Of a stretch of DNA of 47,524 nucleotides, positions 1-47,524 are shown piece after piece (the stretch's first letter is position 1; each line of letters starts with the position of its first letter). The notes under the pieces are model-generated. The model made no database searches and had not been told where the DNA came from. It was given only the letters and a program-made list of their open reading frames with translations. Location of the stretch: contig CAZJYT010000001.1 of the NCBI GenBank assembly GCA_964550325.1, positions 1 to 47,524 of the forward strand, in the 5' to 3' direction. The DNA is from an uncultured Candidatus Saccharibacteria bacterium. GTDB taxonomy: Bacteria; Patescibacteriota; Minisyncoccia; Minisyncoccales; CAZJYT01. The position numbers and the translations under genes were made by a program.

Positions 1-3
1 ATT

Positions 4-25
4 TGCTATTTATAAGTAAAGAGAT
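4..25 (+). promoter_or_regulatory. conserved leader / extended -10-like element (TGcTATTTA) upstream of the first + gene, cut by the window edge
   Basis: 19 nt TATTTATAAGTAAAGAGAT (7-25) are identical to 6564-6582 upstream of the Cas4-like gene. Both copies are preceded by TGn and followed by ATG within 0-2 nt. Confidence 0.3.
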
Positions 26-301
26 ATGAAAATAAAGAACAAAATAAGCAAAAGAAAAAAGCAACAGTTAAGAAAGTTATTTGTCTCTTTTTTTGTAAGA
101 GAATTAGGAATTCCTCAATCCCTACTCGCTTTTATTCTAAATGTTTCAAGACAAAGAATCTTCCAGATGGTTAGAAATCCAAGATTAGACTTTAAAACAG
201 CAGAAAGATACAAACTTTACGAACTAAAAGACCTGATAGATTTAGAAAGATTTAAGAAATTGATAAAAGAAATAGATCTTTTAAGAAAATCAGATTTATA
301 A
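26..301 (+). CDS. small basic protein with HTH-like segment (putative transcriptional regulator)
   Basis: 91-aa ORF. LGIPQSLLAFILNVSRQRIFQMV resembles a helix-turn-helix. First gene of the + block; its stop overlaps the next start (TAATG). Confidence 0.4.
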   Translation: MKIKNKISKRKKQQLRKLFVSFFVRELGIPQSLLAFILNVSRQRIFQMVRNPRLDFKTAERYKLYELKDLIDLERFKKLIKEIDLLRKSDL

Positions 302-726
302 TGGCTTCTGATAAATGTCCAAGATTTAATAATTGTAATGCTCCTTTATGTCCTTTAGATAAAGAGAGTTTAGAATTTGGAATTTGGTATCCTGATGAAG
401 AAATTTGTCAGAATAGGAACTTCTCAAAACTTCGTTGGATTAGAAATCAGAAGAAGATACTTAAAGTAAATGCTCCAAAAGACAGATACTTTAGTTTCAC
501 AATGCTTAAAAGAAAGTGTGTTATCGGAAAGAAGATGCAAGGATTAGACCCAGATGAGCCAGAAGGACCTCAACTAGAAAGATGGTTAAAACAGCATCCA
601 GAAAGAAAGCCCTTATCTGAAAAACAGAAACAAGTCATAGCAAAACTGAAGACCTCTTTAAAAACCCCAATCCGCCGAGGTTTTAAAGGTCAAAAACCCC
701 AATCTAACGATGTTTTACAGACCTAA
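301..726 (+). CDS. Cys-rich putative metal-binding protein
   Basis: 141-aa ORF with N-terminal CPRFNNCNAPLCPLD...EEIC cysteine cluster. The last ~60 nt of the ORF are formed by repeat copy A (665-749), so the C-terminus is uncertain. Confidence 0.5.
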   Translation: MASDKCPRFNNCNAPLCPLDKESLEFGIWYPDEEICQNRNFSKLRWIRNQKKILKVNAPKDRYFSFTMLKRKCVIGKKMQGLDPDEPEGPQLERWLKQHPERKPLSEKQKQVIAKLKTSLKTPIRRGFKGQKPQSNDVLQT

Positions 727-749
727 TATCCTTTAGAGGTATAAAACAT
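665..749 (+). repeat. 85-nt repeat, copy A (two CCAATC boxes 32 nt apart, then AGACCTAATATCCTTTAGAGGTATAAAACAT)
   Basis: Ungapped alignment to 7989-8073 gives 73/85 identical positions. Ends 1 nt before ATG 751 and supplies its GAGGT ribosome-binding site. Confidence 0.85.
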
Positions 750-750
750 T

Positions 751-945
751 ATGAAGGAAGAAAAAGTTATCAAAAATCCATTTAAAGACCTTAAAAACGA
801 ACTTCTTTCTCAATTTACCTTTTCAGACTTGAAAAATCCAGTAAAGAGGATAAAAATAAAAGAAACCTTACAGACTTTAGATGATTGTTCTACCAGATAT
901 CTTGATCTTTTAAGAAGATTAAAAAACCTAACAAGGTATTTCTAA
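751..945 (+). CDS. hypothetical protein (64 aa)
   Basis: ORF with GAGGT 9 nt upstream of ATG. No recognisable motif. Confidence 0.5.
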   Translation: MKEEKVIKNPFKDLKNELLSQFTFSDLKNPVKRIKIKETLQTLDDCSTRYLDLLRRLKNLTRYF

Positions 946-1058
946 TGGCTTGGGAGTTCCTTGAAGTATCTGTCTTCTTTCTCTTTCTTTCTGTAGTTGT
1001 AGAGATTTTGAAGGCAGACGAGGGCTCCTCGGCCATAAAAGGTCTAATTATACTTTAA
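945..1058 (+). CDS. unannotated small hydrophobic peptide (37 aa, MAWEFLEVSVFFLFLSVVVEILKADEGSSAIKGLIIL)
   Basis: Hand-translated. Start overlaps the upstream stop (TAATG) and it ends 4 nt before the next ATG, helping fill an otherwise non-coding gap. Below the ORF-track size cutoff. Confidence 0.35.
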   Translation: MAWEFLEVSVFFLFLSVVVEILKADEGSSAIKGLIIL

Positions 1059-1062
1059 ACCT

Positions 1063-1215
1063 ATGAGAAAATACGGAATAAAAAGAGGAGCAGGGAAAGG
1101 AAAGGGAATGCCAGGAGGAGGAAGAAGAAATAAGAATATTGGTCCCTGTAGATTTGGAGGCCCTGGTTTTGGAAAAGGAGGAGGCAAAGGTAAAGGTAAA
1201 GGAAGACTAACTTAA
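1063..1215 (+). CDS. unannotated Gly/Lys/Arg-rich 50-aa peptide (MRKYGIKRGAGKGKGMPGGGRRNKNIGPCRFGGPGFGKGGGKGKGKGRLT)
   Basis: Hand-translated. Ends 2 nt before ATG 1218. The 71-aa minus-strand ORF 1061-1276 is its low-complexity shadow. Composition is reminiscent of DUF5320-type G/R-rich small proteins (from memory, unverified). Confidence 0.45.
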   Translation: MRKYGIKRGAGKGKGMPGGGRRNKNIGPCRFGGPGFGKGGGKGKGKGRLT

Positions 1216-1217
1216 TT

Positions 1218-1580
1218 ATGAAGAAGATTAAATTAGACCAACCCATAAAAGACATCCAGGGAAGAAATTTAACCACAACTGATACTAAAGGAAAGAGAAA
1301 AAACGCAACTCTCAGAGATTATCTATTACTCAGATTAGGAAGTAAGTTTGAGATTCTTCAGGAGAAAGAATACTTTTGGACATACGATTTAGGAATAAAG
1401 ATTGCTGATCCTAAAAACAAAGAAATAGAATTAAGTGAAGATCAGGTTGAGTTTCTTAAGAGGATAATTAAAAACAACAAGGCAAAAATAGTTAAAAACA
1501 CCCCAATGGGTCCTCAAGAGGAGGAAAGTTATCTCTTTTCTCCTTACGAAGTAGGTCAGATTCTAAAACTTCTCTCCTAA
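1218..1580 (+). CDS. hypothetical protein (120 aa)
   Basis: ORF tightly packed between neighbours. No motif recognised. Confidence 0.55.
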   Translation: MKKIKLDQPIKDIQGRNLTTTDTKGKRKNATLRDYLLLRLGSKFEILQEKEYFWTYDLGIKIADPKNKEIELSEDQVEFLKRIIKNNKAKIVKNTPMGPQEEESYLFSPYEVGQILKLLS

Positions 1581-1581
1581 T

Positions 1582-2073
1582 ATGGAAAAAGCAGATCAGA
1601 TATTCAAATATGCTTTAGCAATTCAGAGGCTAAAGAAGGATATTGCTTCTAACTATTACGAGATAGGGAAAATCTTAAGAGAAATCAAGGAAAAGAAGTT
1701 ATACAAATTCTACGGTGAGCATATTAGAACCTTTGAAGATTTATTGGAAGAAGAAGAATTCTCTTTTAAAAGAAGAACTGCCTATTACCTGATTGAGATT
1801 TCAAAATTCCCTAAAGAAATCATACTTCAGATAGGAGGTTATGAAAGAACAGTAAGACTTTTACCCTATTTAAAGAAAGACCAAACAATAGCAGAGAAAG
1901 TAAAAGGATTACCAAGGAAAGAATTTGATAAGTTTTTATTGGAACTAAAAGGAAAAGATGGAGATTGTCTTCACGAAGAAAAGGAATACTTTATCCTTGT
2001 TAGGTGTAAAAGATGTAAAAAGACATTGAAATTTCAGAGGATAAATAAAGAAGATATCAATATTGAGATATGA
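1582..2073 (+). CDS. putative DNA-binding protein with C-terminal C-H...CxxC zinc ribbon (paralog of 7487-7954)
   Basis: 163 aa. Helical N-terminal part (FEDLLEEEEFSFKRRTAYYLIEISKF). The C-terminus GDCLHEEKEYFILVRCKRCKKTLKF aligns with GCAHTFELVKFCPRCKKIFRL of ORF 7487-7954. Confidence 0.5.
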   Translation: MEKADQIFKYALAIQRLKKDIASNYYEIGKILREIKEKKLYKFYGEHIRTFEDLLEEEEFSFKRRTAYYLIEISKFPKEIILQIGGYERTVRLLPYLKKDQTIAEKVKGLPRKEFDKFLLELKGKDGDCLHEEKEYFILVRCKRCKKTLKFQRINKEDINIEI

Positions 2074-2243
2074 AAAAGTTAAATAAAACCAAAAGATTAA
2101 AAACGCAAACTAAAATAAAAAGGTCTCAAAAAGCACAAGATTTTAAATGTTTAAGTCTTGATAACCTTATGGGTTTTACATTCTACCTTTTCTTTGTTGT
2201 TCTTTTTCTTATTTTTCTTTGTGAACTTTTAAGAAGAATATGA
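2070..2243 (+). CDS. unannotated 57-aa tail-anchored membrane protein
   Basis: Hand-translated: MKKLNKTKRLKTQTKIKRSQKAQDFKCLSLDNLMGFTFYLFFVVLFLIFLCELLRRI. ATGA start/stop overlaps at both ends (2070-2073, 2240-2243) exactly fill the 166-nt gap. Confidence 0.5.
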   Translation: MKKLNKTKRLKTQTKIKRSQKAQDFKCLSLDNLMGFTFYLFFVVLFLIFLCELLRRI

Positions 2244-2536
2244 AAAAAGAAAAGCAAAAAGGATACAAATTAGAGCACTATCTGGAAACACTCTTTAGAA
2301 AGAAAAGAATTGCCTGTCAGAGATTAGGACAACCAGGACAACCAGATTTGTATTTCAAAGACTTGAAGATGACAGGAGAGTGTAAGAATAAAAAGAACCT
2401 AAAGACCATCTATGATATGAAAGGAAATAAGGATTTTCTCTTTCTAAAGTGGAGTTCAAGGAAAATCAGAAAGAAACCAATTTTAGTGGTAATGGAGTTA
2501 AAAACCTTTCTAAAAATCATAAATAAAAGGTCTTAA
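2240..2536 (+). CDS. PD-(D/E)XK nuclease, Holliday-junction-resolvase (Hjc)-like
   Basis: 98 aa. E12 ... GQPD(36-37) ... ECK(47-49) spacing fits the E / PD / (D/E)xK pattern of Hjc-type resolvases. Confidence 0.45.
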   Translation: MKKEKQKGYKLEHYLETLFRKKRIACQRLGQPGQPDLYFKDLKMTGECKNKKNLKTIYDMKGNKDFLFLKWSSRKIRKKPILVVMELKTFLKIINKRS

Positions 2537-2554
2537 GTGCAACATATTGCACAT
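2535..2554 (+). promoter_or_regulatory. conserved stem-loop element, copy 1 (AAGTGCAA-CATA-TTGCACAT)
   Basis: Matches the 20-nt consensus in 3' register with one base missing from the 5' arm (AA-GTGCAA vs AATGTGCAA). Starts at the stop codon of ORF 2240-2536 and is followed by AATTTTT. Lies 18 nt upstream of ATG 2572. Confidence 0.6.
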
Positions 2555-2571
2555 AATTTTTAAAACAAACT

Positions 2572-3333
2572 ATGGAAAGGGAAGAAATTTTAAAACAAAT
2601 GGAGGAACAAAGCAGAGAAGATGAATTTAGAGTTCCTCCAGTAATACTCTATCCTATTTTAAGATTAAACGGTCAAACAAATAAGTTTTATCTAATAGAG
2701 TTTGATAAGGAAGGAAATAAAAGTGTAGCAGAGGTTCAGAGACCTTTGAAAGGAGTTATCCTTACTTCTAGAAGGAAATTGTTTAGTTTTACCAGAGAGG
2801 AATTACTTTTCTCTAACGAATATCTAGGAACCAAAGAAGAAATTACCCTGTTTAGACAGAATAGGAAAACAAAAAAGGTTCAGAGAATTGATAAAGGATT
2901 AGAAGACCCGATTAGAGAGAAATACCCGAATTTGAAGGTTCAATTTGTTCTCTATGTGCTTTTTAGAAACAAGTTGGTAAAGTTACCAGTAAAAGGAGCC
3001 TCTTTATCTCACCTGTTTGACTTCTACAGAGAGTTTTCTTCAGGAGAACACGTTTTTGAGTATAATACCATCTTTGATTCTCAAGAGGAGGAAAGTGAGT
3101 TAGGAAAATACTTTGCTTTAACTTTTACTAAAGGAGAGAAACTTCAATTAGAAGATTTAAAGATTGCTGCTGAAGAACTAAATAAACTCTATCAGGATGA
3201 GATGTTAAGACAGAAATACTTTAAGAGTTTAGAAACAGTTCAAGAAACCGAAGAAGAAGTTTCAGAAACCCCAACCGAAACTCCTAAAGAAGAAGATTTA
3301 GAAAAAATTCCCATTGTAGAAGAAAATGAATAA
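2572..3333 (+). CDS. hypothetical protein, possible ssDNA-binding protein
   Basis: 253 aa. Strongly acidic C-terminal tail (EEEVSETPTETPKEEDLEKIPIVEENE), as in phage SSBs, and sits next to nuclease genes. Function is weakly supported. Confidence 0.3.
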   Translation: MEREEILKQMEEQSREDEFRVPPVILYPILRLNGQTNKFYLIEFDKEGNKSVAEVQRPLKGVILTSRRKLFSFTREELLFSNEYLGTKEEITLFRQNRKTKKVQRIDKGLEDPIREKYPNLKVQFVLYVLFRNKLVKLPVKGASLSHLFDFYREFSSGEHVFEYNTIFDSQEEESELGKYFALTFTKGEKLQLEDLKIAAEELNKLYQDEMLRQKYFKSLETVQETEEEVSETPTETPKEEDLEKIPIVEENE

Positions 3334-3625
3334 CAAAAACATCAAAAACTATCTTAAGAATCTTGAATTAGACAGCCTTTCTTCTCTCTACAAGAAATTC
3401 TTTTTAAAGGCTTTGCTTTTAACTTTGAAAAGGAATGCTCTTAAGGATAAACCAGAAGGAGAGATTATAGAATCAAATGTAGATCTTGAAAAAAGTCTTA
3501 AATTAGGAATGGAAGTAAGAGAAGTAAAGACCAAAGAGCAACTTCTAAAGGAACTTGATAAAGAGATAAAAGAAAATCAGAAGGATTTGGATTTTGTTTC
3601 TGAAGAGATTAAGAAAAGGTTATGA
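3326..3625 (+). CDS. hypothetical coiled-coil protein (99 aa)
   Basis: ORF overlaps both neighbours by a few nt. No motif. Confidence 0.5.
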   Translation: MNNKNIKNYLKNLELDSLSSLYKKFFLKALLLTLKRNALKDKPEGEIIESNVDLEKSLKLGMEVREVKTKEQLLKELDKEIKENQKDLDFVSEEIKKRL

Positions 3626-4623
3626 AACTTCTTTATATTCCTTGTCACTCTATTGCAGAGTATGATGAGATAAAACTCTTTTCTGAAATAGGAATAGAGG
3701 TCTTTAGCACTGGTTCTTATTTTGTTCCTTCCAAACCTGTAGACCCTAAAAGACCTCCTTTGAATATTAAGAGACATCCAGAATACGAACCTTTGGTAGG
3801 AAGCAATCCAGAAGTAATTCCCAGAGAGTTGGTAAAAAACTTTGATATTGTTTTCTTTCACTGGCTTCCTTTAAGAATTCTTAACAACTGGGAAAATCTA
3901 AAAGACAAGAAGGTAATTTTAAGAACCAATGGCCAATCAGTTTCTCAAAATGAACTTCAGATAAGAGAACTAAAAAAGAGAGGAGTTATTATAGTTCGTT
4001 ATTCTCCTAAAGAAAGAAACATCCCTTTCTATGCTGGAGAAGATGCTTTGATTAGGTTTTACAAAGATCCAGAAGAGTTTAAAGACTGGAATGGAAAAAA
4101 GAAAAGGATTATCAGTTTCTGTCAATCATTGCTAAAAAGAGGCCCTTACTGTAATGCTCCTGTTTTTCTTAAAGCAACAGAAGGATTTGAGAGAAAACTT
4201 TTTGGTCCTGATAACGAAGAACTAAAAGAAATCTGGGGAGGTTGTTTGGATTACGAGCAACTTAAAAAAGAACTTCAGGATAATAGGGTTTATTTCTATA
4301 CAGGAACAATGCCTGCTTCTTATACCTTAAACTTTATTGAAGCCTTTATGACAGGAATTCCTATTGTTTCTATAGGAAAGAAATTAGGAAATCCTTTTTG
4401 GGATTCTAATCTTGACCTCTTCGAGATTGGAGATCTAATAGAAAACGGAAAGGAAGGTTTTGTTTCAGATGATTTGACCAATCTTAAAGGATATATCAAA
4501 ATCTTACTTGATGATTATTCTTTGGCAAAAGAAATAAGTAAAAATGCAAGAGAAAAAGCAATAGAACTATTTGGTAAGGAAAAAATTAAAAGACAATGGA
4601 TAAACTTCTTCAAAAATCTATAA
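3622..4623 (+). CDS. glycosyltransferase (GT-B, GT1/GT4-like)
   Basis: C-terminal half YTLNFIEAFMTGIPIVSIGKKLGN...ENGKEGFVSDD...AREKAIELFGKEKIKRQW matches the GT4 donor-binding region. Confidence 0.7.
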   Translation: MKLLYIPCHSIAEYDEIKLFSEIGIEVFSTGSYFVPSKPVDPKRPPLNIKRHPEYEPLVGSNPEVIPRELVKNFDIVFFHWLPLRILNNWENLKDKKVILRTNGQSVSQNELQIRELKKRGVIIVRYSPKERNIPFYAGEDALIRFYKDPEEFKDWNGKKKRIISFCQSLLKRGPYCNAPVFLKATEGFERKLFGPDNEELKEIWGGCLDYEQLKKELQDNRVYFYTGTMPASYTLNFIEAFMTGIPIVSIGKKLGNPFWDSNLDLFEIGDLIENGKEGFVSDDLTNLKGYIKILLDDYSLAKEISKNAREKAIELFGKEKIKRQWINFFKNL

Positions 4624-5228
4624 AAAGGCTTGAGACTATAGAGGAATTTGTTTTTGATAAGAATTGGTGGTCAGAGAAATATGCTTCTAAATTAGATGCT
4701 CGCTTTATTACCTTTAAGACTGCTTTAAATATCTTTCTTCAAAGAAATGGGAAACTCATTCTTGAAACAGGATGTTTAAGACTTCCTGATGATTATGGTG
4801 CTGGTCAATCTACTCTTATTTTTGCTGATTTCTGCTCTCGCTATAAGAAAAAACTTATCTCTGTAGATAATGATGCTGAACATCTAAATACTGCTAAAGA
4901 GGTAGTTAAGCCTTTTTCTAATTCTGTAGAGTTCTTTTTAGAGGACTCCTTAACCTTTTTCCGAAACTACCAAGGAGAAAAAATAGACCTTCTCTATTTA
5001 GATAGCCTTGATGCTAATCCTAACAGTGAAGAAGAGACAAAAAAAGCCCAAATTCATCAACTCCGAGAGTCTCAACTTGCCTTTCCTCATCTTTCTAACA
5101 AAGCCATTGTTCTTTTAGATGATAACCAACTTCCCTATGGAGGAAAAACATATCTTTCAAAAAGATTTTTCCTTTCTAAAGGTTTTACCCTTTTAATAGA
5201 TTCCCAGCAGGTTTTGCTCTCAAAATGA
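4596..5228 (+). CDS. class I SAM-dependent methyltransferase (Methyltransf_24 / O-MTase-like)
   Basis: Motif I-like ILETGCLRLPDDYGAGQS, then LISVDND, IDLLYLDS and IVLLDD acidic-loop motifs in the order expected for a Rossmann MTase. Confidence 0.6.
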   Translation: MDKLLQKSIKRLETIEEFVFDKNWWSEKYASKLDARFITFKTALNIFLQRNGKLILETGCLRLPDDYGAGQSTLIFADFCSRYKKKLISVDNDAEHLNTAKEVVKPFSNSVEFFLEDSLTFFRNYQGEKIDLLYLDSLDANPNSEEETKKAQIHQLRESQLAFPHLSNKAIVLLDDNQLPYGGKTYLSKRFFLSKGFTLLIDSQQVLLSK

Positions 5229-6229
5229 ATGTATTCTCTGATTACCACCATTCTGCTCTCTATCACTCTTTAGAACTTCTCTTTGAGAAAAGACTTAATT
5301 GGAACCTATACAGACCCATAGGAAAAGAATGGGCAGAACAGGATTTTTGGAGATATTCAACCCAACAAGACACCATTAACCAGTATCTCGAGATTCCTTC
5401 TGATGCTAAAGAGAAAGATGGGGTTTATTTTGTCTTTAATCAAAGATACAAAAACTATCATAAGTGTCTTACTTTAGATAAGTTTTTCTCAATGCCTATT
5501 GATATTGTTATTGCTTCTGTTTTTCCTCACGAACTTACCTTTAAAAGACTTTGTGATTTACATCCTTCTAAACCAAAACTTATAAGGCAAATAGGAAACT
5601 TTAATGAACCTGTAAACCTTGATATCTGTAAGAACATAATGGATTCTGCTGATTTTAGAACCTTCTCTTCTTATCACAATGTTATTTACTATCATCAGGA
5701 ATTTGATTTAGATATCTTTCATTATGAAGCTCCTAAAGAGACAAAAAAAATAAGAAGCCTTATCAATTGTCTTCCTCACAATGATTACTACTATCTTTGG
5801 GAAGAGTTTAAAAATGAACTAAAGGAATTTGAATGGAGAATGCATGGGATTTTAGGAGAAATGATAGAAGATGATGAAGAAAAGATTGCCAAAACTATGA
5901 GAGATTCTACCTTTATCTGGCAGGTAAAAGGAGGAAATTCAGAAGGTTATGGCTTTGTTATTCATCAGGCTTTTGCTTTAGGAAGACCTATAATTGTTAA
6001 ATCTTCTCTTTATAAAGGAAAACCAGCAGAAAAACTTATAGAGGATTTAAAGACCTGTATTGATTTAGACCTTCATTCAAAACAAGAAGCAGTAAACCTT
6101 ATAAGAGAATACTCAAAACCAGAAAAGCATAAACAACTCTGTGAAAATGCCTATAAGAGATTTAAAGAAGTTGTTGATTTTGATAAAGAATTTGAAACAA
6201 TCAAGAAGTTTTTAGAAAACTTAAAATGA
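5225..6229 (+). CDS. probable glycosyltransferase (GT-B C-terminal domain)
   Basis: 334 aa. EGYGFVIHQAFALGRPIIVKSS ... ENAYKRFKEVVDF resembles the GT-B nucleotide-sugar binding half. The N-terminal half is unrecognised. Confidence 0.45.
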   Translation: MNVFSDYHHSALYHSLELLFEKRLNWNLYRPIGKEWAEQDFWRYSTQQDTINQYLEIPSDAKEKDGVYFVFNQRYKNYHKCLTLDKFFSMPIDIVIASVFPHELTFKRLCDLHPSKPKLIRQIGNFNEPVNLDICKNIMDSADFRTFSSYHNVIYYHQEFDLDIFHYEAPKETKKIRSLINCLPHNDYYYLWEEFKNELKEFEWRMHGILGEMIEDDEEKIAKTMRDSTFIWQVKGGNSEGYGFVIHQAFALGRPIIVKSSLYKGKPAEKLIEDLKTCIDLDLHSKQEAVNLIREYSKPEKHKQLCENAYKRFKEVVDFDKEFETIKKFLENLK

Positions 6230-6531
6230 GTTTGAAAATCAAAAAATTTTTAGGAAATGGCAAGGTTTTAGAGATAGAAGAAAAAAAGGGAAAAGTTATT
6301 GAAAGAGAAAGAGAGATTTCTAAAGAAGAAATAGAGTATTTTGAAAGAGAAAAGAAAATATCTGAATTTGCTGCTTTGGAAAAAGAAAGAGCAGAAATAG
6401 AAAATGAACTTTCCTTTTTATATCCTTTCTTTGAAGATGAACAGAAAAAGATTTCTGAACTAGAAGAAAAACTGAGAATTATTGAAGAAAAGCAAAAAAA
6501 ACTTCAGAACGAAATATCAAGAAATTCCTAA
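6226..6531 (+). CDS. hypothetical coiled-coil protein (101 aa)
   Basis: E/K-rich heptad-like ORF with ATGA overlap to the upstream gene. Confidence 0.5.
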   Translation: MSLKIKKFLGNGKVLEIEEKKGKVIEREREISKEEIEYFEREKKISEFAALEKERAEIENELSFLYPFFEDEQKKISELEEKLRIIEEKQKKLQNEISRNS

Positions 6532-6540
6532 AAAAAATCA

Positions 6541-6582
6541 TTGATTTTCTTTTCTTTTTGTGTTATTTATAAGTAAAGAGAT
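6541..6582 (+). promoter_or_regulatory. putative sigma70-like promoter with extended -10 plus conserved leader (copy 2)
   Basis: TTGATT (6541-6546), 17-nt spacer ending in TGt, TATTTA (6564-6569). 6564-6582 is identical to 7-25. Confidence 0.35.
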
Positions 6583-7204
6583 GTTGAAGAAACTTATAAA
6601 ATTCTACTATGAGAATAGCCAAGAGTTTGAAAGACAGCCCCATCTTTATGTGACTGATATTGCCCGTTGTCCTCGTGCTGTCTATTTTTCCTTTAAAACT
6701 GATGAAAGGATTCCTTTTGATGATGTAATGTCCAGAGTCTTTGATAGAGGAAGTGAAACTCATAAAAACCTCCTTTCTGTTCTTTACGAATTAGGAGTTT
6801 TAGAGGATTCAGAAGTTAGAATTCCAGAAAACAACCTTGTCTCTGGAAGGGTAGATGGAATTTTAAAGATTGATAATGAGAGATATCTTTTAGAGATAAA
6901 GACAATTAAGGATTTTGGATTTCAGAAACTCATAGAACAGGGTCCTATTAAGGCACACATAGACCAAATTCAACTCTATTTATACTTCTTAAAACTTAAA
7001 AAAGGCTTCCTTCTTTATGAGAACAAAGACAATCAGATACTTAAAGAGTATTCAGTTTCTCTCTCTTTACCCTACGCAGAGAAACTTATCTTTAAACTCA
7101 AAAGGTTAAAGTTTCTAATAGATAATGATATTCTCCCTGAAAAGACAAAAGAAACCTGGCAATGTAAGAACTGTCCTTTCAGGGAGATTTGTAAAAAAGT
7201 ATGA
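6581..7204 (+). CDS. Cas4-like / RecB-family PD-(D/E)XK exonuclease with 4-Cys Fe-S cluster motif
   Basis: N-terminal Cys (DIARCPRAVYF), GRVDGIL...LLEIKT (D...ExK), QIQLYLYF (QxxxY), C-terminal CKNCPFREIC (Cx2Cx5C). Start moved from GTG 6560 to ATG 6581, which follows the conserved leader. Confidence 0.8.
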   Translation: MLKKLIKFYYENSQEFERQPHLYVTDIARCPRAVYFSFKTDERIPFDDVMSRVFDRGSETHKNLLSVLYELGVLEDSEVRIPENNLVSGRVDGILKIDNERYLLEIKTIKDFGFQKLIEQGPIKAHIDQIQLYLYFLKLKKGFLLYENKDNQILKEYSVSLSLPYAEKLIFKLKRLKFLIDNDILPEKTKETWQCKNCPFREICKKV

Positions 7205-7521
7205 AAGAACTCTTGGAACTTTTATTAAGATTAGAGGAAAAAGGCTTAAGTTCTCCTATTCTTAACTCTATCAAGGAGATTTTAGAACTGGAAGAAAAGA
7301 GAAAAGAAATTCATCTTAAAAGGCTTTTGATTTCTCTTTTTCTTATTTTTAATCCTAAATCGACTATCAAGGAAGCAAAAGAGAAAATAGAAAAGGTCTT
7401 TGATGAAATTTCTCTTAAAAAAGAAAACTATCTTGATTTATCTCTTTCAAAAGAAGAAATAAAAAAGATAATCAAAGAGTTGAAAAATGGAAAACCTGAA
7501 CAAACTAGCAAAGGCTTATAA
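7201..7521 (+). CDS. hypothetical protein (106 aa)
   Basis: ORF with ATGA overlap to the Cas4-like gene. No motif. Confidence 0.5.
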   Translation: MKELLELLLRLEEKGLSSPILNSIKEILELEEKRKEIHLKRLLISLFLIFNPKSTIKEAKEKIEKVFDEISLKKENYLDLSLSKEEIKKIIKELKNGKPEQTSKGL

Positions 7522-7954
7522 AGATAATCTGAAGAAGATGATAAAAGAACTCTATAGGAAGAAGATGGAATTAAAAGGAGAAAGAGGTAAGTTTACTGCC
7601 TTTAGAAAGGAATTTGCTAAAAAGTTTAATCTTTGTGATGAATGGTTAAGAAAGCATTTAGAGGATTATGAGTTTTTTGTTATCAAATTGAAGGTTCCAG
7701 AAGAAACCTTTTTCTCTATTGGACGCTTGAGATGGCATCTTATTAAACCCTATGCTACAGAGAAAAATCTTTCAAAACTTATTAAACTTATCACCACTCT
7801 TCCTTATCGCAAGGTAAGAAAACAGCTCCGAACCCTAAAACAAGAAGGTTGTGCTCATACTTTTGAACTTGTTAAGTTCTGCCCCAGATGTAAAAAGATT
7901 TTTAGGCTTTCTCCAGAAGAAGTAGAAAGAATTAGAAAAGGTTTTCCTCTTTAA
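7487..7954 (+). CDS. putative DNA-binding protein with C-terminal zinc ribbon (paralog of 1582-2073)
   Basis: 155 aa. LPYRKVRKQLRTLKQEGCAHTFELVKFCPRCKKIF aligns with the C-terminus of ORF 1582-2073. Last gene of the + block. Confidence 0.5.
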   Translation: MENLNKLAKAYKDNLKKMIKELYRKKMELKGERGKFTAFRKEFAKKFNLCDEWLRKHLEDYEFFVIKLKVPEETFFSIGRLRWHLIKPYATEKNLSKLIKLITTLPYRKVRKQLRTLKQEGCAHTFELVKFCPRCKKIFRLSPEEVERIRKGFPL

Positions 7955-7973
7955 TGTGCAACATATTGCACAT
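7954..7973 (+). promoter_or_regulatory. conserved stem-loop element, copy 2 (ATGTGCAA-CATA-TTGCACAT)
   Basis: Perfect 8-bp stem and 4-nt loop. Its first base is the last base of stop codon TAA 7952-7954. Sits at the convergent junction of the + and - blocks. Confidence 0.65.
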
Positions 7974-7988
7974 AGATACCTTTTTCAA

Positions 7989-8073
7989 CCCCAATCCGCC
8001 GAGGTTTTAGGCCTTCAAAACCCCAATCTAATGGGCTTTTTTAGACCTAATATCCTTTAGAGGTATAAAACAT
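7989..8073 (+). repeat. 85-nt repeat, copy B (orphan: no + gene follows; the ATG of copy A is ATC here)
   Basis: 73/85 identity to 665-749. Lies between convergent gene ends and points into the 3' end of minus-strand gene 8078-9961. Confidence 0.85.
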
Positions 8074-8077
8074 CATC

Positions 8078-9961
8078 TCAATCCATTTCCTGTTCAATTT
8101 CCATCTTCTTTGCCTCTTTTAGAGAAACAGGTTCCAGTTTCTTCTTTCCCAAAGCAATCTTCTTCATTAAACTTAAAGGAAAGCACTTTTTAGCCTTCCA
8201 GAAGTAAAAGAACAAGCCATAAACAGGTTTTCCTGCTTCTCTTTGCTTTTTAGTCATTTCATTCTTATTTAGTTTCCTTTGAACCAATCTATAGTAGTAT
8301 CTTCCATTTAGATGTTTTCCCAAAAAGGTAATGTCATAGAAATCCAGTTCCCTCCTATGAATAACACAAGGAGCAAAGTAATCTCCAGGTAAGGCAAGCA
8401 TAACTGCCATCTCATTTTTGGTTGGATTTCCTCTTTCTCCAGGTTTAGCCCAAAGTTTCTTCACCTTCATCCAATACAAAACATCTCTCCTTTCCCAAAT
8501 CCTTTCCCCTTGTGTTGCTTCAAAGTGTTTTAAAAGGAATTCTTTTAATTTTTGCCCTTTAGGATGAAGAACTTGATAACCTTTGACTGATTGTCCTGAA
8601 ATACAGTAAATTCCATTTCTTCTAACAATTATTAAACCAGTTGGGACTGTGACAGAATAGAGTTTTCCTTTATAGAGTTCAATACTCCAATGTTTAGGTC
8701 TGACTTTTGGATACAGCCCTTTCTTTTGGGCAAAAAATAAACGGTATATTAAAGAGCCTTTTCCTGAAATTCCAGAAGAGATAGTTACCGAGTAACCAGC
8801 CAAAATTCCAATTATTTGGAGTTGGTCTCTCAAAACTTTTGAAGAGGTGTAAATTGTAAAGCCGCTACTCTTTTTATTTGGAGTCCCATCTCCCATTCTG
8901 TATCCTTTTAAGAAACTTTGAAGACTCTTTCTATCGGCTTTGAATACATAATCAGGAATAACTTTCTTTCCTTTTCCTTTTAGTTTATATTTCTTAAATT
9001 CTAAAGCCAATTTTTTGTCTCTGATTACAAAAACTCTTACCTTGTCTTTGTTTTCATACTCTTTTAGATTTGAAAAATTTTGTTTCTTTAATAACTTTCT
9101 TGCATAATCAATCTTAGTTTTTTGAGATATCTGTAATCTGTAACCATCTCTAGAATTCGCGTACACACCTCCTTCCGCAAACCAAAAACCGAGAAATTCA
9201 AACCAATCTGGATTTTCTTTTTTCCCTTTCCATTTAATCTCTCTCTTAAAATGTCCAACTTTTCCAAAGGCTTCAGCCGCTGAAAGAATTTTAAACCTTT
9301 TTTGATTTGAGGGATTCCAACGCCTTTTTCCGTCTTTAGAATAGACCCAATATCTTGGAGAAAAATACAAACGATGTGAAGGATTTACTAACAAATCTAC
9401 GTGTCTGTGCTTTATCCTAATAAGTTCTCCATTGTTTTCATAAACAATAATATCAAGAGGTTTTACATAGGAAAGAAATCCATCCTTAGAAACCTGAGCA
9501 ACTTTATCTTCTTTTGAAAGATCTTTAAAATATTTCCAACCTTTTTCAGTCAGTATTTCAGTTTTTTCATCAAAACAACCCTGGACCTTTCTATCTGGTC
9601 TCCCTTTCCATGGTGCAGTAAAGAAGGTCAACCCAAACCATGTAGTTGCTCCTTTAGGAAGAATTCTTAAATCATAGTGATACTTTCCCTCCATTTCCTT
9701 TGCTGGATCTTTACCTTCTTTTATGATTTTACACATTTCCTCATAAACCTCATCTACATTCTTAAATGTTCCTACTGGAAACCATCCATGTAGTTGTAGA
9801 GTGTATCTTCCAGGTATAAAGTCTATAAATTCAGCATGGAAAGGATCTTTTAGAGCAATCTTTAAAGCCTCCTGCAAAAGAGCAGACTTGGAAGGAATAT
9901 CAGTTCCTTCATAGACCTTGTATCCCTTCTTTGTAGGAACAAGTTTAAGTCTTTTTGCCAT
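8078..9961 (-). CDS. intein-containing protein; spliced extein ~298 aa of uncertain function (HYDLR motif faintly LigD-phosphoesterase-like)
   Basis: 627-aa ORF. Extein residues 1-128 and 458-627 flank a 329-aa Hint+LAGLIDADG insert. Extein has YTLQLHGW...KYHYDLRILPKG. Confidence 0.6.
   Translation of the reverse strand: MAKRLKLVPTKKGYKVYEGTDIPSKSALLQEALKIALKDPFHAEFIDFIPGRYTLQLHGWFPVGTFKNVDEVYEEMCKIIKEGKDPAKEMEGKYHYDLRILPKGATTWFGLTFFTAPWKGRPDRKVQGCFDEKTEILTEKGWKYFKDLSKEDKVAQVSKDGFLSYVKPLDIIVYENNGELIRIKHRHVDLLVNPSHRLYFSPRYWVYSKDGKRRWNPSNQKRFKILSAAEAFGKVGHFKREIKWKGKKENPDWFEFLGFWFAEGGVYANSRDGYRLQISQKTKIDYARKLLKKQNFSNLKEYENKDKVRVFVIRDKKLALEFKKYKLKGKGKKVIPDYVFKADRKSLQSFLKGYRMGDGTPNKKSSGFTIYTSSKVLRDQLQIIGILAGYSVTISSGISGKGSLIYRLFFAQKKGLYPKVRPKHWSIELYKGKLYSVTVPTGLIIVRRNGIYCISGQSVKGYQVLHPKGQKLKEFLLKHFEATQGERIWERRDVLYWMKVKKLWAKPGERGNPTKNEMAVMLALPGDYFAPCVIHRRELDFYDITFLGKHLNGRYYYRLVQRKLNKNEMTKKQREAGKPVYGLFFYFWKAKKCFPLSLMKKIALGKKKLEPVSLKEAKKMEIEQEMD
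8591..9577 (-). mobile_element. intein with LAGLIDADG homing-endonuclease domain (aa 129-457)
   Basis: Block A CFDEKTEILT (Cys1 codon verified at 9575-9577), block B LLVNPSHRLY, LAGLIDADG motifs FLGFWFAEGG and FLKGYRMGDG, block F/G LIIVRRNGIYCISGQ followed by Ser+1 (codons verified at 8588-8593). Confidence 0.8.
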
Positions 9962-9962
9962 A

Positions 9963-12545
9963 TCACACCTCTATAAGAACTACATTAATAAATCCCGTAT
10001 CAGGAAGATAGGTAAGTCTTGGATAGTTAGAGCGAAACATTACGCTATGAACATCAGTTCCTAAATAGAACTCTCTTTCATTTGTTGAAATCTCAATTCC
10101 CAAAACAGGAACAAGGTCTTCTGCACTTCTATCCTTATAAGCAGAATTGCTTACTTTAGCAGAAACCTTATTCCCAGTTTCAGAGGTAATAAGACTACAG
10201 AGTTGTTCAAGAGTTCTATCTTCAGTTGAGATTGTCTTTTCAGTCCCATTCATGTTTATCTTAATACAGAGATTTGTCCTATCTATGGTTACCTTACACT
10301 TTCCACTTCCAAAATAGGCAAGTTTTATCCCTGGAAGGTTTATGTTTCTGAATCCTACAAAGTTCAAAGCCTTTTGAGAAGAAGCAGCATTAAAAAGATC
10401 TTGCCAGATTTCTCTTAATTCCTTTCCTTCGTATCTAAAGGAAGTAGATTGAGTTAAACTTTCAGATGTTTCTGAATCATAAACACTTCCATCTCTCTTT
10501 TCAGCAATAGTCCCTAAAATAGTAAAGTGAAACTCTTTCTTTCCAGTTTTAGAAGACTCTAAAATGTATGTCCAAGTCAAATCACTTACCAATGGAGTAT
10601 TACTTCCATCTTCGCTCTCTAAAACTATTCCTATCTGAAAACTTGTATCTTTTACTGGATTTTCTAAATCAAACCTCGTATCTTCTCCAGGAGAGAATTC
10701 TTTTTCATATAAAGGAGTAAGTTCTTTAGAAGGTCTATAATATCTCAGTTTTATCTTTGTTCCTTGAGGAAAATCTTCTTGAAAACTCTCAATAGATTTA
10801 ACAAGTTTATTCACCTTTCTCATTCCAGCATCAAAACGAGAAGTAATAAGATAGCCACTTGAGATATATTTGTTTTCATTTCTCTTATAGAACTGTCCAT
10901 TGGTATCAACTACATAAAGATTATCCAAATAGGCAAAGATGTAACTGGGGGTAAAGGAGAGTTTTTGAACCAAAGACCATTGCATAGGAAACTTCTTATA
11001 ATCCATATTGCATCTTGCCAAATACCAGTCTGTTTCATCTTTTACCAAAGCAAAGATATCAGTTCCTCTGGTAGCAATCCCCTTACAAGAGGTAAACTTA
11101 AAGAAGGGATTAAGTTTATGGATGTTAGTAGGATAGATGTTGTATCCACTTACAAAGAAAATTCCCAGTTTCTCAACAGAGAAAATGAGAAAAGAAGAAA
11201 ATCTATCATTTTTAAAGTTATTGATTGAGGTCTCGCTACTGAAATCAGCAATCTTAACTCCTAATCCTCCACTTAAAAGAGTAAAAAGAGAACGAGAAGT
11301 AGCAAAGAATATTTGATTATAGGTCTTTGCTGCTCTTATGATCTGTCCCTCTGATTCAGGTAAGGCATAAAGGAATCCTGTTTCAGGCAAAAAGTTTTCT
11401 CCATCATCAGTTCTCTTTAGTCCTTTATCAAAGAATCCATACCCTAAATCTCCAGCATCAACCTCTAAAAAAGAAAGTCCTGTGCTTTCTCCTTTAACAA
11501 TAACGGAATCAACATACATTGTTCCTGTTCCTGAACTATTGGTATTTAAAATCCTTATCTCCTTTATAGCAGAAAAGATGATAGAGGTTATTCCTCCTCC
11601 TGTTATTTCTACATCATCTATCCAAACCTGGAACTTATGGCTTGTTCCATCCCAACTTACCTTAATCTTATACCAGGTATCAGCAGTATAGGTCTTATCT
11701 GTAGGAAAGTTTTTATAACTTCCATCATAATACTTAAAATGCCCATCATTAGCAGCAACAATAAAATAAAGAGAAACATTATCAGAAGACAGAGGAATAA
11801 AGGGATAATGCCATTTGTTTGTTTCTCCAAATCTAAAGTATCCTTCAAAACTTCCTTTATTAGACAAAGCAATCTTCTTTTTAAGATAATAAGGAGCTCC
11901 TGAAGCCTTTGCTGCATATTGCCCCTCATAAACAACAGAACCCTGAACTTGCCAGCCTTCCTTTGCATCCCATTTGTTTAGATTTCCATCTTCAAAGTCA
12001 TCCTCAAATTCAATTTCCAGAAAGGTTATATCAGTTTCTGTATAGTTTCCCTCTTTTTTAGTTCTCTTTAGAAGTTTTGAAGTTCCTCTACAGGCATATT
12101 GGTTTCCTCTCATCTCATAGAAGTCAGTAATTCCTGTAAATCCTGTTCCTAAAGAGGTAAGAGAAGAACCATCCCAAAGATAGATATCTCCATCTTCAGT
12201 AGCAATATGAATGCCATCAGAGAGTTGTTTTGCTACTCTAACAGAACTTCCTACTGAAATTCCTTCCAGTTTCTCTAAAGGTCTTTCCAGTTTCAGTTCT
12301 CTGGGAATGGTAATATCCAATCCCACTCCAAAGGCATATTCAGAAGGCCTTTCTAAATAGAGTTGTCCAAATCCATCAGAGAATTCTTGTTGTCCATTTG
12401 TTTGCCAGAAGTCTAAATCAGAATAGGCCAGTCTTCCAGTAGCAAATCTGGTCCCAAACAAAGGTGCTGGGGTCTCTCTATAACTGTTCTTATCTATCAT
12501 ATACCCCTTATAATCCAAAAGAATGTCGTATCTTTGATTATCCAT
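9963..12545 (-). CDS. large virion (tail/nozzle/receptor-binding candidate) protein with inserted LamG/ConA-like lectin domain
   Basis: 860 aa. aa ~178-352 (11490-12014): FEDDFEDGNLNKWD...YAAKASG...WYKIKVSWDG...FQVWIDD...MYVDSVIV is typical of Laminin_G_3 jelly rolls. Flanks look beta-rich. Confidence 0.5.
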   Translation of the reverse strand: MDNQRYDILLDYKGYMIDKNSYRETPAPLFGTRFATGRLAYSDLDFWQTNGQQEFSDGFGQLYLERPSEYAFGVGLDITIPRELKLERPLEKLEGISVGSSVRVAKQLSDGIHIATEDGDIYLWDGSSLTSLGTGFTGITDFYEMRGNQYACRGTSKLLKRTKKEGNYTETDITFLEIEFEDDFEDGNLNKWDAKEGWQVQGSVVYEGQYAAKASGAPYYLKKKIALSNKGSFEGYFRFGETNKWHYPFIPLSSDNVSLYFIVAANDGHFKYYDGSYKNFPTDKTYTADTWYKIKVSWDGTSHKFQVWIDDVEITGGGITSIIFSAIKEIRILNTNSSGTGTMYVDSVIVKGESTGLSFLEVDAGDLGYGFFDKGLKRTDDGENFLPETGFLYALPESEGQIIRAAKTYNQIFFATSRSLFTLLSGGLGVKIADFSSETSINNFKNDRFSSFLIFSVEKLGIFFVSGYNIYPTNIHKLNPFFKFTSCKGIATRGTDIFALVKDETDWYLARCNMDYKKFPMQWSLVQKLSFTPSYIFAYLDNLYVVDTNGQFYKRNENKYISSGYLITSRFDAGMRKVNKLVKSIESFQEDFPQGTKIKLRYYRPSKELTPLYEKEFSPGEDTRFDLENPVKDTSFQIGIVLESEDGSNTPLVSDLTWTYILESSKTGKKEFHFTILGTIAEKRDGSVYDSETSESLTQSTSFRYEGKELREIWQDLFNAASSQKALNFVGFRNINLPGIKLAYFGSGKCKVTIDRTNLCIKINMNGTEKTISTEDRTLEQLCSLITSETGNKVSAKVSNSAYKDRSAEDLVPVLGIEISTNEREFYLGTDVHSVMFRSNYPRLTYLPDTGFINVVLIEV

Positions 12546-15500
12546 ATTTCTTCTTTATTTCTTCGATTATCTTTTTCATCTTGGTTTTTCTCCAAATAGC
12601 AAATTTAGGTAACCATTTCTTCCATTCTTCTAATGTCCCCCCAGAAGCAAGGTAGATTTCTTTAGCCAAAGCCAAAGTATCTGGTTTTCCAATAAGAACT
12701 GTGGTTTGAGTCTTTGAAGGAACCTTAAGGTATTTTGCTTTCTGGCTTTTAGGTCTTGGAGCATACCACCCTATAGAACCATCAGGTCTGATAGTAATGT
12801 GTTGAACATTTACCCTTATAACATCTCCTGGTTTTGCTTTTACCTCTTCTTGAGCGTATGTCTGTCCAATATAGGTTCCATCTCCTAAAACACAATGGAA
12901 GATAGGTAATCCTGTTTTTGTTCTCTCAACTCCTATGACTTTAGCATCAATGTCATAGAGTTTCTTAAATTTGAAAGATAGATGGGTAGCCCAGTAAGAA
13001 GCCTCTGTAGATCTGATAAAGGCTCCTTCATTAGACTGCATTTTCTTTATAGCATCAGGAATCTGATTTCTCTTTACTACCACAGAAGGAGTTTTAAAGA
13101 CATATTTGGATTTTAGGTTCTTTAAGAGTTTGCCTAAAAGGAAACTTCTATCACTGAAGGGTTTATTTGATAAGTCTTCTCCATCTAAATAGAGTAAATC
13201 CCAAACAGGAAATCTTACGCTTTCCAATTCTTCTTTAGTGGGTTTCTTTTTAGAATGGAGATAACCTACAAGGTTTTGTCTTGGTATCTTTTCAGCAATG
13301 ATTTCTCCCACTATTAGAAAGTCGTGTCTTACCTTTGATAAGGTTTTCACTATCGGCTCTATTCTTGAGTTAGAAATCTTTCCTCCTGTTTCTGAAAAGA
13401 ATCTAATGTCTTTTCCTTTCTTCCAGCAGTAAGCAAGCATCCCATCCCACTTGGGACTAACATCATAGGTTCCTTCAGGAACAATCTCTTTTAGTCTCTC
13501 AATACTAAAGACCTCATTGGAAGACAGAGCCTTTTTTTCAGGTTTATGAGGAGGAGGAACCACAAAAGGCTTTATTTTTATCTTTTTTAAATCTCCTTCT
13601 TGAATTGAAGCCTCTCCTGTAACTTTTATTAGTTCTTCTTTAAGTTCCTCAATCAATTTCTTATTTTTATCTTCTCCTTTTTGGAAGGTTTGAACTCCTT
13701 TTTTAAGTTTGTATTCAATAGATTTTGGGAATGGATAGAAGGTAAAGAGATAGTAATAGAGAGTTCTTTGAGGAAATCCTTTCCACCATCTCTTTGCCTC
13801 TTTTCTTGAAACCCTGTGCCATTTCTGTGTCTTATCAAAGTCTAAATTCCTGAATATAGCCTCTATCTTAATTAAACCATAAACCTTATCTCCTGCTAAT
13901 CTGAATATCTTTCCCACAATGTCAAACTTTTTGCTTTTTACAATCAAAAGTTTATCTCCTTTTAGAATCATTTTAGCGTGAGGTTCTACAAGGTAAAGAA
14001 TAGGAAGGTTTTCATAAACAGATTTGTAGGGAATAGTTTTTCTGTATTTTAAAGTAAGACGAATAAGATTTTGTATCTCTTTCAGTTTTTCTTCTTTAGA
14101 AGAAGCCAAGGTTTCCTCTTCTTTCTTCTTCTCTTCTACTAGTTTTCTTATTCTTACCAAATCAGAGTAATCTGCCAAAGCAAAGGAAACCCTTACCACA
14201 TCCTTTGGTAAAACTCTTACTTCTATTTTCCCTTCAGGAGTTTTAACCAGTTCGTAAATATCAGTTTGAGATTTAACTCTCTTTTCAATTTGAGAAATAA
14301 TGTCTTCTCCTTTTATTTCCTGTGCATATTTTTCTTTAAGTTCCAATTCTTGTCTTAACATCTCCTCTCTTTCTTTCTCTATTTCTCTTATCAAGGTATT
14401 TACTCTCTCCTCTCCAAGTTCTCTTAAGGCTCTCCTTTTAGAAAGCAACCCTCCTTTGTATTTTCTTAAGACCAATGCTGATAGCTTCTCTGGATCTTCA
14501 TTACTAAATCCAATAAACTTCTCTTTTGGTCTAAAGATTGCCTTATTAAAGTATTCTGAAATGGTTTTGCCATCAAAGGCAAGTTTATTCTCTTTTAGGA
14601 ACTTATTTAGGTAATACTCATCTATTTCTTCAAAGAATCTCAATAAAAGATTTGCTTTTGACTTTATTCTCCTTAAGGCTCCAGAGAAAACCAAACTCAT
14701 TGCTCCTTTTTCTCTTACAGAGCCTCCTTTTCCTAAAAAGTAATCTAAAATCCCTATATGCTTTTGAATTTCAAGGTCTTGATCTTGAATAAGTTTTAGT
14801 TCTTCTACTGGAATTTCTGGAGGTTTAATAACATCTATATTCCCATCTCTACTCTTTTCCAAAACAATGTTTCGAAAGTTCTCTCTTAAGGCAAAGTTTA
14901 AAAGATCCTGATTTATCCTTGCTTCTTTATCTATGGTTATTATTCCAGAACACATTCTCTTAAAGTGGTTGCTTAAAAACTCTTTAAATTCCTGATTCTC
15001 TTTAAGTGTAGGATAGATTTTCAAAACAAGAGGAATAGGATAAAATGTTTCCAATGTCTCTCTATCAGCACAAACCCTAAATGGGTAATCTCCATCAAAA
15101 GGAAACTCTTTTACAATCTCATTTAGTCCTTTAGGAATCCAGTATTTCTTTCTATCATCCTTGGAATAAACAACAAAAACACAAATCTCATCATCAGGCT
15201 TGTAATAACTTAAAATTCTGTTTTGTTTGTCTTTTTCTAAAAGAGAAGCGAATTTAGAAGCAGTAAGATAGGTTTTTCTTACTACAAAAGGCTGTTTTTC
15301 TAAAAAAGGTTCTTTTGGATGTCCTACAAAGAATTCAGAGGGTTTTATTATCTCATATTTGTCTTTATTAAGGTAAGCAACAACTAATCCCTCAGTAAGG
15401 AGATTTATAGTCAGGTTCTTTATAAGAGAGTCTTTTTTTGATTTATGATGTATTTCCTTTAAGCGGAGTTCTAAAAACTCGGCAAAAGAGAGATAGGGTT

Positions 15501-15771
15501 CTTGTTCTGGTTCTGTTTCTACATCTATTACCGATTTGCTATTGTCAATTTCTTCAGCAAAGTTAAGAATCAGATAGTTAATTGGATTTTGCTTGAATAT
15601 CTGATCTATAGAGAGTTTAGAATCAGGTTCATAGACACTTGCTGGGCTCTCAAAAAAGTTTGCAAGGTCTGGGTTTCCAAAAAGAAAAGTAAATACAGCC
15701 TGCTTTATGGTCTTATTATAGGCTAAACTTACAGACTCATTTTTTATTACCTCTGAGACTATTTTTTCCAT
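12538..15771 (-). CDS. multidomain protein: N-terminal ~560-aa domain (portal candidate by size and position only) + ASCH-like domain + ATP-dependent DNA ligase
   Basis: 1077 aa. Ligase motifs are listed in the domain feature. ASCH-like aa ~585-700 (LYLVEPHAKMILKGDKLLIVKSKKF...YGLIKIEAIF...YYYLFTFYPF). 3-nt gap to the giant ORF and 8-nt overlap with the next ORF. Confidence 0.7.
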   Translation of the reverse strand: MEKIVSEVIKNESVSLAYNKTIKQAVFTFLFGNPDLANFFESPASVYEPDSKLSIDQIFKQNPINYLILNFAEEIDNSKSVIDVETEPEQEPYLSFAEFLELRLKEIHHKSKKDSLIKNLTINLLTEGLVVAYLNKDKYEIIKPSEFFVGHPKEPFLEKQPFVVRKTYLTASKFASLLEKDKQNRILSYYKPDDEICVFVVYSKDDRKKYWIPKGLNEIVKEFPFDGDYPFRVCADRETLETFYPIPLVLKIYPTLKENQEFKEFLSNHFKRMCSGIITIDKEARINQDLLNFALRENFRNIVLEKSRDGNIDVIKPPEIPVEELKLIQDQDLEIQKHIGILDYFLGKGGSVREKGAMSLVFSGALRRIKSKANLLLRFFEEIDEYYLNKFLKENKLAFDGKTISEYFNKAIFRPKEKFIGFSNEDPEKLSALVLRKYKGGLLSKRRALRELGEERVNTLIREIEKEREEMLRQELELKEKYAQEIKGEDIISQIEKRVKSQTDIYELVKTPEGKIEVRVLPKDVVRVSFALADYSDLVRIRKLVEEKKKEEETLASSKEEKLKEIQNLIRLTLKYRKTIPYKSVYENLPILYLVEPHAKMILKGDKLLIVKSKKFDIVGKIFRLAGDKVYGLIKIEAIFRNLDFDKTQKWHRVSRKEAKRWWKGFPQRTLYYYLFTFYPFPKSIEYKLKKGVQTFQKGEDKNKKLIEELKEELIKVTGEASIQEGDLKKIKIKPFVVPPPHKPEKKALSSNEVFSIERLKEIVPEGTYDVSPKWDGMLAYCWKKGKDIRFFSETGGKISNSRIEPIVKTLSKVRHDFLIVGEIIAEKIPRQNLVGYLHSKKKPTKEELESVRFPVWDLLYLDGEDLSNKPFSDRSFLLGKLLKNLKSKYVFKTPSVVVKRNQIPDAIKKMQSNEGAFIRSTEASYWATHLSFKFKKLYDIDAKVIGVERTKTGLPIFHCVLGDGTYIGQTYAQEEVKAKPGDVIRVNVQHITIRPDGSIGWYAPRPKSQKAKYLKVPSKTQTTVLIGKPDTLALAKEIYLASGGTLEEWKKWLPKFAIWRKTKMKKIIEEIKKKYG
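12742..13569 (-). other. ATP-dependent DNA ligase catalytic + OB domains (aa ~735-1010 of ORF 12538-15771)
   Basis: Motif I SPKWDG (Lys774), III FLIVGEII, IIIa FPVWDLLYLDGEDL, IV EGAFIRS, V LSFKFKK, then an OB-like region (DAKVIGVER...GDVIRVNVQHIT...GWYAPRP). Confidence 0.85.
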
Positions 15772-15774
15772 AAA

Positions 15775-18700
15775 TTAGTAGAAAGAGCCAATATAACCTA
15801 TGAGAGGCTTCTTAAAGCTTCTTCCTTCTAAAAATGCCAATTCTTTGATTGCTCTGTCAAGTTCCTTTTTAAGTAAAGGAAGTCTTTCCAAGTCTTTCTC
15901 TTTAAGTCTATTTATAGCAATCATCCTTTGTTCAAAGTATCTTTCCCAATCAGCCTTATTCCAGTTTCCTTTATCTCTCCATATCTTGTATTTCTTAAAG
16001 ATTCTTCTCACTCTCTCTTCAACATCACTGGGTAAATTGTATCTTCCAAATTTACTTATCTTCTCTAAAGCCCATCTTAAATCTGGTTGGAATCTCATCT
16101 CTATTCTTTCTCCTTCTTCAATAAATCTTCTTAAGGGATATTTAACAAGATAAGACTTTTCAGGATGAACAGTAAGATACTTAGACTTTGCCCAATCAGG
16201 AAGACTTCTGAAATAGAGAACCCCAAACAAAGGATTTTCCTTTGCTAATCTTATCCAGTTTTCCATTAGCATCCTGTATATCTTTTCCTTAAACCAGTAT
16301 CCTTCATCTGTTTCTGGAACCTTCCAGAACTCCTTAAAGAGTTTCTTACTTACCAATCTACTTAACAACTCACAAGGCTCCTTCTGAAGTATTTCTCTTA
16401 CCTCATTTACCCTCTTTTCCCAAGGTTTGAACCTTCTTCTGTCAAAGAAATAACTTCTTGGTAAAGCCCAAATCTCCCAGAAGTCTAAAAGTTCTGGATG
16501 CTTGTTAAGAAATTCTTCTCTCTCTCCTAAAGTCTCCTTTCTAAAGTATTCCTCCTGTAGGTCAATGAGTTTTGAGAAAAGAGGATGCTGCTTCTTTCTA
16601 AAGTATTCCTTTAGTTCTGGGTTTTCTTTTAGATAGTTCTTTCTTTCTTCTAAAGTTCCTAAAGAGAAGTAGTGTTCTATCATTCTTTCTAATGTGGTTT
16701 TTACTCCTTCCTCTTTCTTGAGATATCTAAAGATTTCTATATTCTCCTCTCTAAATCTTTCTCTCATTAAATAGAACCTTCTTAAACTCTCTAAACTCTT
16801 TCTATCAGGTTTAGATTTTACATCAGGAGCCTCTAAAAGAAGTTTCTGATACTGATAATACTTCTCATAAGCCTCTCTTCTCTTTGGTTCCAGATCTTCC
16901 TTAAAGGATTCTCTTAATTCTGGATGTTCTTCAAGGAAAAGGAACCTTTTAAGATTGTCTTCAAATGTTTCTTTGGGCAAACTGAAATACTCCATTCTAT
17001 CCAAATAGAGTTGCTTCTTCTCTGGATGTTTTTCAAAGAATCTCTCTCTGTATTTCTTATTGTCTTTTCTCCAGAAGTAAGCCTGCCATAAGTCCCAATT
17101 CTCTATCCTTGCCAATGCAGAAAGTCTCTTCCAGAATAGCAGATAGTTGTATGTATCTGGATCCTTCTTTTTAAGTTCCTCTCTTAAAGGCTTAAATTCA
17201 GGCTTCCAGAAGAGTTTAAATCTCTCATCTATCTTTCCTTCTTTGAAGAGTTTATAGAATTCCTCGTAATACTGAATCTTCAATCCTCTTAAGTATGGAT
17301 CTTTCTTTAGATAGGTTTTCTTAAACATAGGAGAAGTTTTAAGGAAAGCCTCTATAAATTCAATAAAGTTTTCCTTTTTTAGAAGTTTATTCCAAGTCTT
17401 ATAGTATTCTTCCTTTTCAGGATGAGTTTTGAAATACATTTCTCTTTCCTTCTTATAGGAAGAATCATAGAAAACTCTCTTCCAGTTTTTCCAATCTCCT
17501 TTGAAAGCAAAGTTAATCCATCTTCCAAGCCATTCATAATATCTTTTCTTTTCTGGATGTCTCTTATAGTATCTCTCTCTGTATTTCTTATTCCTCTCTG
17601 CAAAGAACTCATTTCTCCATCCTTCCCAGTTCTCTTTTTCTGCTAAAAGGGATAATCTTCTCCAAAAGAGTAGATAATTATACTCCTCTGGCTTTCTTTT
17701 CTTCAAATCTTCTCTCAATTCTTTAAATCTATCCTCCCAAAAGAGATCAAAGGTTTCATCTACCTTTCCTTGATCAAGGAGTTCTATAAACCTCTTATAA
17801 TATTCAATCCTTAGACTTCTAATAGCAGGATCTTTCTTAAGATAGAGTTTTCTAAACCATCCTTCAGTTGCTAAGAAGGCTCTAACATAGTCTTCAAACT
17901 CCTTTGTCTTAATGATTTTAATCAATTCAGCCCACTTTTCATAGTATTTTTTCTTCTGTGGATAGTGCGAAAAGTAGGTTTCTCTCTGTTTTTTGTATTT
18001 AGAATCCCAGAATACTTTCTTCCATCCTTCCCAGTCTTCTTTAGAAGCAAAACTCACCCATTTCTGTATCCATTCGTAATATCTCTTCTTTTCTGGATGC
18101 CTCTTAAAGTAAGTTTCTCTCTGTTTGTTGTATTTTCCAGACCAGAAGATATTTCTCCAGGCATTCCATTCATCTCTTGAAGCCTCTCTCATCCAGTTCA
18201 TTACCCAATCCAAATAAGCAAAGGATTCTGGCTGGTCTTTAGCAAAAGCCTCTTTTGCCTTCTTATTCCTTGGATTAAACCACCATCTTAAGGCAAAATT
18301 GGTAAAGATTCCTCTCTTTCGGTTTTCATTATCCTTCTTAAATCTCCTTAAGAGTTCTCTCTTAAAGGGATAATAGAGTCTCTTTAAGGGATGATTAAAG
18401 AAGTAATAACTGATAAACCAAGATGGCATCTGATAGAACCTCTCATAGTAGTCATATCCTCCAGTTCTTTCCATCTCTCTTATCAATTTTTCCCAGAGTT
18501 CTAGGTATTTCTTAATCCTTCTCTCAAATTCCTTATTATAGGCTGCTTTTCCTCTTTCCCATCTTGCCTTTTCTTCTTTTGTAAGAACCTGGTCTAAATA
18601 GCGGAGAGCCTTTTCATAGATTCTTCTCTTTTCTTCTTTTGGAAGTAAAGCAAAATCAGAGGGGAAGAAACTAAAGAATCCTGCTAACTTTATTGAGTAA

Positions 18701-21700
18701 CGAGCATCTGCTTCTCTCTTTCTCTGCTTTTCTAATCTTGACATCATTAAGTAATCGTGGTAATTCTGCTCTGCATTTCTTTCTGCATCTTTCAAAAGAC
18801 TTTCAGGAAGTTTGTATCTCTCTAATAGAATCTCAAGTTGTTCTTTAGAAAGAATCTTAAGGTTTCCTTCAGAATCAAAGAGTTCATAGTATAACTGGTC
18901 ATAATCAAAGATAGGCCAAGGAATATCAATTCCTAAGGCATTGTATCTTAAGTGCTTTTCTTTTTGTTCCTTCTTTGTTCCTTTAGGAAGTTTCTTTAAA
19001 ATTTCATAGACAATAGATCTTAATTTCTGATTCTGAACAAAGATATGTCTTCTAACAGCAAAAGGAGAAAAGGAGTTTTTAAAGTAATCTTCAAACTCCT
19101 TCTTTAATTCAGGATGTTTCTCAAGGAATCTTGCTCCTGCTCCTTTTTCTTCTTCTTCTAATCTGAAGTAGAGATTCACAATAAATCTTTGCTGATACTG
19201 CTTCCAGAGTTTCTGTCTCTTAATAGGATCCTTTTCTGTAAGTATCTTATAAATTGTCCTTCTTGTGGCTACTCGATGGAGTTTTTCTAAAAGTTGAGGA
19301 TCCCTTATCAAGGCTTCTTTCATCCTTTTATCTATCCAATCATAGATCTCCCAGACAAAAGGATCTCTTTTTCTAATTCTTTTAGCAAAGTCATAATAGA
19401 TATCGTGAGGAATTGAGAAATAGAACTGGGAAGCAATAGCCCAGTCATCCCATTCTAAGATGTTCAAACCCAATCCCTTCAAAAACTCTCTAAAAGAAGG
19501 GTTCTTAAAGATAGACAGGTCTTCTAGAGTAGTTCTTCTAAATGAATCTTGTAACTTAAAGAATACTGGAGCAAAAGGAACACTCTGAAGGATAGAGAGC
19601 CAAGGTTTCTGCCACCATTTCTTTGCCTCCTTTCTTTCTTTTTTATAGATTTCTAATCTTTCTATTTCCTCATCTGAATATCCTCTCTCTTTGTATTCTG
19701 TTTCAAAATCCCAGAAATCCTTTCCTGTTGCTGTTTCTATGGCAGAGGAAATAGCAGGATGCCAACCCAAACCTGCAAATAGATGTAATGGATTGTGGAT
19801 AAACTTTCTGGCTACTTCATCAGGCTTAAAGAATAGATCCAAAACATCAAATACAGAGAAGGGAAGACCAATCCAGAGGTCTGTTCCTGGAATCCTTACC
19901 CGAGGAACCAACTTTGCCCATTCTGGTAGATTTCCTTCTTTTTCTGCTTCTTCTAATGCCTTAAAGAGATAGTAATAGGCTCCATAGACCTTAAGACCAT
20001 ACCTTTGAGGAATCTCACGAGCAAAGAGTTCAAGGTTTTTTACATTAAAGGCAAGGAAAGGAAAGAGTCTTCTTAAACTCCTAAAGACCAAATTCATATC
20101 ACTGTAATCAAACAGATACTTCTTTGTCTCCATTGCTGCTTTGGCAATATCATAACCTCTCTTTGCTAACAGAGAATCAAAGAGAATCAGTCTTCTTGCC
20201 TCTTCAAGGAATACAGAGAAAAGTTGAACTTCGTGATTAAAGAGTTTTAAGAATCCTAAATCCTTTGCCAAGGTTTCAAAGGGTTTTCTCAGTTTTTCAG
20301 GTAAAACCTCTTTGGTGCTCTTTGGAAGCCATCCATTTCTAATTAGCATTTTCATTCTTGCTCCTACGTTTCCTGGGTCTTCGAATAACCCAGACAATCC
20401 TCCTGACATAGCAAACTTCTTTACATCCTCAAATTCTTCTGGCTCTATAAGACCTCTTACTCTTCTAATACCTAATTCTGAATACCACTTTTTCAAACTC
20501 TCTGGTAGATATTCTTCCCATTCTCGGATTGGTTTATATCTTGATATTTCTTCACTTAATCTTTTTATTTTCTCTTTCATACTTTCTCCTTCCTTCCAGA
20601 ACTCAATTCCCATCTTCTTAAGAACAGGTTTTAGTTTCTCCCATTTTCTCTGAACTAAAAGCACCCTTGCTGTTTCTCTTAGTTTTAGTCTCTCCCAGTC
20701 AGAAAGAACCTTTGGAATGAAACGAGCAAATACCGCTTCGTGAAGGTCTAAGGTCTTTAGGAAGTTAGATAGGGAGATTCCAGACCAGGTTGCTCTCTCA
20801 AGATCTCCAGCCAGGTTTCTAACATGCCAACCTAGTCTGTAATAGAGGACCCAAGCAATCCATAAGGAAGTAAGACCCCAATAACTCTTCTTTATAAATG
20901 AAAGTGTTTTTCCTACTGTGGCATAGGTTTTGGCAAAAATCTTCCAGAACTCTTTCTGTGCTCTTGGACCAAAACCAACAGGAACTTCTTCTAAAATCTT
21001 TTCACAAATCTTCTCTTCCAGTTCTTCAAAGGTCCTTCGAGGTGCTGTTTTTCCACTTGAAGCAACCATCCAGGTTTCTAACTCACTCTCAATAGAGGAG
21101 AAAAGCTCTTTTATCTCTCCTTCAGGGATTTTTTTCTCTTTTCCAAATTCTAAGAGTTCCTCATAAAATCTCTTCTTTCCCTGTTTTAGATTCTCAACAA
21201 CAGGTTCAAGTTTGTATTGGAGAGAAATATCAGAAGATAAGGCATAGAGTTTCTGTTTGAGAAGTTGTTTATCTCTGATTTTTAGATATTTCTTTAGTCT
21301 ATCTACAATTTTATCTACAAACAGAGGAAATCCAGAGATGAGATTTACAGAACTCTTAAAGACATAGGTTAATATTTTCTGTTCCAAGGCAATGATATTT
21401 GCCATCTCTCTTGTAATTCTTTCTTCAGACCATCCTTGTTTCTTTAATGCCTCTCTTGTTATTCGGTGCGCTCTTTCAAATATCTTCTCTGCTTTTCTCA
21501 TTATCTGTTTAGAAAAGAACTGTCCTAACCATCTCTGATAGAACTCTCTTGTGCTTATCTTTCCTAAAAGCAGAGAGTTAAGTAAGAAGGAAGGAGGTGC
21601 TCCGAAAGGACCCTCTGAGATACACTCAACAGAGTCCCGAATGGTTCTTAAAGTAATGTCTCTTATGTATTCTCTAAACTCGGATTGGGTTCTGAACTTA

Positions 21701-24700
21701 AAGAAATCAGACTTTAGATGAGGAAATTCCTTTTTAAGTCTTTCTAAACTTGGAGACTTTCCTTTTCCAATCTTAAGAAAGAACACAGGATCTCCTCTTT
21801 TTAACTTCTCTCTTAACTCACTAAACCTTATAGGAACAAATCCCTTTGTTATCTTTGCTATTTCTCTGTCTATTGGTCTTGGTTTTTCAGCCAGAATAAA
21901 GAGCCTATTTCCTTGCTCTCTAATAGCATCTAAAGAAGGAATAACAAAACTGGGAACTCTTTTCATCTTTGGGTCAGTTACAAAGACAACAACATCAGGC
22001 TTTAGTTCATCTACAAGTTCAACCGCCTTTTCTATAAATCCTGATTTCTCCATTCTTTCCAGTTCTTCATTTAGAGAGAATGAATATCTTAATCTTTCAA
22101 TAAAGGTTTTAACTGCTCTTCCAGGTTCTATAGGAATTCCAGGGCTTTCAGGAATAGGAAATGCAGGTTTTAGTCCTCTAATCCAGGAGATTCCTTTTAC
22201 CTTGAGTTCTTTTGCAAAGTTATCAATCTCTTGAAGGGTTTTAAGTTCATTAGGATGAAAGTATTTCTCAAAGAGAATTCTATTTATCTTCTCCTCCCAA
22301 TCTTTTACTGCCTTCTTATATGCTCTATCATCCATTCCTGGTTTTCTTGGAAGTTTAAGATAGACATTCTTACCCTGAAGGATTCTAATCTTTGCCTTAA
22401 GGATCTTCTTTACTTCCTCATCATAAATGGGATCTATTAAAGAGCGATAGAACCTATCAGCAGAAGTTATTCTTCCTGTTTCTACGATTTTTATTCTTCC
22501 AATAGTTCTCTCGAATCCTTTTACTACTAAAGCACCTCTTTCTCTCTTAAATTGAGGTTTGGTCTTTAAAAGAATGCCTTCTGAAAGATCAGGCAAATAG
22601 TATCTGGTTGTAGAGATGATATTTAGATCTTTGTCTAATTCTTTTCTTGTTATTTCTTTCCAATTAAGACCAGGGAGTTTTATTTCTCTTACTAATTCAA
22701 CACTGCTATTGAGTTTAAGTGCCTGGTTTAAGTGATAATTAAAGAGTTCTAAAAATTTCTTTCCTTCCAGATTTCCTTTATAGACATTGTAAAGGTTCTC
22801 TAAAGTAAGGTTCTTTTGAAGGAAACGTCTTCCATCCTCTGTTAGAGAAACGAAATAGAGTTTGTTTATAAAGTCTCTTAAGTCTCTTAAGAATCTAATC
22901 TCTCTTGTTCTTCTTCTGACATAAAGGGTTTCTCCAAGTTTCTTTTCATTTCTCAAAACAGCTTTTAGTTCCTTATAATCTCTATCCAGTATCTTAAATG
23001 AGAGTTCATTTATCTTCTTTGCTAATCCTTTAGAAGACTGAATCTTCCATTCTGCTTCTAAAGCTCTCTTTCCTAAATCCTCAACAAATTCTTCCAAGAA
23101 CCTCTTATTTTCGAGTTTCTTTAACTGATTTTCAGTAAATGTAATTTCTCTTTCTAAAAGTTTATCCAAATAAACCTTCTTTTCTCCTCCAACAAGAACA
23201 TCTTTTTCAGGATTAAAGTCATAGATAAGATTTCTAACAACCTTGAAAGTTTCATTTTTAACAAGAGGAGCAAAGAGGTTTTCAAATCCTTGTCTTATTT
23301 TCCCAAATTCTGGAATAAGTTCTCCTTCTAAAAAGAGATAAGGTAAGTTGTTTATAAATTCTGGGGAATTGATGTTCTTAAAGAAGGAAGTTAGAACTGA
23401 AAGACCTAATTCTCTTCTCTCAATTTCTCCTTTTATTTTCTCCAATTGCTTTTCTACCTTCTTTCCTTCTCTTAACCTTCTTATTAGTTCTTCTCTGCTT
23501 CTTATAAGACTCTCCAGTTCTTCCTTTATCTTTCTTACCTTCTCTAGTTGCTCTCTATAAATGCGAATAGAGTTAAAGACATCTGAAGGTTTTAGTCCAT
23601 AGTTCTCTGCTAAATCAAAACCAAATAGAGAAGATAGTCTTTTAAGTTTCTCATCTAATCTAAATCCTTTTACCTTCTCTACTTTTTCTAATGTCTCTTT
23701 TTCTAACTTCTTTATAACTTCCTTTCTCTTTTTCTGAAACTCTGTGAGTAAAGGATTAATTTCTCCCATTACCTTTCCAAAGGATTCTGAAAGACAATAG
23801 ATTTCTAAAGCCAAATCAACCGAAGAAGCCTTCTTGATATCATCTAAACTCCTTACAAGAGAAGTAATTCCTGTGTTGTCTGCAATTGTCTTAAAGAGGG
23901 TATAGGTGTCTCCAAAGAAGTTTGGATCTACTCCTTTTATCTTCTCTATTCTTCCTTCCTCAAAGAATCTCTTACTTAAAGCCGCTTCTTCTAAAGAGAG
24001 GAGTTTTAGTTCAGAGAGTTTTTTAAGATTTCCTTCTCTTATTGCCTTTGAGACTTCAGAAGGATAAGTGGCTCCTACAAGTTTTCCTTGCTTTTGTTGG
24101 GCTTTTAGTTTCTCAAAGGAAATGTCTTTTGTAATTTCTTGTTTCCTTAAGGGAACGAGAATCCCTTTAGATTCAGCCAATCTTCTTCTCCATTTTGGTC
24201 CTTTAAAGATTACTTCCTGAATAGCGGCTCTCCATCTTAAAGCAATTTCTTCTTCAGTTACTCCTTTCAATTTCAGTCTTTCGGTCTCTAAAAGGGTAAA
24301 GAGTAAGTCTCTAATCTCTTTTTCAGAAAGTTTAAGAGGCTCTATAAGTTCTTTAAGGCTTGGATAGAGAGGATGGAGTTTAAACAAGAGGAAGTTATTC
24401 TTTGCTAACTGATAGAGAATCTCCTTTTCATTTTTCTTCTTAATTTCTGAAAAGAAGACAGCATCAGGAGTGATAATTCTAAACCCTCCTATGAATTTCT
24501 TTTTCTTTTTAAGTTTCCCTAATAGTTTCCTGTAGTTATTAATAACGGTAAATTCAAAGTTTCTTATCTCTTTCCAGTGTTTTATCTTTCTGGAGATACA
24601 GTTGGGATCTTTAAAGAGGTAGAAATAAGGATGAGAGATGAGTTTCTTTGTTTCTTCAGGAATGTATCTTGAAATATCTACTCCCATTTCAATCTCTTTA

Positions 24701-27700
24701 GAAAGGATTTCTCTTGGGAATAGATAAGTAACTGTTTTTCCTTTGAGATTTAAGGATTTGGTCTCAATTCTCTTTATAATATCAACTGTTAATGGCTTTC
24801 TTTCTTTGAATTCAGATTTTAGCCTTTCAGCCAAAACCTCCCAGGTGGCCTCCAGTTTCTCTTTAAAGTATCTCTCCATTTCCTTTTTAGGAAATCTCAT
24901 TGGCCAATAGACCGCTCTCTTGGGGAAAACAAGAGGCACCTTTGCTGGTCTCAAAGAAGCATAGGACTCTAAGAGTTTTACCGTCTTTAGAATAGCACTT
25001 CTCAATTGACTCTTATCTACATCCAATACTCGAATCTGGCAGAATCTTAAAGCGATATCAGGAAGTTCTGAAAACTCTATAAGGTTTCCTTTATAGGCAA
25101 ATTCTTCTGTAAGTTTAATGAACCTCTTTTTGATTTCTGGTTTTTTCTCTAAAAGAAGTTTCTGTAAACTGGAAATCCTTGAAGAAACAAGATTTACCAA
25201 TTGATCAAGTTCCTTTGAGGATTCTAACTCTAACATCTCTGCCCAAGGATGTTTCTCAAAGAAAAGACTCTTAAGAATCTTAAGTTGTTCTAAAGGCAAG
25301 CTTCTTTCTTCTGCTACTCTCTTTAAAGCCTTAAAGAAGATTTCTTTGTTTTCTCCTTTCCAGATTCTTCTTCCTTCTAATACATCTCTGATAATTGCCT
25401 CAAAGACATTCTTATTGTGAGGTTTGGTTAAGGCTTTAACAGTTAGAAGGAAACTTAAGATCAAATCATAAATGTTTGAATCAATAAGTTTCTGCTTTCC
25501 TATGGCCCTTACATAGATGAAACTGGATTTCATTGCTTCTACCGTATCAACTTGAGAAAGAGGCTTGAGTTCGAAGGTAGGATCCTTTTCAAACCTCAAT
25601 AAGACCTCAAAGTGAGGAAACTTTTTATCAATTCCAGAGTGTTTTATCTCTTTTAGAAGTTCCTCAGTTCCTTTGGTCTTTCTAAAGGAAGTCTGAATGA
25701 AGTAAGGAACCTCGTCTTTGGTTTCTTTCTCTAAAGGTTTAAAGATTTCTTTTAGGTCTTTGATTAACAAGCCTAATTTTGTCTTTTGAGCCTCTTGTTG
25801 CTTTAGTTCAGAGATAATAAAGTCTCTTAAGGTAAAAGAGAAACTATTAGAAAGACCTCTTTCTGTTCCTAAAACACTTCCTATTGGAATCTTAAGGAAA
25901 TCATTTACAAACTTATAATTTCCCTTAAATAGACTCTGGAAGATAAGTTCATTAGAGTCTCCAACAGAATTGGGATTGTATCTTATTACCAAAGGCTTAT
26001 GTTCTGATTTTATTCTCTCTTTTAGAGAACTTTGTAAAAATCTTATTCCTCTTTCTCTTTCTGCTATTTCTGCTTTCTCCTTCTCTATTCTTCGTAATAG
26101 TCTCTCATAATCTTTAGTCCCTTTCTTAAGTTTCTTTAGTTTTCTTGTTAATTCTTTTATTTCTGCTTTTCTCTTAAGGAATTTGTCTAAAACAGTTAGG
26201 AATTCATCATATTTCTTAATTAGAACCTTTTCATCTCTTAAAACTCCTTCTAATCTAATTCCTTTTATCTTTGAATCTTTAACAAAGACAAAATCAGGAA
26301 GTTCCTTAAGTAAGAAACCTTTTTCTTCTGCAAGTTTATGAATATCTTTCCAGAGTTTCTGATACTCCATCCAGGCATTATAAACTTTAGGCTCTCTGTT
26401 TTTAATCTCTTTTAGATACTTCTTAAACTCCCAGACCTTTATTTCTCCTTTATTTAGTCTCTCTACCTGATCTGCTATGGTCTTTAAAATGGTAAGTCTC
26501 TCTGATCTTTCTACTGTATCTTTCCCTAAATTCTTAATTATCCTCTTTTCCCTTTCTGTAAATTCTCTCAATCGGCTATTAAGTTCTACATTGTTAAGTT
26601 TTCTTTCTCCTTTAAAGGCTCTTGTTATGCTTTCTGCAACTGTTTTCTCATATTCTCTTGTCAGTTCTTCTGCCTTCCTCTTTAGTGTTTCTTTTGCTTT
26701 TCCTTTTGCTGAAAACTGTTTTAATGCTGTTTCAAAGAGTTCTTTGTTCTTAAAAAGCACTTCAGGCTTAAAGAACTTTCTTATTACTGGATTTTCTATG
26801 TATTCCTCTGGTTGATACCTTAATTCCTTATCTAAACCAACCAATAATCTGGTAAAGTTCTCAACAACCTTTTGATCTTTTTTGCTTAAATTCTTCCACC
26901 ATCCTTTTATAGTCTGATCGACAAGAGCAGGGACTTCTCTTAATTGTCTTTCTATTTCTGAAAAGGCAATTTTGTTAGCAAGAGGTAATTCTCTTCTTAA
27001 AACGTTGGAGAAGATGGTAAGCCTTACATCTTTATCCAAGGCTTTGGCAATTTCAGCAAAGGGAGTTTCTTTAAGTTTGTAGATGTGTTCAATATCCAAA
27101 GGCTTGAATCTGAATAGATTATCAAGTTCTATAGCAGCCATCCCTAATTTTGATTCTCTAACTTTCTTTGCCAGTTTTGGCATTACTTCTCCTAATCTTG
27201 TTCCTGCAATCCATCTTTGGGTTTCACTTACAAGCCTCTTTCCTGTCTTCTTCCAAACTATCTTTGCTGGATTTGTATAGGTTACAGGGTCAGTAATAAT
27301 CCAAGGAAGGAAGTTTATTAATTCCTTACTAATAGGAGCCTTTTCTATTATCTCCTTATGTTCTTTCTTAAAGGCATCAATTATCTCTGCCTCAGTAGCA
27401 TTAAAGGCCTTTAGATAGGTCTTAAACTTCTCAAAACTGGAAAGCTCTTTCCATCCTTTCTTACTTATCTCTGAATTAGCAAAGAAGTTTATTGCTGAAA
27501 GTTTCTCTCCTATAGGAAGTTTCTTAAAGTGTTCTTCTACAGTTTCAAGATCCTTTTTGCTTGAAATTCGTATTCCTTGAGATTCTTCAAAATCATACAA
27601 GGTAGCAAGGAAAGCCCTTCCAACATTTGGCAGTTTCTTCATAAAGAGATCTGAAACCTCTTTAGAGGCAAACCAGCCTAACAATCCTCCTATTCCTGCT

Positions 27701-30700
27701 ACAAGCCATCCAGGAGGTCCAGAAACTCCAAGAACAGTAGCAATTCCTCCTGCAATAGCTGAAGCAGAGGTTGCTCCTAAGAAGGTTGGAAAGATCCTCT
27801 TTATGGCTTCAGAAGCAAAGAGTTTCCAATTACTCTTTAGAAGATTGTTAATTTCCTCTCTTCTTTCTCTAATAGCCTTTATCTTCTCTTTAGCAGTTAT
27901 CTCAAAAATCCTTTTACCTGCTATTGTTCCCAATCCTTCAGAGAGAAGTTTTTGCTTCTTCTTAATGAGTTGGTTGATTCTTCTAACAGAATCCTGGAGA
28001 ATCTTAAGATAGCCAAAGTATCTTGTTCTTAATTGATTAAAGAGTTTCTCTTTGTTTTGGAATTTCTTCGTTAAAAGAGGCTTAATAGCGATAAGTTTTC
28101 TTATAAGTTCATCTCTCTTTCTAATAAGAGAATAGAGTTTAGAGATTTCAGGAAGATGTTTTTTAACTTCTATTCCCTTTTTTCTTAATGCTTCCTTTAG
28201 ATACTCTGTTGCCTTATTCAAGGCTTCTTTGTGTTTTTCCTGAAGTTCATTTAGTTTCTTAAGACTCTTTCCTAAAGCAAGTATTTCGTTTTTGTGTTCT
28301 TTTATCCAATTTGCATCTTTGTTTATTATCTCTAAAAGTTCTAAAATTGTCCCTGCTTCTTTATGTTTATTCAGAATTTCTCCAATTCTCTGTTTCTCCT
28401 TTTCAGTTGGTTTTTCCTTACTTAAAAGAGAATAGAATTCAGATAAGACAGGATTAGAGATTAACTTTTCTATCTTTTGTCTATTTTCTTCTATTCTTGT
28501 TCTTCTTCTTTCAAATTCCTGACTAAGAGACCTGTTTTGAGAAAGGAAGTCATTTATCTCTGCTATTTCTTTCTCAATAGGAGCAAGTTGAGTTTTCTCT
28601 ATCTGTTTTTTAATCTCTGAGATATCTTGTTTTAGAATTTCAGGATTAGAGAAGGTTCTTAATGCTTTAAGATTTTGCTCATTTAAGAGATTAAGAATCT
28701 GGTCTTGGGTTTTATCAATCTCTTTCTGAAGTTCTATCATCTCTTGAAGTAATGGATCCTTTCCTACTTCTTTCTGAAGTTCTGTTAGTTCTTTTGAGAC
28801 TTGAGATAAGGCATTAGAATTGGTTTTAATTTTCTCTTTTTCCTTCTCAATTTCTCTCTCTATTGTTCTTATTTCTTCTCTCACTGTCTTTAAACCATAT
28901 CTATCAAATTCCTTTTGAAGTTCTTCTTCTGCTTTTTTAGGATCTTTCTCAAACTTCTCTTGCCATTCATTTAACCACTTCTCTACTTCTTTCTTTCTAT
29001 GTTTCTCTTTTGCTTTTTCCAAGATTCTTCTCCTCTGTTCTTTCTCAAAAACTGAAAGTTTCCTAACAAAGATAGGTTCTTTTAGAAATTCTTCTGTTGA
29101 TTTTCCTAATCCTATTTCAGAAGAGATAAGGAAGCGTGTTGAATTTGAAAACTCTCTCCAGAAATCTCCTATTCCATAAAAAGTCTCTTTTCCTTCTTTT
29201 TCCATTAGATCTAAGATCTTCTTATCAATCAGTTCTGAAATCCTTTCTTTTTGCTCTTTAGAAAGAAATGGATTAAGGTTAGTTAAATTCTTTGCTGCTG
29301 CTAAATTTGCTTGGGAAACCAAAAGAAGGCCTCTTTCCAAGAGAATAGGAAATCCTTCAGTAACTCCTTTTACTGTTTCTTTAATTCCAGAGACAATCTT
29401 TTTCTGAATTTCTCTTGAGGTTTTTGAGAATAAGAGGGTTTCTGTTACTTTTTTGGTTTCTCTTAAAAGAGGTTCTGTTTTTCTTAAGAGAGTTTCAATT
29501 AGTCTTTCTTTTTCTCTTAAGACCTTCTTTTTAATCTCTTCTGGAGTTGGAAGTTTTAAAGCAGTTCTTATCAGTTTCTTTCCTGTTTCCTCTGCCCTCT
29601 TTTCCATCCATTTTCTTAATGGAGAGGGAACTTTAGCAAATTCCTTACTTTTTTCTATTATTGGTCTTATTACTTCTCTTTCTATTGTCTTTTGGGTTTC
29701 TTCTGCTACCTCTTTTGGTGTAGGAATCCTTACTCCTTTTTCTACCATTCTTCTTCCAATCTCCTCTGCTTTTCTTCTTGCTAACTCTTTTAAAGAAGGA
29801 GGAATACTCTTACTAACAAGGCTTTTACTTTTCTCTATTAGAGGATTAATGATTTCAGTTTTGATGCTTTTTTCAGTTTCTCTTGCTACTTCTTCAGGAG
29901 TAGGAATTTTCACTCCTCTTTCCACCAGTTTTCTCCCTACTTCTTCCGCCTTTCTTCTTGCTATTTCTCTTAAAACTTCAGGAACCTTGGCTATTTGTTT
30001 AGCTTTCTCTATTAGAGGATTTACAACCTCTCTCTCTACCTGTTTTTTTGCCTTTTCTACTACTTCTTCAGGAGAAGGAATAGTTATTCCTTTCCTTACC
30101 ATCTCTCTCCCTAATCTCTCCGCTCTCTTTCTTACTTCTTCTCTTAATGAAGGAACTACTCTATTTGCTTGTTGTCTTACTTTTGAGATAAAAGGATCTA
30201 TAACTTCTCTTTCTATCTTCTGTTCTACATTTCTTGCTACTTCTTCTGGAGATGGAGGTTGAAATCCCTTTCTTACCAATTCTTTTCCCAACTTATTTAG
30301 TTCCTCTCTAATCTTTGTTCTAATAGCCCTTCCCCAGTTGGTAAATCTTCCAAAAGCAGAATTAATTGCCTCCCAGATTCCTCTTTGTCTCTCCTCTTCT
30401 TTTCTTCGTTTTTCTTCCTCTCTTCGTCTTCTTTCTTCTTCTCTCCGTCTTCTCTCTTCCTCCGCTCTTCTTCTGGCCTCTTCTGCCTTTCTCCTTGCTT
30501 CTTCTAATCTTCGTCTCTCTGCTTCTCTTCTTCGTCTTTCTTCCTCCTCACGTCTTCTTCTCTCTTCTGCCTCTCTTCTTTTTCTTTCTTCTTCTGCTCT
30601 TCTTCTGGCTATTTCTTCAGAGAGTTTCTGAAGACGGAGTTGTTTTTGTCTCTCTGTTTCATAGGCTTCCTTTTTCTTTCTGAAATGACTTAAGGCTCTC

Positions 30701-31137
30701 TCATAGGCTCTCTGAGTGATGGGACCCCAATAACCTGTAGATCTCACGTATCTTGGAAAGAATCCGTGTTTCTTTAATAAGTCTTGAAAAGCAGCAATCT
30801 CTTTGCTTCTCTTTCCTCTTAGAGAAGGAGCCTTTCTAAAGAGATCCTCAAAGGTAACTCTGAGTTTCTCTACTTCTTTTCTTTCTTTAACGATTTTCTT
30901 TTGTCTTGTTTTCCATTCTTTGTATGCTTTGTAAGTAGGGCTGGAAAGAAACTTAGAAAAGGCTTCTGCTGTTATCTTTCCATAATATCCTGTAGCAGGA
31001 ACAGAAGCAGGAAAGTATCCTCCTTTCTTTAGGAGTTTCTGTACTTCTCTTGTTTCTGCTGACCAGGTTCCCCTTCTAACTTTTCCAGTAGCAGTATAGG
31101 AAAAGAGTTTTGAGATTTCAGGAAAACTCAAAGCCAT
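15775..31137 (-). CDS. giant virion-associated protein (5120 aa): 2x peptidoglycan-binding repeats, R/E tract, tandem repeats, TM cluster; ejection-protein or tape-measure candidate
   Basis: Uninterrupted 15,363-nt ORF, with a 1-nt gap to the upstream ORF and 3 nt to the downstream one. Domains are described in separate features and findings. Confidence 0.8.
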   Translation of the reverse strand: MALSFPEISKLFSYTATGKVRRGTWSAETREVQKLLKKGGYFPASVPATGYYGKITAEAFSKFLSSPTYKAYKEWKTRQKKIVKERKEVEKLRVTFEDLFRKAPSLRGKRSKEIAAFQDLLKKHGFFPRYVRSTGYWGPITQRAYERALSHFRKKKEAYETERQKQLRLQKLSEEIARRRAEEERKRREAEERRRREEEERRRREAERRRLEEARRKAEEARRRAEEERRRREEERRRREEEKRRKEEERQRGIWEAINSAFGRFTNWGRAIRTKIREELNKLGKELVRKGFQPPSPEEVARNVEQKIEREVIDPFISKVRQQANRVVPSLREEVRKRAERLGREMVRKGITIPSPEEVVEKAKKQVEREVVNPLIEKAKQIAKVPEVLREIARRKAEEVGRKLVERGVKIPTPEEVARETEKSIKTEIINPLIEKSKSLVSKSIPPSLKELARRKAEEIGRRMVEKGVRIPTPKEVAEETQKTIEREVIRPIIEKSKEFAKVPSPLRKWMEKRAEETGKKLIRTALKLPTPEEIKKKVLREKERLIETLLRKTEPLLRETKKVTETLLFSKTSREIQKKIVSGIKETVKGVTEGFPILLERGLLLVSQANLAAAKNLTNLNPFLSKEQKERISELIDKKILDLMEKEGKETFYGIGDFWREFSNSTRFLISSEIGLGKSTEEFLKEPIFVRKLSVFEKEQRRRILEKAKEKHRKKEVEKWLNEWQEKFEKDPKKAEEELQKEFDRYGLKTVREEIRTIEREIEKEKEKIKTNSNALSQVSKELTELQKEVGKDPLLQEMIELQKEIDKTQDQILNLLNEQNLKALRTFSNPEILKQDISEIKKQIEKTQLAPIEKEIAEINDFLSQNRSLSQEFERRRTRIEENRQKIEKLISNPVLSEFYSLLSKEKPTEKEKQRIGEILNKHKEAGTILELLEIINKDANWIKEHKNEILALGKSLKKLNELQEKHKEALNKATEYLKEALRKKGIEVKKHLPEISKLYSLIRKRDELIRKLIAIKPLLTKKFQNKEKLFNQLRTRYFGYLKILQDSVRRINQLIKKKQKLLSEGLGTIAGKRIFEITAKEKIKAIRERREEINNLLKSNWKLFASEAIKRIFPTFLGATSASAIAGGIATVLGVSGPPGWLVAGIGGLLGWFASKEVSDLFMKKLPNVGRAFLATLYDFEESQGIRISSKKDLETVEEHFKKLPIGEKLSAINFFANSEISKKGWKELSSFEKFKTYLKAFNATEAEIIDAFKKEHKEIIEKAPISKELINFLPWIITDPVTYTNPAKIVWKKTGKRLVSETQRWIAGTRLGEVMPKLAKKVRESKLGMAAIELDNLFRFKPLDIEHIYKLKETPFAEIAKALDKDVRLTIFSNVLRRELPLANKIAFSEIERQLREVPALVDQTIKGWWKNLSKKDQKVVENFTRLLVGLDKELRYQPEEYIENPVIRKFFKPEVLFKNKELFETALKQFSAKGKAKETLKRKAEELTREYEKTVAESITRAFKGERKLNNVELNSRLREFTEREKRIIKNLGKDTVERSERLTILKTIADQVERLNKGEIKVWEFKKYLKEIKNREPKVYNAWMEYQKLWKDIHKLAEEKGFLLKELPDFVFVKDSKIKGIRLEGVLRDEKVLIKKYDEFLTVLDKFLKRKAEIKELTRKLKKLKKGTKDYERLLRRIEKEKAEIAERERGIRFLQSSLKERIKSEHKPLVIRYNPNSVGDSNELIFQSLFKGNYKFVNDFLKIPIGSVLGTERGLSNSFSFTLRDFIISELKQQEAQKTKLGLLIKDLKEIFKPLEKETKDEVPYFIQTSFRKTKGTEELLKEIKHSGIDKKFPHFEVLLRFEKDPTFELKPLSQVDTVEAMKSSFIYVRAIGKQKLIDSNIYDLILSFLLTVKALTKPHNKNVFEAIIRDVLEGRRIWKGENKEIFFKALKRVAEERSLPLEQLKILKSLFFEKHPWAEMLELESSKELDQLVNLVSSRISSLQKLLLEKKPEIKKRFIKLTEEFAYKGNLIEFSELPDIALRFCQIRVLDVDKSQLRSAILKTVKLLESYASLRPAKVPLVFPKRAVYWPMRFPKKEMERYFKEKLEATWEVLAERLKSEFKERKPLTVDIIKRIETKSLNLKGKTVTYLFPREILSKEIEMGVDISRYIPEETKKLISHPYFYLFKDPNCISRKIKHWKEIRNFEFTVINNYRKLLGKLKKKKKFIGGFRIITPDAVFFSEIKKKNEKEILYQLAKNNFLLFKLHPLYPSLKELIEPLKLSEKEIRDLLFTLLETERLKLKGVTEEEIALRWRAAIQEVIFKGPKWRRRLAESKGILVPLRKQEITKDISFEKLKAQQKQGKLVGATYPSEVSKAIREGNLKKLSELKLLSLEEAALSKRFFEEGRIEKIKGVDPNFFGDTYTLFKTIADNTGITSLVRSLDDIKKASSVDLALEIYCLSESFGKVMGEINPLLTEFQKKRKEVIKKLEKETLEKVEKVKGFRLDEKLKRLSSLFGFDLAENYGLKPSDVFNSIRIYREQLEKVRKIKEELESLIRSREELIRRLREGKKVEKQLEKIKGEIERRELGLSVLTSFFKNINSPEFINNLPYLFLEGELIPEFGKIRQGFENLFAPLVKNETFKVVRNLIYDFNPEKDVLVGGEKKVYLDKLLEREITFTENQLKKLENKRFLEEFVEDLGKRALEAEWKIQSSKGLAKKINELSFKILDRDYKELKAVLRNEKKLGETLYVRRRTREIRFLRDLRDFINKLYFVSLTEDGRRFLQKNLTLENLYNVYKGNLEGKKFLELFNYHLNQALKLNSSVELVREIKLPGLNWKEITRKELDKDLNIISTTRYYLPDLSEGILLKTKPQFKRERGALVVKGFERTIGRIKIVETGRITSADRFYRSLIDPIYDEEVKKILKAKIRILQGKNVYLKLPRKPGMDDRAYKKAVKDWEEKINRILFEKYFHPNELKTLQEIDNFAKELKVKGISWIRGLKPAFPIPESPGIPIEPGRAVKTFIERLRYSFSLNEELERMEKSGFIEKAVELVDELKPDVVVFVTDPKMKRVPSFVIPSLDAIREQGNRLFILAEKPRPIDREIAKITKGFVPIRFSELREKLKRGDPVFFLKIGKGKSPSLERLKKEFPHLKSDFFKFRTQSEFREYIRDITLRTIRDSVECISEGPFGAPPSFLLNSLLLGKISTREFYQRWLGQFFSKQIMRKAEKIFERAHRITREALKKQGWSEERITREMANIIALEQKILTYVFKSSVNLISGFPLFVDKIVDRLKKYLKIRDKQLLKQKLYALSSDISLQYKLEPVVENLKQGKKRFYEELLEFGKEKKIPEGEIKELFSSIESELETWMVASSGKTAPRRTFEELEEKICEKILEEVPVGFGPRAQKEFWKIFAKTYATVGKTLSFIKKSYWGLTSLWIAWVLYYRLGWHVRNLAGDLERATWSGISLSNFLKTLDLHEAVFARFIPKVLSDWERLKLRETARVLLVQRKWEKLKPVLKKMGIEFWKEGESMKEKIKRLSEEISRYKPIREWEEYLPESLKKWYSELGIRRVRGLIEPEEFEDVKKFAMSGGLSGLFEDPGNVGARMKMLIRNGWLPKSTKEVLPEKLRKPFETLAKDLGFLKLFNHEVQLFSVFLEEARRLILFDSLLAKRGYDIAKAAMETKKYLFDYSDMNLVFRSLRRLFPFLAFNVKNLELFAREIPQRYGLKVYGAYYYLFKALEEAEKEGNLPEWAKLVPRVRIPGTDLWIGLPFSVFDVLDLFFKPDEVARKFIHNPLHLFAGLGWHPAISSAIETATGKDFWDFETEYKERGYSDEEIERLEIYKKERKEAKKWWQKPWLSILQSVPFAPVFFKLQDSFRRTTLEDLSIFKNPSFREFLKGLGLNILEWDDWAIASQFYFSIPHDIYYDFAKRIRKRDPFVWEIYDWIDKRMKEALIRDPQLLEKLHRVATRRTIYKILTEKDPIKRQKLWKQYQQRFIVNLYFRLEEEEKGAGARFLEKHPELKKEFEDYFKNSFSPFAVRRHIFVQNQKLRSIVYEILKKLPKGTKKEQKEKHLRYNALGIDIPWPIFDYDQLYYELFDSEGNLKILSKEQLEILLERYKLPESLLKDAERNAEQNYHDYLMMSRLEKQRKREADARYSIKLAGFFSFFPSDFALLPKEEKRRIYEKALRYLDQVLTKEEKARWERGKAAYNKEFERRIKKYLELWEKLIREMERTGGYDYYERFYQMPSWFISYYFFNHPLKRLYYPFKRELLRRFKKDNENRKRGIFTNFALRWWFNPRNKKAKEAFAKDQPESFAYLDWVMNWMREASRDEWNAWRNIFWSGKYNKQRETYFKRHPEKKRYYEWIQKWVSFASKEDWEGWKKVFWDSKYKKQRETYFSHYPQKKKYYEKWAELIKIIKTKEFEDYVRAFLATEGWFRKLYLKKDPAIRSLRIEYYKRFIELLDQGKVDETFDLFWEDRFKELREDLKKRKPEEYNYLLFWRRLSLLAEKENWEGWRNEFFAERNKKYRERYYKRHPEKKRYYEWLGRWINFAFKGDWKNWKRVFYDSSYKKEREMYFKTHPEKEEYYKTWNKLLKKENFIEFIEAFLKTSPMFKKTYLKKDPYLRGLKIQYYEEFYKLFKEGKIDERFKLFWKPEFKPLREELKKKDPDTYNYLLFWKRLSALARIENWDLWQAYFWRKDNKKYRERFFEKHPEKKQLYLDRMEYFSLPKETFEDNLKRFLFLEEHPELRESFKEDLEPKRREAYEKYYQYQKLLLEAPDVKSKPDRKSLESLRRFYLMRERFREENIEIFRYLKKEEGVKTTLERMIEHYFSLGTLEERKNYLKENPELKEYFRKKQHPLFSKLIDLQEEYFRKETLGEREEFLNKHPELLDFWEIWALPRSYFFDRRRFKPWEKRVNEVREILQKEPCELLSRLVSKKLFKEFWKVPETDEGYWFKEKIYRMLMENWIRLAKENPLFGVLYFRSLPDWAKSKYLTVHPEKSYLVKYPLRRFIEEGERIEMRFQPDLRWALEKISKFGRYNLPSDVEERVRRIFKKYKIWRDKGNWNKADWERYFEQRMIAINRLKEKDLERLPLLKKELDRAIKELAFLEGRSFKKPLIGYIGSFY
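17010..18240 (-). repeat. in-frame tandem duplication inside the giant ORF, period 540 nt (180 aa), ~2.2 units, each holding two W-x2-W ... HPEKK sub-repeats
   Basis: TTCTGGATG strings at 18091 and 17551 and ATAGTATT strings at 17941 and 17401 are each 540 nt apart. Peptides KRHPEKKRYYEW(I/L)..W..FA.K.DW..WK.VF.DS.YKK.RE.YF recur. Confidence 0.85.
29470..30312 (-). repeat. five in-frame tandem repeats of ~58-60 aa in the giant ORF (aa ~276-556)
   Basis: Units start ELVRKG / EMVRKG / KLVERG / RMVEKG / KLIRTA. Each contains (I/P)P(S/T)PEEV...EREV(I/V).P.IEK(A/S)K. Confidence 0.85.
30382..30630 (-). repeat. Arg/Glu low-complexity tract in the giant ORF (aa ~170-252)
   Basis: RRRAEEERKRREAEERRRREEEERRRREAERRR... 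Produces the spurious + strand ORFs 30338-30683. Confidence 0.9.
30682..31095 (-). other. two PG_binding_1-like peptidoglycan-binding repeats at the N-terminus of the giant ORF
   Basis: GTWSAETREVQKLLKKGGYFPASVPATGYYGKITAEAFSKF and GKRSKEIAAFQDLLKKHGFFPRYVRSTGYWGPITQRAYERAL fit the G..V..LQ..L...GY......G.(F/Y)G..T..A...F pattern. Confidence 0.65.
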
Positions 31138-31138
31138 A

Positions 31139-31633
31139 TTAGTTAAAATCCTTTCTTCTTTTAAGAGAAGATAATAACGAATCTAATTGTTTGTCAAATG
31201 GAAAATAGAGAGTATAGCCTTCCAGTTTTCCCTTTCCAAGTAAATCTCTCTTTATGAAGTAAAATCTTGGTTTGTAAGGATTTTTCTTTTTTAAAATGAC
31301 ACTATTAGAAAACATCTGAGGATAAATTTCTATTACCTTTCCTTCATCCAGATACTTCCTTAAGCCAGAAAAGAGAGTAAGAATAACTGTTTTCCTTTTT
31401 GGAAGTTGAGGATTACGACATACAAAAAGGTATTCTTTGTCTGTTTGTATTCTACTTACCTTATCTGCTTTAGGACAGATTTTAGGAAAAGGATAAGAGG
31501 TTACAATATGAACCTCAAAACCTTGTTTCAGATACTTATCAAGTTCTATCAGATAGAGGTCTGAAGTAAAAACATTAAACTCCCAAACTATGCTTAATTT
31601 AGATTTTAGTCTTTCCCAGGTATTATTTATCAT
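31139..31633 (-). CDS. hypothetical virion-block protein (164 aa)
   Basis: ORF immediately upstream of the giant ORF (TAA-t-ATG) and preceded by repeat copy C. Confidence 0.6.
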   Translation of the reverse strand: MINNTWERLKSKLSIVWEFNVFTSDLYLIELDKYLKQGFEVHIVTSYPFPKICPKADKVSRIQTDKEYLFVCRNPQLPKRKTVILTLFSGLRKYLDEGKVIEIYPQMFSNSVILKKKNPYKPRFYFIKRDLLGKGKLEGYTLYFPFDKQLDSLLSSLKRRKDFN

Positions 31634-31645
31634 CTTTCAGAAGAT

Positions 31646-31706
31646 AGGTCTCTAAATTACCATTAGATTGGCCTTTTTGACCCAAAAAACATCGTTAGAT
31701 TGGGTT
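31646..31706 (-). repeat. CCAATC-box repeat, copy C (minus orientation)
   Basis: Read on the minus strand: CCCAATCTAACGATGTTTT (19 nt identical to 698-716), and 32 nt later GCCAATCTAATGG...TTTAGAGACCT. Ends 12 nt before ATG 31633. Confidence 0.7.
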
Positions 31707-31707
31707 T

Positions 31708-32115
31708 CTAGGAATAATACATGAAATCCTCAAATCGTTTCAACAATCCTTTATTCTTTCCATTCTTCTTCTTCTGTTTTATTTCTTCAACCAAAGGAAA
31801 AAGTGAAAGTTTCTTTAGGATATACCTTGTTCCTTTAGGAAAATTGGTTTTTACTCTTTTTAGTTTCAGGAATTCATTTAGATTGGAAAAGGAAGCAAGG
31901 CATAAAGGATGTTTGGAAGAAAGAAAAAAGGGTTTCTTATAGAAGAAGATAAGAAAAGGTTTTTTAGAGAAGTTGAGATACTTGAAGAATAGTTTCCTTT
32001 CAGAAGCATAATTAAAGACAAAAAGAATTTCAGGTCTTTTCTCACTTACTCTGAATCCAAAAACCTCTAAATGTTGTTCAAAGTTTCTATCTCTGGGAAA
32101 GGTTAAAAAAAGCAT
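31708..32115 (-). CDS. hypothetical protein (135 aa)
   Basis: ORF between stem-loop copy 3 and repeat copy C. No motif. Confidence 0.5.
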   Translation of the reverse strand: MLFLTFPRDRNFEQHLEVFGFRVSEKRPEILFVFNYASERKLFFKYLNFSKKPFLIFFYKKPFFLSSKHPLCLASFSNLNEFLKLKRVKTNFPKGTRYILKKLSLFPLVEEIKQKKKNGKNKGLLKRFEDFMYYS

Positions 32116-32120
32116 AAGGA

Positions 32121-32140
32121 ATGTGCAATATGTTGCACAT
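32121..32140 (-). promoter_or_regulatory. conserved stem-loop element, copy 3 (sense orientation on the minus strand)
   Basis: + strand reads ATGTGCAATATGTTGCACAT, so the minus-strand transcript reads ATGTGCAACATATTGCACAT. Abuts stop codon TAA of ORF 32140-32565, and a T-run follows 8 nt later. Confidence 0.65.
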
Positions 32141-32565
32141 TAGATCTCACAAGACCAAAAAGGTTCTGTTTTTTTAAGTTTCAGATTCTCTTTTAGGAAG
32201 TTAAACATCTCTTCTTCTTTTACATTATCAGGAATAAAGCAAAAGTCTTCTCTCTTTATGATATAGGCAAAACTAAAAGAACTTTCAGCAATAGTTTTCC
32301 CATTAGGAAGTAAGCCATCTGAATAAACAGAACAAGAAGGATTTTCAAAACTAAAAAACCTTACCTTTGGAGAACAAATAAAAAGAAACTCTTCTCTTAA
32401 AAGAGAAGCAATAAGAAAAGCAGTATTAAAAGCAGAAGGAAGATTCTTAACACTTATACCAGAAAGAGGATTTAAATCTGAGTAATTGATAACAATCCTC
32501 TTTGCTTCTTTCTGTCTTGGAGGAAGATTTTCATCTTTTAGAAGCACGAAGTAACAAGAAGCCAT
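32140..32565 (-). CDS. hypothetical protein (141 aa), first gene after the capsid terminator
   Basis: ORF. No motif. Confidence 0.5.
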   Translation of the reverse strand: MASCYFVLLKDENLPPRQKEAKRIVINYSDLNPLSGISVKNLPSAFNTAFLIASLLREEFLFICSPKVRFFSFENPSCSVYSDGLLPNGKTIAESSFSFAYIIKREDFCFIPDNVKEEEMFNFLKENLKLKKTEPFWSCEI

Positions 32566-32589
32566 AAGAGAATAATAACAAATTTCTTT

Positions 32590-32622
32590 TTAAAAAAGAA
32601 GGAGCCCTATTTCAAGGGCTCC
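32590..32622 (-). terminator. rho-independent terminator downstream of the major capsid gene
   Basis: On the minus strand: GGAGCCC-ttgaaata-GGGCTCC followed directly by TTCTTTTTT, 30 nt after the capsid stop codon. Confidence 0.75.
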
Positions 32623-32652
32623 TTTATGAGAGAGGAATCCTATCGGTCAGAA

Positions 32653-33720
32653 CTAGCTGGCCTCAGCAATGTTGTAGAGCATTGCAATCTTTCTGCAGGC
32701 ATTTGTTGTCAAGGCTCCTCTGGTTGTTGCTACCAACCGGCTTACATCTGAACCTGTAATGTTGTGCAGGTTAGTGAAGCCAGTTGATTTCCAAGCCTGG
32801 AGTACTCTCCATCTGAGTCTTCTTTCATCAATCATAAAGGCCTTACCTGAGGGGCAATAAGGATCAGCAACCATTGGAATACCCTTAAAGTAGAAGGCCT
32901 CAAATCCTCCATCTAAAACTCTTCTCTTTCCTCCTTCTGTAGCAGCAAGCAAGAGTCTTACAATAGTTCCTCCATCAGCAGCAACCTTAACAGTGCTAAT
33001 CTGGTCTTCAAACTTCTCAAGAACTTCAGGAGTTGTCACAATAATGGTTGGAGGCTGAGCATCTACATACTTCTTGATTCTGTAGTAGCAGTAGTTCAAG
33101 TTTGGATAATCCAAGGCTGCTGAACTTACATCCTTTGTCCATCCTCTCCACCAAGAATAAGTGGATTTATCAATTCCTCCTACAGTTCCAGTTGAGGCTA
33201 CCATTGCCTGTAAACCAACCATATATTTAGTTCCATCAGCATGGTTGGCATACAGGTCATTGGCCATAGCCTCCTGGATGTTTCTTACAGCCTCTCTGGT
33301 CTTTGCTGCCAAAACATCAAATCTTGCTGCCTTTGACATCAAAACAAGGTCTCGGTTGTCAATTGCCAAGGCAAGCCTGTAGTTCTTAAAGACATACTGA
33401 GCACCCTTTATCTTATCAGTTGAAGTAGATAAAGGAGCAAACTCAGCAGTCTCCCCAGTATTGTAAGCCCCACAGGTTGCCTGTCCTGGAGTTGCAATCT
33501 GCTCTACTAAAAGAGGCTCTACTACAGAAACTCCCTCAACGCTGTCTACGATTCTTGCTCCTGGATATTCCCCTTCTCTTGCTACTCTGAAAATTCTGTA
33601 GAGCAAAGGGGAAGTTCTATAAATCTGGTTAGTCAATCTTGGCTCAATTACTCTCTTAAAAGCAGTTCCCATCTCAGACAAAACCTTATCAAATTCTGAA
33701 CTGTAGGGATATGTTTCCAT
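32653..33720 (-). CDS. major capsid protein (HK97-fold candidate)
   Basis: 355 aa. A/G/T/V-rich, unlike the K/E-rich neighbours. Sits directly downstream of an acidic scaffold-like gene and is followed by a strong terminator. Overall resemblance to phage MCP families; no search run. Confidence 0.7.
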   Translation of the reverse strand: METYPYSSEFDKVLSEMGTAFKRVIEPRLTNQIYRTSPLLYRIFRVAREGEYPGARIVDSVEGVSVVEPLLVEQIATPGQATCGAYNTGETAEFAPLSTSTDKIKGAQYVFKNYRLALAIDNRDLVLMSKAARFDVLAAKTREAVRNIQEAMANDLYANHADGTKYMVGLQAMVASTGTVGGIDKSTYSWWRGWTKDVSSAALDYPNLNYCYYRIKKYVDAQPPTIIVTTPEVLEKFEDQISTVKVAADGGTIVRLLLAATEGGKRRVLDGGFEAFYFKGIPMVADPYCPSGKAFMIDERRLRWRVLQAWKSTGFTNLHNITGSDVSRLVATTRGALTTNACRKIAMLYNIAEAS

Positions 33721-33770
33721 GGCTTTTACTTACTTCCTTTTACAATGCTATTGGCCAGCCTTTTCGACCT

Positions 33771-34499
33771 TTAGATAGCCTTCTCAAATTCCTCTTTCAT
33801 CCTTCGCCACTCCTCATCCTCTGAGAAGATTTCACTTTCTCCAGTTTGAGGCTGAGAAGGCTGTCCTGGCTGACCGATGCCAGAAGATTCGGAGCGATGT
33901 TCAAGTTCGCCCTCCTCTTCTGGTTTGGTTTCTTTATTTTCTTCCTCTTTCTTCTGAAATTGGCTTTTTATTTCTTCTTCAATTTCTTTCCTTCTCTCCT
34001 GTTCTTTTTCTGAAAGTTTTCTTGCTAATTCCAATGTGTCTTCTTCAGGATTAAGTTCCTTCTCCTTCAGTAAATCCTCTGGATCCACTTCAGGATAGAT
34101 TTCTATTGCTTTCTCTACTTCTTTTTCCAGTTTTAACTCTGCCACCTGTTCCTTTATGGCTTCTATATCTTTGTTTCTCTTTTCTTCTTCTTTCAAGGCT
34201 TCTTTTAGTTCTTCTGAAATCTCTGATTCTTCCATTTCTGGTTTTTCTTCTTCTTTGGTTTCTTTTCCTCCTTCCTCTTTTGTCTCTTCTTCTCCTTCAG
34301 TTTCCATTTCAGTATAGGATTCCTCAGGAACAGGCTTCAGAGTTTCTAAACTATCCTGAATTGTTTCTATTGAGTCTTTTAAGTCAGAAATTGTTTCTGC
34401 TAGTTCAGAAAGTTTCTCATCCTGACTCTTTATTCTTTCTTCTAAGTCCTTGTAATCCTTTAAGGATTCCTCTTTTCCTGTTTCTTTTTCTTCAGGCAT
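33771..34499 (-). CDS. scaffolding-like acidic coiled-coil protein
   Basis: 242 aa, extremely E/K-rich and helical, located immediately upstream of the capsid gene. Confidence 0.5.
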   Translation of the reverse strand: MPEEKETGKEESLKDYKDLEERIKSQDEKLSELAETISDLKDSIETIQDSLETLKPVPEESYTEMETEGEEETKEEGGKETKEEEKPEMEESEISEELKEALKEEEKRNKDIEAIKEQVAELKLEKEVEKAIEIYPEVDPEDLLKEKELNPEEDTLELARKLSEKEQERRKEIEEEIKSQFQKKEEENKETKPEEEGELEHRSESSGIGQPGQPSQPQTGESEIFSEDEEWRRMKEEFEKAI

Positions 34500-34511
34500 A
34501 AAGATATATGG

Positions 34512-34709
34512 TTACTTTCTTCGACCTTTTATTGGAAGACTCTTTTTAATCTTAATATAATGTAAAGTTGCCTTCTCCAAGCCTTTAGCAAGTTCTTCAG
34601 GAGAAAGCAACTTGGAAAAATTTAAATATCTTTTTACCAAACTCAGATAAATGCCTAGTTTCTTATTAAATGACTGGTGGGATCTTTCCTGTCTTCTTAT
34701 ACTCTGCAT
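34512..34709 (-). CDS. hypothetical small basic protein (65 aa)
   Basis: ORF overlapping the 3' end of ORF 34666-34953 by 44 nt in another frame. Coding status uncertain. Confidence 0.3.
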   Translation of the reverse strand: MQSIRRQERSHQSFNKKLGIYLSLVKRYLNFSKLLSPEELAKGLEKATLHYIKIKKSLPIKGRRK

Positions 34710-34953
34710 ATCTCTTGTTTGCGTTCTTTCTTGCCTCTTTTGCAGAGTCTCCCTTCTTTAATTGCTGTTTGTAAAGTTTTCTCCAAATGCTCAGTCCCTT
34801 TCCAATTCTCTTTCTTAATTTCCTTGCTGCCTTTCTTACTACCTTTGCATAGGTCTTTCCAGCATAAACCTTTCCATAAGTAGCAGCCTCTCCATAACCT
34901 TCTGGAAGCCCGTAGCCTTTAATTTTCTTTGTTACTGCTTTGGCTTTAGCCAT
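34666..34953 (-). CDS. highly basic K/R/A-rich protein (95 aa), possible DNA-associated internal virion protein
   Basis: MAKAKAVTKKIKGYG...RKAARKLRKRIGKG...ARKNANKRYAEYKK. Located in the head-gene cluster. Confidence 0.4.
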   Translation of the reverse strand: MAKAKAVTKKIKGYGLPEGYGEAATYGKVYAGKTYAKVVRKAARKLRKRIGKGLSIWRKLYKQQLKKGDSAKEARKNANKRYAEYKKTGKIPPVI

Positions 34954-34971
34954 ATATAACTCTTCTTTATT

Positions 34972-35265
34972 TTATTTTACGACCTTTCTCTTTAAGAATT
35001 GAAAATCCTCTTTAATTTTGTCAAGTTTGAGAACTGACTTAAATCTTGGTTCCCTTCTCCAATATTCCCTTAACCATTTTATCTTTCTCTCAGATCTTCC
35101 TCCTCTCCATCTCCAGTTTCTGGTTTCAGTTAAAAGAGATCTTCCTAAATCCAGTCTATACAAAGTTAAAAGTTGAATCTTCTCTTTAAGTCTTTCTTTA
35201 AATACTTCATTTGGGGACAAAGAAACCTGTTTAGTTTTTATTTCTGGCAAATTTTTAAATACCAT
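34972..35265 (-). CDS. hypothetical protein (97 aa)
   Basis: ORF. No motif. Confidence 0.5.
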   Translation of the reverse strand: MVFKNLPEIKTKQVSLSPNEVFKERLKEKIQLLTLYRLDLGRSLLTETRNWRWRGGRSERKIKWLREYWRREPRFKSVLKLDKIKEDFQFLKRKVVK

Positions 35266-35267
35266 AG

Positions 35268-36554
35268 TTAAATTCCTAAATTATTTGAATTAATGGTATT
35301 TGTTCCTCCGTTATACCAATTTGCGGTCTTTCCAGCATATTCTAAGTCACTATCCATAATTTTATTTCCATCTGGCTCTGCTCCACTTGGACCCCAGAGT
35401 TCTATTCCATATTTCTGTTGATAACTTCCTGAACCTTTTCTAATTACTACATCCCAAATCTCATTTTGATTTGAGGTTCTTATAAGAATTCCTGAGTATT
35501 TGTTATCCTCTTGTTGAGAATTTTCTCGAATATCAGCCTGTTCAATCAGGTTCTTTTGTCCTCCAATAATTCTTAATCCGTGTTTCTTATTTAATTTACA
35601 TTCAATTCCTAATAACTCATTTTCATCAGAGTTAAATAAGACAATGCCTACATCATTTTCATTATAATTTCCCTGTCCTACAAAATTATCTCTGCTATTT
35701 GAAATTCCCAAACCAATGAAGTTTGATCTACAGACATTATCCAAAAGATCAGTTTGAGTTGTTTGATGAACAAAATCTTCTTGTGTTGCAATCTCTTTCT
35801 TCTTTGTACTAAAGAGATAAATTCCGAATTGTTTATTACCAATTACCTGATTTCCTTCTATTAGAGAATTAGAAACATTAAAAAGATAAATTCCACTTTT
35901 TCCATTCTGTTGAATTACAGAATTTTTAAGTTCTATTGAAGGAGATTCTTTTATTAGTATCCCAGTTCCTTTATTGTTTTTTACTTGAACATTCTCTATT
36001 GTAATTCCAGCATTTCCTAAAAGATAAATTCCTTCATTTAGGAAATTCTCAATCCATACATTCCTTATCTTTGACATCTTAACCAGACCAAAATAGATTC
36101 CTATCTGATGAATAACATTCTCTCCTCCAGGTTGAGTCTGATTACTTTTATTTCCATCAAGTTTAAGATTCTCAATTATGATATTTCCATCAGAACCGCT
36201 TCCCAAATCTTTGTTTTGTATCAATTGGATATCAGCATTCAGATTATCCTTTATTTTTATAATTGTATTTTCTCCCTCACCTCTTATCTTTGTGTTTTTT
36301 CTTACTTCTAAAGGAGCAGAAAAGATATAAGTTCCGTTAAATAATTGAATTTCAACTTCATTTTGTTTTGATGTTTTGTCTAAAACTTTCTGGATTGTTT
36401 TCTGGTCATCTTGTCCTTCACAAACATAATCAGCACTGCCTTTTACACCTTCAGAAGCATTATAAGGAGCAATTTTCTTAACAATCTTTGCTCCACCTTG
36501 AAGTTCAAAATCAAAGAAACCTCCACCTTGAGTTATAGGATTATAGATTGGCAT
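35268..36554 (-). CDS. right-handed parallel beta-helix protein (tailspike / depolymerase candidate)
   Basis: 428 aa with repeated PbH1-like coils: NIIIENLKLDGNKSN, GIYLLGNAGITIENVQVKNNKGTGILIKESPSIELKNSVIQQNGKSGIYLFNVSNSLIEGNQVIGNKQFGIYLF. Confidence 0.75.
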   Translation of the reverse strand: MPIYNPITQGGGFFDFELQGGAKIVKKIAPYNASEGVKGSADYVCEGQDDQKTIQKVLDKTSKQNEVEIQLFNGTYIFSAPLEVRKNTKIRGEGENTIIKIKDNLNADIQLIQNKDLGSGSDGNIIIENLKLDGNKSNQTQPGGENVIHQIGIYFGLVKMSKIRNVWIENFLNEGIYLLGNAGITIENVQVKNNKGTGILIKESPSIELKNSVIQQNGKSGIYLFNVSNSLIEGNQVIGNKQFGIYLFSTKKKEIATQEDFVHQTTQTDLLDNVCRSNFIGLGISNSRDNFVGQGNYNENDVGIVLFNSDENELLGIECKLNKKHGLRIIGGQKNLIEQADIRENSQQEDNKYSGILIRTSNQNEIWDVVIRKGSGSYQQKYGIELWGPSGAEPDGNKIMDSDLEYAGKTANWYNGGTNTINSNNLGI

Positions 36555-36555
36555 A

Positions 36556-36846
36556 TTATTCTCCTTCAGTAACTAAAAGTTTCTTACCAGAAACAGAACA
36601 AATAGCATTAATCTCTCCTTTATATGGATTGGTTTTATTAATCTCAAAAGAACCTCCATTAGCATTTAGTCTAATCCCCTTATTTAGTTCAGCATCGGTT
36701 CCAAGAGCCAGATAGATGGTAGTATCACTATCGTTTATCAAAATAGCGTACTCTCTATTCTTATTCGCTGCCAAAACTGTAGTAGAGGTTGTTCCTACTT
36801 CTTTAACTGTGCTTGAAATAGTTGTAATTTCTTTTGAAATATCCAT
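36556..36846 (-). CDS. hypothetical small beta-rich protein (96 aa), first gene of the virion block
   Basis: ORF 1 nt upstream of the beta-helix gene. S/T/N-rich. Confidence 0.55.
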   Translation of the reverse strand: MDISKEITTISSTVKEVGTTSTTVLAANKNREYAILINDSDTTIYLALGTDAELNKGIRLNANGGSFEINKTNPYKGEINAICSVSGKKLLVTEGE

Positions 36847-36870
36847 AAGCCTTTTATTTTTCTAATTTCT

Positions 36871-36900
36871 ATGCTAAAGTAGAGAGAAAAATCTTGTCAA
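36871..36900 (-). promoter_or_regulatory. putative sigma70-type promoter for the minus-strand virion block
   Basis: Minus strand reads TTGACA (36900-36895), 18-nt spacer, TAGCAT (36876-36871). About 25 nt of leader with AAAGG precede ATG 36846. Confidence 0.4.
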
Positions 36901-36902
36901 GT

Positions 36903-37964
36903 ATGGTTTTTGATTTTTTACTCCTTTTAGAGAATCCAGAAACAGATACAGGGCTTGCTCGTGTTTCTCGAGTGATTACGCAGTCTCTTTCAGAGATGAA
37001 TTTAAGTTTTGTAATTCTTTCTTTAGATCCTTTTGAAATTAGAAGAGAATTTAGTTCCAAAAGATTTCTAAATGGAGGGATAGTTTATACCAATCTTAAA
37101 GAGTATTTATCTTATCTCCAGGAGTTTCAGTTTAGAAATCTCTTAATCAATGTAAATCCATATGTTCTTATTCCTGATTTTGAAAAGATTTTTGCTCTAA
37201 AGCAAAAGAAGTTCTTCAAACTCTGGGGATACCTTGCTTTAGAAGAAAGCATTTCAAAAGAGAAACTTAAACCCATTCTTTCCAACTTTGATTATAAATT
37301 CTGCTATCTTGAAAAAGATACAGATTTAGGTTTCCAAAAAGCCATTCCTAATCCTTTATCTCCTCTTTTAGATGAAAGAAGAATAGAAAAAGACATAGAC
37401 ATTCTTATTGTCAGTTCTAACCGCTTAAGGAAAGATTTAATCAGAAGTTTTGAAATTCTCATAGAACTTGAGAAAAGATTTCCTTCTCTTAAATCAGTCC
37501 TTGTTTCCAATTCTCTTTATTCAGAACTAAGACTCTTTGAGTATTTCAAGCAACTAAAGAACATTAGATTCTATCAGTTTCCTATAAACCAAGAATTGCT
37601 TTCTTATCTCTACAAGTCTTCCAGATTTGTCTTAAGCACCTCTCTGGCTGAAGGCTGGGGATACAGTTTCTTTGAAGGAATTCAAAATGATTGTTTTCCT
37701 ATTGCTCCTCTAAATAGCAGTTTCCTTGAATTTGAGAAAAAAGGCTTTAACTTTGTAAAATTAGAACTCTCAGACGAAAAGGCTCCTACTTATTATGGTT
37801 TTGAAAAAAGAGTTGCTCTAAAGGAAAGTGTAGAAAAGATATCTTATTATCTGGAAAGGCCAATTAAAGAAGAATACCTGAGGAAGAATAAAGAACTCAT
37901 TAAACAATACTCTTGGGATAAGGTTTTAGAAATTTGGAAAGAAACATTTAAAAATGGTGTCTAA
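36903..37964 (+). CDS. probable glycosyltransferase (GT4-like)
   Basis: STSLAEGWGYSFFEGIQNDCFPIAP resembles the E-x7-E region of GT4 enzymes. Start moved from TTG 36894 to ATG 36903. Confidence 0.5.
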   Translation: MVFDFLLLLENPETDTGLARVSRVITQSLSEMNLSFVILSLDPFEIRREFSSKRFLNGGIVYTNLKEYLSYLQEFQFRNLLINVNPYVLIPDFEKIFALKQKKFFKLWGYLALEESISKEKLKPILSNFDYKFCYLEKDTDLGFQKAIPNPLSPLLDERRIEKDIDILIVSSNRLRKDLIRSFEILIELEKRFPSLKSVLVSNSLYSELRLFEYFKQLKNIRFYQFPINQELLSYLYKSSRFVLSTSLAEGWGYSFFEGIQNDCFPIAPLNSSFLEFEKKGFNFVKLELSDEKAPTYYGFEKRVALKESVEKISYYLERPIKEEYLRKNKELIKQYSWDKVLEIWKETFKNGV

Positions 37965-38838
37965 AAACTCCTCTTTTATAGTTTTCTCAAAAGATAAGGT
38001 TTGGTTTGGAGTAGGAGAAGGGGATAAGAATTTCTTCCTTTCTTCGGATTTTGAATTAAAAACAGAGTTAATAATAAGAGATGAAGTTCTTTTTCCTCAG
38101 AGGCTGTTTCCTTTAGAAATAACAGAAGAAAAAGATAAGAGTGTAAAAGAGATCTTAAGAGATCTTAGAGAATTCCTTTCTGAATACCTTCCCGATTATC
38201 CTTTAGAGCATATTACAGGAGCAGTTATTAGCATCCTCTTTTCTGAGTTTTCTCTCTTTTCCTGTTTTTCCTTCCTCTGGTTTTGGCCTTATTTGAAAAA
38301 AATAGAAAGACTCTTTTACCTCCCTCTTGCTTTTCTTTTAAAGAAACCTACAATAGGAAGGCTCAATTTTCTAAAAAAAGAGGTTTTTCTTTTTCAACAA
38401 AATTGCCATTTTATCTATGTTTCCAACATCCCTGAAAAAGGCTTTGTCTATCCTAAGATGGAAAAAATCCTTCCTAAAACTGAAGAAACAGAAAAAATAA
38501 AAAAGGAACTTGCTATTTTAAAGATAAAAACCTTCCTTGATGTAAGAGAAATAGTTCTCAAAGGATTAGAGAAATCAAGCCTTGCTTGTAAAGGTTTTAG
38601 AGAGTATTTTCAGATAGACTGTGAAAGTATTAATCCTGTTTCTCTTCAAAAATTAAGAACTATCAATTACTGCCTTCTTAAATCTCAAAATTTAGAAGAT
38701 TTTATTTCCCTTTTTAGAAAGGTCAGTTTCTTTGACTTGACAGATGAAGAATTAAGTTTTATTTTTTCTCAAAAATGGCAATGGTTATACCCACTAAAAA
38801 AATTCAAAAGAAACTTAAAGGAGAAAAAGACATTCTAA
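37954..38838 (+). CDS. hypothetical protein (294 aa)
   Basis: ORF overlapping the upstream gene by 11 nt. One hydrophobic stretch. No motif. Confidence 0.5.
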   Translation: MVSKNSSFIVFSKDKVWFGVGEGDKNFFLSSDFELKTELIIRDEVLFPQRLFPLEITEEKDKSVKEILRDLREFLSEYLPDYPLEHITGAVISILFSEFSLFSCFSFLWFWPYLKKIERLFYLPLAFLLKKPTIGRLNFLKKEVFLFQQNCHFIYVSNIPEKGFVYPKMEKILPKTEETEKIKKELAILKIKTFLDVREIVLKGLEKSSLACKGFREYFQIDCESINPVSLQKLRTINYCLLKSQNLEDFISLFRKVSFFDLTDEELSFIFSQKWQWLYPLKKFKRNLKEKKTF

Positions 38839-38996
38839 TCCTCTTTTTATTCTTTTCTTTTTTCCTTTTAGGATTAGTCGTAGTTTCTTTTCTTCCTTTA
38901 AGCGATTTCTTAAAGGTCATAAGTTGTTTGCTTTTGTTTTTAAGTTATTTAGATGGAACTCGATCTTACAGGTATTTCAGAAGGAGAGAATCTTGA
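38775..38996 (+). CDS. possible small two-TM membrane protein (73 aa)
   Basis: ILILFLFFSFFLLGLVVVSFL and VISCLLLFLSYL segments. Overlaps both neighbours (64 and 44 nt), so coding status is uncertain. Confidence 0.3.
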   Translation: MAMVIPTKKIQKKLKGEKDILILFLFFSFFLLGLVVVSFLPLSDFLKVISCLLLFLSYLDGTRSYRYFRRRES

Positions 38997-39411
38997 TTTA
39001 GAAGTTCAGGAAAAGGCTTTCTGGAATAAAAAGACCTTACAGGTCTATGATTTATATCTGGAAGGAGAATCTATTGATAAGATAAAAGAGAAAACAGGTT
39101 TAAAGAAAAAAGAAATCAAGGAGATTATAACTAATCCTATTTTTCAGGTAGAGTATAAGAAGGAAATTACTCTCTTAAAGGACAAAATAGAAACAAAAAA
39201 ACTTAAGATTTTGGATTCTCTTGTTTCTAAACTCTTTGAAAGTCTTAAGGATGAACTTAAAAAGGCTCCTGTTAGTGAGAGACTAAAGATATTAAGAGAT
39301 TTATTAAAAGAAGAAAAAACGCTTCAAACAATAAAACTGTCCTCTAAAAGAAAGAAAAAGGAGGCAGGGGATGAAGAAATAGAAAAATTCCTCTCTGTTC
39401 CTGTCTCTTAA
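38953..39411 (+). CDS. candidate small terminase subunit
   Basis: 152 aa directly upstream of the large terminase. HTH-like LEGESIDKIKEKTGLKKKEIKEIITN followed by a coiled coil. Confidence 0.4.
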   Translation: MELDLTGISEGENLDLEVQEKAFWNKKTLQVYDLYLEGESIDKIKEKTGLKKKEIKEIITNPIFQVEYKKEITLLKDKIETKKLKILDSLVSKLFESLKDELKKAPVSERLKILRDLLKEEKTLQTIKLSSKRKKKEAGDEEIEKFLSVPVS

Positions 39412-39413
39412 TT

Positions 39414-41111
39414 ATGATTCCAACAGATAAGGGAATTTTAAGGTTTATCTATAACTTTGGAATAAAAACAAATAAGGGTCTCCCTTACACCTTTAAGACC
39501 CATCCCTTTCTTTATCAGCCCTTAATTGATGATTCAGAAAAAATTGTCTTTAAGAAATCCACCCAGATGGGAATCTCTCTGATGGTTTTAAACAAGATCT
39601 ACTATTGGGCTACTATTAAGCAACCAAAATCTACAACTCTTTATGTTCTTCCTAGTCAGCCTCTTGCTCAAGATTTCGTTCGAACCAAGGTTGATCCTGT
39701 AATTCTGAATTCAGAACTAAAGAAACTCATTTTAGAAAACAAAAGCGTTTCTAATAGAAAAGACTACTCTCTCCATCTCTTAAGGCTTAAGGATTCTTTT
39801 ATTATCTTTCAAGGAAGTTTCTCTGCTGGACAGGCTCAGAGTTTTGATATTGAAACTCTTTGTTTGGATGAGTTGGATTTTCAAAACCTGAGATTCAAAG
39901 AAATGTTTGAAGAAAGGCTATCAGGATTAAGTCAGATAGGAGCAAAAAAAAGAAGGATTTATATTTCTGTTCCTGTTCTTCCTAAAGGAGGAATTTCAGA
40001 GGAATTTGAGGATTCTAATCAACAGGAATGGTTGGTAAAGTGTCCTTTTTGTAATAAAGAACAAAGTTTAGAATTTCCTCAAAACATTGATTTTGACAAA
40101 AAGAAACTTATATGTTCCTCCTGTCATAATCCCTTAAAAAAAGAGACAATTCTTAAAGGAAGATGGGTTGCTCGTTTTCCTGACAGGCCTGTTTCTGGTT
40201 ATCACTTCACCCATCTAATGTGTGTTTGGATTCCTGTTTCAAAGATTATTGAAAGATTTCAAAAAAATCCTGAACATACTAGTTCTTTTGAATTGGGAAC
40301 TCTCTATCAGAAAAAGACAGAGACCATAAATCCTGAAAGGTTCATTTTCGGGAATTATCTTGAGATTTCTGATCCTTTGAAACTAAGAGAAACTCCAAGG
40401 GATTATCCTTTAGTTTGTGGAATTGATCAAGGAGATCTTTTTTATCTTGGTTATGGGATTCTATTTCCTGATAAAATAGAAATAAAAGGTTTTCTCAAGT
40501 TCTCAAATCCTTTTGAATTAGAAAACTTTTTAAAGATAGCAAAGTTCAATTACATTCTTATGGATATGCTCCCTGCTAAGCATGTAGCAAAGGCTTTAAA
40601 GTCTTCTTTAAGTTCAGAAGACACCTCATTCTGGGTTGCTAATATTACTCAGTCTTCTATTCCAAGATTAGAATACTTTGATGTCTTTTCAAAAGAAGAA
40701 AGACTAAGATTAGAGAGAACAGAAGCAGTAGATAAGATGTTAACCAAACTAAAACAAGGAAAGATTATCTTTCCTCAAGATATGAGATTAGAAAAAGAGG
40801 TCTTTCAGCATTTAACTTCCCTTTATCCTGTCTATAGAGAGTCTTATGGAGGAGTAAGAAAATACTGGGCAAGGAAAGGAAAGAATGACTTTGCCTTTGC
40901 TTTGACCTTTCTTTCTACCCTCCAAGACTTTCTTCTTCCGTATCTTCCCAAAGAGGGAAAAGAAGAAGAAAAGAAAAAGAAAGGCTTAAGTTCAGAGTTT
41001 GAAAGGGTTTTGAACTCTAAAGACTTTATGACAAGGGAAATAGAATTAGAAAACCTAAAAAAGATCTCTAAAGACCTCTATGGAGACACTTTCTTTATTG
41101 GTTCTATTTGA
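39414..41111 (+). CDS. terL: terminase large subunit (GpA-like)
   Basis: 565 aa. Walker A-like KKSTQMGIS, Walker B LCLDELD, zinc ribbon CPFCNKEQ...CSSCHNPL as in lambda GpA-type terminases, and a C-terminal nuclease-like half (GIDQGD...). Confidence 0.8.
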   Translation: MIPTDKGILRFIYNFGIKTNKGLPYTFKTHPFLYQPLIDDSEKIVFKKSTQMGISLMVLNKIYYWATIKQPKSTTLYVLPSQPLAQDFVRTKVDPVILNSELKKLILENKSVSNRKDYSLHLLRLKDSFIIFQGSFSAGQAQSFDIETLCLDELDFQNLRFKEMFEERLSGLSQIGAKKRRIYISVPVLPKGGISEEFEDSNQQEWLVKCPFCNKEQSLEFPQNIDFDKKKLICSSCHNPLKKETILKGRWVARFPDRPVSGYHFTHLMCVWIPVSKIIERFQKNPEHTSSFELGTLYQKKTETINPERFIFGNYLEISDPLKLRETPRDYPLVCGIDQGDLFYLGYGILFPDKIEIKGFLKFSNPFELENFLKIAKFNYILMDMLPAKHVAKALKSSLSSEDTSFWVANITQSSIPRLEYFDVFSKEERLRLERTEAVDKMLTKLKQGKIIFPQDMRLEKEVFQHLTSLYPVYRESYGGVRKYWARKGKNDFAFALTFLSTLQDFLLPYLPKEGKEEEKKKKGLSSEFERVLNSKDFMTREIELENLKKISKDLYGDTFFIGSI

Positions 41112-41143
41112 CATTTCTTTTCTTTTTAAGAGAAAAAATATAT

Positions 41144-41770
41144 ATGCCAACACTAAAAACCATAACTGAAAGCATTTTGAGAAGACTTAAAGATGAGGAT
41201 GCCCAGTATTTAGACAAGATTGCTCTAAAAAAGAGAATAAAGGCTCAGATTAAGGAGCTCTATCCTTATGTTGTTATTAAAGCAACTGAAACTACAAACT
41301 TTCCTACAACCTCTCCTTATATAGTGAGTCTTCCTTCTGCTAGAGAGGTTATTGAGGTTTGGCTTTTAGATTCTAATGACAAGGAAGTAAGGCAGATTTA
41401 TGACTTCTCCTTTGATAAAGAAACAAGAAAACTCCATTTCAGTTCTGCTCCTGCTTTTACCTGGAATTTAGGGATTACCACAGGTTCAAAGATAAAGATT
41501 GTTTATGCAAAAGACCCTACAATTGCTTCTTTAGAAGATGATGAAGAGATTAACATTGATTCTGCAGCGACAGATCTATTAGAACTTTCAGTTATTCGCT
41601 CTCTAATAGAAGAAGAATTAAACTCAAGAGCAACAAGACCTGCTTATCCAAAAGTCTTCCCTGCTCTTTCTCCTGCTGCTCTCACTGGCCTCCTTAACTA
41701 TTACACTTACAAGATTAGAGAAAGAAAAAGTGAAATAGGAGAACTTAACAAGGTTTATATCATTAAATGA
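41144..41770 (+). CDS. hypothetical protein, possible head-completion/connector protein
   Basis: Follows terL. Start moved from TTG 41108 to ATG 41144 (MPTLKTITESILRRL...). No firm motif. Confidence 0.45.
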   Translation: MPTLKTITESILRRLKDEDAQYLDKIALKKRIKAQIKELYPYVVIKATETTNFPTTSPYIVSLPSAREVIEVWLLDSNDKEVRQIYDFSFDKETRKLHFSSAPAFTWNLGITTGSKIKIVYAKDPTIASLEDDEEINIDSAATDLLELSVIRSLIEEELNSRATRPAYPKVFPALSPAALTGLLNYYTYKIRERKSEIGELNKVYIIK

Positions 41771-42108
41771 ATATGAGAGCCAGAGTTCTATTCTTAGCAA
41801 AACTCACAAGAACCTTAAACAATCTTCCTAAACTCAAAGGAAATGTTTTTGTTATAGGAGGAATACTAAATAAGGGCTATAGTTTCAGAGACATTGATAT
41901 AATGGTAAACAAAGAAGAAGACATTCCCACTCTTAAAAAGGCTCTTTCTCCTTTTGTTGAACGTCTTAATTTCCTTGTGGGTAAATTCCCTAAAGGAAGG
42001 ATCTTTTTGTATATTCGGCCTTATCTTAAAAATGATTTCAAAAAGAGAAAGAATATGGTTTACTCCCATAAGGATATTCTGAAATTTATCAAAAGAAAGA
42101 TCAAATGA
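41767..42108 (+). CDS. minimal nucleotidyltransferase (MNT-like) protein
   Basis: 113 aa. GNVFVIGGILNKGYSFRDIDIMV fits the G(S/G)...G...(S)DxDx signature of the Pol-beta NTase superfamily. Confidence 0.5.
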   Translation: MNMRARVLFLAKLTRTLNNLPKLKGNVFVIGGILNKGYSFRDIDIMVNKEEDIPTLKKALSPFVERLNFLVGKFPKGRIFLYIRPYLKNDFKKRKNMVYSHKDILKFIKRKIK

Positions 42109-42767
42109 AGATTCAAATTATTGGTTCTGGAGATAAAGATAGTTATCCTAAAGAAGATTGCATCTGTAATCTCTGTCAAGAAGCAAGGAAAAGAGAAGAA
42201 TTAAAAAGACTTCCTTTTTCTTCTATTCTTATAAAGGATAAGTATCTTATAGATGGAAATAAAGAATGTTTAGAGGTTTTAAAATCAAAACCAAAAGAAA
42301 TCATAATAACCCATCTTTTTGATTTAGAAACAGATAAAGAAATAAATTATCATATCCCTGAAATTTTTGCTTCTTCTCTACCTCAAGGAGAAAATGTTTA
42401 TTACTTTTCGAATAAAATCCTTTTTAAGGACATTCTATTTAGATGTTTTGAGATTGAAAATGACTTTGCTTTAGGTTTTAAGAACTTCTTCTACTATTTA
42501 GGAAACTGGAGAAATGAAAAGATTTTTAAGACTATTCGGAAAGAAAAACCTAAAATTGTCTTTGCTAATGGCTCTAATCTTTTAGAAAAACAGGATTCAG
42601 AGTTGACTTGGAAAAGAAATTTATTAAAACTATCAAAAATAGGAGTAAAGAAGGTAATTTTTCTACGTTTTAGTCATAAAAATCAGAACCCAGATGAATT
42701 TTTTTATAATCTCTTTTCAATTTTTCCTTTAGAGATCCATTTCGCAAGAGACTATGAAAATCTTTAA
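42105..42767 (+). CDS. PhnP-like metallo-beta-lactamase-fold protein with degenerate metal motif
   Basis: MKIQIIGSGD...EDCICNLCQEARK parallels the PhnP N-terminus (GTGG...C.C..C..AR). The HxHxDH position reads THLFDLETD. Confidence 0.35.
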   Translation: MKIQIIGSGDKDSYPKEDCICNLCQEARKREELKRLPFSSILIKDKYLIDGNKECLEVLKSKPKEIIITHLFDLETDKEINYHIPEIFASSLPQGENVYYFSNKILFKDILFRCFEIENDFALGFKNFFYYLGNWRNEKIFKTIRKEKPKIVFANGSNLLEKQDSELTWKRNLLKLSKIGVKKVIFLRFSHKNQNPDEFFYNLFSIFPLEIHFARDYENL

Positions 42768-43041
42768 TGTAGGACAAACAGCAAGATTAAGGACAACATT
42801 CTATAAGGATGATGGAACCTTGTTTCCCGAGAGTTGCACTGCTGCTATTAGAATTCAGAACGAAGCTCTGGAAGAGGTTTTATCTTCTCCAATGCAAAGA
42901 GTAGGAGATGAGTATCAGTTTGATTGGCAAACTACCGAAGAAGGAAGATTCCTTTTAACCTTCTCTTCCCACGATGGAGATTTCAGAGTTCAAAAACAAG
43001 AAATTATCCTTGTAAGAAGAAAACAAATGCCTAACTACTGA
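42754..43041 (+). CDS. hypothetical small beta-sandwich-like protein (95 aa)
   Basis: The pattern FNVGQTARLRTTFYKDDGTLF...YQFDWQTTEEGRFLLTF is typical of Ig-like phage accessory domains. Weak. Confidence 0.3.
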   Translation: MKIFNVGQTARLRTTFYKDDGTLFPESCTAAIRIQNEALEEVLSSPMQRVGDEYQFDWQTTEEGRFLLTFSSHDGDFRVQKQEIILVRRKQMPNY

Positions 43042-43594
43042 ATCCTAATCTCTTTCTTAATTGAGTTATTTCTTCCTCTCTTAAAATCACTTCTCTCTGA
43101 TAGTAGTGAAAGAGTTCTGCAAAACTCCTCTCTTTTCCTTCAAAATAACCCCAAACTCTATAGAGAGCCTTTGTAAAAGCAGAAATAACATCAGAACCTT
43201 CCCAATTTTCTCCAAGACACAAAAGAACTACCAAAGCCCAACTTTTTACATTCTCTAAAAAGTATCTATCTTCCTTTGAAAAACTCGCCTTTTTTCTCCA
43301 ATTTCTAATTTTTAACTCTGAAGAGATTATCCTTGAAACAATTGAAGCAAATTTGGAGTTTGTCAAAGAAAAACTCTTTCCAATACAAGCAACTCCTTGT
43401 TTTTCTTGAACTCTTACATTCACCTTAAGAGCAAGTCCAGAAGATAGAGACGTAGCCTCTTTATTTATTTCTTCTACTCCTTTTTTAACATCTGAAGTCT
43501 TAAAAGGTAAAACCTCAAATCTTACTCCTAAATCTCTGGCAAAACTCTGAAAGAGAAAATCATTATCTGTTAGAAGAAAGATTCTCTCATTCAT
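43031..43594 (-). CDS. hypothetical protein (187 aa)
   Basis: ORF whose 3' end overlaps the convergent + ORF by 11 nt. No motif. Confidence 0.5.
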   Translation of the reverse strand: MNERIFLLTDNDFLFQSFARDLGVRFEVLPFKTSDVKKGVEEINKEATSLSSGLALKVNVRVQEKQGVACIGKSFSLTNSKFASIVSRIISSELKIRNWRKKASFSKEDRYFLENVKSWALVVLLCLGENWEGSDVISAFTKALYRVWGYFEGKERSFAELFHYYQREVILREEEITQLRKRLGFSS

Positions 43595-44666
43595 AAATTA
43601 TCTTTTTCCATTTAGGAAGGATTAAGTTCCAATCATAGTTCTTTGCTATTTCTTTTGCCTCTTTTGAAACTTCTTGGTAAAGTTTACCATCTTTATAAAG
43701 TCTTAAAATCTTCTCTTTTGCTTCTCTCTTATCAGCCAGAGCCCATTTAACTGGAAACCTTGTATTAAGGGTATAAAAGAAATCCTTTACAGAGACTCTA
43801 CAGAATTCAGGAACCAATTCGGGCATAGCAGAGTAATTAGTAACCAGTGTAGGAATTCCTATTGCTTCTGCTTCAATAATAGGGATTCCAAATCCTTCAG
43901 CACAGGATAAAAGAAGATTTATCTTTAATTGAGAATAGAATTCTAAAAGTTCTCTTTCTGAAAGAGGATAGCAATAGGTATTTCTATCAGGAAAAACAAC
44001 CTTATCATCAATCTTCAAATTCCTTGTTATTTCTATTAAGTCAAAGGCAATTCCATTTATAGGATGAGGATCAGTTAGAAGAAGAAAGTATTTGTCTATT
44101 TCCTTTGAAACTTCTTTAAAAACTTCAAGGTGCAAAGGAATGTTCTTTCTTCCATAGCGGTTTAGTCCTACAAAACCAACATTGTCTCCTTTCCTTTTTA
44201 CTTGAGAGAATTTCTCAAAATCAACTCCATGAGGGATATATACAGAATCAAAGCCATTTTCTTTTAAAAGAGATTGAGCAAATTTGGAAAAGACAATTAT
44301 TCTTTCTGTCTTATAGAGTTGTTGTTTGTAAAAAGAGATCAAGGGTTCTGAATCAAGAGTAAGATAGGGAATGTATTTAAATCCTCTCTCTTGAATCTCA
44401 AAGAAAGCAGGGAAAGCCCAAGGGTCAAAGAGACTAAAAACCAAATCAGGTTTTATTCTCTCAAGAACATAAAAGAGAATTTCTTCATTGGTTATTGGAT
44501 ACCATTTTACTCCTTTGGCCTTAAAAGGCCTTCCAGTGTAATAGAGTGCTCCTCCTGTAAGTTCAGAGTATTGGGAAAGGTAAGAAGTGATTTTTTCTGA
44601 AACCTTGGAATACCCTGTTTTCTTATGAGGAGGAACACTTATCCAGAGTATTTTTGGTTTTCTCAT
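43587..44666 (-). CDS. glycosyltransferase family 4-like
   Basis: 359 aa. SCAEGFGIPIIEAEAIGIPTLVTNYSAMPELV is the classical GT1/GT4 E-x7-E donor-binding motif. Confidence 0.8.
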   Translation of the reverse strand: MRKPKILWISVPPHKKTGYSKVSEKITSYLSQYSELTGGALYYTGRPFKAKGVKWYPITNEEILFYVLERIKPDLVFSLFDPWAFPAFFEIQERGFKYIPYLTLDSEPLISFYKQQLYKTERIIVFSKFAQSLLKENGFDSVYIPHGVDFEKFSQVKRKGDNVGFVGLNRYGRKNIPLHLEVFKEVSKEIDKYFLLLTDPHPINGIAFDLIEITRNLKIDDKVVFPDRNTYCYPLSERELLEFYSQLKINLLLSCAEGFGIPIIEAEAIGIPTLVTNYSAMPELVPEFCRVSVKDFFYTLNTRFPVKWALADKREAKEKILRLYKDGKLYQEVSKEAKEIAKNYDWNLILPKWKKIIYE

Positions 44667-44986
44667 CTTTTTTTCACTCTGCCTTTGTAATACTTATACC
44701 ATTTCTTTATTAAAGGCCAGGCTTTTTTAAAAACCTTCTTAAAGATTGGAGTTGTTTTCTTAGAATGCTTTATATCATAACCCAAGGCTAATAGCAAACC
44801 TCTTACCTTGGCATATCTTTTGATACAATCCTCAAGGGTTATTCTTTTACCTGTTTTTCTATCTCTTAAGACCTTTCCCTTGCTAATAGAAGAAGCCCAG
44901 GCAATAAAGATACGAGCATCATCAAAGAGTTGTTTTATTCTTTTTTTAGAGAAATACTGAAGTTTAACAAGTTTTCTAAAAGGCAT
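44663..44986 (-). CDS. hypothetical basic protein (107 aa)
   Basis: ORF with ATGA-type overlap to the GT4 gene. Confidence 0.5.
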   Translation of the reverse strand: MPFRKLVKLQYFSKKRIKQLFDDARIFIAWASSISKGKVLRDRKTGKRITLEDCIKRYAKVRGLLLALGYDIKHSKKTTPIFKKVFKKAWPLIKKWYKYYKGRVKKR

Positions 44987-45052
44987 AAGGAAAAACTCCT
45001 TTGTCTCTTTAGAAAGGCTAAAAGAAGGCCTAAATTGCTTTTCAAAGATAAT

Positions 45053-46213
45053 TTACTTATTCTCTATTCTCTTAACAGCATCTTCTACTTTCTTAATAGC
45101 GTGCTTTCCTGTTAATGCTCCTAATCCTAAAAGAACCAACTCAACTCCTTGCGATTCATTTCCATTCGCTATCAAAATCAATCCAGTGATAATCATCAGA
45201 ACTCCTACTATGTATGTTTTGTAGCCATCCAAAGGCATATTGTACTTAAGATTCTTAAAACTTTTCGACCTTTTAAGTTTCTCAATTTGCTCTTTAAGTT
45301 TTTTATTTTCTTTCTCTAATTCTTTATCTCTCTTTAAAAGTTCTGCTTTCTCATTACTCATAATAAGAATTTCTTGTTTAAGTTTGTCAAGTTCTTTTAG
45401 ATGTTTCTTTAAAGATTGTATTTCTTCTCTCATTTTCTTGTTTTCGTTTCTTAATTGAGTATTTGTGTTATTAAGATTTTTCACCTTTTCTTCCAGTTCT
45501 TTTTTTTGTCTTTTTAATTGATGTAGTTCAAAACTCAATTCTGAGATTTTTTCTTTCTCTTGGCCTAATTGTCTTTGAAGTCTTGTTTTTTCTTCTCTCA
45601 ATTGCTTTATTAAAGCCTCATTATTTCTTATTTGTTCTTTTAAATCTTTAGTTTCTTTCTCTTTATCTTTATAAGGAATTCCAAAAATATTACAAACTCC
45701 TTTAACAATTCCTTTAGCGATTAAAGAATAGTTTCTGAGTTTCTTTACATCTTCTGGGTTATCAATAAAGCCTGCTTCTAAAAGCAAAGCCCAAGGTCTT
45801 GTGTCTCTTATCCAGCCTAACCTCTTAAATCTTGTAGAGGTATCAGGCTTTACTCCTCTGTTTCTTAATCCTGTAACTCTGCAATATTCAGATAGAAGTT
45901 TACTTGCCAAGTTTTTTGAAGTTACATTTCCTCCATAATAATAGCACTCTGCTCCTGTTCCTCCTCCAGCATTGCAATGAATAGAAAGAGCCAATCCATC
46001 ATTAAGACTTTTTGTTCTTTGATTTACCCACTTAATGGACTGAATAAGATTTAAATTATCAGGAACTACTTGAACCTCAAAGCCATTATTCTGCAATTCA
46101 GGAATTAAAGCATCTCTGATTTTTCTATTGAAATCAGATTCTTTTCCAAATCTTGAAACTGCTCCTGGATCAGTTAGACTATGACCTGCATTTAAATAGA
46201 TAACTTTTTTCAT
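45053..46213 (-). CDS. N-acetylmuramoyl-L-alanine amidase (Amidase_3-like) fused to a long coiled coil and two C-terminal TM helices
   Basis: VIYLNAGHSLTDPGAV ... LALSIHCNAGGGTGAECYYY ... LLLEAGFIDN. aa ~185-320 are heptad-rich. TM helices are TYIVGVLMIITGLILIA and VELVLLGLGALTG (45107-45217). Confidence 0.8.
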   Translation of the reverse strand: MKKVIYLNAGHSLTDPGAVSRFGKESDFNRKIRDALIPELQNNGFEVQVVPDNLNLIQSIKWVNQRTKSLNDGLALSIHCNAGGGTGAECYYYGGNVTSKNLASKLLSEYCRVTGLRNRGVKPDTSTRFKRLGWIRDTRPWALLLEAGFIDNPEDVKKLRNYSLIAKGIVKGVCNIFGIPYKDKEKETKDLKEQIRNNEALIKQLREEKTRLQRQLGQEKEKISELSFELHQLKRQKKELEEKVKNLNNTNTQLRNENKKMREEIQSLKKHLKELDKLKQEILIMSNEKAELLKRDKELEKENKKLKEQIEKLKRSKSFKNLKYNMPLDGYKTYIVGVLMIITGLILIANGNESQGVELVLLGLGALTGKHAIKKVEDAVKRIENK

Positions 46214-46248
46214 AAAGGAAAAAATAAAAGGAGGAGGGAGAAAAGGAT

Positions 46249-46268
46249 ATGTGCAATATGTTGCACAT
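46249..46268 (-). promoter_or_regulatory. conserved stem-loop element, copy 4 (sense orientation on the minus strand)
   Basis: + strand reads ATGTGCAATATGTTGCACAT. Lies 6 nt after stop TAG of ORF 46275-46544 and 36 nt before the amidase ATG. Followed by a pyrimidine-rich leader. Confidence 0.65.
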
Positions 46269-46274
46269 TGCCTC

Positions 46275-46544
46275 CTAATAGAAGTTTTTAAGATACCATC
46301 TCTCTGTTTCTTTGAATTCTTCTATTCTTTCTTTGTAGTATTTGTAGGTTCTTTCTAACTCTGTTAGATCTACTAATGCTCCTCTGGGAACAAGGTTCTT
46401 TGCTGTCCCATACCATTTCTTTAAAAGAAGTAGCGCTTCTTCTTTTGTCCAAATTCCGTTTATGAACTCATAGAAAATCGCTGGAAGGATTTGTTCTCTT
46501 ATAACTTCTATCCTTTTCTCCCATCTCCATTCAATTTTTGTCAT
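46275..46544 (-). CDS. hypothetical protein (89 aa)
   Basis: ORF. W/Y/E/K-rich. No motif. Confidence 0.5.
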   Translation of the reverse strand: MTKIEWRWEKRIEVIREQILPAIFYEFINGIWTKEEALLLLKKWYGTAKNLVPRGALVDLTELERTYKYYKERIEEFKETERWYLKNFY

Positions 46545-46586
46545 TCTTTTATCACCTCCTTATCTATTGTTAGCCACCCCACGACA

Positions 46587-47165
46587 TCAACACCTTCTTC
46601 TTCTATTAGTTCTATCAGTTTCTCTTTTAGTTGTCTTAATGCTTTTCTGTTTCCTTTTATTTTTACGAATATCCGTATGGTTTCTTCTACTTCCATTTCT
46701 CACCTCCTTTTCTTTTTTAAAATAAGGATAAGGGTCTTCTGGATGTCTTCTCTGATACTCGAATGTTCTCGTTCTTGCTATCATTTTTAACATTTCATCC
46801 CAGAATGGTTGCCAGTAAGGGATGCCTGCTCTGGTAAGAACCTTTTGCCTCACTATTCCTAACTCAAAAGAGTCAGGAGCGTATTTGTATTGTTTCTTTG
46901 CTATAACTCCCATATCTGGATGAATGAATTCCTGATGGTGTCTTCTACAAAGACAGATTAGATTCTCGGGTTGATTTACTTTCTCTGGTGTCCAGTTTAG
47001 GTATTCGTATGCCCAGACTACTGGAACGATATGATGAACTTGTAAATGTTTCCTTGCTCTACACTTTCTTCCTGTTTTTGGGTCAATGAACTGGCACTGA
47101 AACTCATCTCTCCTTAAAATCCATTGCCTTTGCTCTATTGTTTCTCTAATATACCTCCTTTTGAT
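46587..47165 (-). CDS. HNH endonuclease, probably initiating at non-canonical AUC
   Basis: The frame is open from 47171. It encodes CQFIDPKTGRKC...LQVHHIVP...ENLICLCRRHHQEFIH upstream of the Met where the ORF track starts (46913). No ATG/GTG/TTG occurs in the first ~85 codons. AGGAGGUGA lies 6 nt before AUC at 47165-47163. Confidence 0.65.
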   Translation of the reverse strand: MKRRYIRETIEQRQWILRRDEFQCQFIDPKTGRKCRARKHLQVHHIVPVVWAYEYLNWTPEKVNQPENLICLCRRHHQEFIHPDMGVIAKKQYKYAPDSFELGIVRQKVLTRAGIPYWQPFWDEMLKMIARTRTFEYQRRHPEDPYPYFKKEKEVRNGSRRNHTDIRKNKRKQKSIKTTKRETDRTNRRRRC

Positions 47166-47195
47166 TTTTCTTCACCTCCTCCTTTTTTTAAAGAA

Positions 47196-47524
47196 CTATT
47201 GGAAGACTAAGTTTAGCAATATTGATACTATTGCTGTCAATGTTGAAAGAAGAATAGCCAAAATGATTTTATTCTGTGTTTCCAATCTTGCCATTCTATC
47301 TATTAAAGACTTTTTTGGTTCTGAATTTCCATATAAAACCTTATGAATTTTTTCTGTTTTGTTATTAATTGATTTCTGAAGGGATCTAATTTTTATAATT
47401 TCTTCTTTTACAGTAACAAAATCCTCTCTCAATCCTTCAATCTGAGTAGGTAAATGATTAAAAACAGCCTTCTGAATCTCTTTCTGGTTTTCTTTTAGTT
47501 CTTGGATTTCTTGTTTAATATCGG
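47196..47524 (-). CDS. coiled-coil protein with C-terminal TM anchor (5' end outside the window); lysis-module candidate
   Basis: The frame stays open upstream of the track's TTG start to the window edge (..DIKQEIQELKENQKEIQKAVFNHLPTQIEG LREDF..). C-terminus IILAILLSTLTAIVSILLNLVFQ. Confidence 0.55.
   Translation of the reverse strand, partial: DIKQEIQELKENQKEIQKAVFNHLPTQIEGLREDFVTVKEEIIKIRSLQKSINNKTEKIHKVLYGNSEPKKSLIDRMARLETQNKIILAILLSTLTAIVSILLNLVFQ

What the first reader, a model, noticed from the sequence alone, without database searches (positions are those of the whole stretch)
7954..7973. Identical 20-nt stem-loop (ATGTGCAA-CATA-TTGCACAT) present four times, always in the sense orientation of local transcription
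Copies lie at 2535-2554 (+), 7954-7973 (+), 32121-32140 (-) and 46249-46268 (-).

Seen in sequence:
- Three copies share all 20 nt; the fourth (2535-2554) lacks one base of the 5' arm.
- The asymmetric loop reads CATA on the coding strand in every case, although the two pairs lie on opposite DNA strands.
- Three copies begin exactly at a stop codon (TAA(T)GTGCAAC) and the fourth begins 6 nt after one.
- T-rich sequence follows each copy, though at variable distance.

Inference: ordinary terminators do not need sequence identity, and an 8-bp AT-rich stem is weak. The conservation therefore suggests a specific protein or RNase recognition site. Candidates are a terminator or antiterminator target, an mRNA processing or stability element, or an operator for a dimeric regulator such as the HTH protein at 26-301. 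A more speculative alternative is a hairpin-type promoter like those used by N4 virion RNA polymerase. Copy 4 precedes a lysis gene, which argues against an early-promoter role.
Basis: partly seen in the sequence, partly recalled or inferred. Interest (0 to 1): 0.65.

Follow-up and report, generated by a model that had tools for sequence, protein, structure and literature searches.

The report
Repeated 20-bp palindrome at phage gene boundaries
An uncultured hot-vent phage carries one exact 18-20 bp palindrome after the stop codon of several genes and beside one early promoter, most likely a docking site for a single regulatory protein that punctuates transcription; it is real and unusual in its exactness, but of a broadly familiar kind.

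Summary
ATGTGCAACATATTGCACAT occurs at 7954-7973(+), 32121-32140(-) and 46249-46268(-). A 19/20 copy lies at 2535-2554(+). Shuffles give none.

The window is about 47.5 kb of a 50+ kb podovirus-like phage from hydrothermal metagenomes. The same 18-nt core marks four more sites on small contigs from the same samples, probably the phage's early region. Flanks are unrelated at all eight sites.

- Six sites abut the upstream stop codon, with CATA on the coding strand.
- One site is inverted and sits 2 nt from the -35 box of a sigma-70-type promoter.
- One site overlaps a start codon on the other strand.
- In a diverged relative the promoter-adjacent copy survives with one change (C9 to T), which makes the core a perfect palindrome.

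So the arms are constrained, not the loop asymmetry. The hairpin is weak: -7.9 kcal/mol at 37 C and about -2 at the predicted 65-83 C. The same genome uses strong canonical terminators.

Best reading (about 0.4): a site for a dimeric sequence-specific DNA-binding protein, acting as early-promoter operator and intergenic roadblock, like a stoperator. Main rival (about 0.3): an RNA hairpin that attenuates, stabilises or is processed. An N4-type hairpin promoter is unlikely. No binder was identified.

The parts
2535..2554 (+). Copy 1, AAGTGCAACATATTGCACAT (19/20). The stop TAA (2534-2536) of ORF 2240-2536 overlaps positions 1-2. The next ATG is at 2572, 17 nt after the motif.
   Evidence: Flagged as terminator-like by the lenient scan. 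Unchanged in 3 strain variants.
7954..7973 (+). Copy 2, exact 20-mer. The stop TAA of ORF 7487-7954 overlaps position 1. It lies at the convergent junction with ORF 8078-9961(-), and the 97-nt 'CCCCAATC' repeat copy B (7980-8076) follows 6 nt later.
   Evidence: Flanks can add an outer helix, giving -14.7 kcal/mol, z=-4.5. Not flagged as terminator-like.
32121..32140 (-). Copy 3, exact 20-mer on the minus strand. The stop TAA of ORF 32140-32565(-) overlaps position 1. The next ATG (32115) is 5 nt after the motif, and the whole intergenic gap is 24 nt.
   Evidence: Unchanged in 8 strain variants. Flagged by the lenient terminator scan.
46249..46268 (-). Copy 4, exact 20-mer on the minus strand. 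It starts 6 nt after the stop TAG of ORF 46275-46544(-) and ends 35 nt before the ATG (46213) of the Amidase_3 endolysin gene. AGGAGG upstream and CCUCCU downstream can form an outer helix.
   Evidence: In variant L029, sequence identity is 100% through the motif and 24 nt beyond it, then drops to about 92%.

Best explanation
The element is an 18-20 bp near-perfect palindrome, with half-site TGTGCAA(Y)A. I propose it is read as double-stranded DNA by one sequence-specific protein, probably a dimer and probably phage-encoded.

The phage places the site in two kinds of position. At one early promoter at least, it abuts the -35 box and would act as an operator. At six or more gene boundaries it sits directly after a stop codon, ahead of the leader or promoter of the next gene. 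There the bound protein would act as a roadblock or insulator that limits read-through into the next block: DNA-metabolism genes, the block headed by the giant virion protein, the endolysin, and the convergent junction. Functionally this is the operator-plus-stoperator logic of mycobacteriophage L5, but with a palindromic, dimer-type site.

**Shown:** the copies, their exactness, their placement, their retention in variants, and the weakness of the hairpin.

For: 1. **Invariance.** All 18 core positions are identical at eight sites with unrelated flanks: four in the window and X1, X2, Y, Z on contigs from the same samples. No compensatory or wobble variant of the arms was seen. Base-specific reading of both arms fits a duplex-DNA dimer site better than an RNA helix.
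2. **Symmetry.** 18 of 20 positions are dyad-symmetric. The only internal asymmetry (C9/A12) is lost in the diverged relative L115, which has GTGTGCAATATATTGCACAT, a perfect 18-bp palindrome. The flanking DNA there is only 74.5% identical; 19 or more matches of 20 has p=0.02.
3. **Promoter link.** At site Y the palindrome is inverted relative to the local genes. It ends 2 nt from TTGACA-N18-TAAAAT. The block 'palindrome + TC + TTGAYA' is an island of conservation among three variants. At X1 a TTGACA promoter-like site follows 19 nt later.
4. **Site Z.** The motif overlaps the SD-preceded start codon of a divergent gene. It is unchanged between variants that are 86% identical.
5. **Weak hairpin.** It folds at -7.9 kcal/mol at 37 C, -2.2 at 70 C and -0.65 at 80 C. 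The proteome composition (IVYWREL 0.43-0.45) predicts growth at 65-83 C. Canonical terminators of the same genome keep about -8.6 kcal/mol at 70 C.
6. **Not a host-wide repeat.** The 18-mer gives only single, chance-level hits in 185,579 species genomes and in IMG/VR.
7. **Precedent.** L5-type repressors bind more than twenty sites, both in promoters and in short intergenic spaces, and stop elongation (PMC9283540).
Against: - Six of eight sites are flush with the upstream stop codon (Fisher p=0.008). Seven of eight read CATA on the local sense strand (p=0.07). That polarity is what a transcript-level 3'-end element would show. I explain it by compaction, with the downstream leader or promoter having to stay intact, but that is an inference.
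- A lenient scan calls three of the four window copies terminator-like.
- The four window copies have no recognisable promoter next to them, so an operator role is seen only outside the window.
- No candidate binder was identified. ORF 26-301 and ORF 7487-7954 have only weak regulator-like hits, and no repressor or integrase was found.
- A symmetric dimer site gives no reason for an orientation bias.
- The out-of-window sites were found with an exact-match search, so degenerate copies elsewhere would have been missed.
Confidence: 0.4

Rival explanations
1. The element acts as an RNA hairpin at the 3' end of the upstream cistron. It could be a leaky attenuator or terminator, a barrier to 3' exonucleases, or a processing site. 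A phage or host RNA-binding protein or RNase would account for the sequence identity, as an antiterminator target (nut or RAT-like) or as an RNase III-type site like those of T7.
For: - Six of eight sites start at or within 7 nt of the upstream stop codon, whatever the length of the intergenic gap (Fisher p=0.008).
- Seven of eight have the same strand orientation relative to local transcription.
- Copy 2 lies at a convergent junction.
- X1 lies between a gene end and the next promoter.
- The lenient terminator scan flags copies 1, 3 and 4.
- At copies 2 and 4 and at site Y, unrelated flanks can add an outer helix, giving -14 to -16 kcal/mol with z about -4.5 for copies 2 and 4. This resembles the two-tier T7 RNase III sites (recalled from memory).
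Against: - Site Y is inverted and has no upstream gene on its strand.
- Site Z sits at a gene start.
- Eight sites show no stem covariation at all.
- The loop base C9 changes in a relative while the arms do not.
- The hairpin is marginal at the predicted growth temperature, and the genome uses strong canonical terminators where it needs them.
- T content downstream is not above the intergenic background.
- A ribosome terminating on an overlapping stop codon would melt the stem (inference).
- Rfam has no match.
Confidence: 0.3
2. The identity is maintained mainly because the element serves as a portable boundary for recombination. This would resemble the PeSL terminator-promoter cassettes of T4-type phages, with short identical sequences between genes acting as exchange points for module shuffling. 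Any transcriptional role would be secondary.
For: - In variant L029 the sequence is identical to the window from 46226 to 46999. It is about 8% diverged from 45565 to 46225, so a mosaic breakpoint lies 24 nt from copy 4.
- At X1 and Y the stem-loop lies next to a sigma-70-type early promoter, like a PeSL (PMC4122927).
- The X locus shows gene-content indels between strains.
- The 'CCCCAATC' repeat copies appear to be homogenised between loci in some strains (L017).
Against: - Only one breakpoint lies near a copy.
- SNP profiles around copies 1, 2 and 3 show no change of identity at the motif.
- The L073/L112 deletion ends 33 nt from X2, not at it.
- The L024/L026 indel has no motif at its edges.
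- 18-20 bp is short for homologous exchange.
- This reading does not explain why the site is a palindrome.
Confidence: 0.1
3. The element is a promoter for a phage-encoded RNA polymerase, either as duplex DNA (T7-like) or as an extruded hairpin (N4-like). The enzyme would possibly be hidden in the 5120-aa protein.
For: - One exact sequence repeated upstream of gene blocks is how phage-polymerase promoters look.
- The giant ORF 15775-31137(-) is almost entirely unannotated and begins with a peptidoglycan-binding domain, as ejected virion proteins often do.
- Most genes lack Shine-Dalgarno sequences.
Against: - Copy 2 and site Y have no downstream gene in the motif's orientation.
- Placement tracks the upstream stop codon. 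Distances to the next ATG are 5, 5, 17, 35, about 108 and about 650 nt.
- No polymerase similarity was found in Pfam, PHROGs or PDB sequences.
- Host-type promoters exist in the window: TTGACA-18-TAGCAT at 36900-36871(-), and the TTGATT/TATTTA pair.
- The geometry is an 8-bp stem with a 4-nt loop, against a 5-7 bp stem with a 3-nt loop in N4 (from memory).
Confidence: 0.05

Closest known systems
Operators and stoperators of cluster A mycobacteriophages (L5 gp71 type; PMC9283540, PMC6550527)
   Same: One short sequence is repeated across the genome. It occurs both at a promoter and in short intergenic spaces, often against stop codons. Orientation is biased with transcription. The proposed effect is a block of initiation and of elongation.
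   Different: The L5 sites are asymmetric 13-mers bound by a monomer, number more than 20, and belong to a temperate phage with an immunity repressor. Here the site is an 18-20 bp palindrome with about 8 known copies. No repressor or integrase was found, and nothing has been tested.
PeSL composite terminator-promoter cassettes of T4-type phages (PMC2839356, PMC4122927)
   Same: A conserved stem-loop lies between genes. At X1 and Y it is next to a sigma-70-type early promoter. Variable accessory genes surround it, and one mosaic junction lies close to a copy.
   Different: The window copies have no promoter part. The conserved unit is only 18-20 bp and exact. Support for recombination rests on a single junction.
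Rho-independent terminators
   Same: A stem-loop directly after a gene, with some T-rich sequence downstream. A lenient scan accepts 3 of 4 copies.
   Different: The stem is A+T-rich and weak. The T tract is not adjacent and not enriched. The sequence is identical at all sites. One inverted copy lies beside a promoter. True G+C-rich terminators are present in the same genome, for example 32599-32624(-).
Lambda-type nut sites (boxB hairpins) and RAT antiterminator targets
   Same: Near-identical short hairpins in the sense orientation of differently oriented operons, recognised by one factor.
   Different: nut sites lie early in transcripts, downstream of promoters, and carry a boxA. Here the sites follow genes, no second conserved box flanks them, and the stem sequence rather than the loop is what is conserved.
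N4 virion RNA polymerase hairpin promoters
   Same: A short inverted repeat with a conserved sequence, in a podovirus that has a giant virion-type protein.
   Different: Stem and loop sizes differ. Copies are not confined to an early region. Two copies lack downstream genes. No polymerase was detected.

Membership tests
Rho-independent terminator | Stable, usually G+C-rich stem-loop | tested here: not met
   The stem has 8 bp with 3 G-C pairs. It folds at -7.9 kcal/mol at 37 C and -2.2 at 70 C. The terminator after the capsid gene gives -17.9 and -8.6.
Rho-independent terminator | U tract directly after the stem | tested here: inconclusive
   The lenient scan accepts copies 1, 3 and 4 but not copy 2. 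T content after the motif averages 0.47, against 0.36 +/- 0.18 for other intergenic 15-mers.
Rho-independent terminator | Lies at the 3' end of a transcription unit in the sense orientation | tested here: inconclusive
   True for six of eight sites. Site Y is inverted beside a promoter, and site Z overlaps a start codon.
L5-type operator/stoperator system | One short sequence repeated in promoters and in short intergenic spaces | tested here: met
   Eight sites were found. Site Y lies 2 nt from a -35 box, X1 lies 19 nt from one, and six sites are in intergenic gaps of 22-128 nt.
L5-type operator/stoperator system | Asymmetric site bound by a monomeric repressor, with orientation tied to transcription | tested here: not met
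   The site is a near-perfect palindrome and is perfect in L115. Orientation is 7 of 8, p=0.07.
L5-type operator/stoperator system | Cognate repressor gene in a temperate phage | tested here: inconclusive
   No repressor or integrase was found in the window, only weak regulator-like hits. The genome is incomplete.
L5-type operator/stoperator system | Protein binding that halts transcription | not testable with these tools
   This needs EMSA and in vitro or in vivo transcription.
PeSL cassettes (T4-type phages) | Composite of a stem-loop and an early sigma-70 promoter | tested here: inconclusive
   Present at X1 and Y. Absent at the four window copies.
PeSL cassettes (T4-type phages) | Located at indel or replacement junctions between close relatives | tested here: inconclusive
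   One junction lies 24 nt from copy 4. There is none at copies 1-3, and other indels are not bounded by the motif.
N4-type hairpin promoter | Virion-packaged RNA polymerase gene | tested here: inconclusive
   The 5120-aa ORF matches only a peptidoglycan-binding domain and endolysin families at its N-terminal end. No polymerase hit was found in Pfam, PHROGs or PDB sequences. Its fold was not examined.
N4-type hairpin promoter | Hairpin upstream of early genes, each copy with a downstream gene | tested here: not met
   Copies lie in all modules. Copy 2 and site Y have no downstream gene in the motif's orientation.
Lambda nut / boxA-boxB | A second conserved box next to the hairpin, and a position early in the transcript | tested here: not met
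   Flanks share nothing beyond the 20-mer. The sites follow genes.
Host repetitive palindromes (REP-like, uptake-sequence pairs) | Many copies in a cellular genome | tested here: not met
   There were 14 single hits in 185,579 species genomes, at chance level. In the source metagenomes only phage-like contigs carry the motif. The host itself may not be in the collection.
Any Rfam RNA family | Match at the gathering score | tested here: not met
   No matches in the whole window, and no tRNA or tmRNA.

The most novel reading that the evidence does not exclude
The palindromes are extruded-hairpin or duplex promoters read by an RNA polymerase domain hidden in the 5120-aa virion-type protein. That would be a new, N4-like but genome-wide transcription scheme in a thermophilic podovirus. 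My evidence argues against this reading but does not exclude it, because the giant protein's fold was not examined and no transcript data exist.
Probability: 0.04. Interest if true: 0.8.

Novelty: new variant of a known kind. Interest (0 to 1): 0.4.

Why it matters
If one protein reads this palindrome both at an early promoter and at gene boundaries, the phage controls the timing of its gene blocks with a single site. That would be a dimer-type counterpart of the mycobacteriophage stoperator, in a lytic-looking thermophilic phage of an unsampled lineage. An exact 18-bp site and its binder would also make a compact, possibly heat-stable, transcription insulator. If instead it is only a weak RNA hairpin, it is an ordinary attenuator with unusually uniform copies. 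In both cases the motif is a handy marker for joining fragmented contigs of this phage lineage. It already links about 8 kb of unassigned contigs to this lineage.

Tried and rejected
- **Host-genome repeat.** The 18-mer scan of GTDB genomes gave 14 single hits in unrelated taxa. One Pacebacteria hit lies inside a TatD-like gene. Rejected.
- **Relatives in IMG/VR.** The motif gave 9 chance hits, and its C9T version gave 14. TerL and capsid searches gave one 23% hit and nothing.
- **Capsid homologues at 39-44% identity.** These lie on short contigs that carry ordinary terminators and no motif.
- **A RadC-linked podophage contig (L116).** It has no comparable palindrome.
- **Micro-ORF 'MCNILHI...' starting at the motif's ATG.** Copy 1 and X2 have no ATG, and the peptides share nothing after residue 7. 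Rejected.
- **T-rich tail as a terminator mark.** It is not above the intergenic background.
- **Strain variation inside the motif.** None was seen in 19 variant contigs. Only about one change was expected, so this is uninformative.
- **Resemblances recalled from memory and not pursued.**
  - TGT-N12-ACA (P2 Ogr sites): the position relative to promoters does not fit.
  - Two inverted 9-mers, each 8/9 to the DnaA box TTWTNCACA.
  - LacI/GalR-like TGNAA...TTNCA with a non-CG centre.
  - The IHF core CAA-N4-TTG.
  - LexA boxes: one paper was read and it holds nothing similar.
  - These are leads only and carry a large look-elsewhere effect.
- **Rfam and tRNA scans** were negative.
- **PDB sequence searches** of ORF 26-301, ORF 7487-7954 and the giant ORF gave nothing significant.

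Full report
**1. The observation**

A search for ATGTGCAACATATTGCACAT allowing 3 mismatches finds exactly four places:
- 7954-7973(+), exact
- 32121-32140(-), exact
- 46249-46268(-), exact
- 2535-2554(+), AAGTGCAACATATTGCACAT, one substitution

Shuffled sequence gives none. TAA overlaps motif positions 1-2 at copy 1 and position 1 at copies 2 and 3. TAG ends 6 nt before copy 4. The loop reads CATA on the coding strand in all four copies, which by itself is p=0.125. The bare hairpin folds at -7.9 kcal/mol.

**2. What the window is**

The window is about 47.5 kb of a phage.
- It encodes an SU10-like capsid protein (32653-33720, -), a GpA-type large terminase (39414-41111, +), a beta-helix tail protein and an Amidase_3 endolysin (45053-46213, -).
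- It also encodes glycosyltransferases, a methyltransferase, a Cas4-like nuclease, a 1077-aa protein with a DNA-ligase domain and a 5120-aa ORF.
- Identical or 96-99.8% identical contigs occur in several hydrothermal metagenomes. One is a 50,076-bp ENA contig, of which the window is positions 2297-49820. The genome is not closed.
- Most genes lack a Shine-Dalgarno sequence.
- Amino-acid composition (IVYWREL 0.43-0.45) predicts growth at roughly 65-83 C. That relation was calibrated on cellular proteomes, so treat it with caution here.
- Host-type promoters are present. One is TTGACA-18-TAGCAT at 36900-36871(-), in the divergent gap. Another is a TTGATT/TATTTA pair with an identical 19-nt leader before ATG 26 and ATG 6581.
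- A strong canonical terminator follows the capsid gene: 32599-32624(-), a 10-bp G+C-rich stem followed by a T run.

**3. More copies elsewhere**

The 18-nt core shared by all four copies was scanned in three collections.
- **GTDB species genomes:** 14 single hits in unrelated taxa, about the chance number.
- **IMG/VR:** 9 single hits.
- **JGI metagenomes:** 64 loci. The ones from the window's own samples include contigs with no nucleotide or protein similarity to the window.

These contigs define four more sites.
- **X1** follows the stop codon of a gene with a LigD-phosphoesterase domain. A TTGACA...TATAT promoter-like sequence follows 19 nt later.
- **X2** has the stop TAG overlapping motif positions 1-3, and the next ATG is 5 nt after the motif. 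This is the same layout as window copy 3: CACAT, then five pyrimidines, then ATG.
- **Y** lies on the strand opposite to all local genes. It ends 2 nt before TTGACA-N18-TAAAAT.
- **Z** overlaps, on the other strand, the start codon of a 221-aa ORF preceded by AAGGAGG. About 450 nt of low-complexity non-coding DNA follows it.

An ENA contig from the same assembly as the 50-kb phage contig joins Z to the RadC gene upstream of Y, so Z and Y lie on one molecule.

Several observations suggest X, Y and Z are the unsampled early region of this phage or of a close relative, not host DNA.
- The Y locus carries a copy of the window's own 'CCCCAATC' repeat, 81% identical to 31707-31618.
- The sequence after Z resembles the start of repeat copy B.
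- A RadC homologue is the first early gene beside SU10-type portal and capsid genes in another phage contig.

This assignment is an inference. One gene of the X locus, an MBL-fold hydrolase, has 51-59% homologues in Patescibacteria chromosomes.

**4. Conservation**

- No copy varies in 19 strain-variant contigs, but only about one change was expected.
- The Z copy is unchanged between variants that are 86% identical (p=0.05).
- The most informative case is contig L115. Its RadC is 90% identical and the DNA around Y is 74.5% identical. The palindrome is kept as GTGTGCAATATATTGCACAT (p=0.02 for 19 or more matches of 20).
- Its one change, C9 to T, removes the only internal asymmetry and makes the 18-bp core a perfect palindrome.
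- The block 'palindrome + TC + TTGAYA' stands out as an island of identity among three variants.

So the arms and the link to the -35 box are under constraint.

**5. Placement**

The window has only 14 intergenic gaps of 15 nt or more, and the motif fills four of them. Where an upstream gene exists on the same strand (six sites), the motif is pressed against its stop codon whether the gap is 22 or 128 nt (Fisher p=0.008). Whatever belongs to the next gene comes after it, be it a leader, a promoter or the 'CCCCAATC' repeat. Distances to the next ATG vary widely: 5, 5, 17, 35, about 108 and about 650 nt. The T content after the motif is not higher than in other intergenic sequence. Pyrimidine-rich sequence directly before ATG is visible upstream of several other genes in the listing; I did not test whether it is enriched.

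**6. Weighing the mechanisms**

*An ordinary intrinsic terminator* does not fit well.
- The stem is weak, about -2 kcal/mol at 70 C, against -8.6 for the genome's true terminators.
- The T tract is neither adjacent nor enriched.
- Nothing in termination requires eight identical copies.

*A promoter for a phage polymerase* does not fit either.
- Copy 2 and site Y have no gene to serve.
- Placement follows the upstream gene, not the downstream one.
- Host-type promoters exist in the window.
- No polymerase similarity was found in the giant ORF.

*Two readings remain.*

A transcript-level hairpin that needs a specific factor would explain the flush-with-stop placement and the 7-of-8 sense orientation. 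The factor could be an attenuator or antiterminator protein, or a processing enzyme.

A duplex-DNA site for a dimeric protein explains several other things:
- the invariance of every arm base, with no covariation
- the near-perfect dyad symmetry, which becomes perfect in a relative
- the inverted copy locked to a -35 box
- the copy over a divergent start codon
- the irrelevance of hairpin stability at high temperature

This reading can account for the stop-codon placement as the only position that leaves the next gene's upstream signals intact in a compact genome.

I rank the DNA-site reading first (about 0.4) and the RNA reading second (about 0.3). A recombination-boundary role of the PeSL kind is suggested by one mosaic breakpoint 24 nt from copy 4. 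Other junctions do not support it, so I give it about 0.1.

**7. Comparison with known systems**

Functionally the closest is the operator/stoperator system of cluster A mycobacteriophages. There one repressor binds more than twenty sites, in promoters and in short intergenic spaces, and stops both initiation and elongation (PMC9283540). This element is not a member of that family. Its site is a palindrome rather than an asymmetric 13-mer, and no repressor or integrase was found.

The PeSL terminator-promoter cassettes of T4-type phages resemble the X1 and Y arrangement (PMC4122927). Lambda nut sites and N4 promoters fail defining features; the membership table gives the details. Rfam has no match.

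**8. Verdict**

The element is real, sequence-constrained and specific to this phage lineage. It is probably a protein-read punctuation mark of transcription. The exactness of the copies and their dual placement are unusual. The general category, repeated intergenic regulatory sites in phages, is known. No binder was identified and no transcript data exist, so the mechanism remains inferred.

Noticed in passing
window 656-752(+), 7980-8076(+), 31645-31707(-); also L049:951-1035: A second sense-oriented intergenic repeat family of 60-97 nt, 71-84% identical. Each copy holds two direct copies of an 11-nt box, CCAATCTAAYG, about 32 nt apart, and runs into the start of the next gene. At the Y locus it follows a strong terminator, and two inverted copies of the box lie in the small ORF behind it. 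It could be a phage-specific promoter or a second operator type. Copy B (after motif copy 2) has lost the ATG.
   Followed up: partly
window 7-28 and 6564-6585: An identical 19-nt stretch, TATTTATAAGTAAAGAGAT, lies directly before ATG 26 and ATG 6581. In both cases TTGATT precedes it about 17 nt upstream of TATTTA. This looks like a pair of host-type promoters with a shared leader.
   Followed up: partly
window 15775-31137(-): A 5120-aa ORF. Its only recognisable part is an N-terminal peptidoglycan-binding or endolysin-like stretch. Internal repeats lie around 17000-18200 and 29500-30600. Its function is unknown; it may be an ejected virion protein.
   Followed up: partly
window 8078-9961(-): A 627-aa protein with weak LAGLIDADG_3 and PHROG hits. 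Those PHROG families are annotated thymidylate synthase, PhoH-like and ribonucleotide reductase. My guess is that an intein with a homing endonuclease causes these hits.
   Followed up: no
whole window, gene starts: About 40 of 46 genes have no Shine-Dalgarno sequence. A few have a strong one, namely ATG 46544, ATG 9961 and ATG 751. Many starts are ATGA overlaps.
   Followed up: no
whole window; L073, L108, L110: Proteome composition predicts a thermophilic host (65-83 C). An MBL-fold gene on a motif-bearing contig has 51-59% homologues in Patescibacteria (CPR) chromosomes. The host is unknown, and a CPR or other vent thermophile host is possible.
   Followed up: partly
window 46219-46249 vs 46509-46539: A 31-nt, 84% complementary pair brackets the whole 89-aa ORF. 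The downstream arm is the CU-rich leader of the endolysin gene, right after motif copy 4. It may be a long-range RNA pairing, or chance in low-complexity sequence.
   Followed up: no
window 45565-46225 vs 46226-46999 (compared with L029): A sharp mosaic boundary in a strain variant. The endolysin side is about 8% diverged and the upstream side is identical.
   Followed up: yes
L051:3500-3900; L114:90-520; L091:1-800: Several hundred nt of purine and pyrimidine low-complexity non-coding DNA next to site Z. It might be an origin, a terminus or a regulatory region.
   Followed up: no
L024:246-2150 vs L026:224-437: Strain-level replacement of about 1.9 kb of small early genes just left of the window.
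   Followed up: no
L073:2780-2813: Two overlapping 9-10 bp perfect palindromes, ACCTCTGACA-AAA-TGTCAGAGGT, repeated in tandem. This may be another operator-like array.
   Followed up: no
window 12538-15771(-): A 1077-aa protein whose only recognised part is an ATP-dependent DNA ligase domain (residues 768-929). No DNA polymerase, primase or portal was recognised anywhere in the window.
   Followed up: no

What the first reader, a model, noticed from the sequence alone, without database searches (positions are those of the whole stretch)
7989..8073. 85-nt repeat family with paired CCAATC boxes spaced 32 nt apart at three block boundaries
Copy A (665-749) and copy B (7989-8073) align without gaps at 73/85 positions. 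A shorter minus-oriented relative lies at 31646-31706.

Each locus carries two boxes exactly 32 nt apart (about three helical turns):
- CCCCAATCCGCCGAGGTTTT and CCCCAATCTAA(C/T)G..TTTT in copies A and B.
- CCCAATCTAACGATGTTTT and GCCAATCTAATGG in copy C.

The boxes are GC-rich islands in very AT-rich DNA. Copies A and C end just upstream of a start codon (751 and 31633). Copy B is orphaned: the equivalent ATG is ATC, and it points antisense into the 3' end of the intein gene.

The likeliest reading is a phage-specific promoter/operator module bound by a dimer or tetramer. Copy B would then be either a decayed duplicate or an antisense promoter.
Basis: seen in the sequence. Interest (0 to 1): 0.6.

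Follow-up and report, generated by a model that had tools for sequence, protein, structure and literature searches.

The report
Phased protein-docking boxes at phage gene boundaries
An uncultured phage of a tiny (Patescibacteria-type) bacterium marks several gene-block boundaries with a ~100-bp DNA module of rigid geometry; it most likely docks a phage regulatory protein that controls transcription there, but no function has been shown.

Summary
Copies A and B match at 73/85 positions. The box CCAATCYRMYG occurs 6 times in the window, against 0.1 expected.

The unit is larger than described:
- two asymmetric boxes exactly 32 nt apart, each between an A-run and a T-run;
- a -10-like hexamer 24-30 nt after box 2;
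- a conserved 17-nt core (AGGTATAAAAYATCATC) 37-38 nt after box 2.

Contig C51, which joins the window's left end, and a related metagenome locus carry "full" sites: two arms face each other across one core. A, B and C are half sites.

Copy B is not decayed. It scores best against the family profile, and its core is the closest of the window's three copies to consensus.

The boxes are absent from the host genome, from 185,579 species genomes and from IMG/VR. They occur only in this phage lineage.

No RNA fold, hairpin covariation, recombinase, phage sigma factor or phage RNA polymerase was found. A separate iteron and AT-rich region is the better origin candidate.

Best reading (about 0.4): a regulator-dependent promoter/operator module. 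The main rival is a polar roadblock.

Earlier notes of this scan on this window flagged the same A/B repeats. Only analogous cassettes, in T1-like phages, were noted on other DNA.

The parts
655..753 (+). Module A, a half site with the arm left of the core. Box 1 is 667-677, box 2 is 699-709, the -10-like TAATAT is 724-729, and the core AGGTATAAAACATTATG is 737-753. The last three bases of the core are the ATG of ORF 751-945.
   Evidence: 80 bits against the arm profile. Boxes 1 and 2 lie inside the 3' end of ORF 301-726. A 1-nt indel in box 1 in three strain contigs shortens that ORF to 128 aa.
7979..8077 (+). Module B, a half site of the same type and orientation as A. Box 1 is 7991-8001, box 2 is 8023-8033, TAATAT is 8048-8053, and the core AGGTATAAAACATCATC is 8061-8077. 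It fills the gap between two convergent gene blocks and ends 1 nt before the stop codon (8078-8080) of the minus-strand gene.
   Evidence: core has 1 mismatch; 92 bits, the best of all arms. It is conserved in L016, L017 and L047.
31618..31715 (-). Module C, a half site with the arm on the other side of the core. Box 1 is 31703-31693, box 2 is 31671-31661, TATCTT is 31646-31641. The core, read on the minus strand as GATGATAAATAATACCT, is 31634-31618. Its ATG (31633-31631) starts ORF 31139-31633.
   Evidence: 75 bits. It is identical in strain contigs L015, L030 and L044.
7954..7973 (.). A 20-bp palindrome (ATGTGCAACATATTGCACAT) 17 nt upstream of box 1 of B. This is a second, separate repeated site of the same phage. 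It also lies 36 nt from the outer box of the full site in L031 and L065.
31714..31743 (-). A sigma-70-like promoter, TTGAAA-18-TATTAT. Its predicted start (about 31707) falls about 4 nt upstream of box 1 of module C.
   Evidence: (10/12 match), with coordinates read. It is one of 14 such matches in the window. The chance that one lies within 40 nt upstream of a module is about 2% (my estimate).

Best explanation
The module is a cis-regulatory docking array of the phage. A phage-encoded DNA-binding protein binds the asymmetric boxes one unit per box. The exact 32-bp phasing, about three helical turns, puts neighbouring units on the same face of the DNA.

From there the protein controls host RNA polymerase at the fixed-distance -10-like hexamer and core region. 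My preferred version is a promoter without a -35 element. Box 2 would be centred near -33 and box 1 near -65. The -10-like hexamer sits 24-30 nt after box 2. Transcription would start about 37 nt after box 2, at about 736 for A, 8060 for B and 31634 for C.

That start gives a 15-nt leader beginning at the Shine-Dalgarno sequence for ORF 751. It gives an essentially leaderless mRNA for ORF 31633.

Full sites (arm, core, inverted arm) would be four-box complexes that clamp or loop the core. Arms with no downstream gene (B, E, F') would act as operators, roadblocks or antisense starts.

Shown: the anatomy, the rigid geometry, restriction to the phage, and the absence of RNA structure. Inferred: protein binding, the transcription start and the direction of regulation.
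For: 1. Fifteen box units from arms A-F', plus H (a strain variant of F'), align without gaps. CAATC and the G five nt later are invariant. The flanking A-run and T-run are at least 90% conserved. The positions between them vary.
2. Box spacing is 32 nt in all nine arms, and the core sits at offset +37/38 in all nine. Spacer sequences differ.
3. The element is restricted to the phage. The genome holds 10 boxes, all on phage contigs C1 and C51. Profile searches find nothing else in 953 kb.
4. Modules sit at gene-block boundaries. A and C end at start codons. D precedes the holin and lysin cassette. F lies between a terminator and an early TTGACA-18-TAAAAT promoter.
5. No phage RNA polymerase or sigma factor was detected. 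The phage should therefore depend on host polymerase plus its own factors. Classic sigma-70 promoters exist elsewhere in the phage, so the modules form a distinct class.
6. Strain polymorphisms in the boxes of module A fall on positions that also vary between paralogous modules: CCAATC/TCAATC and TAACG/TAATG.
7. Candidate binders exist. ORF 26-301 is a small helix-turn-helix protein with a weak excisionase-family hit. ORFs 1582-2073 and 7487-7954 are zinc-ribbon paralogues, and the latter has a weak regulator hit.
Against: - No transcript evidence exists.
- The -10-like hexamers match only 3-5/6, which is common in 34% GC DNA.
- Three of seven distinct arms (B, E, F') face no gene.
- The core is conserved even where no gene follows, and it sits on either side of an arm.
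- C is preceded by its own sigma-70-like promoter. That would place its boxes at about +4 to +46, which is operator-like rather than activator-like.
- No binding protein has been identified.
- All copies come from one phage lineage, so conservation by common descent cannot be fully separated from constraint.
Confidence: 0.4

Rival explanations
1. The module is a polar roadblock or insulator, like a stoperator, and nothing initiates there. The bound protein stops RNA polymerase that arrives from the box-1 side. Half sites would be one-way stops at the ends of transcription units. Full sites would be two-way insulators.
For: - All three half sites lie right after, or over, the stop codon of a co-oriented upstream gene.
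- B occupies a convergent junction that has no intrinsic terminator.
- The boxes of C would lie at +4 to +46 of a sigma-70-like promoter.
- The boxes are asymmetric, as are the monomer-bound, orientation-dependent stoperators of Cluster A mycobacteriophages (PMC9283540).
Against: - Arms E and F' face no incoming transcription.
- F follows a good intrinsic terminator, which would make a roadblock redundant.
- This reading does not explain the conserved core or its use as a start-codon region in A and C.
- No repressor or lysogeny module was found.
Confidence: 0.2
2. The module is a site-specific recombination site. The full site would resemble attP, with arm-type sites on both sides of a crossover core. 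Half sites would resemble attL/attR or integron attI (DR2-DR1-core). Such sites would mediate cassette exchange or integration.
For: - The arm-core-arm layout of D/E and F/F' and the arm-core half sites fit this pattern.
- A and B bracket a 7.3-kb cassette as direct repeats.
- The A-module variants look like gene conversion between copies.
Against: - No tyrosine or serine recombinase was found on the phage contigs, and none scores over the cut-off anywhere in the genome.
- The core has no inverted core-type half sites, as read from the sequence.
- No bare core was found in the host contigs.
- All 11 contigs carrying the A region have the same junctions.
- The cores of A and C differ at 5 of 17 positions, so they are not a recent target duplication.
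Confidence: 0.1
3. The module is a selfish or neutral repeat. The full site would be a small MITE-like element of about 175 bp with inverted ends. Half sites would be truncated relics or local duplications with no function.
For: - Full sites have inverted termini.
- A and B share 34 identical bases across positions that vary in the other arms, which implies duplication or conversion.
Against: - The arms are only about 65-72% alike, yet they keep spacing and offsets to the base.
- No target-site duplications were seen.
- There are no copies in the host genome.
- No presence/absence polymorphism was seen among strains.
Confidence: 0.08
4. The module is a DNA replication or packaging site: iterons flanking an unwinding element, a fork barrier of the Ter type, or a pac site with repeats on both sides of a cut region.
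For: - The repeats are phased and flank an AT-rich core.
- Opposed tandem sites recall the B. subtilis RTP-Ter IRI/IRII sites and P1 pac (my own knowledge).
Against: - There are five loci per genome, each with only two boxes per arm.
- A much better origin candidate lies elsewhere in the same phage. It has about five tandem 19-nt iterons, about 300 nt of A/T-tract DNA, and a promoter with the palindrome, at C69:144-596.
- The core is sequence-conserved rather than merely AT-rich.
Confidence: 0.07
5. The module acts as RNA, for example as a processing site, an antitermination (nut/put-like) element, or a protein-binding leader hairpin formed by the A-run and T-run around each box.
For: - Each box could sit in the loop of an AAAACC...GGTTTT hairpin.
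- A, C and D are certainly transcribed within long operons.
Against: - There is no Rfam match.
- The consensus fold energy is -0.46 kcal/mol with a positive covariation term.
- The hairpin pairs form no more often than in shuffles: 67.8% against 67.6%, with 267 of 500 shuffles as high, and no excess covariation.
- The arms occur on both strands.
Confidence: 0.03

Closest known systems
Operators and stoperators of Cluster A mycobacteriophages (L5 gp71 type; PMC9283540)
   Same: - The sites are asymmetric and phage-specific.
- They occur in promoters and in short intergenic spaces across the genome.
- Their orientation follows transcription; here all three half sites do so.
- One protein is presumed to bind one site.
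   Different: - Here the sites come as strictly phased pairs (32 bp) tied to a 17-nt core.
- They also occur as opposed pairs.
- There are only 10-14 boxes, against more than 20 sites in L5.
- No repressor or integrase module was detected.
- The sequences are unrelated.
Activator-dependent phage promoters without a -35 element, such as T4 MotA-dependent middle promoters (my own knowledge)
   Same: A conserved box at a fixed distance upstream of a -10-like hexamer takes the place of the -35 element. It marks a temporal class of phage genes read by host polymerase.
   Different: - There is a second box one unit upstream.
- There is a conserved core downstream.
- Inverted arms exist.
- The -10 element is weak.
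- No MotA/AsiA-like genes were found, and no transcription start is mapped.
Gene-boundary promoter cassettes of T1-like phages (the 21-nt intergenic repeat of TLS/T1). Known to me only through earlier notes of this scan, e.g. e1-147309; not tested here.
   Same: - A repeated box lies at an exact distance from a -10 element, with no -35.
- The cassettes sit at gene junctions and include the upstream stop codon region.
   Different: - Those boxes are palindromic and occur singly, in about 15-20 copies.
- They are attributed to host activators.
- Here the boxes are asymmetric, paired, few in number, and absent from the host genome.
Arm-type site architecture of lambda attP and the DR2-DR1-core layout of integron attI (my own knowledge)
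   Same: Direct-repeat accessory sites lie at fixed distances on one or both sides of a short core. Both full and half forms exist.
   Different: - No recombinase was found.
- The core lacks inverted core-type sites.
- No attB-like bare core was found.
- No recombinant junctions were seen.
Bacillus subtilis RTP-Ter (IRI/IRII) and Tus-Ter polar barriers (my own knowledge)
   Same: Tandem binding sites form a polar unit. Two such units in opposed orientation form a trap. Single units are scattered elsewhere.
   Different: This is a phage context at gene boundaries. No RTP- or Tus-like gene was recognised. The central core is conserved.

Membership tests
Sigma-70 promoter (-35/-10) | TTGACA-like hexamer 16-18 nt upstream of a TATAAT-like hexamer | tested here: not met
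   Neither consensus scan reports a promoter inside a module. The -35 position is taken by box 2 (AATCTA). Only the -10-like hexamers are present: TAATAT, TATCTT, TATAAC, TATATG and TATTCT at offsets 24-30.
Sigma-70 promoter (-35/-10) | Mapped transcription start | not testable with these tools
Activator-dependent promoter without a -35 element (MotA type) | Conserved box at a fixed distance from a -10 element, in the orientation of the downstream gene | tested here: inconclusive
   The distance is fixed in all nine arms. The hexamers are weak, and three of seven distinct arms have no downstream gene.
Activator-dependent promoter without a -35 element (MotA type) | Phage-encoded activator that binds the box | not testable with these tools
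   Only weak candidates exist: ORF 26-301 (HTH; phrog excisionase hit, E=0.003) and ORF 7487-7954 (phrog regulator hit, E=4e-4).
Stoperator/operator system (Cluster A phages) | Asymmetric sites in short intergenic spaces, oriented with transcription | tested here: inconclusive
   The asymmetry and the intergenic position are met. The three half sites are all co-oriented with the upstream gene. Arms E and F' are inverted.
Stoperator/operator system (Cluster A phages) | Immunity repressor and lysogeny module | tested here: not met
   No integrase or resolvase was found on the phage contigs. No repressor family hit was found among 49 different ORFs scanned. The phage assembly is incomplete.
attP/attI-type recombination site | Cognate tyrosine or serine recombinase | tested here: not met
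   The best PF00589 hit is 13 bits, on host contig C25. PF00239 gives no hit.
attP/attI-type recombination site | Core with inverted recombinase-binding half sites, and a matching bare core (attB) in the host | tested here: not met
   The core AGGTATAAAAYATCATC has no dyad, as read from the sequence. Outside the modules, the 953-kb genome holds only 8 AT-rich matches with 2-3 mismatches. The genome is 88% complete.
Iteron-type replication origin | A single locus with several tandem iterons next to an AT-rich unwinding region | tested here: not met
   There are five loci with two boxes per arm. A canonical iteron and AT-rich region lies at C69:144-540.
MITE | Terminal inverted repeats, target-site duplication, near-identical copies and insertion polymorphism | tested here: not met
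   Inverted termini occur only in full sites. No duplication was seen. The arms are 65-72% alike with conserved geometry. No presence/absence variation was seen.
Structured RNA or intrinsic terminator | Conserved base-paired fold with covariation, or a GC-rich stem followed by a T-run | tested here: not met

The most novel reading that the evidence does not exclude
The modules would form a protein-based 'punctuation code' that replaces intrinsic terminators in this phage. A phage protein bound head-to-tail on the phased boxes would be a polar barrier to RNA polymerase, and perhaps to replication forks. Half sites would be one-way stops and restarts. Arm-core-arm full sites would be two-way insulators. 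That would be a Tus/RTP-like or stoperator-like logic found in a lytic-looking phage of Patescibacteria, built from a previously unseen site and an unidentified protein.
Probability: 0.2. Interest if true: 0.65.

Novelty: new variant of a known kind. Interest (0 to 1): 0.4.

Why it matters
To my knowledge, almost nothing is known about how phages of Patescibacteria (CPR bacteria) organise transcription. Here about 70% of the scanned ORFs have no family match.

A rigid, phage-specific module gives a concrete handle. It has only about 14 boxes, clear half and full forms, and a companion 20-bp palindrome. It delimits probable transcription units and predicts exact start or stop positions. It can also serve as bait to fish out the regulator in vitro, without culturing phage or host.

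If the polar-barrier or four-box clamp reading holds, it would add a new architecture to the known ways phages gate gene blocks. If it is an ordinary promoter class, it is a useful annotation but not a surprise.

Tried and rejected
- **RNA element.** There are no Rfam hits and no consensus fold. The A-run/T-run hairpin around each box pairs no better than shuffled controls.
- **Intrinsic terminator.** None was found in the modules or at the convergent junction.
- **tRNA or tmRNA.** None was found.
- **Relatives elsewhere.**
  - Strict and loose box-pair patterns and a box-core pattern found nothing related in IMG/VR or in 185,579 species genomes.
  - The 11 genome hits lie in unrelated high-taxon MAGs, mostly Acidobacteriota. 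I took them as chance matches and did not inspect them.
  - Of the 46 metagenome hits, 10 were real and 36 were chance or coding matches, 18 of them in one conserved protein gene.
- **Distant capsid relatives.** Those at 39-44% identity (L027-L029) and a terminase relative (L014) carry neither boxes nor palindrome.
- **Palindrome as a marker.** In IMG/VR it gave 28 single-site contigs with no modules.
- **Paralogy of flanking genes.** Neither the genes upstream nor those downstream of the modules are paralogous.
- **A common genome polarity of the cores.** Four cores share one orientation. The fifth (F/F') is opposite if the inferred contig order is right, so this was dropped.
- **Micro-ORF in the reverse core (MIFYTF...).** It is not conserved in A or B. 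Its apparent conservation is explained by the DNA conservation of the arms.
- **pac site.** There are too many copies.

Full report
**Observation**

The three loci are exactly as described.
- A (665-749) and B (7989-8073) match at 73/85 positions without gaps. The match runs on to 81/98.
- C lies on the minus strand at 31646-31706.
- Each copy has two CCAATC boxes 32 nt apart.
- The pattern CCAATCYRMYG occurs six times in the window, against 0.10 expected. None of 100 shuffles reaches six.

**Context**

The window is the whole of contig C1 of a 953-kb, 77-contig bacterial genome bin that is 88% complete. Earlier notes call the host a Patescibacterium. I did not test that.

C1 is phage DNA. It carries the following:
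- a large terminase (39414-41111);
- a weak SU10-type capsid hit (32653-33720);
- a 1077-aa protein with a DNA ligase domain;
- a 5120-aa ORF;
- an amidase;
- a Cas4-like nuclease;
- glycosyltransferases.

Contig C51 belongs to the same phage. Metagenome contig L067 is 99.9% identical to C51:3723-5522 (one mismatch in 1,800 nt). It is 100% identical to the left end of a 50,076-bp contig and to window 1-248. C51 position x therefore equals window position x-8576. Contig C69 is also phage: it carries tail-fibre hits and the same palindrome.

**Extended anatomy**

Scanning the whole bin found two more arms on C51, arranged head to head. One metagenome scan added a further head-to-head locus:
- arms F and F' in L031;
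- strain variants G in L042 and H in L065.

The same scan recovered strain copies of B, C and D/E.

All nine arms align without a single gap. Each arm consists of:
- box 1;
- box 2, exactly 32 nt later;
- a -10-like hexamer at offsets 24-30 from box 2 (TAATAT, TATCTT, TATTCT, TATAAC or TATATG);
- a 17-nt core, AGGTATAAAAYATCATC, beginning at offset 37 or 38.

Each box is an asymmetric CAATC-N4-G preceded by an A-run and followed by a T-run. The bases between these elements vary.

The core can lie in either orientation relative to the arm. This is explained by the full sites. D/E and F/F' are arm-core-inverted arm units of about 175 bp that share one central core. A and B are left halves. C is a right half.

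With up to 3 mismatches the core occurs 12 times in 953 kb. Four of these are in modules.

**Distribution**

- Profile searches find no other arm or unit in the bin.
- Nothing related exists in IMG/VR or in 185,579 species genomes.
- Capsid relatives at 39-44% identity lack the element.

The family is so far private to one phage lineage. That lineage has been seen in several JGI, ENA and Logan assemblies.

**Copy B**

B is not a decaying orphan.
- It has the best profile score: 92 bits, against 80, 77, 76.5 and 75 for the other arms.
- Its core has 1 mismatch to consensus, against 3 for A.
- It is retained in L016, L017 and L047.

B, together with the 20-bp palindrome at 7954-7973, fills the 123-nt gap between two convergent gene blocks. 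No intrinsic terminator is predicted in that gap.

**Strain variation**

In 10 strain contigs that carry the A region, module A shows six variable positions in about 100 nt.
- One is a 1-nt insertion in box 1. It shortens ORF 301-726 to 128 aa, so the 3' end of that ORF is not constrained as coding.
- The box variants (CCAATC/TCAATC and TAACG/TAATG) are states seen in other modules.
- The window's copy of A carries B-type bases at two sites where most strains differ. That suggests gene conversion between A and B.
- Module C is invariant in three strain contigs.

**What it is not**

- Not an RNA element. There are no Rfam matches. The consensus fold energy is -0.46 kcal/mol. The hairpin that could enclose each box pairs at 67.8%, against 67.6% in shuffles, with no excess covariation.
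- Probably not a recombination site.
  - No tyrosine or serine recombinase is detectable on the phage contigs, and none scores over the cut-off in the bin.
  - The core has no dyad.
  - No bare core was found in the host contigs.
  - All contigs show the same junctions.
- Probably not the replication origin. C69:144-235 carries about five tandem 19-nt iterons. About 300 nt of A/T-tract DNA follows, and then a promoter overlapping the palindrome. That is a far more canonical origin.
- Probably not a MITE. The geometry is kept to the base while the sequence has diverged to 65-72% identity. There is no insertion polymorphism.

**Transcription context**

No T7-type RNA polymerase or sigma region 4 is found on the phage contigs. 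The T7-polymerase search is weak evidence, because the control genomes also gave no hit.

Classic sigma-70 promoters do exist in the phage:
- TTGACA-18-TAAAAT just beyond the palindrome next to F/F' (L031:1178);
- TTGAAA-18-TAAAAT overlapping the palindrome on C69;
- TTGACA-18-TAGCAT at the divergent junction at 36900.

One further match, TTGAAA-18-TATTAT at 31743-31714 on the minus strand, would start transcription at about 31707. That is about 4 nt upstream of box 1 of module C.

**Mechanism**

The rigid phasing of asymmetric sites, the phage restriction, the boundary positions and the lack of RNA structure point to a docking array for a phage DNA-binding protein that acts on transcription.

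My preferred version (confidence 0.4) is a regulator-dependent promoter without a -35 element. Box 2 would sit near -33 and box 1 near -65. Transcription would start about 37 nt after box 2. This fits A, with a 15-nt leader that begins at GAGG, and C, which would be leaderless.

The main rival (0.2) is a polar roadblock of the stoperator kind (PMC9283540). It accounts better for three things:
- B;
- the position of every half site right after a co-oriented gene;
- the promoter upstream of C.

Neither model explains the inverted arms E and F', unless the full sites are four-box clamps or two-way insulators.

Recombination (0.1), a selfish repeat (0.08), replication or packaging (0.07) and RNA (0.03) follow.

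**Limits**

- All copies come from one lineage.
- The phage genome is not closed. The placement of C69 and L031 relative to the window is an inference from a 127-nt overlap and a split tail-fibre gene.

**Verdict**

The feature is real and more elaborate than first described. It is a new variant of a familiar kind, a repeated phage cis-regulatory site. It is of moderate interest.

Noticed in passing
L077 (= genome contig C69) 144-596: About five tandem 19-nt iterons (TATTCGGGGATAGTTCTGT, 144-235) are followed by about 300 nt of extreme A/T-tract DNA. A TTGAAA-18-TAAAAT promoter then overlaps the 20-bp palindrome. This is a likely replication origin and control region of the same phage.
   Followed up: partly
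L026 (= contig C51) 4173-4352, equal to window -4403..-4224: A full site: arms D (+) and E (-) face each other across one core (4255-4271). It lies between a 168-aa ORF and a holin-like, transglycosylase and YopX cassette. C51 joins the window's left end through L067.
   Followed up: yes
L031 1178-1320 compared with L065 192-1235: A near-consensus promoter (TTGACA-18-TAAAAT) lies beside the palindrome. It drives a roughly 75-nt strongly folded RNA (z = -3.97) with a terminator-like tail. In the related contig L065 that segment is replaced by a 275-aa PD-(D/E)XK nuclease gene. This looks like a mobile-nuclease swap.
   Followed up: partly
window 31708-32115 (-): This 135-aa ORF has a near-zero coding score, against 0.08-0.30 for other small phage genes. 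It has no ribosome-binding site and is rich in Phe, Leu and Lys. The roughly 480-nt stretch between the palindrome at 32121 and module C may be non-coding regulatory DNA. It is almost invariant among strains.
   Followed up: partly
window 665-726 (3' end of ORF 301-726): A 1-nt indel polymorphism inside box 1 (CCGCCGAGG versus CCGGCGGAGG) changes the ORF length from 141 to 128 aa in three independent contigs. The last 20 codons appear to be read-through into the module.
   Followed up: yes
window 724-750 compared with 8048-8074: The window's module A carries B-type bases at two sites where most strains have other bases (AATAGCC and AACCTT). This suggests gene conversion between the two direct repeats that bracket the 7.3-kb cassette.
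   Followed up: partly
L026 (C51) 625-1524: A free-standing LigD-type 3'-phosphoesterase gene (PF13298, E = 5.6e-25) lies in the same phage that carries the portal-ligase fusion. The 20-bp palindrome directly follows its stop codon.
   Followed up: no
whole genome bin: No Phage_integrase-family (XerC/D-type) hit scores over the cut-off anywhere in the 953-kb bin, which is 88% complete.
   Followed up: no

What the first reader, a model, noticed from the sequence alone, without database searches (positions are those of the whole stretch)
8591..9577. LAGLIDADG intein with atypical splice-junction residues (C-terminal Gln, NPSH block B)
Seen in sequence:
- A 329-aa insert starts with Cys (CFDEKTEILT) and carries two LAGLIDADG motifs.
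- It ends ...VRRNGIYCISGQ followed by Ser.
- The usual C-terminal His-Asn is Gly-Gln, and the block B TxxH is NPSH.

Established knowledge: a few inteins with C-terminal Gln are known (for example P. abyssi PolII and the Chilo iridescent virus RNR intein). They splice slowly or by variant chemistry.

The host gene is the last gene of the virion block, which is an unusual home for an intein. Inteins usually sit in replication or repair enzymes or in terminases.
Basis: partly seen in the sequence, partly recalled or inferred. Interest (0 to 1): 0.6.

Follow-up and report, generated by a model that had tools for sequence, protein, structure and literature searches.

The report
Gln-ending intein in phage repair gene
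A phage gene for a probable DNA-end repair enzyme is interrupted by a real, well-preserved, mobile self-splicing protein insert (intein) that ends in glutamine instead of asparagine, which is a rare but already known way for inteins to cut themselves out.

Summary
The 627-aa ORF at 8078..9961 (-) carries a 329-aa LAGLIDADG intein at 8591..9577. It runs from Cys129 to Gln457 and is followed by Ser458. Intein-less alleles about 95% identical in DNA lack exactly these 987 bases, so the junction cannot be moved to an Asn.

The intein belongs to a large phage/DPANN/CPR intein family (CYDEKTEILT...VRRNGxxxWCGN|S/T/C):
- The penultimate Gly is the family norm (94 of 107).
- The terminal Gln is a recurrent minority state (12 of 107, mostly in terminase genes).
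- The block-B Asn (NPSH, normally TPxH) is unique among 125 relatives.

Nothing else is degenerate. Only 1 of 33 strongly conserved columns deviates, both endonuclease motifs are intact, the intein protein is identical in five assemblies, and the exteins are under purifying selection. I read it as an active class 1 intein that finishes by Gln cyclisation.

The "unusual home" reading does not hold. The host protein is a divergent LigD 3'-phosphoesterase-like enzyme beside a ligase-domain protein, and phage structural genes are known intein homes anyway.

Close relatives, some in this same host gene family, end in arginine. This scan has already noted Arg-ending inteins on other DNA.

The parts
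8078..9961 (-). Precursor ORF, 627 aa plus stop: N-extein, intein, C-extein
   Evidence: identical or near-identical 627-aa proteins in five assemblies
9578..9961 (-). N-extein, aa 1-128. Carries the LigD-PE-like motif TLQLH58GW...KYH95YD97LR99 and ends ...RKVQG
   Evidence: H58, H95 and D97 invariant, R99 nearly so, in 15 homologues
8591..9577 (-). Intein, 329 aa, Cys129 to Gln457: HINT splicing domain with an inserted LAGLIDADG homing endonuclease
   Evidence: exactly absent from the intein-less alleles L003 and P0147
9548..9577 (-). Block A, CFDEKTEILT, with the Cys1 nucleophile (codon 9575-9577)
   Evidence: Cys1 invariant in the family
9374..9385 (-). Block B, NPSH. His is invariant; Asn replaces the Thr seen in 115 of 125 relatives (Ser in 8) and is unique to this intein
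9170..9196 (-). LAGLIDADG motif 1 (LGFWFAEGG) with the catalytic Glu
8885..8911 (-). LAGLIDADG motif 2 (LKGYRMGDG) with the catalytic Asp
8591..8665 (-). Blocks F and G: KLYSVTVPTGLIIVRRNGIYCISGQ. F:4 is Ser, F:13 is Gly, the penultimate residue is Gly and the terminal residue is Gln (CAA, 8591-8593)
8588..8590 (-). Ser +1 (TCA), the C-extein nucleophile
   Evidence: +1 is Ser, Thr or Cys in all 107 relatives
8081..8590 (-). C-extein, aa 458-627, starting SVKGYQ. K and G of VKGY, and HRR...D...G...GR, are invariant in the host family
8576..8590 (-). C-side half of the presumed homing site. Together with 9578-9592 it holds 10 of the 47 nucleotide differences from the intein-less allele L003
9578..9592 (-). 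N-side half of the presumed homing site
12538..15771 (-). Operon neighbour, 1077 aa, with an ATP-dependent DNA ligase adenylation domain at aa 768-929. It is the likely functional partner of the host protein
   Evidence: same linkage in the related phage contig L028

Best explanation
This is an intact, mobile class 1 intein with an embedded LAGLIDADG homing endonuclease. It interrupts a phage gene for a divergent LigD 3'-phosphoesterase-like protein, two residues before an invariant Lys-Gly.

Inferred mechanism (no step observed here):
1. Cys129 makes the N-S acyl shift. The invariant block-B His196 helps, with Asn193 standing in for the usual Thr.
2. Ser458 attacks the thioester to form the branched intermediate.
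3. The terminal Gln457 cyclises to a glutarimide and releases the intein. There is no penultimate His, as in the rest of this family.
4. An O-N shift joins ...RKVQG to SVKGYQ..., giving a 298-aa enzyme.

Shown here: the exact boundaries, family membership, the fold, intactness, and presence/absence polymorphism. Inferred from established intein chemistry: splicing itself and Gln cyclisation (Pab PolII and CIV RNR inteins; PMC4031507). The endonuclease spreads the element into intein-less alleles.
For: - Boundaries: intein-less alleles lack exactly aa 129-457.
- Family: over 100 homologous inteins in unrelated host proteins share block A, block B His, VRRNG and a G(N/Q)|S/T/C ending, with identical spacing.
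- Fold: the model has pLDDT 94.5 and matches TliVMA, PI-SceI and PI-PfuI.
- Not decayed: only 1 of 33 columns conserved at >=85% deviates, against a family median of 2. Both endonuclease acidic residues are present.
- Not an error: the intein protein is identical in five assemblies from NCBI, ENA and JGI.
- The host gene is kept functional: extein dN/dS is 0.13 against the intein-less allele and 0.18 between two intein-bearing alleles.
- Recent homing: intein dS is 0.005 against extein dS 0.04 between alleles. Ten of 47 differences from the empty allele cluster in the 30 nt around the insertion point.
- A Gln ending works in this family: 11 diverged Gln-ending relatives form a clade in terminase large subunit genes, which are essential.
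- C-terminal Gln splicing has been shown experimentally for other inteins (PMC4031507).
Against: - No biochemical evidence for this intein.
- The two nearest inteins at the same site (P0003 second intein, P0128) end in Gly-Asn|Thr. Gln and the block-B Asn are therefore both derived on this one branch and could be the first steps of decay.
- Asn to Gln needs two nucleotide changes through His or Lys.
- The alleles compared are so close that selection on the intein itself cannot be measured: 1 synonymous and 0 non-synonymous changes.
- Whether the host protein is essential to the phage is unknown.
Confidence: 0.8

Rival explanations
1. The intein is splicing-dead or crippled. The Asn-to-Gln and block-B Thr-to-Asn changes inactivated it, and the 329 residues stay as a tolerated insert, or the host protein is lost.
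For: Both atypical residues sit at catalytic positions and are derived relative to the closest same-site inteins, which have T..H and G-N|T. An intein's N and C termini lie close together, so an unspliced insert can sometimes be tolerated.
Against: - Every other conserved position is kept.
- The endonuclease motifs are intact.
- The exteins of intein-bearing alleles are under purifying selection.
- The insert sits at the start of a barrel strand, two residues before an invariant Lys-Gly.
- Gln-ending relatives persist in essential terminase genes.
- Gln endings splice in tested inteins (PMC4031507).
Confidence: 0.12
2. The intein splices, but the slow Gln step makes it conditional. Maturation of the repair enzyme would then be gated by temperature or redox state, a regulatory use and not a purely selfish element.
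For: Gln endings slow step 3 in the Pab and Mma PolII inteins, and conditional splicing is documented for other inteins (PMC4031507; PMC4513877 abstract). An earlier, unchecked note of this scan places the phage in hydrothermal sediment.
Against: No evidence here for any switch. The CIV RNR intein splices better with Gln than with Asn (PMC4031507), so a Gln ending does not by itself mean slow splicing. The presence/absence polymorphism among near-identical phages argues that the phage does not need the intein.
Confidence: 0.06
3. The junction is misplaced or the Gln is an assembly error, and the true intein ends in Asn.
For: None found. An Asn lies 8 residues upstream, in VRRNG.
Against: The empty-site alleles fix the junction. 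The spacing from VRRNG to the end is 7 residues, as in 86 Asn-ending relatives. The same sequence appears in five assemblies.
Confidence: 0.01

Closest known systems
Class 1 inteins with a C-terminal Gln: Pyrococcus abyssi and Methanoculleus marisnigri PolII inteins, Chilo iridescent virus RNR intein (Mills 2004; Amitai 2004; reviewed in PMC4031507)
   Same: Cys1, block-B His, terminal Gln followed by a hydroxyl or thiol nucleophile. The expected chemistry is Gln cyclisation in step 3.
   Different: No detectable sequence relationship beyond the HINT fold. This one carries a LAGLIDADG endonuclease (the Pab PolII intein is a mini-intein), has Gly instead of the penultimate His, has Asn at block B position 7, and sits in a different host protein.
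Endonuclease-bearing inteins with solved structures: TliVMA/PhoVMA (7QSU, 7QSS, 7QST), PI-SceI (1VDE), PI-PfuI (1DQ3), PI-TkoII (2CW7)
   Same: Two-domain architecture, HINT plus LAGLIDADG. These are the best Foldseek matches, E 1.5e-18 to 4e-10.
   Different: 12-17% sequence identity. Those inteins end in Asn.
The uncharacterised metagenomic intein family CYDEKTEILT...VRRNGxxxWCGN, found in ThyX, PurD, GTP cyclohydrolase I, RNR, Mcm and terminase genes of phages, DPANN archaea and others
   Same: The window's intein is a clear member (E down to 1e-53, 30-47% identity) and shares blocks A, B, F and G and the penultimate Gly.
   Different: 80% of members end in Asn. This one ends in Gln and is the only one of 125 with Asn at block B position 7.
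LigD 3'-phosphoesterase domain (Pfam PF13298; PDB 3N9B, 3P43, 3P4H), as a comparison for the host protein
   Same: - The H...HxDxR motif.
- The top three relevant fold matches.
- hhalign probability 80%, E 1.4e-5 over the C-terminal half.
- Homologues fused to a ligase domain score on the full LigD_N profile.
- A ligase-domain neighbour gene.
   Different: About twice as long, with large insertions. It fails the Pfam threshold. The EDHP/His84 region is not conserved. Activity is untested.

Membership tests
Intein (HINT splicing domain, class 1) | N-terminal Cys or Ser nucleophile within block A | tested here: met
   Cys129 in CFDEKTEILT. This Cys is invariant in the aligned relatives.
Intein (HINT splicing domain, class 1) | Block B TxxH (Thr B:7 and His B:10) | tested here: inconclusive
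   His is present and invariant. Thr is replaced by Asn, unique among 125 relatives. Thr B:7 is an assisting residue, not an obligatory one (PMC4031507).
Intein (HINT splicing domain, class 1) | C-terminal cyclising residue (Asn, or the known alternatives Gln or Asp) | tested here: met
   Gln457 aligns with the terminal Asn of 86 relatives and the Gln of 11. Its position is fixed by the empty-site alleles.
Intein (HINT splicing domain, class 1) | Cys, Ser or Thr at +1 of the C-extein | tested here: met
   Ser458
Intein (HINT splicing domain, class 1) | Penultimate His (G:6) | tested here: not met
   The residue is Gly, as in 94 of 107 family members. This feature is known to be dispensable in many inteins (PMC4031507), so it does not define membership.
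Intein (HINT splicing domain, class 1) | HINT fold | tested here: met
   AF2 model pLDDT 94.5. Foldseek matches TliVMA, PI-SceI and PI-PfuI at E 1e-18 to 1e-12.
Intein (HINT splicing domain, class 1) | In-frame insertion that is precisely absent from homologous alleles | tested here: met
   L003 (95-96% nucleotide identity) and P0147 (298 aa) lack exactly the 987 nt / 329 aa.
Intein (HINT splicing domain, class 1) | Protein splicing activity | not testable with these tools
   Needs expression followed by SDS-PAGE or mass spectrometry.
LAGLIDADG homing endonuclease (two-motif, monomeric) | Two LAGLIDADG motifs, each ending in a catalytic Asp or Glu | tested here: met
   LGFWFAEGG and LKGYRMGDG. 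Pfam LAGLIDADG_3 scores 23.9 bits on the isolated insert, over the 22.5 cut-off. I-DmoI-type fold matches reach E 1e-6.
LAGLIDADG homing endonuclease (two-motif, monomeric) | Site-specific cleavage of the intein-less allele (homing) | not testable with these tools
   Indirect evidence only: presence/absence polymorphism, differences clustered at the insertion site, and lower dS in the intein than in the exteins.
LigD 3'-phosphoesterase superfamily (host protein) | Match to Pfam PF13298 above the gathering score | tested here: not met
   The window's exteins give no hit. One of 15 homologues scores E 0.042. The ligase-fused homologues P0139 and P0140 score E 7.6e-4 and 9e-5 over the full profile, but below the cut-off.
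LigD 3'-phosphoesterase superfamily (host protein) | PE beta-barrel fold | tested here: inconclusive
   The model of an intein-less homologue has pLDDT 80.5. The best PDB matches are 3P43, 3N9B and 3P4H, but with weak E-values of 0.016-0.44 and target-normalised TM 0.49-0.63. hhalign gives probability 80%, E 1.4e-5 over 54 columns.
LigD 3'-phosphoesterase superfamily (host protein) | Metal and phosphate site His...His-x-Asp-x-Arg | tested here: met
   H58, H95 and D97 are invariant and R99 nearly so in 15 homologues. The same pattern appears in the canonical LigD_N sequences of A5. The correspondence was judged by eye and is not covered by the hhalign match.
LigD 3'-phosphoesterase superfamily (host protein) | 3'-phosphate / 3'-ribonucleotide removal activity | not testable with these tools
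   Needs an enzyme assay.

The most novel reading that the evidence does not exclude
The window's Gln-ending intein may belong to a phage intein lineage whose C-terminal cleavage residue is evolutionarily free (Asn, Gln or Arg).

- Its nearest relatives in the same host gene family, and a sister group of the Gln-ending terminase inteins, end in Arg followed by Thr.
- Their boundaries are exact, and they use different Arg codons.
- If those Arg-ending inteins splice, the lineage uses a step-3 chemistry that has not been described.
- Gln is one nucleotide from Arg (CAA to CGA), so it would be the stepping stone from Asn.
Probability: 0.3. Interest if true: 0.8.

Novelty: new member of a known kind. 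Interest (0 to 1): 0.4.

Why it matters
On its own this adds one more natural Gln-ending intein. It is unusually clean for experiment: the boundaries are exact, matched intein-less alleles exist, there is a same-site Asn-ending relative for comparison, and there is one unique block-B substitution (Thr to Asn) to test for compensation.

It also identifies a new intein host, a rare phage LigD-phosphoesterase-like family with four different insertion sites in about 300 residues.

The larger prize lies with the relatives. Arg-ending inteins occur in this same gene family and in terminases. Together with this Gln form they give a natural Asn/Gln/Arg series for asking how the last step of protein splicing can be done.

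Tried and rejected
- Sequence search of the whole precursor and of a 15-member extein profile against PDB chains found nothing useful.
- Pfam and NCBIfam on the precursor gave only sub-threshold intein and LAGLIDADG hits. Pfam and PHROGs on the isolated exteins gave nothing meaningful.
- The word-indexed homologue search with the C-extein plus 20 intein residues found only 3 proteins. The exhaustive representative search was needed to find intein-less homologues.
It worked with the tighter alignment A2.
- I considered that the terminal Arg of the relatives might reflect a reassigned codon. Rejected: the codons are CGA in L028 and CGT in L024.
- I considered a shifted junction because some intein-less alleles read G-Q-VKGY. 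Rejected: Gln cannot serve as the +1 nucleophile, the shift would add a residue relative to all homologues, and L003 reads G-S-VKGY.
- I tried to measure selection on the intein itself. The alleles are too close: 1 synonymous change in 987 nt.
- A full-text search for papers on inteins with a C-terminal arginine found none.
Full report
**1. The observation**

The minus-strand ORF at 8078..9961 encodes 627 aa. Residues 129-457 (window 8591..9577) begin CFDEKTEILT and end VRRNGIYCISGQ. The last codon is CAA, and the next residue is Ser (TCA). Two LAGLIDADG motifs lie inside the insert: LGFWFAEGG and LKGYRMGDG.

**2. It is an intein**

Curated libraries see it only weakly:
- Pfam LAGLIDADG_3 scores 23.9 bits on the isolated insert.
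- NCBIfam intein_Nterm is sub-threshold.
- PHROG families that contain inteins match the first 178 residues at 8e-14.

The large protein database gives 191 hits. Apart from five host-gene homologues, the hits cover only the insert (about 53% of the query). They lie inside unrelated proteins: ThyX, PurD, GTP cyclohydrolase I, anaerobic and class I/II RNR, Mcm, terminases, methyltransferases and epimerases. All share C[YF]DxxTE[IV]LT at one end and VRRNG plus seven residues ending in G-N before Ser, Thr or Cys at the other.

An AlphaFold2 model built on 70 of these sequences has mean pLDDT 94.5 and pTM 0.92. Its best PDB matches are the endonuclease-bearing inteins:
- TliVMA, E 1.5e-18.
- PI-SceI, PhoVMA, PI-PfuI and PI-TkoII.
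- I-DmoI for the endonuclease half.

**3. The boundaries are exact**

An exhaustive search with the C-extein found only 25 representative proteins among 1.84 billion. Several of them are intein-less.
- Cluster members include P0147, which at 298 aa is exactly 627 minus 329.
- The metagenome contig L003 is 95-96% identical in DNA on both sides. It reads ...AGAAAAACCATGGGG|AGTGTCAAAGG..., where the window reads ...AGAAAGGTCCAGGGT|intein|TCAGTCAAAGG....

Removing Cys129 to Gln457 therefore regenerates the uninterrupted protein (...G|SVKGYQ). The Gln is not an assembly error either: five assemblies from three archives encode an identical intein.

**4. Which residues are really atypical**

I aligned 125 family inteins, 107 of them with a resolved C-terminus.
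- Penultimate residue: Gly in 94 of 107, so Gly is the family norm.
- F:4: Cys 76, Ser 22, Asp 9. Ours is Ser.
- F:13: His 56, Gly 37. Ours is Gly.
- Terminal residue: Asn 86, Gln 12, Arg 9.
- Block B His: invariant.
- Block B Thr: Thr in 115, Ser in 8. Asn occurs only in this intein.

The genuine departures are therefore the terminal Gln, a recurrent minority state, and Asn at B:7, which is unique. At the 33 columns conserved in at least 85% of members, this intein deviates once, at B:7. The family median is 2 and the maximum is 9. It is one of the better-preserved members, not a decaying one.

**5. Phylogeny**

In a FastTree phylogeny:
- The window's intein pairs with the second intein of P0003 (support 0.99, 47% identity). 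That intein sits at the same site and ends G-N|T.
- The fragment P0128 carries another same-site intein that also ends G-N|T.

The Gln and the block-B Asn are therefore derived on this branch.

The other 11 Gln-ending inteins form a clade with four Arg-ending ones (support 1.0). All are inserted at one site (..VRN|C...|TYxQLKDT) of proteins that match the PHROG terminase large subunit family. Terminase is essential, so Gln endings are compatible with function in this family. [quoted passage not shown]

**6. Mobility and selection**

Against L003, 10 of the 47 extein differences fall in the 30 nt around the insertion point. Elsewhere the average is about 1.3 per 30 nt. This is the usual mark of a homing-endonuclease target or co-conversion tract. 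Two other intein-less alleles even carry Gln at the +1 position (G|QVKGYE), which could not support splicing.

Between two intein-bearing alleles, L001 and L004:
- Extein dS is 0.040 and dN/dS is 0.18.
- The intein shows a single synonymous change (dS 0.005).

Against the intein-less allele, extein dN/dS is 0.13. The host gene is therefore kept under purifying selection in intein-bearing phages, and the intein looks younger than its flanks. Both points fit an active, homing, splicing element. The numbers are small.

**7. The host protein**

The exteins have no Pfam hit. Other evidence points to a LigD 3'-phosphoesterase-like enzyme:
- Two homologues of about 1050 aa (P0139, P0140) carry the same domain fused behind an ATP-dependent DNA ligase domain. 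There they score on the full LigD_N (3'-phosphoesterase) profile at E 7.6e-4 and 9e-5.
- The family keeps the pattern H...HxDxR, with H58, H95 and D97 invariant and R99 nearly so, like canonical LigD_N.
- hhalign of the family against three canonical LigD_N sequences gives probability 80%, E 1.4e-5 over the C-terminal half.
- An AlphaFold2 model of an intein-less homologue (pLDDT 80.5) has the archaeal and Pseudomonas LigD phosphoesterases as its best PDB matches: 3P43, 3N9B and 3P4H. The E-values are weak.

The gene two places upstream in the operon (12538..15771) has a DNA ligase adenylation domain (E 1.9e-13). The same linkage recurs in a related phage contig.

I conclude, at moderate confidence, that the host is a divergent DNA 3'-end-healing enzyme working with that ligase. 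This is a normal intein niche. Phage portal, minor capsid and tape-measure genes are in any case documented intein hosts (bioRxiv 10.1101/2025.01.02.630785).

**8. Mechanism proposed**

I propose standard class 1 splicing:
1. Cys129 performs the N-S acyl shift, assisted by His196, with Asn193 replacing Thr.
2. Ser458 performs the transesterification.
3. Gln457 cyclises to a glutarimide, without a penultimate His.
4. An O-N acyl shift completes the ligation.

The endonuclease mediates homing. None of the chemical steps is shown here. They are inferred from family membership and the literature.

**9. Outside the window**

The host gene family is an intein hotspot with four insertion sites in about 300 residues. 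P0003 and P0004 each carry two inteins.

Five of these inteins, and four terminase inteins, end in Arg followed by Thr.
- For one of them, a near-identical allele (P0124) lacks exactly the Cys...Arg segment.
- The Arg codons differ, CGA and CGT, which excludes a codon reassignment.
- F:13 is never His or Gly in these inteins.

This scan has already noted Arg-ending inteins in PolD and phage NrdJ on other DNA (AI notes, unchecked by me). No paper on them was found. Gln (CAA) is one transition from Arg (CGA), so the window's intein may represent the intermediate state. This is speculation.

**10. Verdict**

The intein interpretation is supported. The claim that the intein sits in an unusual home is not supported, and the atypical-residue claim holds only in part: the Gln ending and the block-B Asn are real departures, but the penultimate Gly is the family norm. 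This is a new member of a known kind, with a new host family and one unique block-B residue. Interest is moderate, and is raised mainly by the Arg-ending relatives.

Noticed in passing
Relatives only: P0003 (L024), P0004, P0005, P0006 (L028 7030-8895, L029), P0007; terminase proteins P0041, P0047, P0055, P0058: Nine inteins of the same family end in Arg followed by Thr. P0124 is a near-identical allele of P0004 that lacks exactly the Cys...Arg segment. The Arg codons are CGA and CGT. F:13 is never His or Gly in this group. Four of the nine sit in terminase large subunit genes.
   Followed up: partly
Host gene family (P0003-P0007, P0128; window 8078-9961): There are four different intein insertion sites within about 300 residues: FTLQ|LHGW, TAP|TWFG, WFGL|TxF and KVxG|TVKGY. 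Two proteins carry two inteins each. All eight inteins form one clade (support 0.93).
   Followed up: partly
L003 237-242; P0147, P0149: The intein-less allele L003 has an in-frame TAG where the invariant Trp60 codon should be, which is either a pseudogene or a sequencing error. The intein-less alleles P0147 and P0149 carry Gln at the position that must be Ser, Thr or Cys for splicing.
   Followed up: no
G000:C25, locus L035 303-2856 (-): A DNA methyltransferase (SPPYW|CYAEGHEILT...IIFSGN|SLRIY) carries an intein of the same family. Its endonuclease region is interrupted by a frame break between two ORFs (303..1883 and 2131..2856).
   Followed up: partly
G016:C56, locus L033 990-2492: A canonical LigD_N 3'-phosphoesterase of a related small-genome bacterium is itself split by an Asn-ending intein (NFQG|CFAF...ILVSN|SIPRG), at a different site from the window's.
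   Followed up: partly
G000:C51:910-1212 (locus L031): The same genome bin encodes a canonical LigD_N domain (E 5e-26) in a 308-aa open frame, separate from the phage's divergent version.
   Followed up: no
P0139, P0140 (about 1050 aa, metagenomic): These proteins fuse a DNA ligase adenylation domain with the host-family phosphoesterase-like domain in one chain. Their ligase part matches window protein 12538-15771 at E 6e-26.
   Followed up: partly
window 15775-31137 (-): The only Pfam hit of the 5120-aa ORF is a peptidoglycan-binding domain (PG_binding_1) at residues 27-59.
   Followed up: no

Follow-up and report, generated by a model that had tools for sequence, protein, structure and literature searches.

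A phage portal protein carrying a C-terminal ASCH-like domain and a predicted ATP-dependent DNA ligase

A single intact open reading frame with an ATG start (12538..15771, minus strand) in the window, by which we mean the whole 47,524-nucleotide stretch of DNA analysed, encodes a 1077-aa protein that joins a phage portal, an ASCH-like domain and a DNA ligase; the portal is the ring that DNA crosses on its way into and out of the capsid. We are nearly certain of this three-part architecture, and the fusion appears to be conserved and undescribed; no prior description of a portal-ligase fusion was found in the literature. On balance, we favour a reading in which the protein is the portal of an uncultivated tailed phage, whose C-terminal ASCH-ligase module lies inside the head and seals breaks in the phage genome. 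If this is correct, each virus particle would hold up to twelve ligases. The single reading frame, the three folds, the intact motifs, the pattern of conservation and the linkage to other genes all come directly out of the computation, and the protein divides as follows.

14113..15771, minus strand: portal domain, aa 1-553 (family profile covering aa 3-553; Foldseek)
14014..14112, minus strand: Lys/Glu-rich charged linker, aa 554-586 (low model confidence at aa 546-557)
13675..14013, minus strand: ASCH-like (PUA-like beta-barrel) domain, aa 587-699 (profile match, model, local HMM)
13540..13674, minus strand: connecting helix and linker from the ASCH-like domain to the ligase, aa 700-744 (model)
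12979..13539, minus strand: ligase nucleotidyltransferase (adenylation) domain, aa ~745-931 (Pfam PF01068, motifs, Foldseek)
13450..13452, minus strand: codon of Lys774, the predicted adenylylation site in the motif I KWDG (motif, LIG1 alignment)
12739..12978, minus strand: OB-fold domain of the ligase, aa ~932-1011 (model, Foldseek)
12541..12690, minus strand: conserved C-terminal helical hairpin, aa 1028-1077 (model, segment profile)

The N-terminal ~560 aa had originally been proposed as a portal on size and position only, and this proposal is now supported by three independent lines of evidence, namely fold, synteny and the lack of a competing ORF. An AlphaFold2 model of aa 1-570, of moderate confidence (pLDDT 65.5), was searched with Foldseek against the PDB and BFVD, and the fold that it returned is that of a portal: the top 50 PDB matches were phage portals only (E=9e-12 to 7e-8, probability 1.00), including those of Pa223, Pan3, SPP1 gp6, SU10, T7, N4 and Sf6, and the named proteins among the top BFVD matches were all portals or head-to-tail connectors (best E=1.9e-16). 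Weak Pfam matches, both below cut-off, were also obtained for one relative each to SU10_portal (E=1.8e-4) and P22_portal (E=0.011). Upstream sequence is available for 28 related loci, and in every one a GpA-type large terminase immediately precedes the portal homolog. Profiles for portal, ligase and ASCH matched no other ORF in the window, which bears out the earlier remark that it holds no second portal-like ORF. Within the portal domain, a small conserved alpha/beta element (aa ~503-545) follows the crown-like helices.

The linker behind the portal is only ~33 aa long here, compared with 60-130 aa of Pro/Glu/Lys-rich sequence in relatives, several of which carry an AT-hook-like TRGRP motif that may speak for DNA contact by the portal extension. 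The domain that comes next, placed at aa ~585-700 by the original prediction, was recovered at aa 587-699 with a model pLDDT above 90. A profile of 38 domain copies matched the ASCH protein TTHA0113 (PDB 2DP9/1WK2) over the whole domain length (E=7e-5), and the local HMM scored the window's copy at E=1e-38; the Pfam ASCH model did not match it. ASCH domains form beta-barrels, whose ligands are nucleic acids or nucleosides (PMC6803910), and characterised ASCH enzymes require the Lys-Glu dyad of the GxKxxExR motif (bioRxiv 10.64898/2026.02.27.708502). Here the motif reads G-x-K-x-x-I-x-K, in which the catalytic Glu is missing. The domain is connected to the ligase by a modelled helix (aa ~704-718) and a lower-confidence coil.

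As predicted, the ligase is complete in its motifs. Motif I (KWDG) occupies aa 774-777, so that Lys774 is correctly placed, and motifs III (LIVGEI, aa 819), IIIa (FPVWDLLYLDG, aa 854), IV (EGAFIR, aa 915) and V (LSFKFKK, aa 931) all align with their counterparts in human LIG1 (HMMER alignment). Pfam DNA_ligase_A_M (PF01068) matches aa 768-929 (E=1.9e-13; 51 bits, cut-off 26.2 bits), and the 1077-aa ORF matches phrog_114, an ATP-dependent DNA ligase family, at E=1.4e-17; NCBIfam gave weak NHEJ_ligase_lig and DNA_lig_bact matches far below their cut-offs. The ligase model is confident (pLDDT 88.4, pTM 0.75) and matches solved ATP-dependent DNA ligases over 310-460 aligned columns with E down to 4.7e-15, the African swine fever virus (ASFV) enzyme among them (6imk, E=5e-12). 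The expected OB domain is present as well, with beta strands at aa 932-1002 modelled at pLDDT about 90, and the alignments to the T4, Prochlorococcus, LIG1 and LigD ligases cover both the adenylation and OB domains. Judged by its motifs and model, the C-terminal region is a minimal ATP-dependent DNA ligase with every motif in place, and probably an active one. It is followed by a disordered stretch (aa ~1012-1025) and the two helices of the hairpin (aa 1033-1042 and 1047-1076). A profile of this hairpin matched six portal-ligase proteins among 149 database representatives, in addition to the window's protein and those of loci L004 and L021; its sole match outside portals was P0163, an ASCH-ligase protein.

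The fusion is not an assembly artefact, since the ORF is unbroken in several assemblies and recurs in diverged relatives. The 1077-aa protein is found, about 100% identical, on contigs of 47,524, 50,076, 21,736 and 10,180 bp (NCBI and ENA), and in these at least four assemblies the frame is whole, with no sign of the frameshift between aa ~560 and ~730 that might have split it. The ORF coordinates also confirm the tight packing noted earlier, with a 3-nt gap to the 5120-aa ORF that ends at 15775 and an 8-nt overlap with the 860-aa ORF that starts at 12545; the latter ORF matched nothing in Pfam, PHROGs, NCBIfam or known phages. No terminal repeat was found in the window, and a further assembly of this phage exceeds it in length by 2.5 kb, so the window is not demonstrably a complete genome.

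A survey for the same domain fusion, as the original prediction had suggested, showed the three-part architecture to be common to at least 10 relatives diverged below 50% identity (P0027, P0029, P0031, P0032, P0036, P0039, L004 and L021 among them, with a decayed form in P0028). The ligase is carried by at least 10 deep-branching lineages of the portal family, and the ASCH-like domain by all ~25 complete members, including those that have no ligase, which argues that ASCH has a role of its own on the portal. Nine of the ten ligase-bearing portal proteins retain motifs I, III, IIIa, IV and V; the exception is P0028, whose motif I is decayed (ERMNG) and whose ligase is truncated. Identity to relatives is 41-49% in the ASCH-ligase part versus 24-29% in the portal part. 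Inteins, which typically sit at functionally critical sites, interrupt the ligase motifs of three relatives (motif I in P0027, motif V in P0029 and L004). Together, the kept motifs, the greater conservation of the ligase part and the inteins in motifs I and V point to selection on ligase catalysis.

Outside portals, the ASCH-ligase pair is a widespread, pre-existing functional unit that is often joined to metallo-beta-lactamase-fold domains. A ligase domain is present in 61 of the 149 representative proteins with this ASCH-like domain, 54 of these 61 lack a portal, and several ASCH-ligase proteins also contain Lactamase_B_2 domains. The portal lineage may be supposed to have captured this unit, and some branches would later have lost the ligase while ASCH stayed on the portal.

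Several other genes of the phage bear on how the fusion might work.

32653..33720, minus strand: major capsid protein (phrog_9953, E=1.6e-22, and a weak SU10_MCP match)
39414..41111, plus strand: large terminase (phrog_675, E=4.5e-64)
41767..42108, plus strand: 113-aa Pol-beta-type minimal nucleotidyltransferase-like protein (GG-x9-DIDI motif only)
8078..9961, minus strand: ~300-aa protein with the motifs FTLQLHGW and HYDLRI, whose homologs occur only in ligase-bearing loci

The capsid protein, which has homologs in 15 related loci, is encoded in the same minus-strand string as the fusion, and to judge from the tight packing in this string, expression of the fusion is probably late and structural. 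The terminase, the usual upstream neighbour of the portal family, is unlinked from the portal gene in the window; it is 32% identical (E=8e-79) to that of L004, which matches Pfam GpA_ATPase. Homologs of the nucleotidyltransferase-like gene directly follow the portal-ASCH-ligase gene in L036 and L037/L038, come after it with one small ORF in between in L004 and L021, and are absent from ligase-less loci. The ~300-aa protein likewise has homologs only in L004, L021, L036 and L038, and none in the 14 ligase-less loci with at least 3 kb of downstream sequence. Both genes accompany the ligase domain in 5/5 ligase-bearing lineages versus 0/14 ligase-less loci, and in L038 they flank a gene whose metallo-beta-lactamase motif is intact.

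The N-terminal ~550 aa share their overall fold with the portals of SU10, N4, T7 (gp8), P22 (gp1), SPP1 (gp6), Pa223 and Pan3, and, as with these portals, the gene follows the large terminase (in relatives) and occurs once per genome. What sets the protein apart is about 520 extra C-terminal residues comprising the ASCH-like domain and the ligase. The literature that we searched describes no enzyme-bearing portal, and to our knowledge none is known; the nearest large interior-facing C-terminal extension, the barrel of P22, is a coiled coil and not an enzyme. In every solved portal that we know of, the C-terminal crown faces the capsid interior, and the ASCH-ligase extension should therefore sit inside the head, where up to twelve modules would surround the inner mouth of the DNA channel. 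We infer both the location and the copy number from this established topology, and consider it likely that the module is physically inside the capsid, even though twelve appendages of ~58 kDa, about 0.7 MDa in total, would have to fit there.

In the reading that we favour, the portal C-terminus is extended by a flexible linker, a nucleic-acid-binding beta-barrel of ASCH type, an intact ligase and a short helical hairpin. The ligase would be adenylylated on Lys774 in the producing cell and, with the ASCH domain holding the DNA, might seal nicks or annealed cohesive ends of the phage's own genome at the portal vertex. Perhaps sealing takes place during or after packaging. Or, perhaps the module is cut free at the linker and travels out with the DNA, to act as the next infection begins. 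What the ligase acts on, when it acts and whether it is released are hypotheses on our part, and only tentatively do we suppose that it works on the genome during packaging or delivery and not free in the cytoplasm. Against sealing at packaging, a ligase fixed to the crown reaches nearby DNA only, and DNA moves fast as it is packaged; against delivery, a domain tethered to the portal must be cut off before it can reach the next host, and no protease gene, cleavage site or conserved cleavage motif was found. The loss of the ligase from whole clades also shows it to be dispensable for portal function.

An alternative that we consider rather unlikely is a cytoplasmic ligase, fused to the portal mainly as a means of expression or recruitment. 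Late in infection, unassembled protein would then repair or mature replicated DNA before packaging, along with the nucleotidyltransferase-like protein, the ~300-aa protein and, where a phage has one, a protein of the metallo-beta-lactamase fold, and the copies in virions would have no further role. Phage T4 does need ligase to make its DNA packageable. A cytoplasmic pathway avoids the topological problem of a capsid-locked enzyme and sits more easily with the two co-occurring proteins, which are encoded by separate ORFs and presumably soluble; moreover, the ASCH-ligase unit occurs without a portal in 54 other protein clusters, and the fusion is the only recognised joining enzyme among the window ORFs scanned, which yielded no second ligase or recognisable DNA polymerase. 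However, easily as phage genes split, portal and ligase have stayed joined in lineages that share only 20-30% identity between their portal domains, and every lineage without the ligase still has ASCH on its portal, a sign that the domain has a function there. A genome-wide repair enzyme would also be ill served by a place in a tightly coupled late structural string and by the usual scarcity of portal proteins.

Less probable still is that the portal serves as an encapsidation signal for cargo. A phage or host protease would cut the linker, and the free ASCH-ligase would be ejected with the DNA to circularise the genome or to repair nicks from heat damage or host nicking defences. The long, disordered and variable linkers of the relatives would suit such a scheme, but the window's own linker is short and, as noted above, neither a protease gene nor a conserved cleavage motif was found. 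Proteins that must act as soon as the next infection begins would be expected to be expressed late, and the head module, in which the gene lies, is home to internal or ejected head proteins and MuF-type cargo carriers (PMC3482391, PMC8954989). Nevertheless, the 58-kDa module is folded and could cross the portal channel only if it unfolded. The terminase is of the GpA type that in lambda makes cohesive ends in need of ligation, and such ends may be presumed here, but cos ends are normally sealed by host ligase.

Finally, it is very improbable that the extension has no catalytic function and instead binds DNA as a plug, an anchor or an internal core by which the end of the packaged DNA is organised or retained. 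Although ASCH alone suffices in most portal-family members, lacks its catalytic Glu here, and is followed by a decayed ligase in P0028, the ligase motifs are otherwise intact across deep divergence, inteins occupy motifs I and V, and the ligase part is better conserved than the portal.

A portal vertex that brings an enzyme into the capsid from a head-module gene is an idea shared with MuF and SPP1 gp7-type proteins, and for MuF fusions, packaging into phage heads has been predicted (PMC3482391). In those systems the cargo is usually a toxin on a separate portal-binding protein, whereas here it is a repair-type enzyme on the portal itself, and no sequence relationship to them was found. The ligase has the adenylation and OB core and motifs I-V of minimal and viral ATP ligases (Chlorella virus, T7 gp1.3, T4 gp30, Lig E, the LigD ligase domain and ASFV) and lacks the large alpha-helical DNA-binding domain of LIG1-type enzymes. 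Minimal and viral ligases stand alone or belong to repair proteins, and those of T4 and T7 are early products; the present enzyme, in contrast, is fused to a virion protein in a late structural string, with an ASCH-like domain before it and a family-specific hairpin after it. With the ASCH proteins TTHA0113/TthASCH, YqfB, TRIP4, EOLA1 and ZmASCH the ASCH-like domain shares the signature Gly and Lys, and the resemblance to TTHA0113 is full-length, but Ile/Val and Lys replace the Glu (or Thr) and Arg of the motif, and the window's subfamily is specifically associated with ligases. ASFV packages the repair enzymes Pol X, ligase and AP endonuclease in its virion, and repairs its own genome with a ligase and a Pol-beta-type nucleotidyltransferase of very small size; it is, however, a eukaryotic virus whose enzymes are separate proteins, none tied to a portal, and packaging of the phage's nucleotidyltransferase-like protein would be pure conjecture. 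In the bacterial ligase-associated DNA damage response and LigD systems, an ATP ligase recurs with a metallo-beta-lactamase-fold domain or gene, as it does among the ASCH-ligase proteins and in L038, but the Lhr helicase and the LigD polymerase and phosphoesterase domains are missing.

The ~300-aa protein was considered as a LigD-type phosphoesterase, for which searches gave no support. In the window, it is interrupted by a 329-aa LAGLIDADG intein (aa 129-457); LAGLIDADG_3 and intein-type PHROG matches support this assignment, and the junction was confirmed against intein-free homologs.

The protein is encoded by a single ATG-initiated ORF of 1077 aa (window 12538-15771, minus strand), which, in agreement with the original prediction, lies 3 nt from the stop of the preceding 5120-aa giant ORF and overlaps the start of the following 860-aa ORF by 8 nt. 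The same protein (~100% identical) is present on contigs of 47,524, 50,076, 21,736 and 10,180 bp in NCBI and ENA, and the gene order on the 50-kb ENA contig is that of the window. An assembly artefact or frameshift is ruled out by these identical ORFs in independent assemblies and by retention of the architecture in diverged relatives; the ORF-splitting frameshift against which the original prediction had cautioned does not occur, the reading frame being unbroken in each independent assembly. No terminal repeat is present in the window, and the 50,076-bp ENA contig is 2.5 kb longer, so that the window is probably not quite a whole phage genome.

Separate expression of the ASCH-ligase part was also considered and rejected, the sole internal start candidate in the linker being TTG codon 555, with a GAGG 5 nt upstream inside a purine-rich stretch where chance matches are expected. 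Slippery heptamers occur 11 times along the AT-rich portal-ligase gene, including once in the linker (codon 574), and are uninformative at that frequency. Promoter-like and terminator-like sites are present in numbers at or below shuffle expectation.

Assignment of the N-terminal domain came from structure. Residues 1-560 match no portal family in Pfam or PHROG searches, a word-indexed homolog search returned only the protein itself for the whole sequence and nothing for the portal alignment, and a PDB profile search with the portal alignment was empty. The family was revealed by an exhaustive HMMER search of aa 1-740 against 1.84 billion representatives, in which ten proteins of 499-1515 aa match aa ~60-560 at 26-34% identity and more than 250 match aa ~585-700 only. 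An AlphaFold2 model of aa 1-570 (pLDDT 65.5, pTM 0.49) was built on a ten-sequence alignment (A3) of nine relatives and the window protein. In a Foldseek search of this model against the PDB, the top 50 matches are all phage portals (E = 9e-12 to 7e-8, probability 1.00), aligned over 440-680 columns, most of the model, with TM-scores of 0.35-0.5; they include the portals of Pa223, Pan3, NF5, SPP1 (gp6), SU10, KHP30, T7 (gp8), N4, SaPI1/80alpha, PaP3 and Sf6. Against BFVD, the named top matches are all portals or head-to-tail connectors (best E = 1.9e-16). By Foldseek, and at the pLDDT of 65.5, the model of aa 1-570 has the portal fold of clip, stem, wing and crown. Below the Pfam gathering score, one relative matches SU10_portal (E = 1.8e-4) and another P22_portal (E = 0.011). 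Since no curated portal family is matched above threshold, the window portal belongs to a separate sequence family that shares the portal fold. A small conserved alpha/beta element (aa ~503-545; window 14137-14265, minus strand) follows the crown-like helices of the portal, with the family consensus KVLVKV...D...V.FLL.D.S..VLIE.

Gene order in related phages bears on the same question. Among 33 related loci fetched from IMG/VR and JGI/ENA metagenomes (L0xx handles below), a homolog of the window terminase is encoded directly upstream of the portal, on the same strand, in 28 of the 28 loci with upstream sequence, at a distance of -60 to +400 nt in 25 of them. The relatives' terminases match Pfam GpA_ATPase and share 32% identity with the large terminase of the window (39414-41111, plus strand; phrog_675, E = 4.5e-64). 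The usual order in the relatives is terminase, portal-ASCH-ligase, a nucleotidyltransferase-like gene, an optional metallo-beta-lactamase-fold gene, a ~300-aa gene and, further on, the capsid gene. In the window itself the terminase is not adjacent to the portal: the portal block comes after the giant ORF, on the strand opposite to the terminase, and this break in an otherwise invariant adjacency indicates that the block has been rearranged relative to its kin. Among the window ORFs, no other matches portal, ASCH or ligase profiles. The original prediction had proposed a portal from size and position, noting that no other window ORF resembled one; because fold, synteny and the absence of a competing ORF agree, that proposal is correct.

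The C-terminal half contains, by sequence and fold, a complete minimal ATP-dependent DNA ligase. Pfam DNA_ligase_A_M (PF01068) matches aa 768-929 with 51 bits against a cut-off of 26.2 bits (E = 1.9e-13), and phrog_114 (ATP-dependent DNA ligase) matches with E = 1.4e-17. Motif I (K774-W-D-G) and motifs III, IIIa, IV and V (aa 819, 854, 915 and 931) align with their counterparts in human LIG1, and W-Y-A-P-R-P-K at aa 1002-1008 provides candidate residues for motif VI. A model of aa 571-1077 from a 44-sequence alignment (pLDDT 88.4, pTM 0.75) has, in order, the ASCH barrel, a helix, the adenylation domain, an OB-type beta domain (strands at aa 932-1002, pLDDT ~90), a disordered stretch and a helical hairpin (aa 1033-1076). 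Foldseek aligns this model over 310-460 columns with ATP-dependent DNA ligases of Thermococcus, Pyrococcus, Prochlorococcus (Pmar), phage T4, human (LIG1 and LIG3) and ASFV, and with mycobacterial LigD (best E = 4.7e-15); the alignments with the T4, Pmar, LigD and LIG1 ligases span both the adenylation and the OB domain. Among known viruses, the closest sequence comes from an archaeal virus, ANMV-1, whose ligase is 26% identical. The intact motifs with Lys774, the OB domain and the completeness of the ligase had all been anticipated from the DNA and are borne out here.

An ASCH/PUA-like module had likewise been proposed for the middle domain, and this holds at the level of the fold. A profile (A6) built from 38 copies of aa ~584-698 aligns with Thermus TTHA0113 (2DP9/1WK2) over 109 of 116 positions (E = 7e-5). 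TTHA0113 counts as a bona fide ASCH protein and has the GxKxxExR motif (PMC6803910); its Lys23 and Glu26 are required for N4-acetylcytidine hydrolysis on tRNA (bioRxiv 10.64898/2026.02.27.708502). The corresponding window motif, G605-D-K607-L-L-I610-V-K612, departs from this signature of catalytic Lys and Glu (or Thr): throughout the subfamily, Gly and Lys remain, but Ile or Val stands in for Glu, and Lys for Arg. K607 is invariant across the 38 copies, and conservation extends to His598, His652, Glu658 and a Trp-Trp pair. A Pfam search of aa 560-740 gave no match even at E<=10, the ASCH model failing to detect the domain, and an approximate E. coli YqfB sequence matches the ASCH profile in the right topology, although at a probability of 0.3%, which is not significant; the ASCH assignment rests on TTHA0113. 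Because both the signature and a Pfam ASCH match are missing, we call the domain ASCH-like rather than a typical ASCH enzyme; judged from its sequence, it is most probably a nucleic-acid-binding barrel. The window protein is, then, a member of the portal fold and of the ATP-dependent DNA ligase family, with an ASCH-like domain that fails the ASCH signature.

Local profile searches of all loci and of database representative proteins (P00xx handles) place this architecture within a family. The complete ORFs of the portal family (~25, 790-860 aa) all consist of a portal, a linker and the ASCH-like domain. On top of this arrangement, the window protein, L004 (1467 aa, with an intein), L021 (1156 aa), P0027, P0029, P0031, P0032, P0036 and P0039 carry the ligase and the C-terminal hairpin, so that the domain fusion of the original prediction recurs in homologs. 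In a rough neighbour-joining tree of portal domains, ligase-bearing lineages are deep and paraphyletic and ligase-less portals form two or three nested clades, which fits an ancestral portal-ASCH-ligase with later ligase losses. P0028 (1042 aa) has a decayed ligase, with ERMNG as motif I, that ends at motif V without an OB domain; it may represent an intermediate stage in losing the ligase, or simply a contig end. The portal-ASCH linkers of P0027, P0028, P0029 and P0031 are disordered, Pro/Glu/Lys-rich and 60-130 aa long, with a recurring, AT-hook-like TRGRP; that of the window protein is short (~33 aa) and without TRGRP.

Compared with the window protein, relatives are 41-49% identical in the ASCH-ligase part versus 24-29% in the portal part, and the catalytic motifs are intact in nine of ten ligase-bearing proteins. 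Inteins have inserted inside motif I in P0027 (K|intein|CDG) and inside motif V in P0029 and L004. The greater conservation of the ligase part, its intact motifs and the intein positions point to selection on catalysis by the portal-borne ligase, so far as sequence comparison can indicate. The phage lineage is intein-rich in general, and in several relatives the large terminase carries an intein too (L002 7254-9764 and L003 7428-9980).

The ASCH-ligase pair is also widespread outside portals. Among the best 149 representative proteins with the ASCH-like domain, 61 also have an ATP-ligase domain, 54 of these without a portal. In a sample of ten ASCH-like proteins, PF01068 was found in seven, Lactamase_B_2 (metallo-beta-lactamase fold) in six and a Dam-type methyltransferase in one, in varying orders. 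Because the pair is common outside portals, it seems that the portal lineage captured a ready-made ASCH-ligase unit.

Two further genes are linked to the ligase, and a third accompanies them in some phages:

41767-42108, plus strand: Pol-beta-type nucleotidyltransferase-like protein (113-120 aa, signature GG-x9-DIDI)
L021 9958-10317, L004 12772-13122, L036 13375-13707 and L038 12038-12397: the nucleotidyltransferase-like gene in relatives
8078-9961, minus strand: ~300-aa protein with motifs FTLQLHGW and HYDLRI, with homologs in ligase-bearing loci
L038 12394-13155: metallo-beta-lactamase-fold protein (253 aa, intact HPHKDH), between the two linked genes

All ligase-bearing lineages whose downstream sequence is available (the window, L004, L021, L036 and L037/L038) have the first two, and both are absent from 14 of 14 ligase-less loci with at least 3 kb of downstream sequence. 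The nucleotidyltransferase-like gene directly follows the portal gene in L036 and L037/L038, and in L004 and L021 one small ORF intervenes. Together, the ligase, the nucleotidyltransferase-like protein, the ~300-aa protein and sometimes the metallo-beta-lactamase-fold protein define a three- or four-gene unit gained and lost together, and this joint gain and loss suggests that uncultivated phages have an uncharacterised pathway for processing nucleic-acid ends.

The window copy of the ~300-aa gene is a 627-aa ORF split by a 329-aa LAGLIDADG intein (Cys129-Gln457, +1 Ser), and intein-free homologs align seamlessly over the junction KVQG|S. This intein has a Gly-Gln terminus instead of the usual His-Asn, and the L038 homolog carries a related intein that starts ~25 residues further upstream. 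A LigD phosphoesterase was considered for this protein from its HYDLR motif, which is reminiscent of LigD phosphoesterases, and was rejected, as no such similarity was found in Pfam (E<=10) or in single-sequence and profile searches of the PDB; these searches give no support for the ~300-aa neighbour as a LigD-type end-healing partner domain (3'-phosphoesterase/polymerase). At window 42105-42767 (plus strand) is an ORF whose N-terminal ~80 aa are like the L038 metallo-beta-lactamase-fold protein, with THLFDL in place of HPHKDH, and which is apparently degenerate.

What might a ligase do on a portal? In P22, SPP1, T7, phi29 and other phages, the C-terminal crown of the portal, together with any C-terminal extension, is inside the capsid. 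Because the crown faces the capsid interior in these established structures, the ASCH-ligase extension would lie inside the virion, and we infer that up to twelve ASCH-ligase modules per virion could be arranged around the inner channel opening, on flexible tethers about its mouth. The ASCH-like barrel would presumably hold nucleic acid, and the TRGRP linker motif of several relatives may do likewise. Lys774 can receive its AMP in the producing cell, and the ligase could then seal once without a new supply of ATP. We postulate that the portal-tethered ligase may seal breaks or annealed cohesive ends of the phage genome, in a step linked to packaging or delivery. Computation establishes the architecture; the substrate and timing of ligase action are hypotheses. 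The main difficulties are that a tethered ligase would stay behind when the DNA enters the next host unless the linker were cut, that a crown-bound ligase would reach nearby DNA only, that the partner proteins are separate from the portal-ligase, and that entire clades have lost the ligase.

The main competing explanation is a cytoplasmic role in late-phase repair or maturation, for which the fusion would serve expression. Two observations argue against it: every portal without a ligase still has its ASCH domain, and deeply diverged lineages retain the fusion. It is less likely that the ASCH-ligase part is cargo, cut free and delivered, and no protease or cleavage motif for the linker was found; a purely structural role of the extension is also less likely, the catalytic motifs being as well preserved as described.

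A bolder form of the portal-tethered ligase, which we regard as rather improbable, is a virion-borne DNA repair kit, in which twelve pre-adenylylated portal ligases would mend genome breaks at entry or in a hot, damaging environment, or undo host nicking. The nucleotidyltransferase-like, ~300-aa and sometimes metallo-beta-lactamase-fold proteins may then join the portal ligases in the virion. ASFV packages a ligase and Pol X in its virion, and such a kit would be the bacterial-virus counterpart of those repair enzymes, as well as the first enzymatically active portal.

Near concepts among phages are the MuF/gp7-type portal-associated cargo carriers (PMC3482391) and the internal or ejection proteins of podoviruses (PMC8954989). 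Unlike the window protein, neither these nor the ASFV ligase and Pol X are enzymes fused to the portal itself. We found no earlier description of a portal-ligase fusion, of a portal with an ASCH domain or of virion-borne or ejected phage ligases in the literature covered, which mostly excluded subscription journals. Portals are viewed as passive or mechanical, acting as assembly nucleator, motor dock, pressure sensor and valve. If our reading is true, this would be the first portal with enzymatic chemistry, a natural one whose inner end bears a conserved, apparently active ligase, and that ligase would be the first phage ligase built into the particle. It raises the questions of whether the capsid is a place where packaged DNA is repaired or joined, how large a folded cargo a portal crown can hold, and whether portal fusion is a means of loading enzymes into capsids. 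In addition, the analysis defines an ASCH-like domain that is associated with ligases and occurs in hundreds of protein clusters, and a ring-forming, twelve-copy ligase might find practical use if the protein is thermostable.

The giant ORF (window 15775-31137, minus strand; 5120 aa) takes up one third of the contig, with a weak peptidoglycan-binding domain at its N-terminus. Its positional counterpart, 5212 aa, begins at 18754 in L036 (a 67-kb contig), after the capsid gene and three small genes, and BLAST detects no similarity between the two. Neither the 860-aa protein nor the N-terminal 3000 aa of the giant one has a tblastn match in 50,697 phage genomes. Other window genes are as follows:

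4596-5228, plus strand: Methyltransf_24 methyltransferase
6560-7204, plus strand: Cas4/RecB-like exonuclease
36894-37964, plus strand: family-1 glycosyltransferase
43587-44666, minus strand: family-1 glycosyltransferase
45053-46213, minus strand: Amidase_3 endolysin

The presence of the Amidase_3 endolysin, which carries a long coiled-coil tail, points to a bacterial host for the window phage.

What the first reader, a model, noticed from the sequence alone, without database searches (positions are those of the whole stretch)
15775..31137. Single 15.4-kb ORF (5120 aa) takes up about a third of the window
Seen in sequence:
- The reading frame is unbroken and tightly coupled to both neighbours (1-nt and 3-nt spacers).
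- Architecture is modular: two PG_binding_1-like repeats (aa ~15-152), an R/E tract (aa ~170-252), five ~58-60-aa repeats (aa ~276-556), and a Gly/Ala-rich double TM segment (IFPTFLGATSASAIAGGIATVLGVSGPPGWLVAGIGGLLGWFAS, ~27665-27800).
- About 3000 aa of helical K/E-rich sequence follow, then a 180-aa tandem duplication full of W-x2-W and HPEKK motifs (17010-18240).
- I recognised no hydrolase or polymerase domain with confidence.

Established knowledge: tape measures of ~5000 aa exist in very long-tailed Thermus siphophages (P23-45/P74-26), and multi-thousand-residue ejected proteins exist in N4-like podophages.

Inference: no tail tube, sheath or chaperone-frameshift genes are visible, and only three small genes separate it from the capsid gene. 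I therefore favour an ejected cell-wall-engaging internal protein over a tape measure, but cannot decide.
Basis: partly seen in the sequence, partly recalled or inferred. Interest (0 to 1): 0.75.

Follow-up and report, generated by a model that had tools for sequence, protein, structure and literature searches.

The report
Giant podovirus virion protein, probably ejected
A single, real 5,120-residue gene fills about 31% of a roughly 50-kb heat-loving phage genome, and the evidence points to a huge internal protein that a short-tailed phage injects into its host, not to a tail ruler.

Summary
The ORF is real: 15775-31137 on the minus strand, 5,120 aa, 613 kDa. It is intact in three independent assemblies and under purifying selection.

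All the described sub-features are confirmed: two PG_binding_1 repeats, an E/R tract, five ~59-aa repeats, one Gly/Ala hydrophobic hairpin and a 180-aa C-terminal duplication.

It belongs to an uncharacterised, purely metagenomic family of at least 20 clusters of 3,100-5,900-aa proteins:
- The C-terminal ~1,700 aa are collinear in all members.
- The middle is hypervariable, and three members carry a DnaQ-type exonuclease motif there.
- The N-terminus carries a peptidoglycan-binding module, LysM in most relatives and PG_binding_1 here.

In about 24 loci the gene order is giant, a ~210-aa gene, then a ~750-1,000-aa protein. The model of that protein matches podovirus nozzles (P22 gp10, T7 gp12). 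No tail tube, chaperone, Dit/Tal or tape-measure signature was found. The most conserved ~130-aa core also occurs in ~1,000-1,800-aa proteins that sit at the ejection-protein position of podovirus structural modules.

Best reading: a giant ejected internal virion protein (confidence about 0.55), not a tape measure (about 0.07). Its fold, virion location, copy number and the function of the middle region are unknown.

The parts
15775..31137 (-). Giant ORF: 5,120 aa, 613 kDa, pI 9.7, about 31% of the ~50-kb genome
   Evidence: Intact and under purifying selection in independent assemblies.
30934..31095 (-). PG_binding_1 repeat 1 (aa ~15-68)
   Evidence: Pfam PF01471 E=1.4e-7; PHROG endolysin cell-wall-binding region; self-BLAST against repeat 2.
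30682..30849 (-). PG_binding_1 repeat 2 (aa ~97-152)
   Evidence: PHROG endolysin hits at aa 97-147 and 109-164; 49% identity to repeat 1.
30382..30642 (-). E/R(K) charged tract (aa ~166-252). Inferred to be a single-alpha-helix spacer of about 12 nm.
   Evidence: Sequence. The spacer role is an inference from established knowledge of ER/K helices.
29380..30312 (-). Five tandem ~59-aa repeats with a P(T/S)PxEV motif (aa ~276-586). A single copy of the motif occurs near aa ~175 in three relatives.
   Evidence: weak profile match to the family N-terminus.
27664..27795 (-). Gly/Ala-rich, charge-free hydrophobic hairpin of 44 aa (aa 1115-1158). Specific to this phage.
   Evidence: absent from homologues.
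20938..27663 (-). Hypervariable middle region (aa ~1159-3400). No recognisable domain and no independently significant homology to relatives.
15778..20937 (-). Family-defining conserved C-terminal module (aa ~3401-5120), collinear to the last residue in all giant homologues
19798..20220 (-). Most conserved core (aa ~3640-3780; motif E..RR...F.Y.D...R..FPF..F), shared with ~400-1,800-aa proteins of other podovirus-type phages
17005..18282 (-). Aromatic-rich W/F/Y 'HPEKK' repeat region, including a lineage-specific 180-aa tandem duplication (aa ~4286-4711)
   Evidence: Alignment occupancy drops to ~0.5 here, so this phage has an extra copy.
31708..32115 (-). 135-aa gene, a weak member (E=1e-3) of a ~140-aa family conserved just upstream of the giant gene in relatives
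31139..31633 (-). 164-aa gene translationally coupled to the giant ORF (1-nt spacer). Function unknown.
32599..32624 (-). Strong intrinsic terminator directly after the capsid gene. Inferred to attenuate transcription into the giant gene.
   Evidence: T7 has the same layout, with Tphi after gene 10.
32653..33720 (-). Major capsid protein (HK97 fold type, SU10-like)
   Evidence: phrog_9953 E=1.6e-22; weak SU10_MCP hit; distant tblastn hits include podovirus capsid proteins.
9963..12545 (-). 860-aa nozzle candidate (tail tubular B / P22 gp10-like beta-propeller with a low-confidence inserted region at aa ~175-354). Its homologues lie one or two genes after the giant in every relative.
41108..41770 (+). 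220-aa homologue of the ~210-aa gene that directly follows the giant gene in relatives. Adaptor candidate, relocated in this phage.
   Evidence: The adaptor role is inferred from position only.
12538..15771 (-). 1,077-aa protein directly downstream: candidate portal (N-terminal ~660 aa) fused to an ATP-dependent DNA ligase adenylation domain (aa 767-953)
35268..36554 (-). 428-aa right-handed beta-helix tailspike
   Evidence: Pfam Beta_helix E=7e-21 and PHROG tail spike hits.
39414..41111 (+). Terminase large subunit (GpA-type)
   Evidence: phrog_675 E=4.5e-64; GpA_ATPase E=3.4e-23.

Best explanation
The ORF encodes a giant internal virion ('ejection' or 'pilot/cargo') protein of a thermophilic, short-tailed (podovirus-type) phage.

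Shown:
- It is a real, selected, single 5,120-aa gene in the late structural operon, downstream of an attenuating terminator after the capsid gene.
- It is the founding cassette member (giant, ~210-aa gene, nozzle-like protein) of a widespread uncultured lineage.
- Its architecture is an N-terminal peptidoglycan-binding module, a hypervariable middle and a conserved ~1,700-aa C-terminal module.

Inferred:
- A few copies are packaged inside the capsid with the DNA. At infection they are threaded, largely unfolded, through the portal and nozzle channel.
- The tandem PG_binding_1 domains, held on an E/R single-helix spacer, latch onto the sacculus.
- In this phage, the Gly/Ala hairpin inserts into a membrane.
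- The long helical body extends the 10-nm-class tail across the envelope as a conduit or escort for the DNA. It would do in one polypeptide what gp14, gp15 and gp16 do in T7.
- The variable middle can carry lineage-specific cargo. It holds a DnaQ-type exonuclease motif in three relatives and nothing recognisable here.
- The conserved C-terminal module is the part needed for incorporation or docking in the virion, or for a common step in the cytoplasm.
For: (1) Real gene: intact in three assemblies, with 43:11 and 45:12 synonymous to conservative non-synonymous changes.

(2) Family: 27 representatives at E<=1e-10, of which 20 are 4,312-5,943 aa, collinear over aa ~3400-5120 to the C-terminus.

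(3) Synteny: giant, ~210-aa gene, then a 750-1,020-aa protein in about 24 loci, with the giant always one continuous ORF.

(4) Nozzle: the 860-aa partner models as a beta-propeller (pTM 0.49). Its named phage matches are P22 gp10 'stabilization' proteins, tail tubular protein B and solved podovirus tail complexes. Best BFVD E=3.5e-13; PDB 7y22_Y E=8e-9, plus 9jg6_a and 9nwi_Y.

(5) No tape-measure, tube, chaperone, Dit or Tal signal. Only one to three small genes lie between capsid and giant.

(6) The distant cultured relatives of the capsid protein include podoviruses such as Mx8.

(7) The core domain is shared with a 1,034-aa protein in the module 'SU10-like adaptor, 751-aa protein, five small genes, 1,034-aa protein, lysin'. 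It is also shared with the DS1 1,783-aa protein (HMM E=7e-16). That protein is homologous to gp29 of Jasmine, the last and largest virion-module gene. Jasmine has a 10-nm tail by EM (PMC5513430).

(8) The peptidoglycan-binding N-terminus is conserved across non-homologous folds: LysM in 8 of 10 relatives, PG_binding_1 here and in P0013 and P0024.

(9) A terminator follows the capsid gene, as with T7 Tphi ahead of the tail and internal-protein genes.

(10) The only modelled stretch is all alpha-helical, as T7 and P22 ejection proteins are (PMC8954989).
Against: - There is no direct evidence that the protein is in the virion or is ejected.
- No sequence or profile similarity to T7 gp15/gp16 or to P22 gp7/gp16/gp20, and no match to anything in GenBank phages.
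- No peptidoglycan hydrolase domain, unlike T7 gp16.
- The membrane hairpin is not conserved in the family.
- The gene lies before the adaptor and nozzle genes rather than after them as in T7 and P22.
- The nozzle assignment rests on a medium- to low-confidence model (pLDDT 58) of a common fold. Profile comparisons with T7 gp12 and P22 gp10 are negative.
- The link to Jasmine gp29 is a three-step homology chain, and the direct profile hit is not significant.
- The model of the giant's own core is poor (pLDDT 61, pTM 0.30) and has no fold match.
Confidence: 0.55

Rival explanations
1. It is an external virion appendage: a very long alpha-helical fibre or whisker. The conserved C-terminal module anchors it to the particle, and the N-terminal peptidoglycan-binding domains act as the distal adhesin on a host whose wall is exposed.
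For: - It lies in the structural operon, next to the nozzle, tailspike and fibre genes.
- LysM or PG_binding_1 at the far end from the conserved module.
- A variable middle whose length differs from 3,145 to 5,943 aa would suit a spacer.
- PHROG 19395, annotated 'tail fiber; host specificity', weakly matches the shared core in the ~1,000-aa relatives.
Against: - The modelled stretch is broken into many short helices with about 8% Gly+Pro throughout, not a continuous coiled coil.
- No Ig, beta-helix or collagen-like fibre modules.
- A separate tailspike is present here and fibre genes are present in relatives.
- Exonuclease motifs in three relatives make no sense outside the cell.
- In Jasmine and L011 the core-bearing protein sits where internal proteins sit, next to the lysis genes.
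Confidence: 0.12
2. It is a tail tape measure protein of a siphovirus with an extremely long tail (about 0.77 um at 1.5 A per residue), like gp96 of Thermus phage P23-45. The ~210-aa and ~860-aa downstream proteins would then be the Dit and Tal.
For: - The size matches the 5,002-aa P23-45 tape measure of another thermophile phage (PMC10770324).
- The protein is helical, has internal tandem repeats, a Gly-rich hydrophobic segment and a cell-wall-directed domain, all of which occur in tape measures (established knowledge).
- 'Large protein, ~210 aa, ~800 aa' has the same size pattern as 'tape measure, Dit, Tal'.
Against: - No tape-measure family hit in Pfam, PHROGs or NCBIfam on ten overlapping tiles.
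- No match to anything in the GenBank phage set.
- No tail tube, terminator or frameshifted chaperone pair. Only one 143-aa gene separates capsid and giant in L010.
- The 860-aa protein matches podovirus nozzles, not Tal or hub proteins.
- The cultured relatives of the capsid protein include podoviruses.
- The core is shared with proteins of podovirus-type modules, and a homology chain reaches a protein of an EM-verified podovirus.
Confidence: 0.07
3. It is a packaged enzyme carrier: a virion polymerase or host-takeover 'polyvalent' protein, as in N4, crAss-like phages or P23-45. A catalytic domain too divergent to recognise would be hidden in the ~2,300-aa variable middle.
For: - The window has no other ORF of polymerase size. 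The only ORFs above 400 aa are terminase, tailspike, nozzle, portal-ligase and the intein-bearing 627-aa gene.
- Three relatives carry the DnaQ exonuclease motif in the same variable region, and Pfam finds RNase_T in 2 of 10 relatives scanned.
- There is precedent for cryptic RNA polymerases in giant virion proteins (PMC10770324, PMC13434306).
Against: - No DxDxD, DxDGD, Walker A, HExxH or other catalytic motif.
- No Pfam, PHROG, NCBIfam or PDB sequence hit in aa 600-5120.
- The variable middle is not conserved between relatives, which argues against an essential enzyme.
- The single DFDID found in one relative lies in an acidic low-complexity loop.

This reading extends the best explanation rather than excluding it.
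Confidence: 0.1
4. It is a non-virion late protein, for example an intracellular scaffold, a compartment or cytoskeleton-like factor, or an assembly chaperone, that merely sits in the structural operon.
For: - Nothing shows that it is in particles.
- It is very basic (net charge about +298) and helical.
- It has no homology to known virion proteins.
Against: - Strict synteny with the capsid, adaptor-like and nozzle-like genes in every relative.
- A peptidoglycan-binding N-terminus has no target in the cytoplasm, and there is no signal peptide.
- The strong basic charge is not conserved; pI ranges from 7.0 to 9.6 in relatives.
- Spending 31% of the genome on a non-structural accessory would be hard to maintain.
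Confidence: 0.08

Closest known systems
T7 internal core / ejectosome proteins gp14-gp15-gp16, and their P22 counterparts gp7, gp20 and gp16
   Same: - Encoded in the late structural operon of a short-tailed phage, downstream of a terminator that follows the capsid gene.
- Alpha-helical.
- An N-terminal cell-wall-directed domain, as in gp16.
- A membrane-type segment in this phage.
- The inferred role is to extend a tail too short to span the envelope (PMC8954989).
   Different: - No sequence or profile similarity.
- One polypeptide of 5,120 aa instead of three proteins totalling about 2,260 aa.
- Peptidoglycan-binding domains (PG_binding_1 or LysM) instead of a lytic transglycosylase; no hydrolase was found.
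- The gene precedes the adaptor and nozzle genes instead of following them.
- The hypervariable middle has no counterpart.
N4 (Schitoviridae) gp50 virion RNA polymerase, ~3,500 aa
   Same: A giant protein packaged in a podovirus head and ejected with other ejection proteins (PMC13434306). It has a modular N-terminal, central and C-terminal design.
   Different: No homology and no polymerase motifs. The giant here is about 1.5 times longer and takes about 31% of the genome, against about 15% for N4 by my estimate.
Thermus phage P23-45 / P74-26 gp96 tape measure protein (5,002 aa, with a fused virion RNA polymerase)
   Same: Similar size, a thermophilic host setting, mostly helical, and evidence that giant virion proteins can hide enzymes (PMC10770324).
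   Different: No similarity. There is no siphovirus tail module. The partner protein is nozzle-like. No DxDxD motif.
Uncharacterised large proteins at the end of podovirus structural modules: Arthrobacter phage Jasmine gp29 (1,803 aa), Cellulosimicrobium phage DS1 QSJ04773.1 (1,783 aa) and the metagenomic ~1,000-aa proteins P0028-P0056
   Same: They share the ~130-aa core (F.Y.D...R..FPF..F) with the giant. This is direct for P0028-P0056, holds for DS1 via the small-protein profile at E=7e-16, and reaches Jasmine gp29 via DS1 at 5e-27. The proteins lie in podovirus tail or internal-protein modules next to lysis genes.
   Different: They are three to five times shorter. They share only the core, not the ~1,700-aa module. 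No N-terminal peptidoglycan-binding domain was reported for them. All are annotated as hypothetical, so they give no functional transfer.

Membership tests
Tail tape measure protein (TMP) | Sequence match to a TMP family (for example Pfam PhageMin_Tail, TMP_2 or Tape_meas_lam_C, the TIGR01760 core, or PHROG TMP families) | tested here: not met
   Ten overlapping 600-aa tiles gave no TMP hit in Pfam (E<=0.1), PHROGs (E<=0.01) or NCBIfam (E<=0.05). No tblastn match to any GenBank phage.
Tail tape measure protein (TMP) | Context: preceded by a tail tube gene and a chaperone pair with a programmed frameshift, and followed by Dit and Tal/hub genes | tested here: not met
   Only one to three small unassigned genes lie between capsid and giant, and there is no overlapping frameshift ORF. 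The large downstream partner matches podovirus nozzles.
Tail tape measure protein (TMP) | The virion has a long tail whose length scales with protein length | not testable with these tools
   There is no cultured member and no EM.
Podovirus ejection / internal virion proteins (T7 gp14-16, P22 gp7/20/16 type) | Encoded in the structural module of a short-tailed phage | tested here: met
   Conserved cassette with a nozzle-like protein, a capsid protein whose cultured relatives include podoviruses and a beta-helix tailspike. The podovirus assignment is structural and contextual, not morphological.
Podovirus ejection / internal virion proteins (T7 gp14-16, P22 gp7/20/16 type) | Detectable homology to a characterised ejection protein | tested here: not met
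   hhalign of the core profile against T7 gp15 and gp16 and P22 gp7, gp16 and gp20 gave probabilities below 1%. Such proteins are known to share under 10% identity (PMC8954989), so this test is weak.
Podovirus ejection / internal virion proteins (T7 gp14-16, P22 gp7/20/16 type) | Cell-wall-directed activity (a peptidoglycan hydrolase, as in T7 gp16) | tested here: inconclusive
   Peptidoglycan-binding domains are present and conserved in function across the family. No hydrolase domain or motif was found.
Podovirus ejection / internal virion proteins (T7 gp14-16, P22 gp7/20/16 type) | Packaged in the capsid and released into the host at infection | not testable with these tools
   Needs virion proteomics and infection assays.
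Virion-packaged RNA polymerases (N4 gp50; crAss-like gp66 type; P23-45 gp96 N-terminus) | Polymerase catalytic motifs or fold (DxDxD two-barrel, or T7-like motifs A-C) | tested here: not met
   No D.D.D, DxDGD or R...K...YG motif. No family or PDB sequence hit. The fold of aa 600-3400 was not modelled, so a cryptic domain is not excluded.
PG_binding_1 (PF01471) domain proteins | Match above the Pfam gathering threshold | tested here: met
   32 bits against a cut-off of 23, E=1.4e-7, at aa 27-59. A second copy is found by PHROG and by self-similarity.
New giant-protein family (this work: P0001-P0024, 3,032-5,943 aa) | Collinear ~1,700-aa C-terminal module ending at the C-terminus, an N-terminal peptidoglycan-binding module, and synteny with the ~210-aa and nozzle-like genes | tested here: met
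   In this phage the ~210-aa gene has moved to 41108-41770 (+), and the portal-ligase gene lies between the giant and the nozzle gene.

The most novel reading that the evidence does not exclude
A 'one-protein ejectosome with a cargo bay': a single 3,100-5,900-aa polypeptide that replaces the multi-protein trans-envelope channel of podoviruses. It would have a wall anchor at the N-terminus, a conserved ~1,700-aa machine at the C-terminus, and between them a fast-evolving ~2,000-3,000-aa region that different lineages load with different injected activities. Three relatives carry an exonuclease motif there. In this phage, which has no other polymerase-sized gene, that region could hold a cryptic replication, transcription or anti-defence function.
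Probability: 0.25. Interest if true: 0.85.

Novelty: new variant of a known kind. Interest (0 to 1): 0.62.

Why it matters
If this reading is right, the lineage shows how far the ejection-protein strategy can be stretched. A ~50-kb phage spends nearly a third of its coding capacity on one 613-kDa injected protein. That is larger than the ~3,500-aa N4 virion polymerase and comparable to the 5,002-aa P23-45 tape measure.

It raises concrete and testable questions:
- How many copies fit in a capsid holding a ~50-kb genome?
- How does a 5,120-residue chain thread through a nozzle?
- What do the conserved ~1,700-aa module and the hypervariable middle do?

The family is diverse, with at least 20 clusters at 50% identity, G+C of 32-49%, and members from vent to non-thermal samples. 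It is entirely uncharacterised, so a single structure or proteome would annotate thousands of kilobases of viral dark matter. For annotation practice, it also shows that a multi-thousand-residue helical phage ORF should not be called a tape measure by default.

Tried and rejected
- Whole-protein searches failed: one query was too long and one timed out. The word-indexed search with aa 1101-2300 returned nothing, probably because low-complexity words swamped it.
- No match in GenBank phages, in IMG/VR with single-protein queries, or in PDB sequences.
- The AF2 model of aa 3420-4300 was poor (pLDDT 61, pTM 0.30), and Foldseek returned only helical noise such as ClyA and F-BAR at E>1. I draw no fold conclusion from it.
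- hhalign of the family profiles against T7 gp11, gp12, gp15 and gp16, P22 gp4, gp7, gp10, gp16 and gp20, and Jasmine gp24 and gp25 was all negative.
- A direct profile hit to Jasmine gp29 was not significant, so only a chain of homology supports that link.
- The transmembrane hairpin as a family feature is rejected.
- The basic charge as a conserved DNA-binding property is rejected; relatives have pI 7.0-9.6.
- A 'DFDID' in relative P0015 as an RNA polymerase motif is rejected; it lies in an acidic low-complexity loop.
- Homology of the N-terminal 3,400 aa to relatives is not independently significant, despite a collinear envelope in the full-length profile alignment.
- My recollection that the 627-aa extein resembles a LigD phosphoesterase found no support, since its intein-less homologue has no Pfam hit.
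- Host identification failed. There are no tRNAs, and the only genome-collection hit is a 52-kb contig binned in a WOR-3 MAG. Other MAG labels (Pacearchaeota, Diapherotrites) are probably misbinning.
I solved this by registering them through an exact look-up.


Full report

Yes. The window holds one ORF at 15775..31137 on the minus strand, starting with ATG and encoding 5,120 aa. It is separated by 1 nt from the upstream 164-aa gene (TAA-T-ATG) and by 3 nt from the downstream 1,077-aa gene.

- Two PG_binding_1 repeats at aa 22-66 and 107-151, 49% identical to each other. Pfam gives E=1.4e-7, above the gathering score, and PHROG endolysin wall-binding regions match both copies.
- An E/R tract at aa ~166-252.
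- Five repeats marked by P(T/S)PxEV at aa 295, 354, 412, 472 and 530.
- A single 44-aa charge-free Gly/Ala hairpin at aa 1115-1158.
- A C-terminal aromatic-rich region with a 180-aa tandem duplication and five HPEK motifs.

The protein is 613 kDa, has pI 9.7 and occupies 32% of the window, or 31% of the 50,076-bp contig that carries the same phage.

**2. Is it an artefact?**

No. The same phage was assembled independently from at least five samples. The window differs from those contigs by 0.1-1.0%, so it is a separate assembly.

- The ENA contig from ERZ27248349 also calls a 5,120-aa product. Its codons 1-2828 and 2865-5121 were read here. Both stretches are open, with 43 synonymous against 11 non-synonymous codon differences, nearly all K/R, I/V or similar changes.
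- A second contig (ERZ27248172) shows 45 synonymous against 12 non-synonymous differences in the first 2,828 codons.

This is the signature of a translated gene under purifying selection. The internal repeats are only 45-56% identical at the protein level, so assembly collapse is unlikely.

**3. A family of giants.**

An exhaustive HMMER search with aa 3301-4400 found 56 proteins, 27 of them at E<=1e-10. Twenty of these are 4,312-5,943 aa long and 25-31% identical in the matched stretch.

- BLAST shows they are collinear with aa ~3400-5120, right to the last residues. The alignment has invariant aromatic, proline and glycine positions throughout this ~1,700-aa module.
- Upstream of aa ~3400 there is no independently significant similarity, although a full-length profile aligns collinearly.
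- Two shorter members (3,032 and 3,145 aa) share the C-terminal module, and one of them (P0024) also has a PG_binding_1-like N-terminus. The middle therefore varies in both length and sequence.
- Pfam finds LysM in 8 of 10 relatives scanned and RNase_T in 2. Three relatives carry the DnaQ motif DTETTG or DIETTG at aa ~1700-1800.

Peptidoglycan binding at the N-terminus is thus conserved as a function by two unrelated folds. This is the strongest functional clue in the sequence.

The hydrophobic hairpin and the strong positive charge are not conserved. The charge bias here is at least partly thermophilic: the IVYWREL proxy on the other window proteins gives about 66 C.

No Pfam, PHROG, NCBIfam or PDB sequence hit and no catalytic motif was found beyond aa ~165.

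**4. What kind of virion?**

The contexts of three full-length homologues and about 24 further loci give a constant cassette. It runs: capsid gene, a ~140-aa gene, the giant, a ~210-aa gene, sometimes a small gene, a 750-1,020-aa protein, a ~230-aa gene, then fibre-like proteins.

In L010 the full order is GpA-type terminase, an 842-aa protein, scaffold-like genes, a SU10-like capsid gene, a 143-aa gene, the giant, a 211-aa gene, a 752-aa gene, an HNH gene and a 642-aa tail fibre.

In the window the cassette is rearranged:
- The 860-aa protein (9963-12545) is the homologue of the 750-1,020-aa protein.
- The ~210-aa homologue sits at 41108-41770 on the plus strand.
- The gene directly after the giant (12538-15771) is the homologue of the 842-aa portal-position protein, with a C-terminal ATP-dependent ligase domain added.

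I modelled the 860-aa protein with a 14-sequence alignment. The result was pLDDT 58 and pTM 0.49, with confident beta-propeller blades at residues 86-170 and 355-560 and a C-terminal domain.

- Foldseek against the PDB returns many generic propellers. The phage hits among the 50 matches listed are podovirus tail complexes: Kp7 7y22_Y at E=8e-9, Pa223 and P22, plus the tail of phage E1004, whose morphology I did not check.
- Against BFVD the top hit is a 'Stabilization protein [Podoviridae]' (E=3.5e-13, target TM-score 0.48). The named hits are dominated by 'P22 Gp10 DNA-stabilising', 'tail tubular protein B' and 'tail knob'.
- Sequence-profile comparisons to T7 gp12 and P22 gp10 are negative, so this assignment is structural only.

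Several other results agree with a short-tailed phage:
- A beta-helix tailspike is present.
- The distant cultured relatives of the capsid protein include Mx8 and BUCT555, which I recall as podoviruses.
- No tube, terminator, chaperone, Dit or Tal signal was found.
- At most three small genes lie between capsid and giant.

I estimate about 80% that the lineage is short-tailed. Short-tailed phages have no tape measure.

**5. A link to proteins at the ejection-protein position.**

The most conserved ~130 aa of the giant (aa ~3640-3780, motif E..RR...F.Y.D...R..FPF..F) also matches about 30 proteins of 400-2,750 aa. The match lies roughly 70-80% along their length.

- One of them (P0028, 1,034 aa) lies in the module 'SU10-like adaptor (weak hit), 751-aa protein, five small genes, 1,034-aa protein, 106-aa gene, amidase'. 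That is the position held by gp16 in T7 and by genes 7, 20 and 16 in P22.
- A profile built from these small proteins hits the 1,783-aa protein of Cellulosimicrobium phage DS1 at E=7e-16.
- The DS1 protein is homologous (E=5e-27) to gp29 of Arthrobacter phage Jasmine. At 1,803 aa, gp29 is the last gene of Jasmine's virion module, just before the lysin and holin.
- Jasmine is a podovirus by EM, with a 60-nm head and a 10-nm tail (PMC5513430).

The direct giant-to-Jasmine profile hit is not significant, so this is a chain of homology, not a proof.

**6. How it most likely works.**

The shown facts are: a late-operon gene behind a strong terminator that follows the capsid gene, which is the T7 Tphi arrangement; a peptidoglycan-binding N-terminus; an all-helical modelled stretch; and conserved synteny with nozzle-type tail genes.

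From these I infer the following:
- The protein is packaged in a few copies.
- It is threaded through the portal and nozzle at infection, and anchors to the sacculus through the tandem PG_binding_1 domains held on an E/R single-helix spacer.
- In this phage it inserts the Gly/Ala hairpin into a membrane.
- It then forms or escorts the DNA path across the envelope, doing in one chain what gp14, gp15 and gp16 do in T7 (PMC8954989).
- The C-terminal module is the common machine or docking part, and the middle is an evolvable spacer or cargo region.

Confidence is about 0.55.

Rival readings:
- An external fibre with a wall adhesin at its tip (0.12).
- A carrier of a cryptic enzyme (0.10; this extends rather than excludes the main reading).
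- A non-virion late protein (0.08).
- A tape measure (0.07).

**7. Comparison with the known, and novelty.**

It works most like the podovirus ejection proteins and, in scale, like the ~3,500-aa N4 virion polymerase (PMC13434306). In size it equals the 5,002-aa P23-45 tape measure (PMC10770324). It is not a detectable member of any of these families.

I file it as a new variant of a known kind. It is a new, widespread and wholly uncharacterised protein family that most likely does the job of ejection proteins, at unprecedented relative cost, and with peptidoglycan-binding rather than lytic domains.

**8. Limits.**

- There is no cultured member, no proteomics and no EM.
- Both structure models are of modest or poor confidence.
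- The nozzle fold is a common one.
- The host is unknown.

Noticed in passing
window 12538-15771 (-): The 1,077-aa protein directly after the giant looks like a portal fused to a DNA ligase domain. Its N-terminal ~660 aa are homologous to the 842-aa protein that follows the terminase in relative L010; that protein sits at the portal position and has only a faint PHROG portal hit (E=0.07). Residues 767-953 are an ATP-dependent DNA ligase adenylation domain (Pfam E=1.9e-13). The same fusion (1,162 aa) occurs in relative L007. The closest phage ligase hit is archaeal virus ANMV-1.
   Followed up: partly
window 8078-9961 (-): The 627-aa ORF carries an intein-like insertion at aa ~124-457, with a LAGLIDADG_3 hit and PHROG hits to intein-bearing RNR, ThyX and PhoH. 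The flanking extein halves are 44-51% identical to an intein-less 323-aa protein in the structural region of L007. The extein function is unknown.
   Followed up: partly
window 3622-4623 (+), 36894-37964 (+), 43587-44666 (-), 4596-5228 (+), 6560-7204 (+): A ~50-kb phage carries three GT1-type glycosyltransferases, a SAM methyltransferase and a Cas4-like PD-(D/E)XK nuclease. Apart from the giant, it has no ORF of polymerase, primase or helicase size. This suggests virion or DNA modification and dependence on host replication.
   Followed up: partly
window 32599-32624 (-): A strong intrinsic terminator (10-bp stem with 6 G-C pairs, then a T-run) lies immediately after the capsid gene. T7 has the same layout, with Tphi after gene 10. 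It is likely to lower expression of the giant relative to the capsid protein.
   Followed up: partly
window 31139-32565 (-): The three small ORFs between capsid and giant are Phe/Leu/Ser/Cys-rich, and G/C and A/T skews are near zero in the 31-33 kb interval, unlike the rest of the minus-strand block. Too few variant sites were available to judge selection on them (7 synonymous, 4 non-synonymous in total). Only the 135-aa ORF has weak homologues, in the ~140-aa family upstream of the giant in relatives.
   Followed up: partly
relatives P0016, P0019, P0020 (aa ~1700-1800): Three giant homologues carry the DnaQ/RNase_T 3'-5' exonuclease motif DTETTG or DIETTG inside the hypervariable middle region. 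Pfam finds RNase_T in 2 of the 10 relatives scanned, which included P0016 and P0019. The slot can therefore house enzymes.
   Followed up: partly
P0096 (HPJ86541.1), P0098 (HRT03579.1), L054 (JAGMCN010000046.1): Nozzle-gene homologues, and in L054 the giant gene as well, sit on contigs binned into MAGs labelled Candidatus Pacearchaeota, Candidatus Diapherotrites and candidate division WOR-3. These are probably phage contigs misbinned into small or low-G+C genomes, although a WOR-3 host is not excluded.
   Followed up: no
window 45053-46213 (-): The endolysin has an unusual architecture: an N-terminal Amidase_3 domain (E=1.7e-27) followed by a ~200-aa coiled-coil tail instead of a wall-binding domain. 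The tail gives spurious tape-measure and SbcC PHROG hits.
   Followed up: no
L007 9517-10011: In relative L007 a 164-aa ORF with an HNH-like motif (my reading of the sequence, not tested) is inserted between the conserved ~140-aa gene and the giant gene. L010 has a 231-aa ORF with PHROG HNH and homing-endonuclease hits after the nozzle gene. The cassette appears to be a frequent target of mobile endonucleases.
   Followed up: no
L009 31498-31770: An HU/IHF-type DNA-binding protein gene (PF00216) lies inside the tail-gene block of the 100-kb relative. I recall a similar arrangement in crAss-like phages. Terminase and capsid searches did not point to Crassvirales.
   Followed up: no
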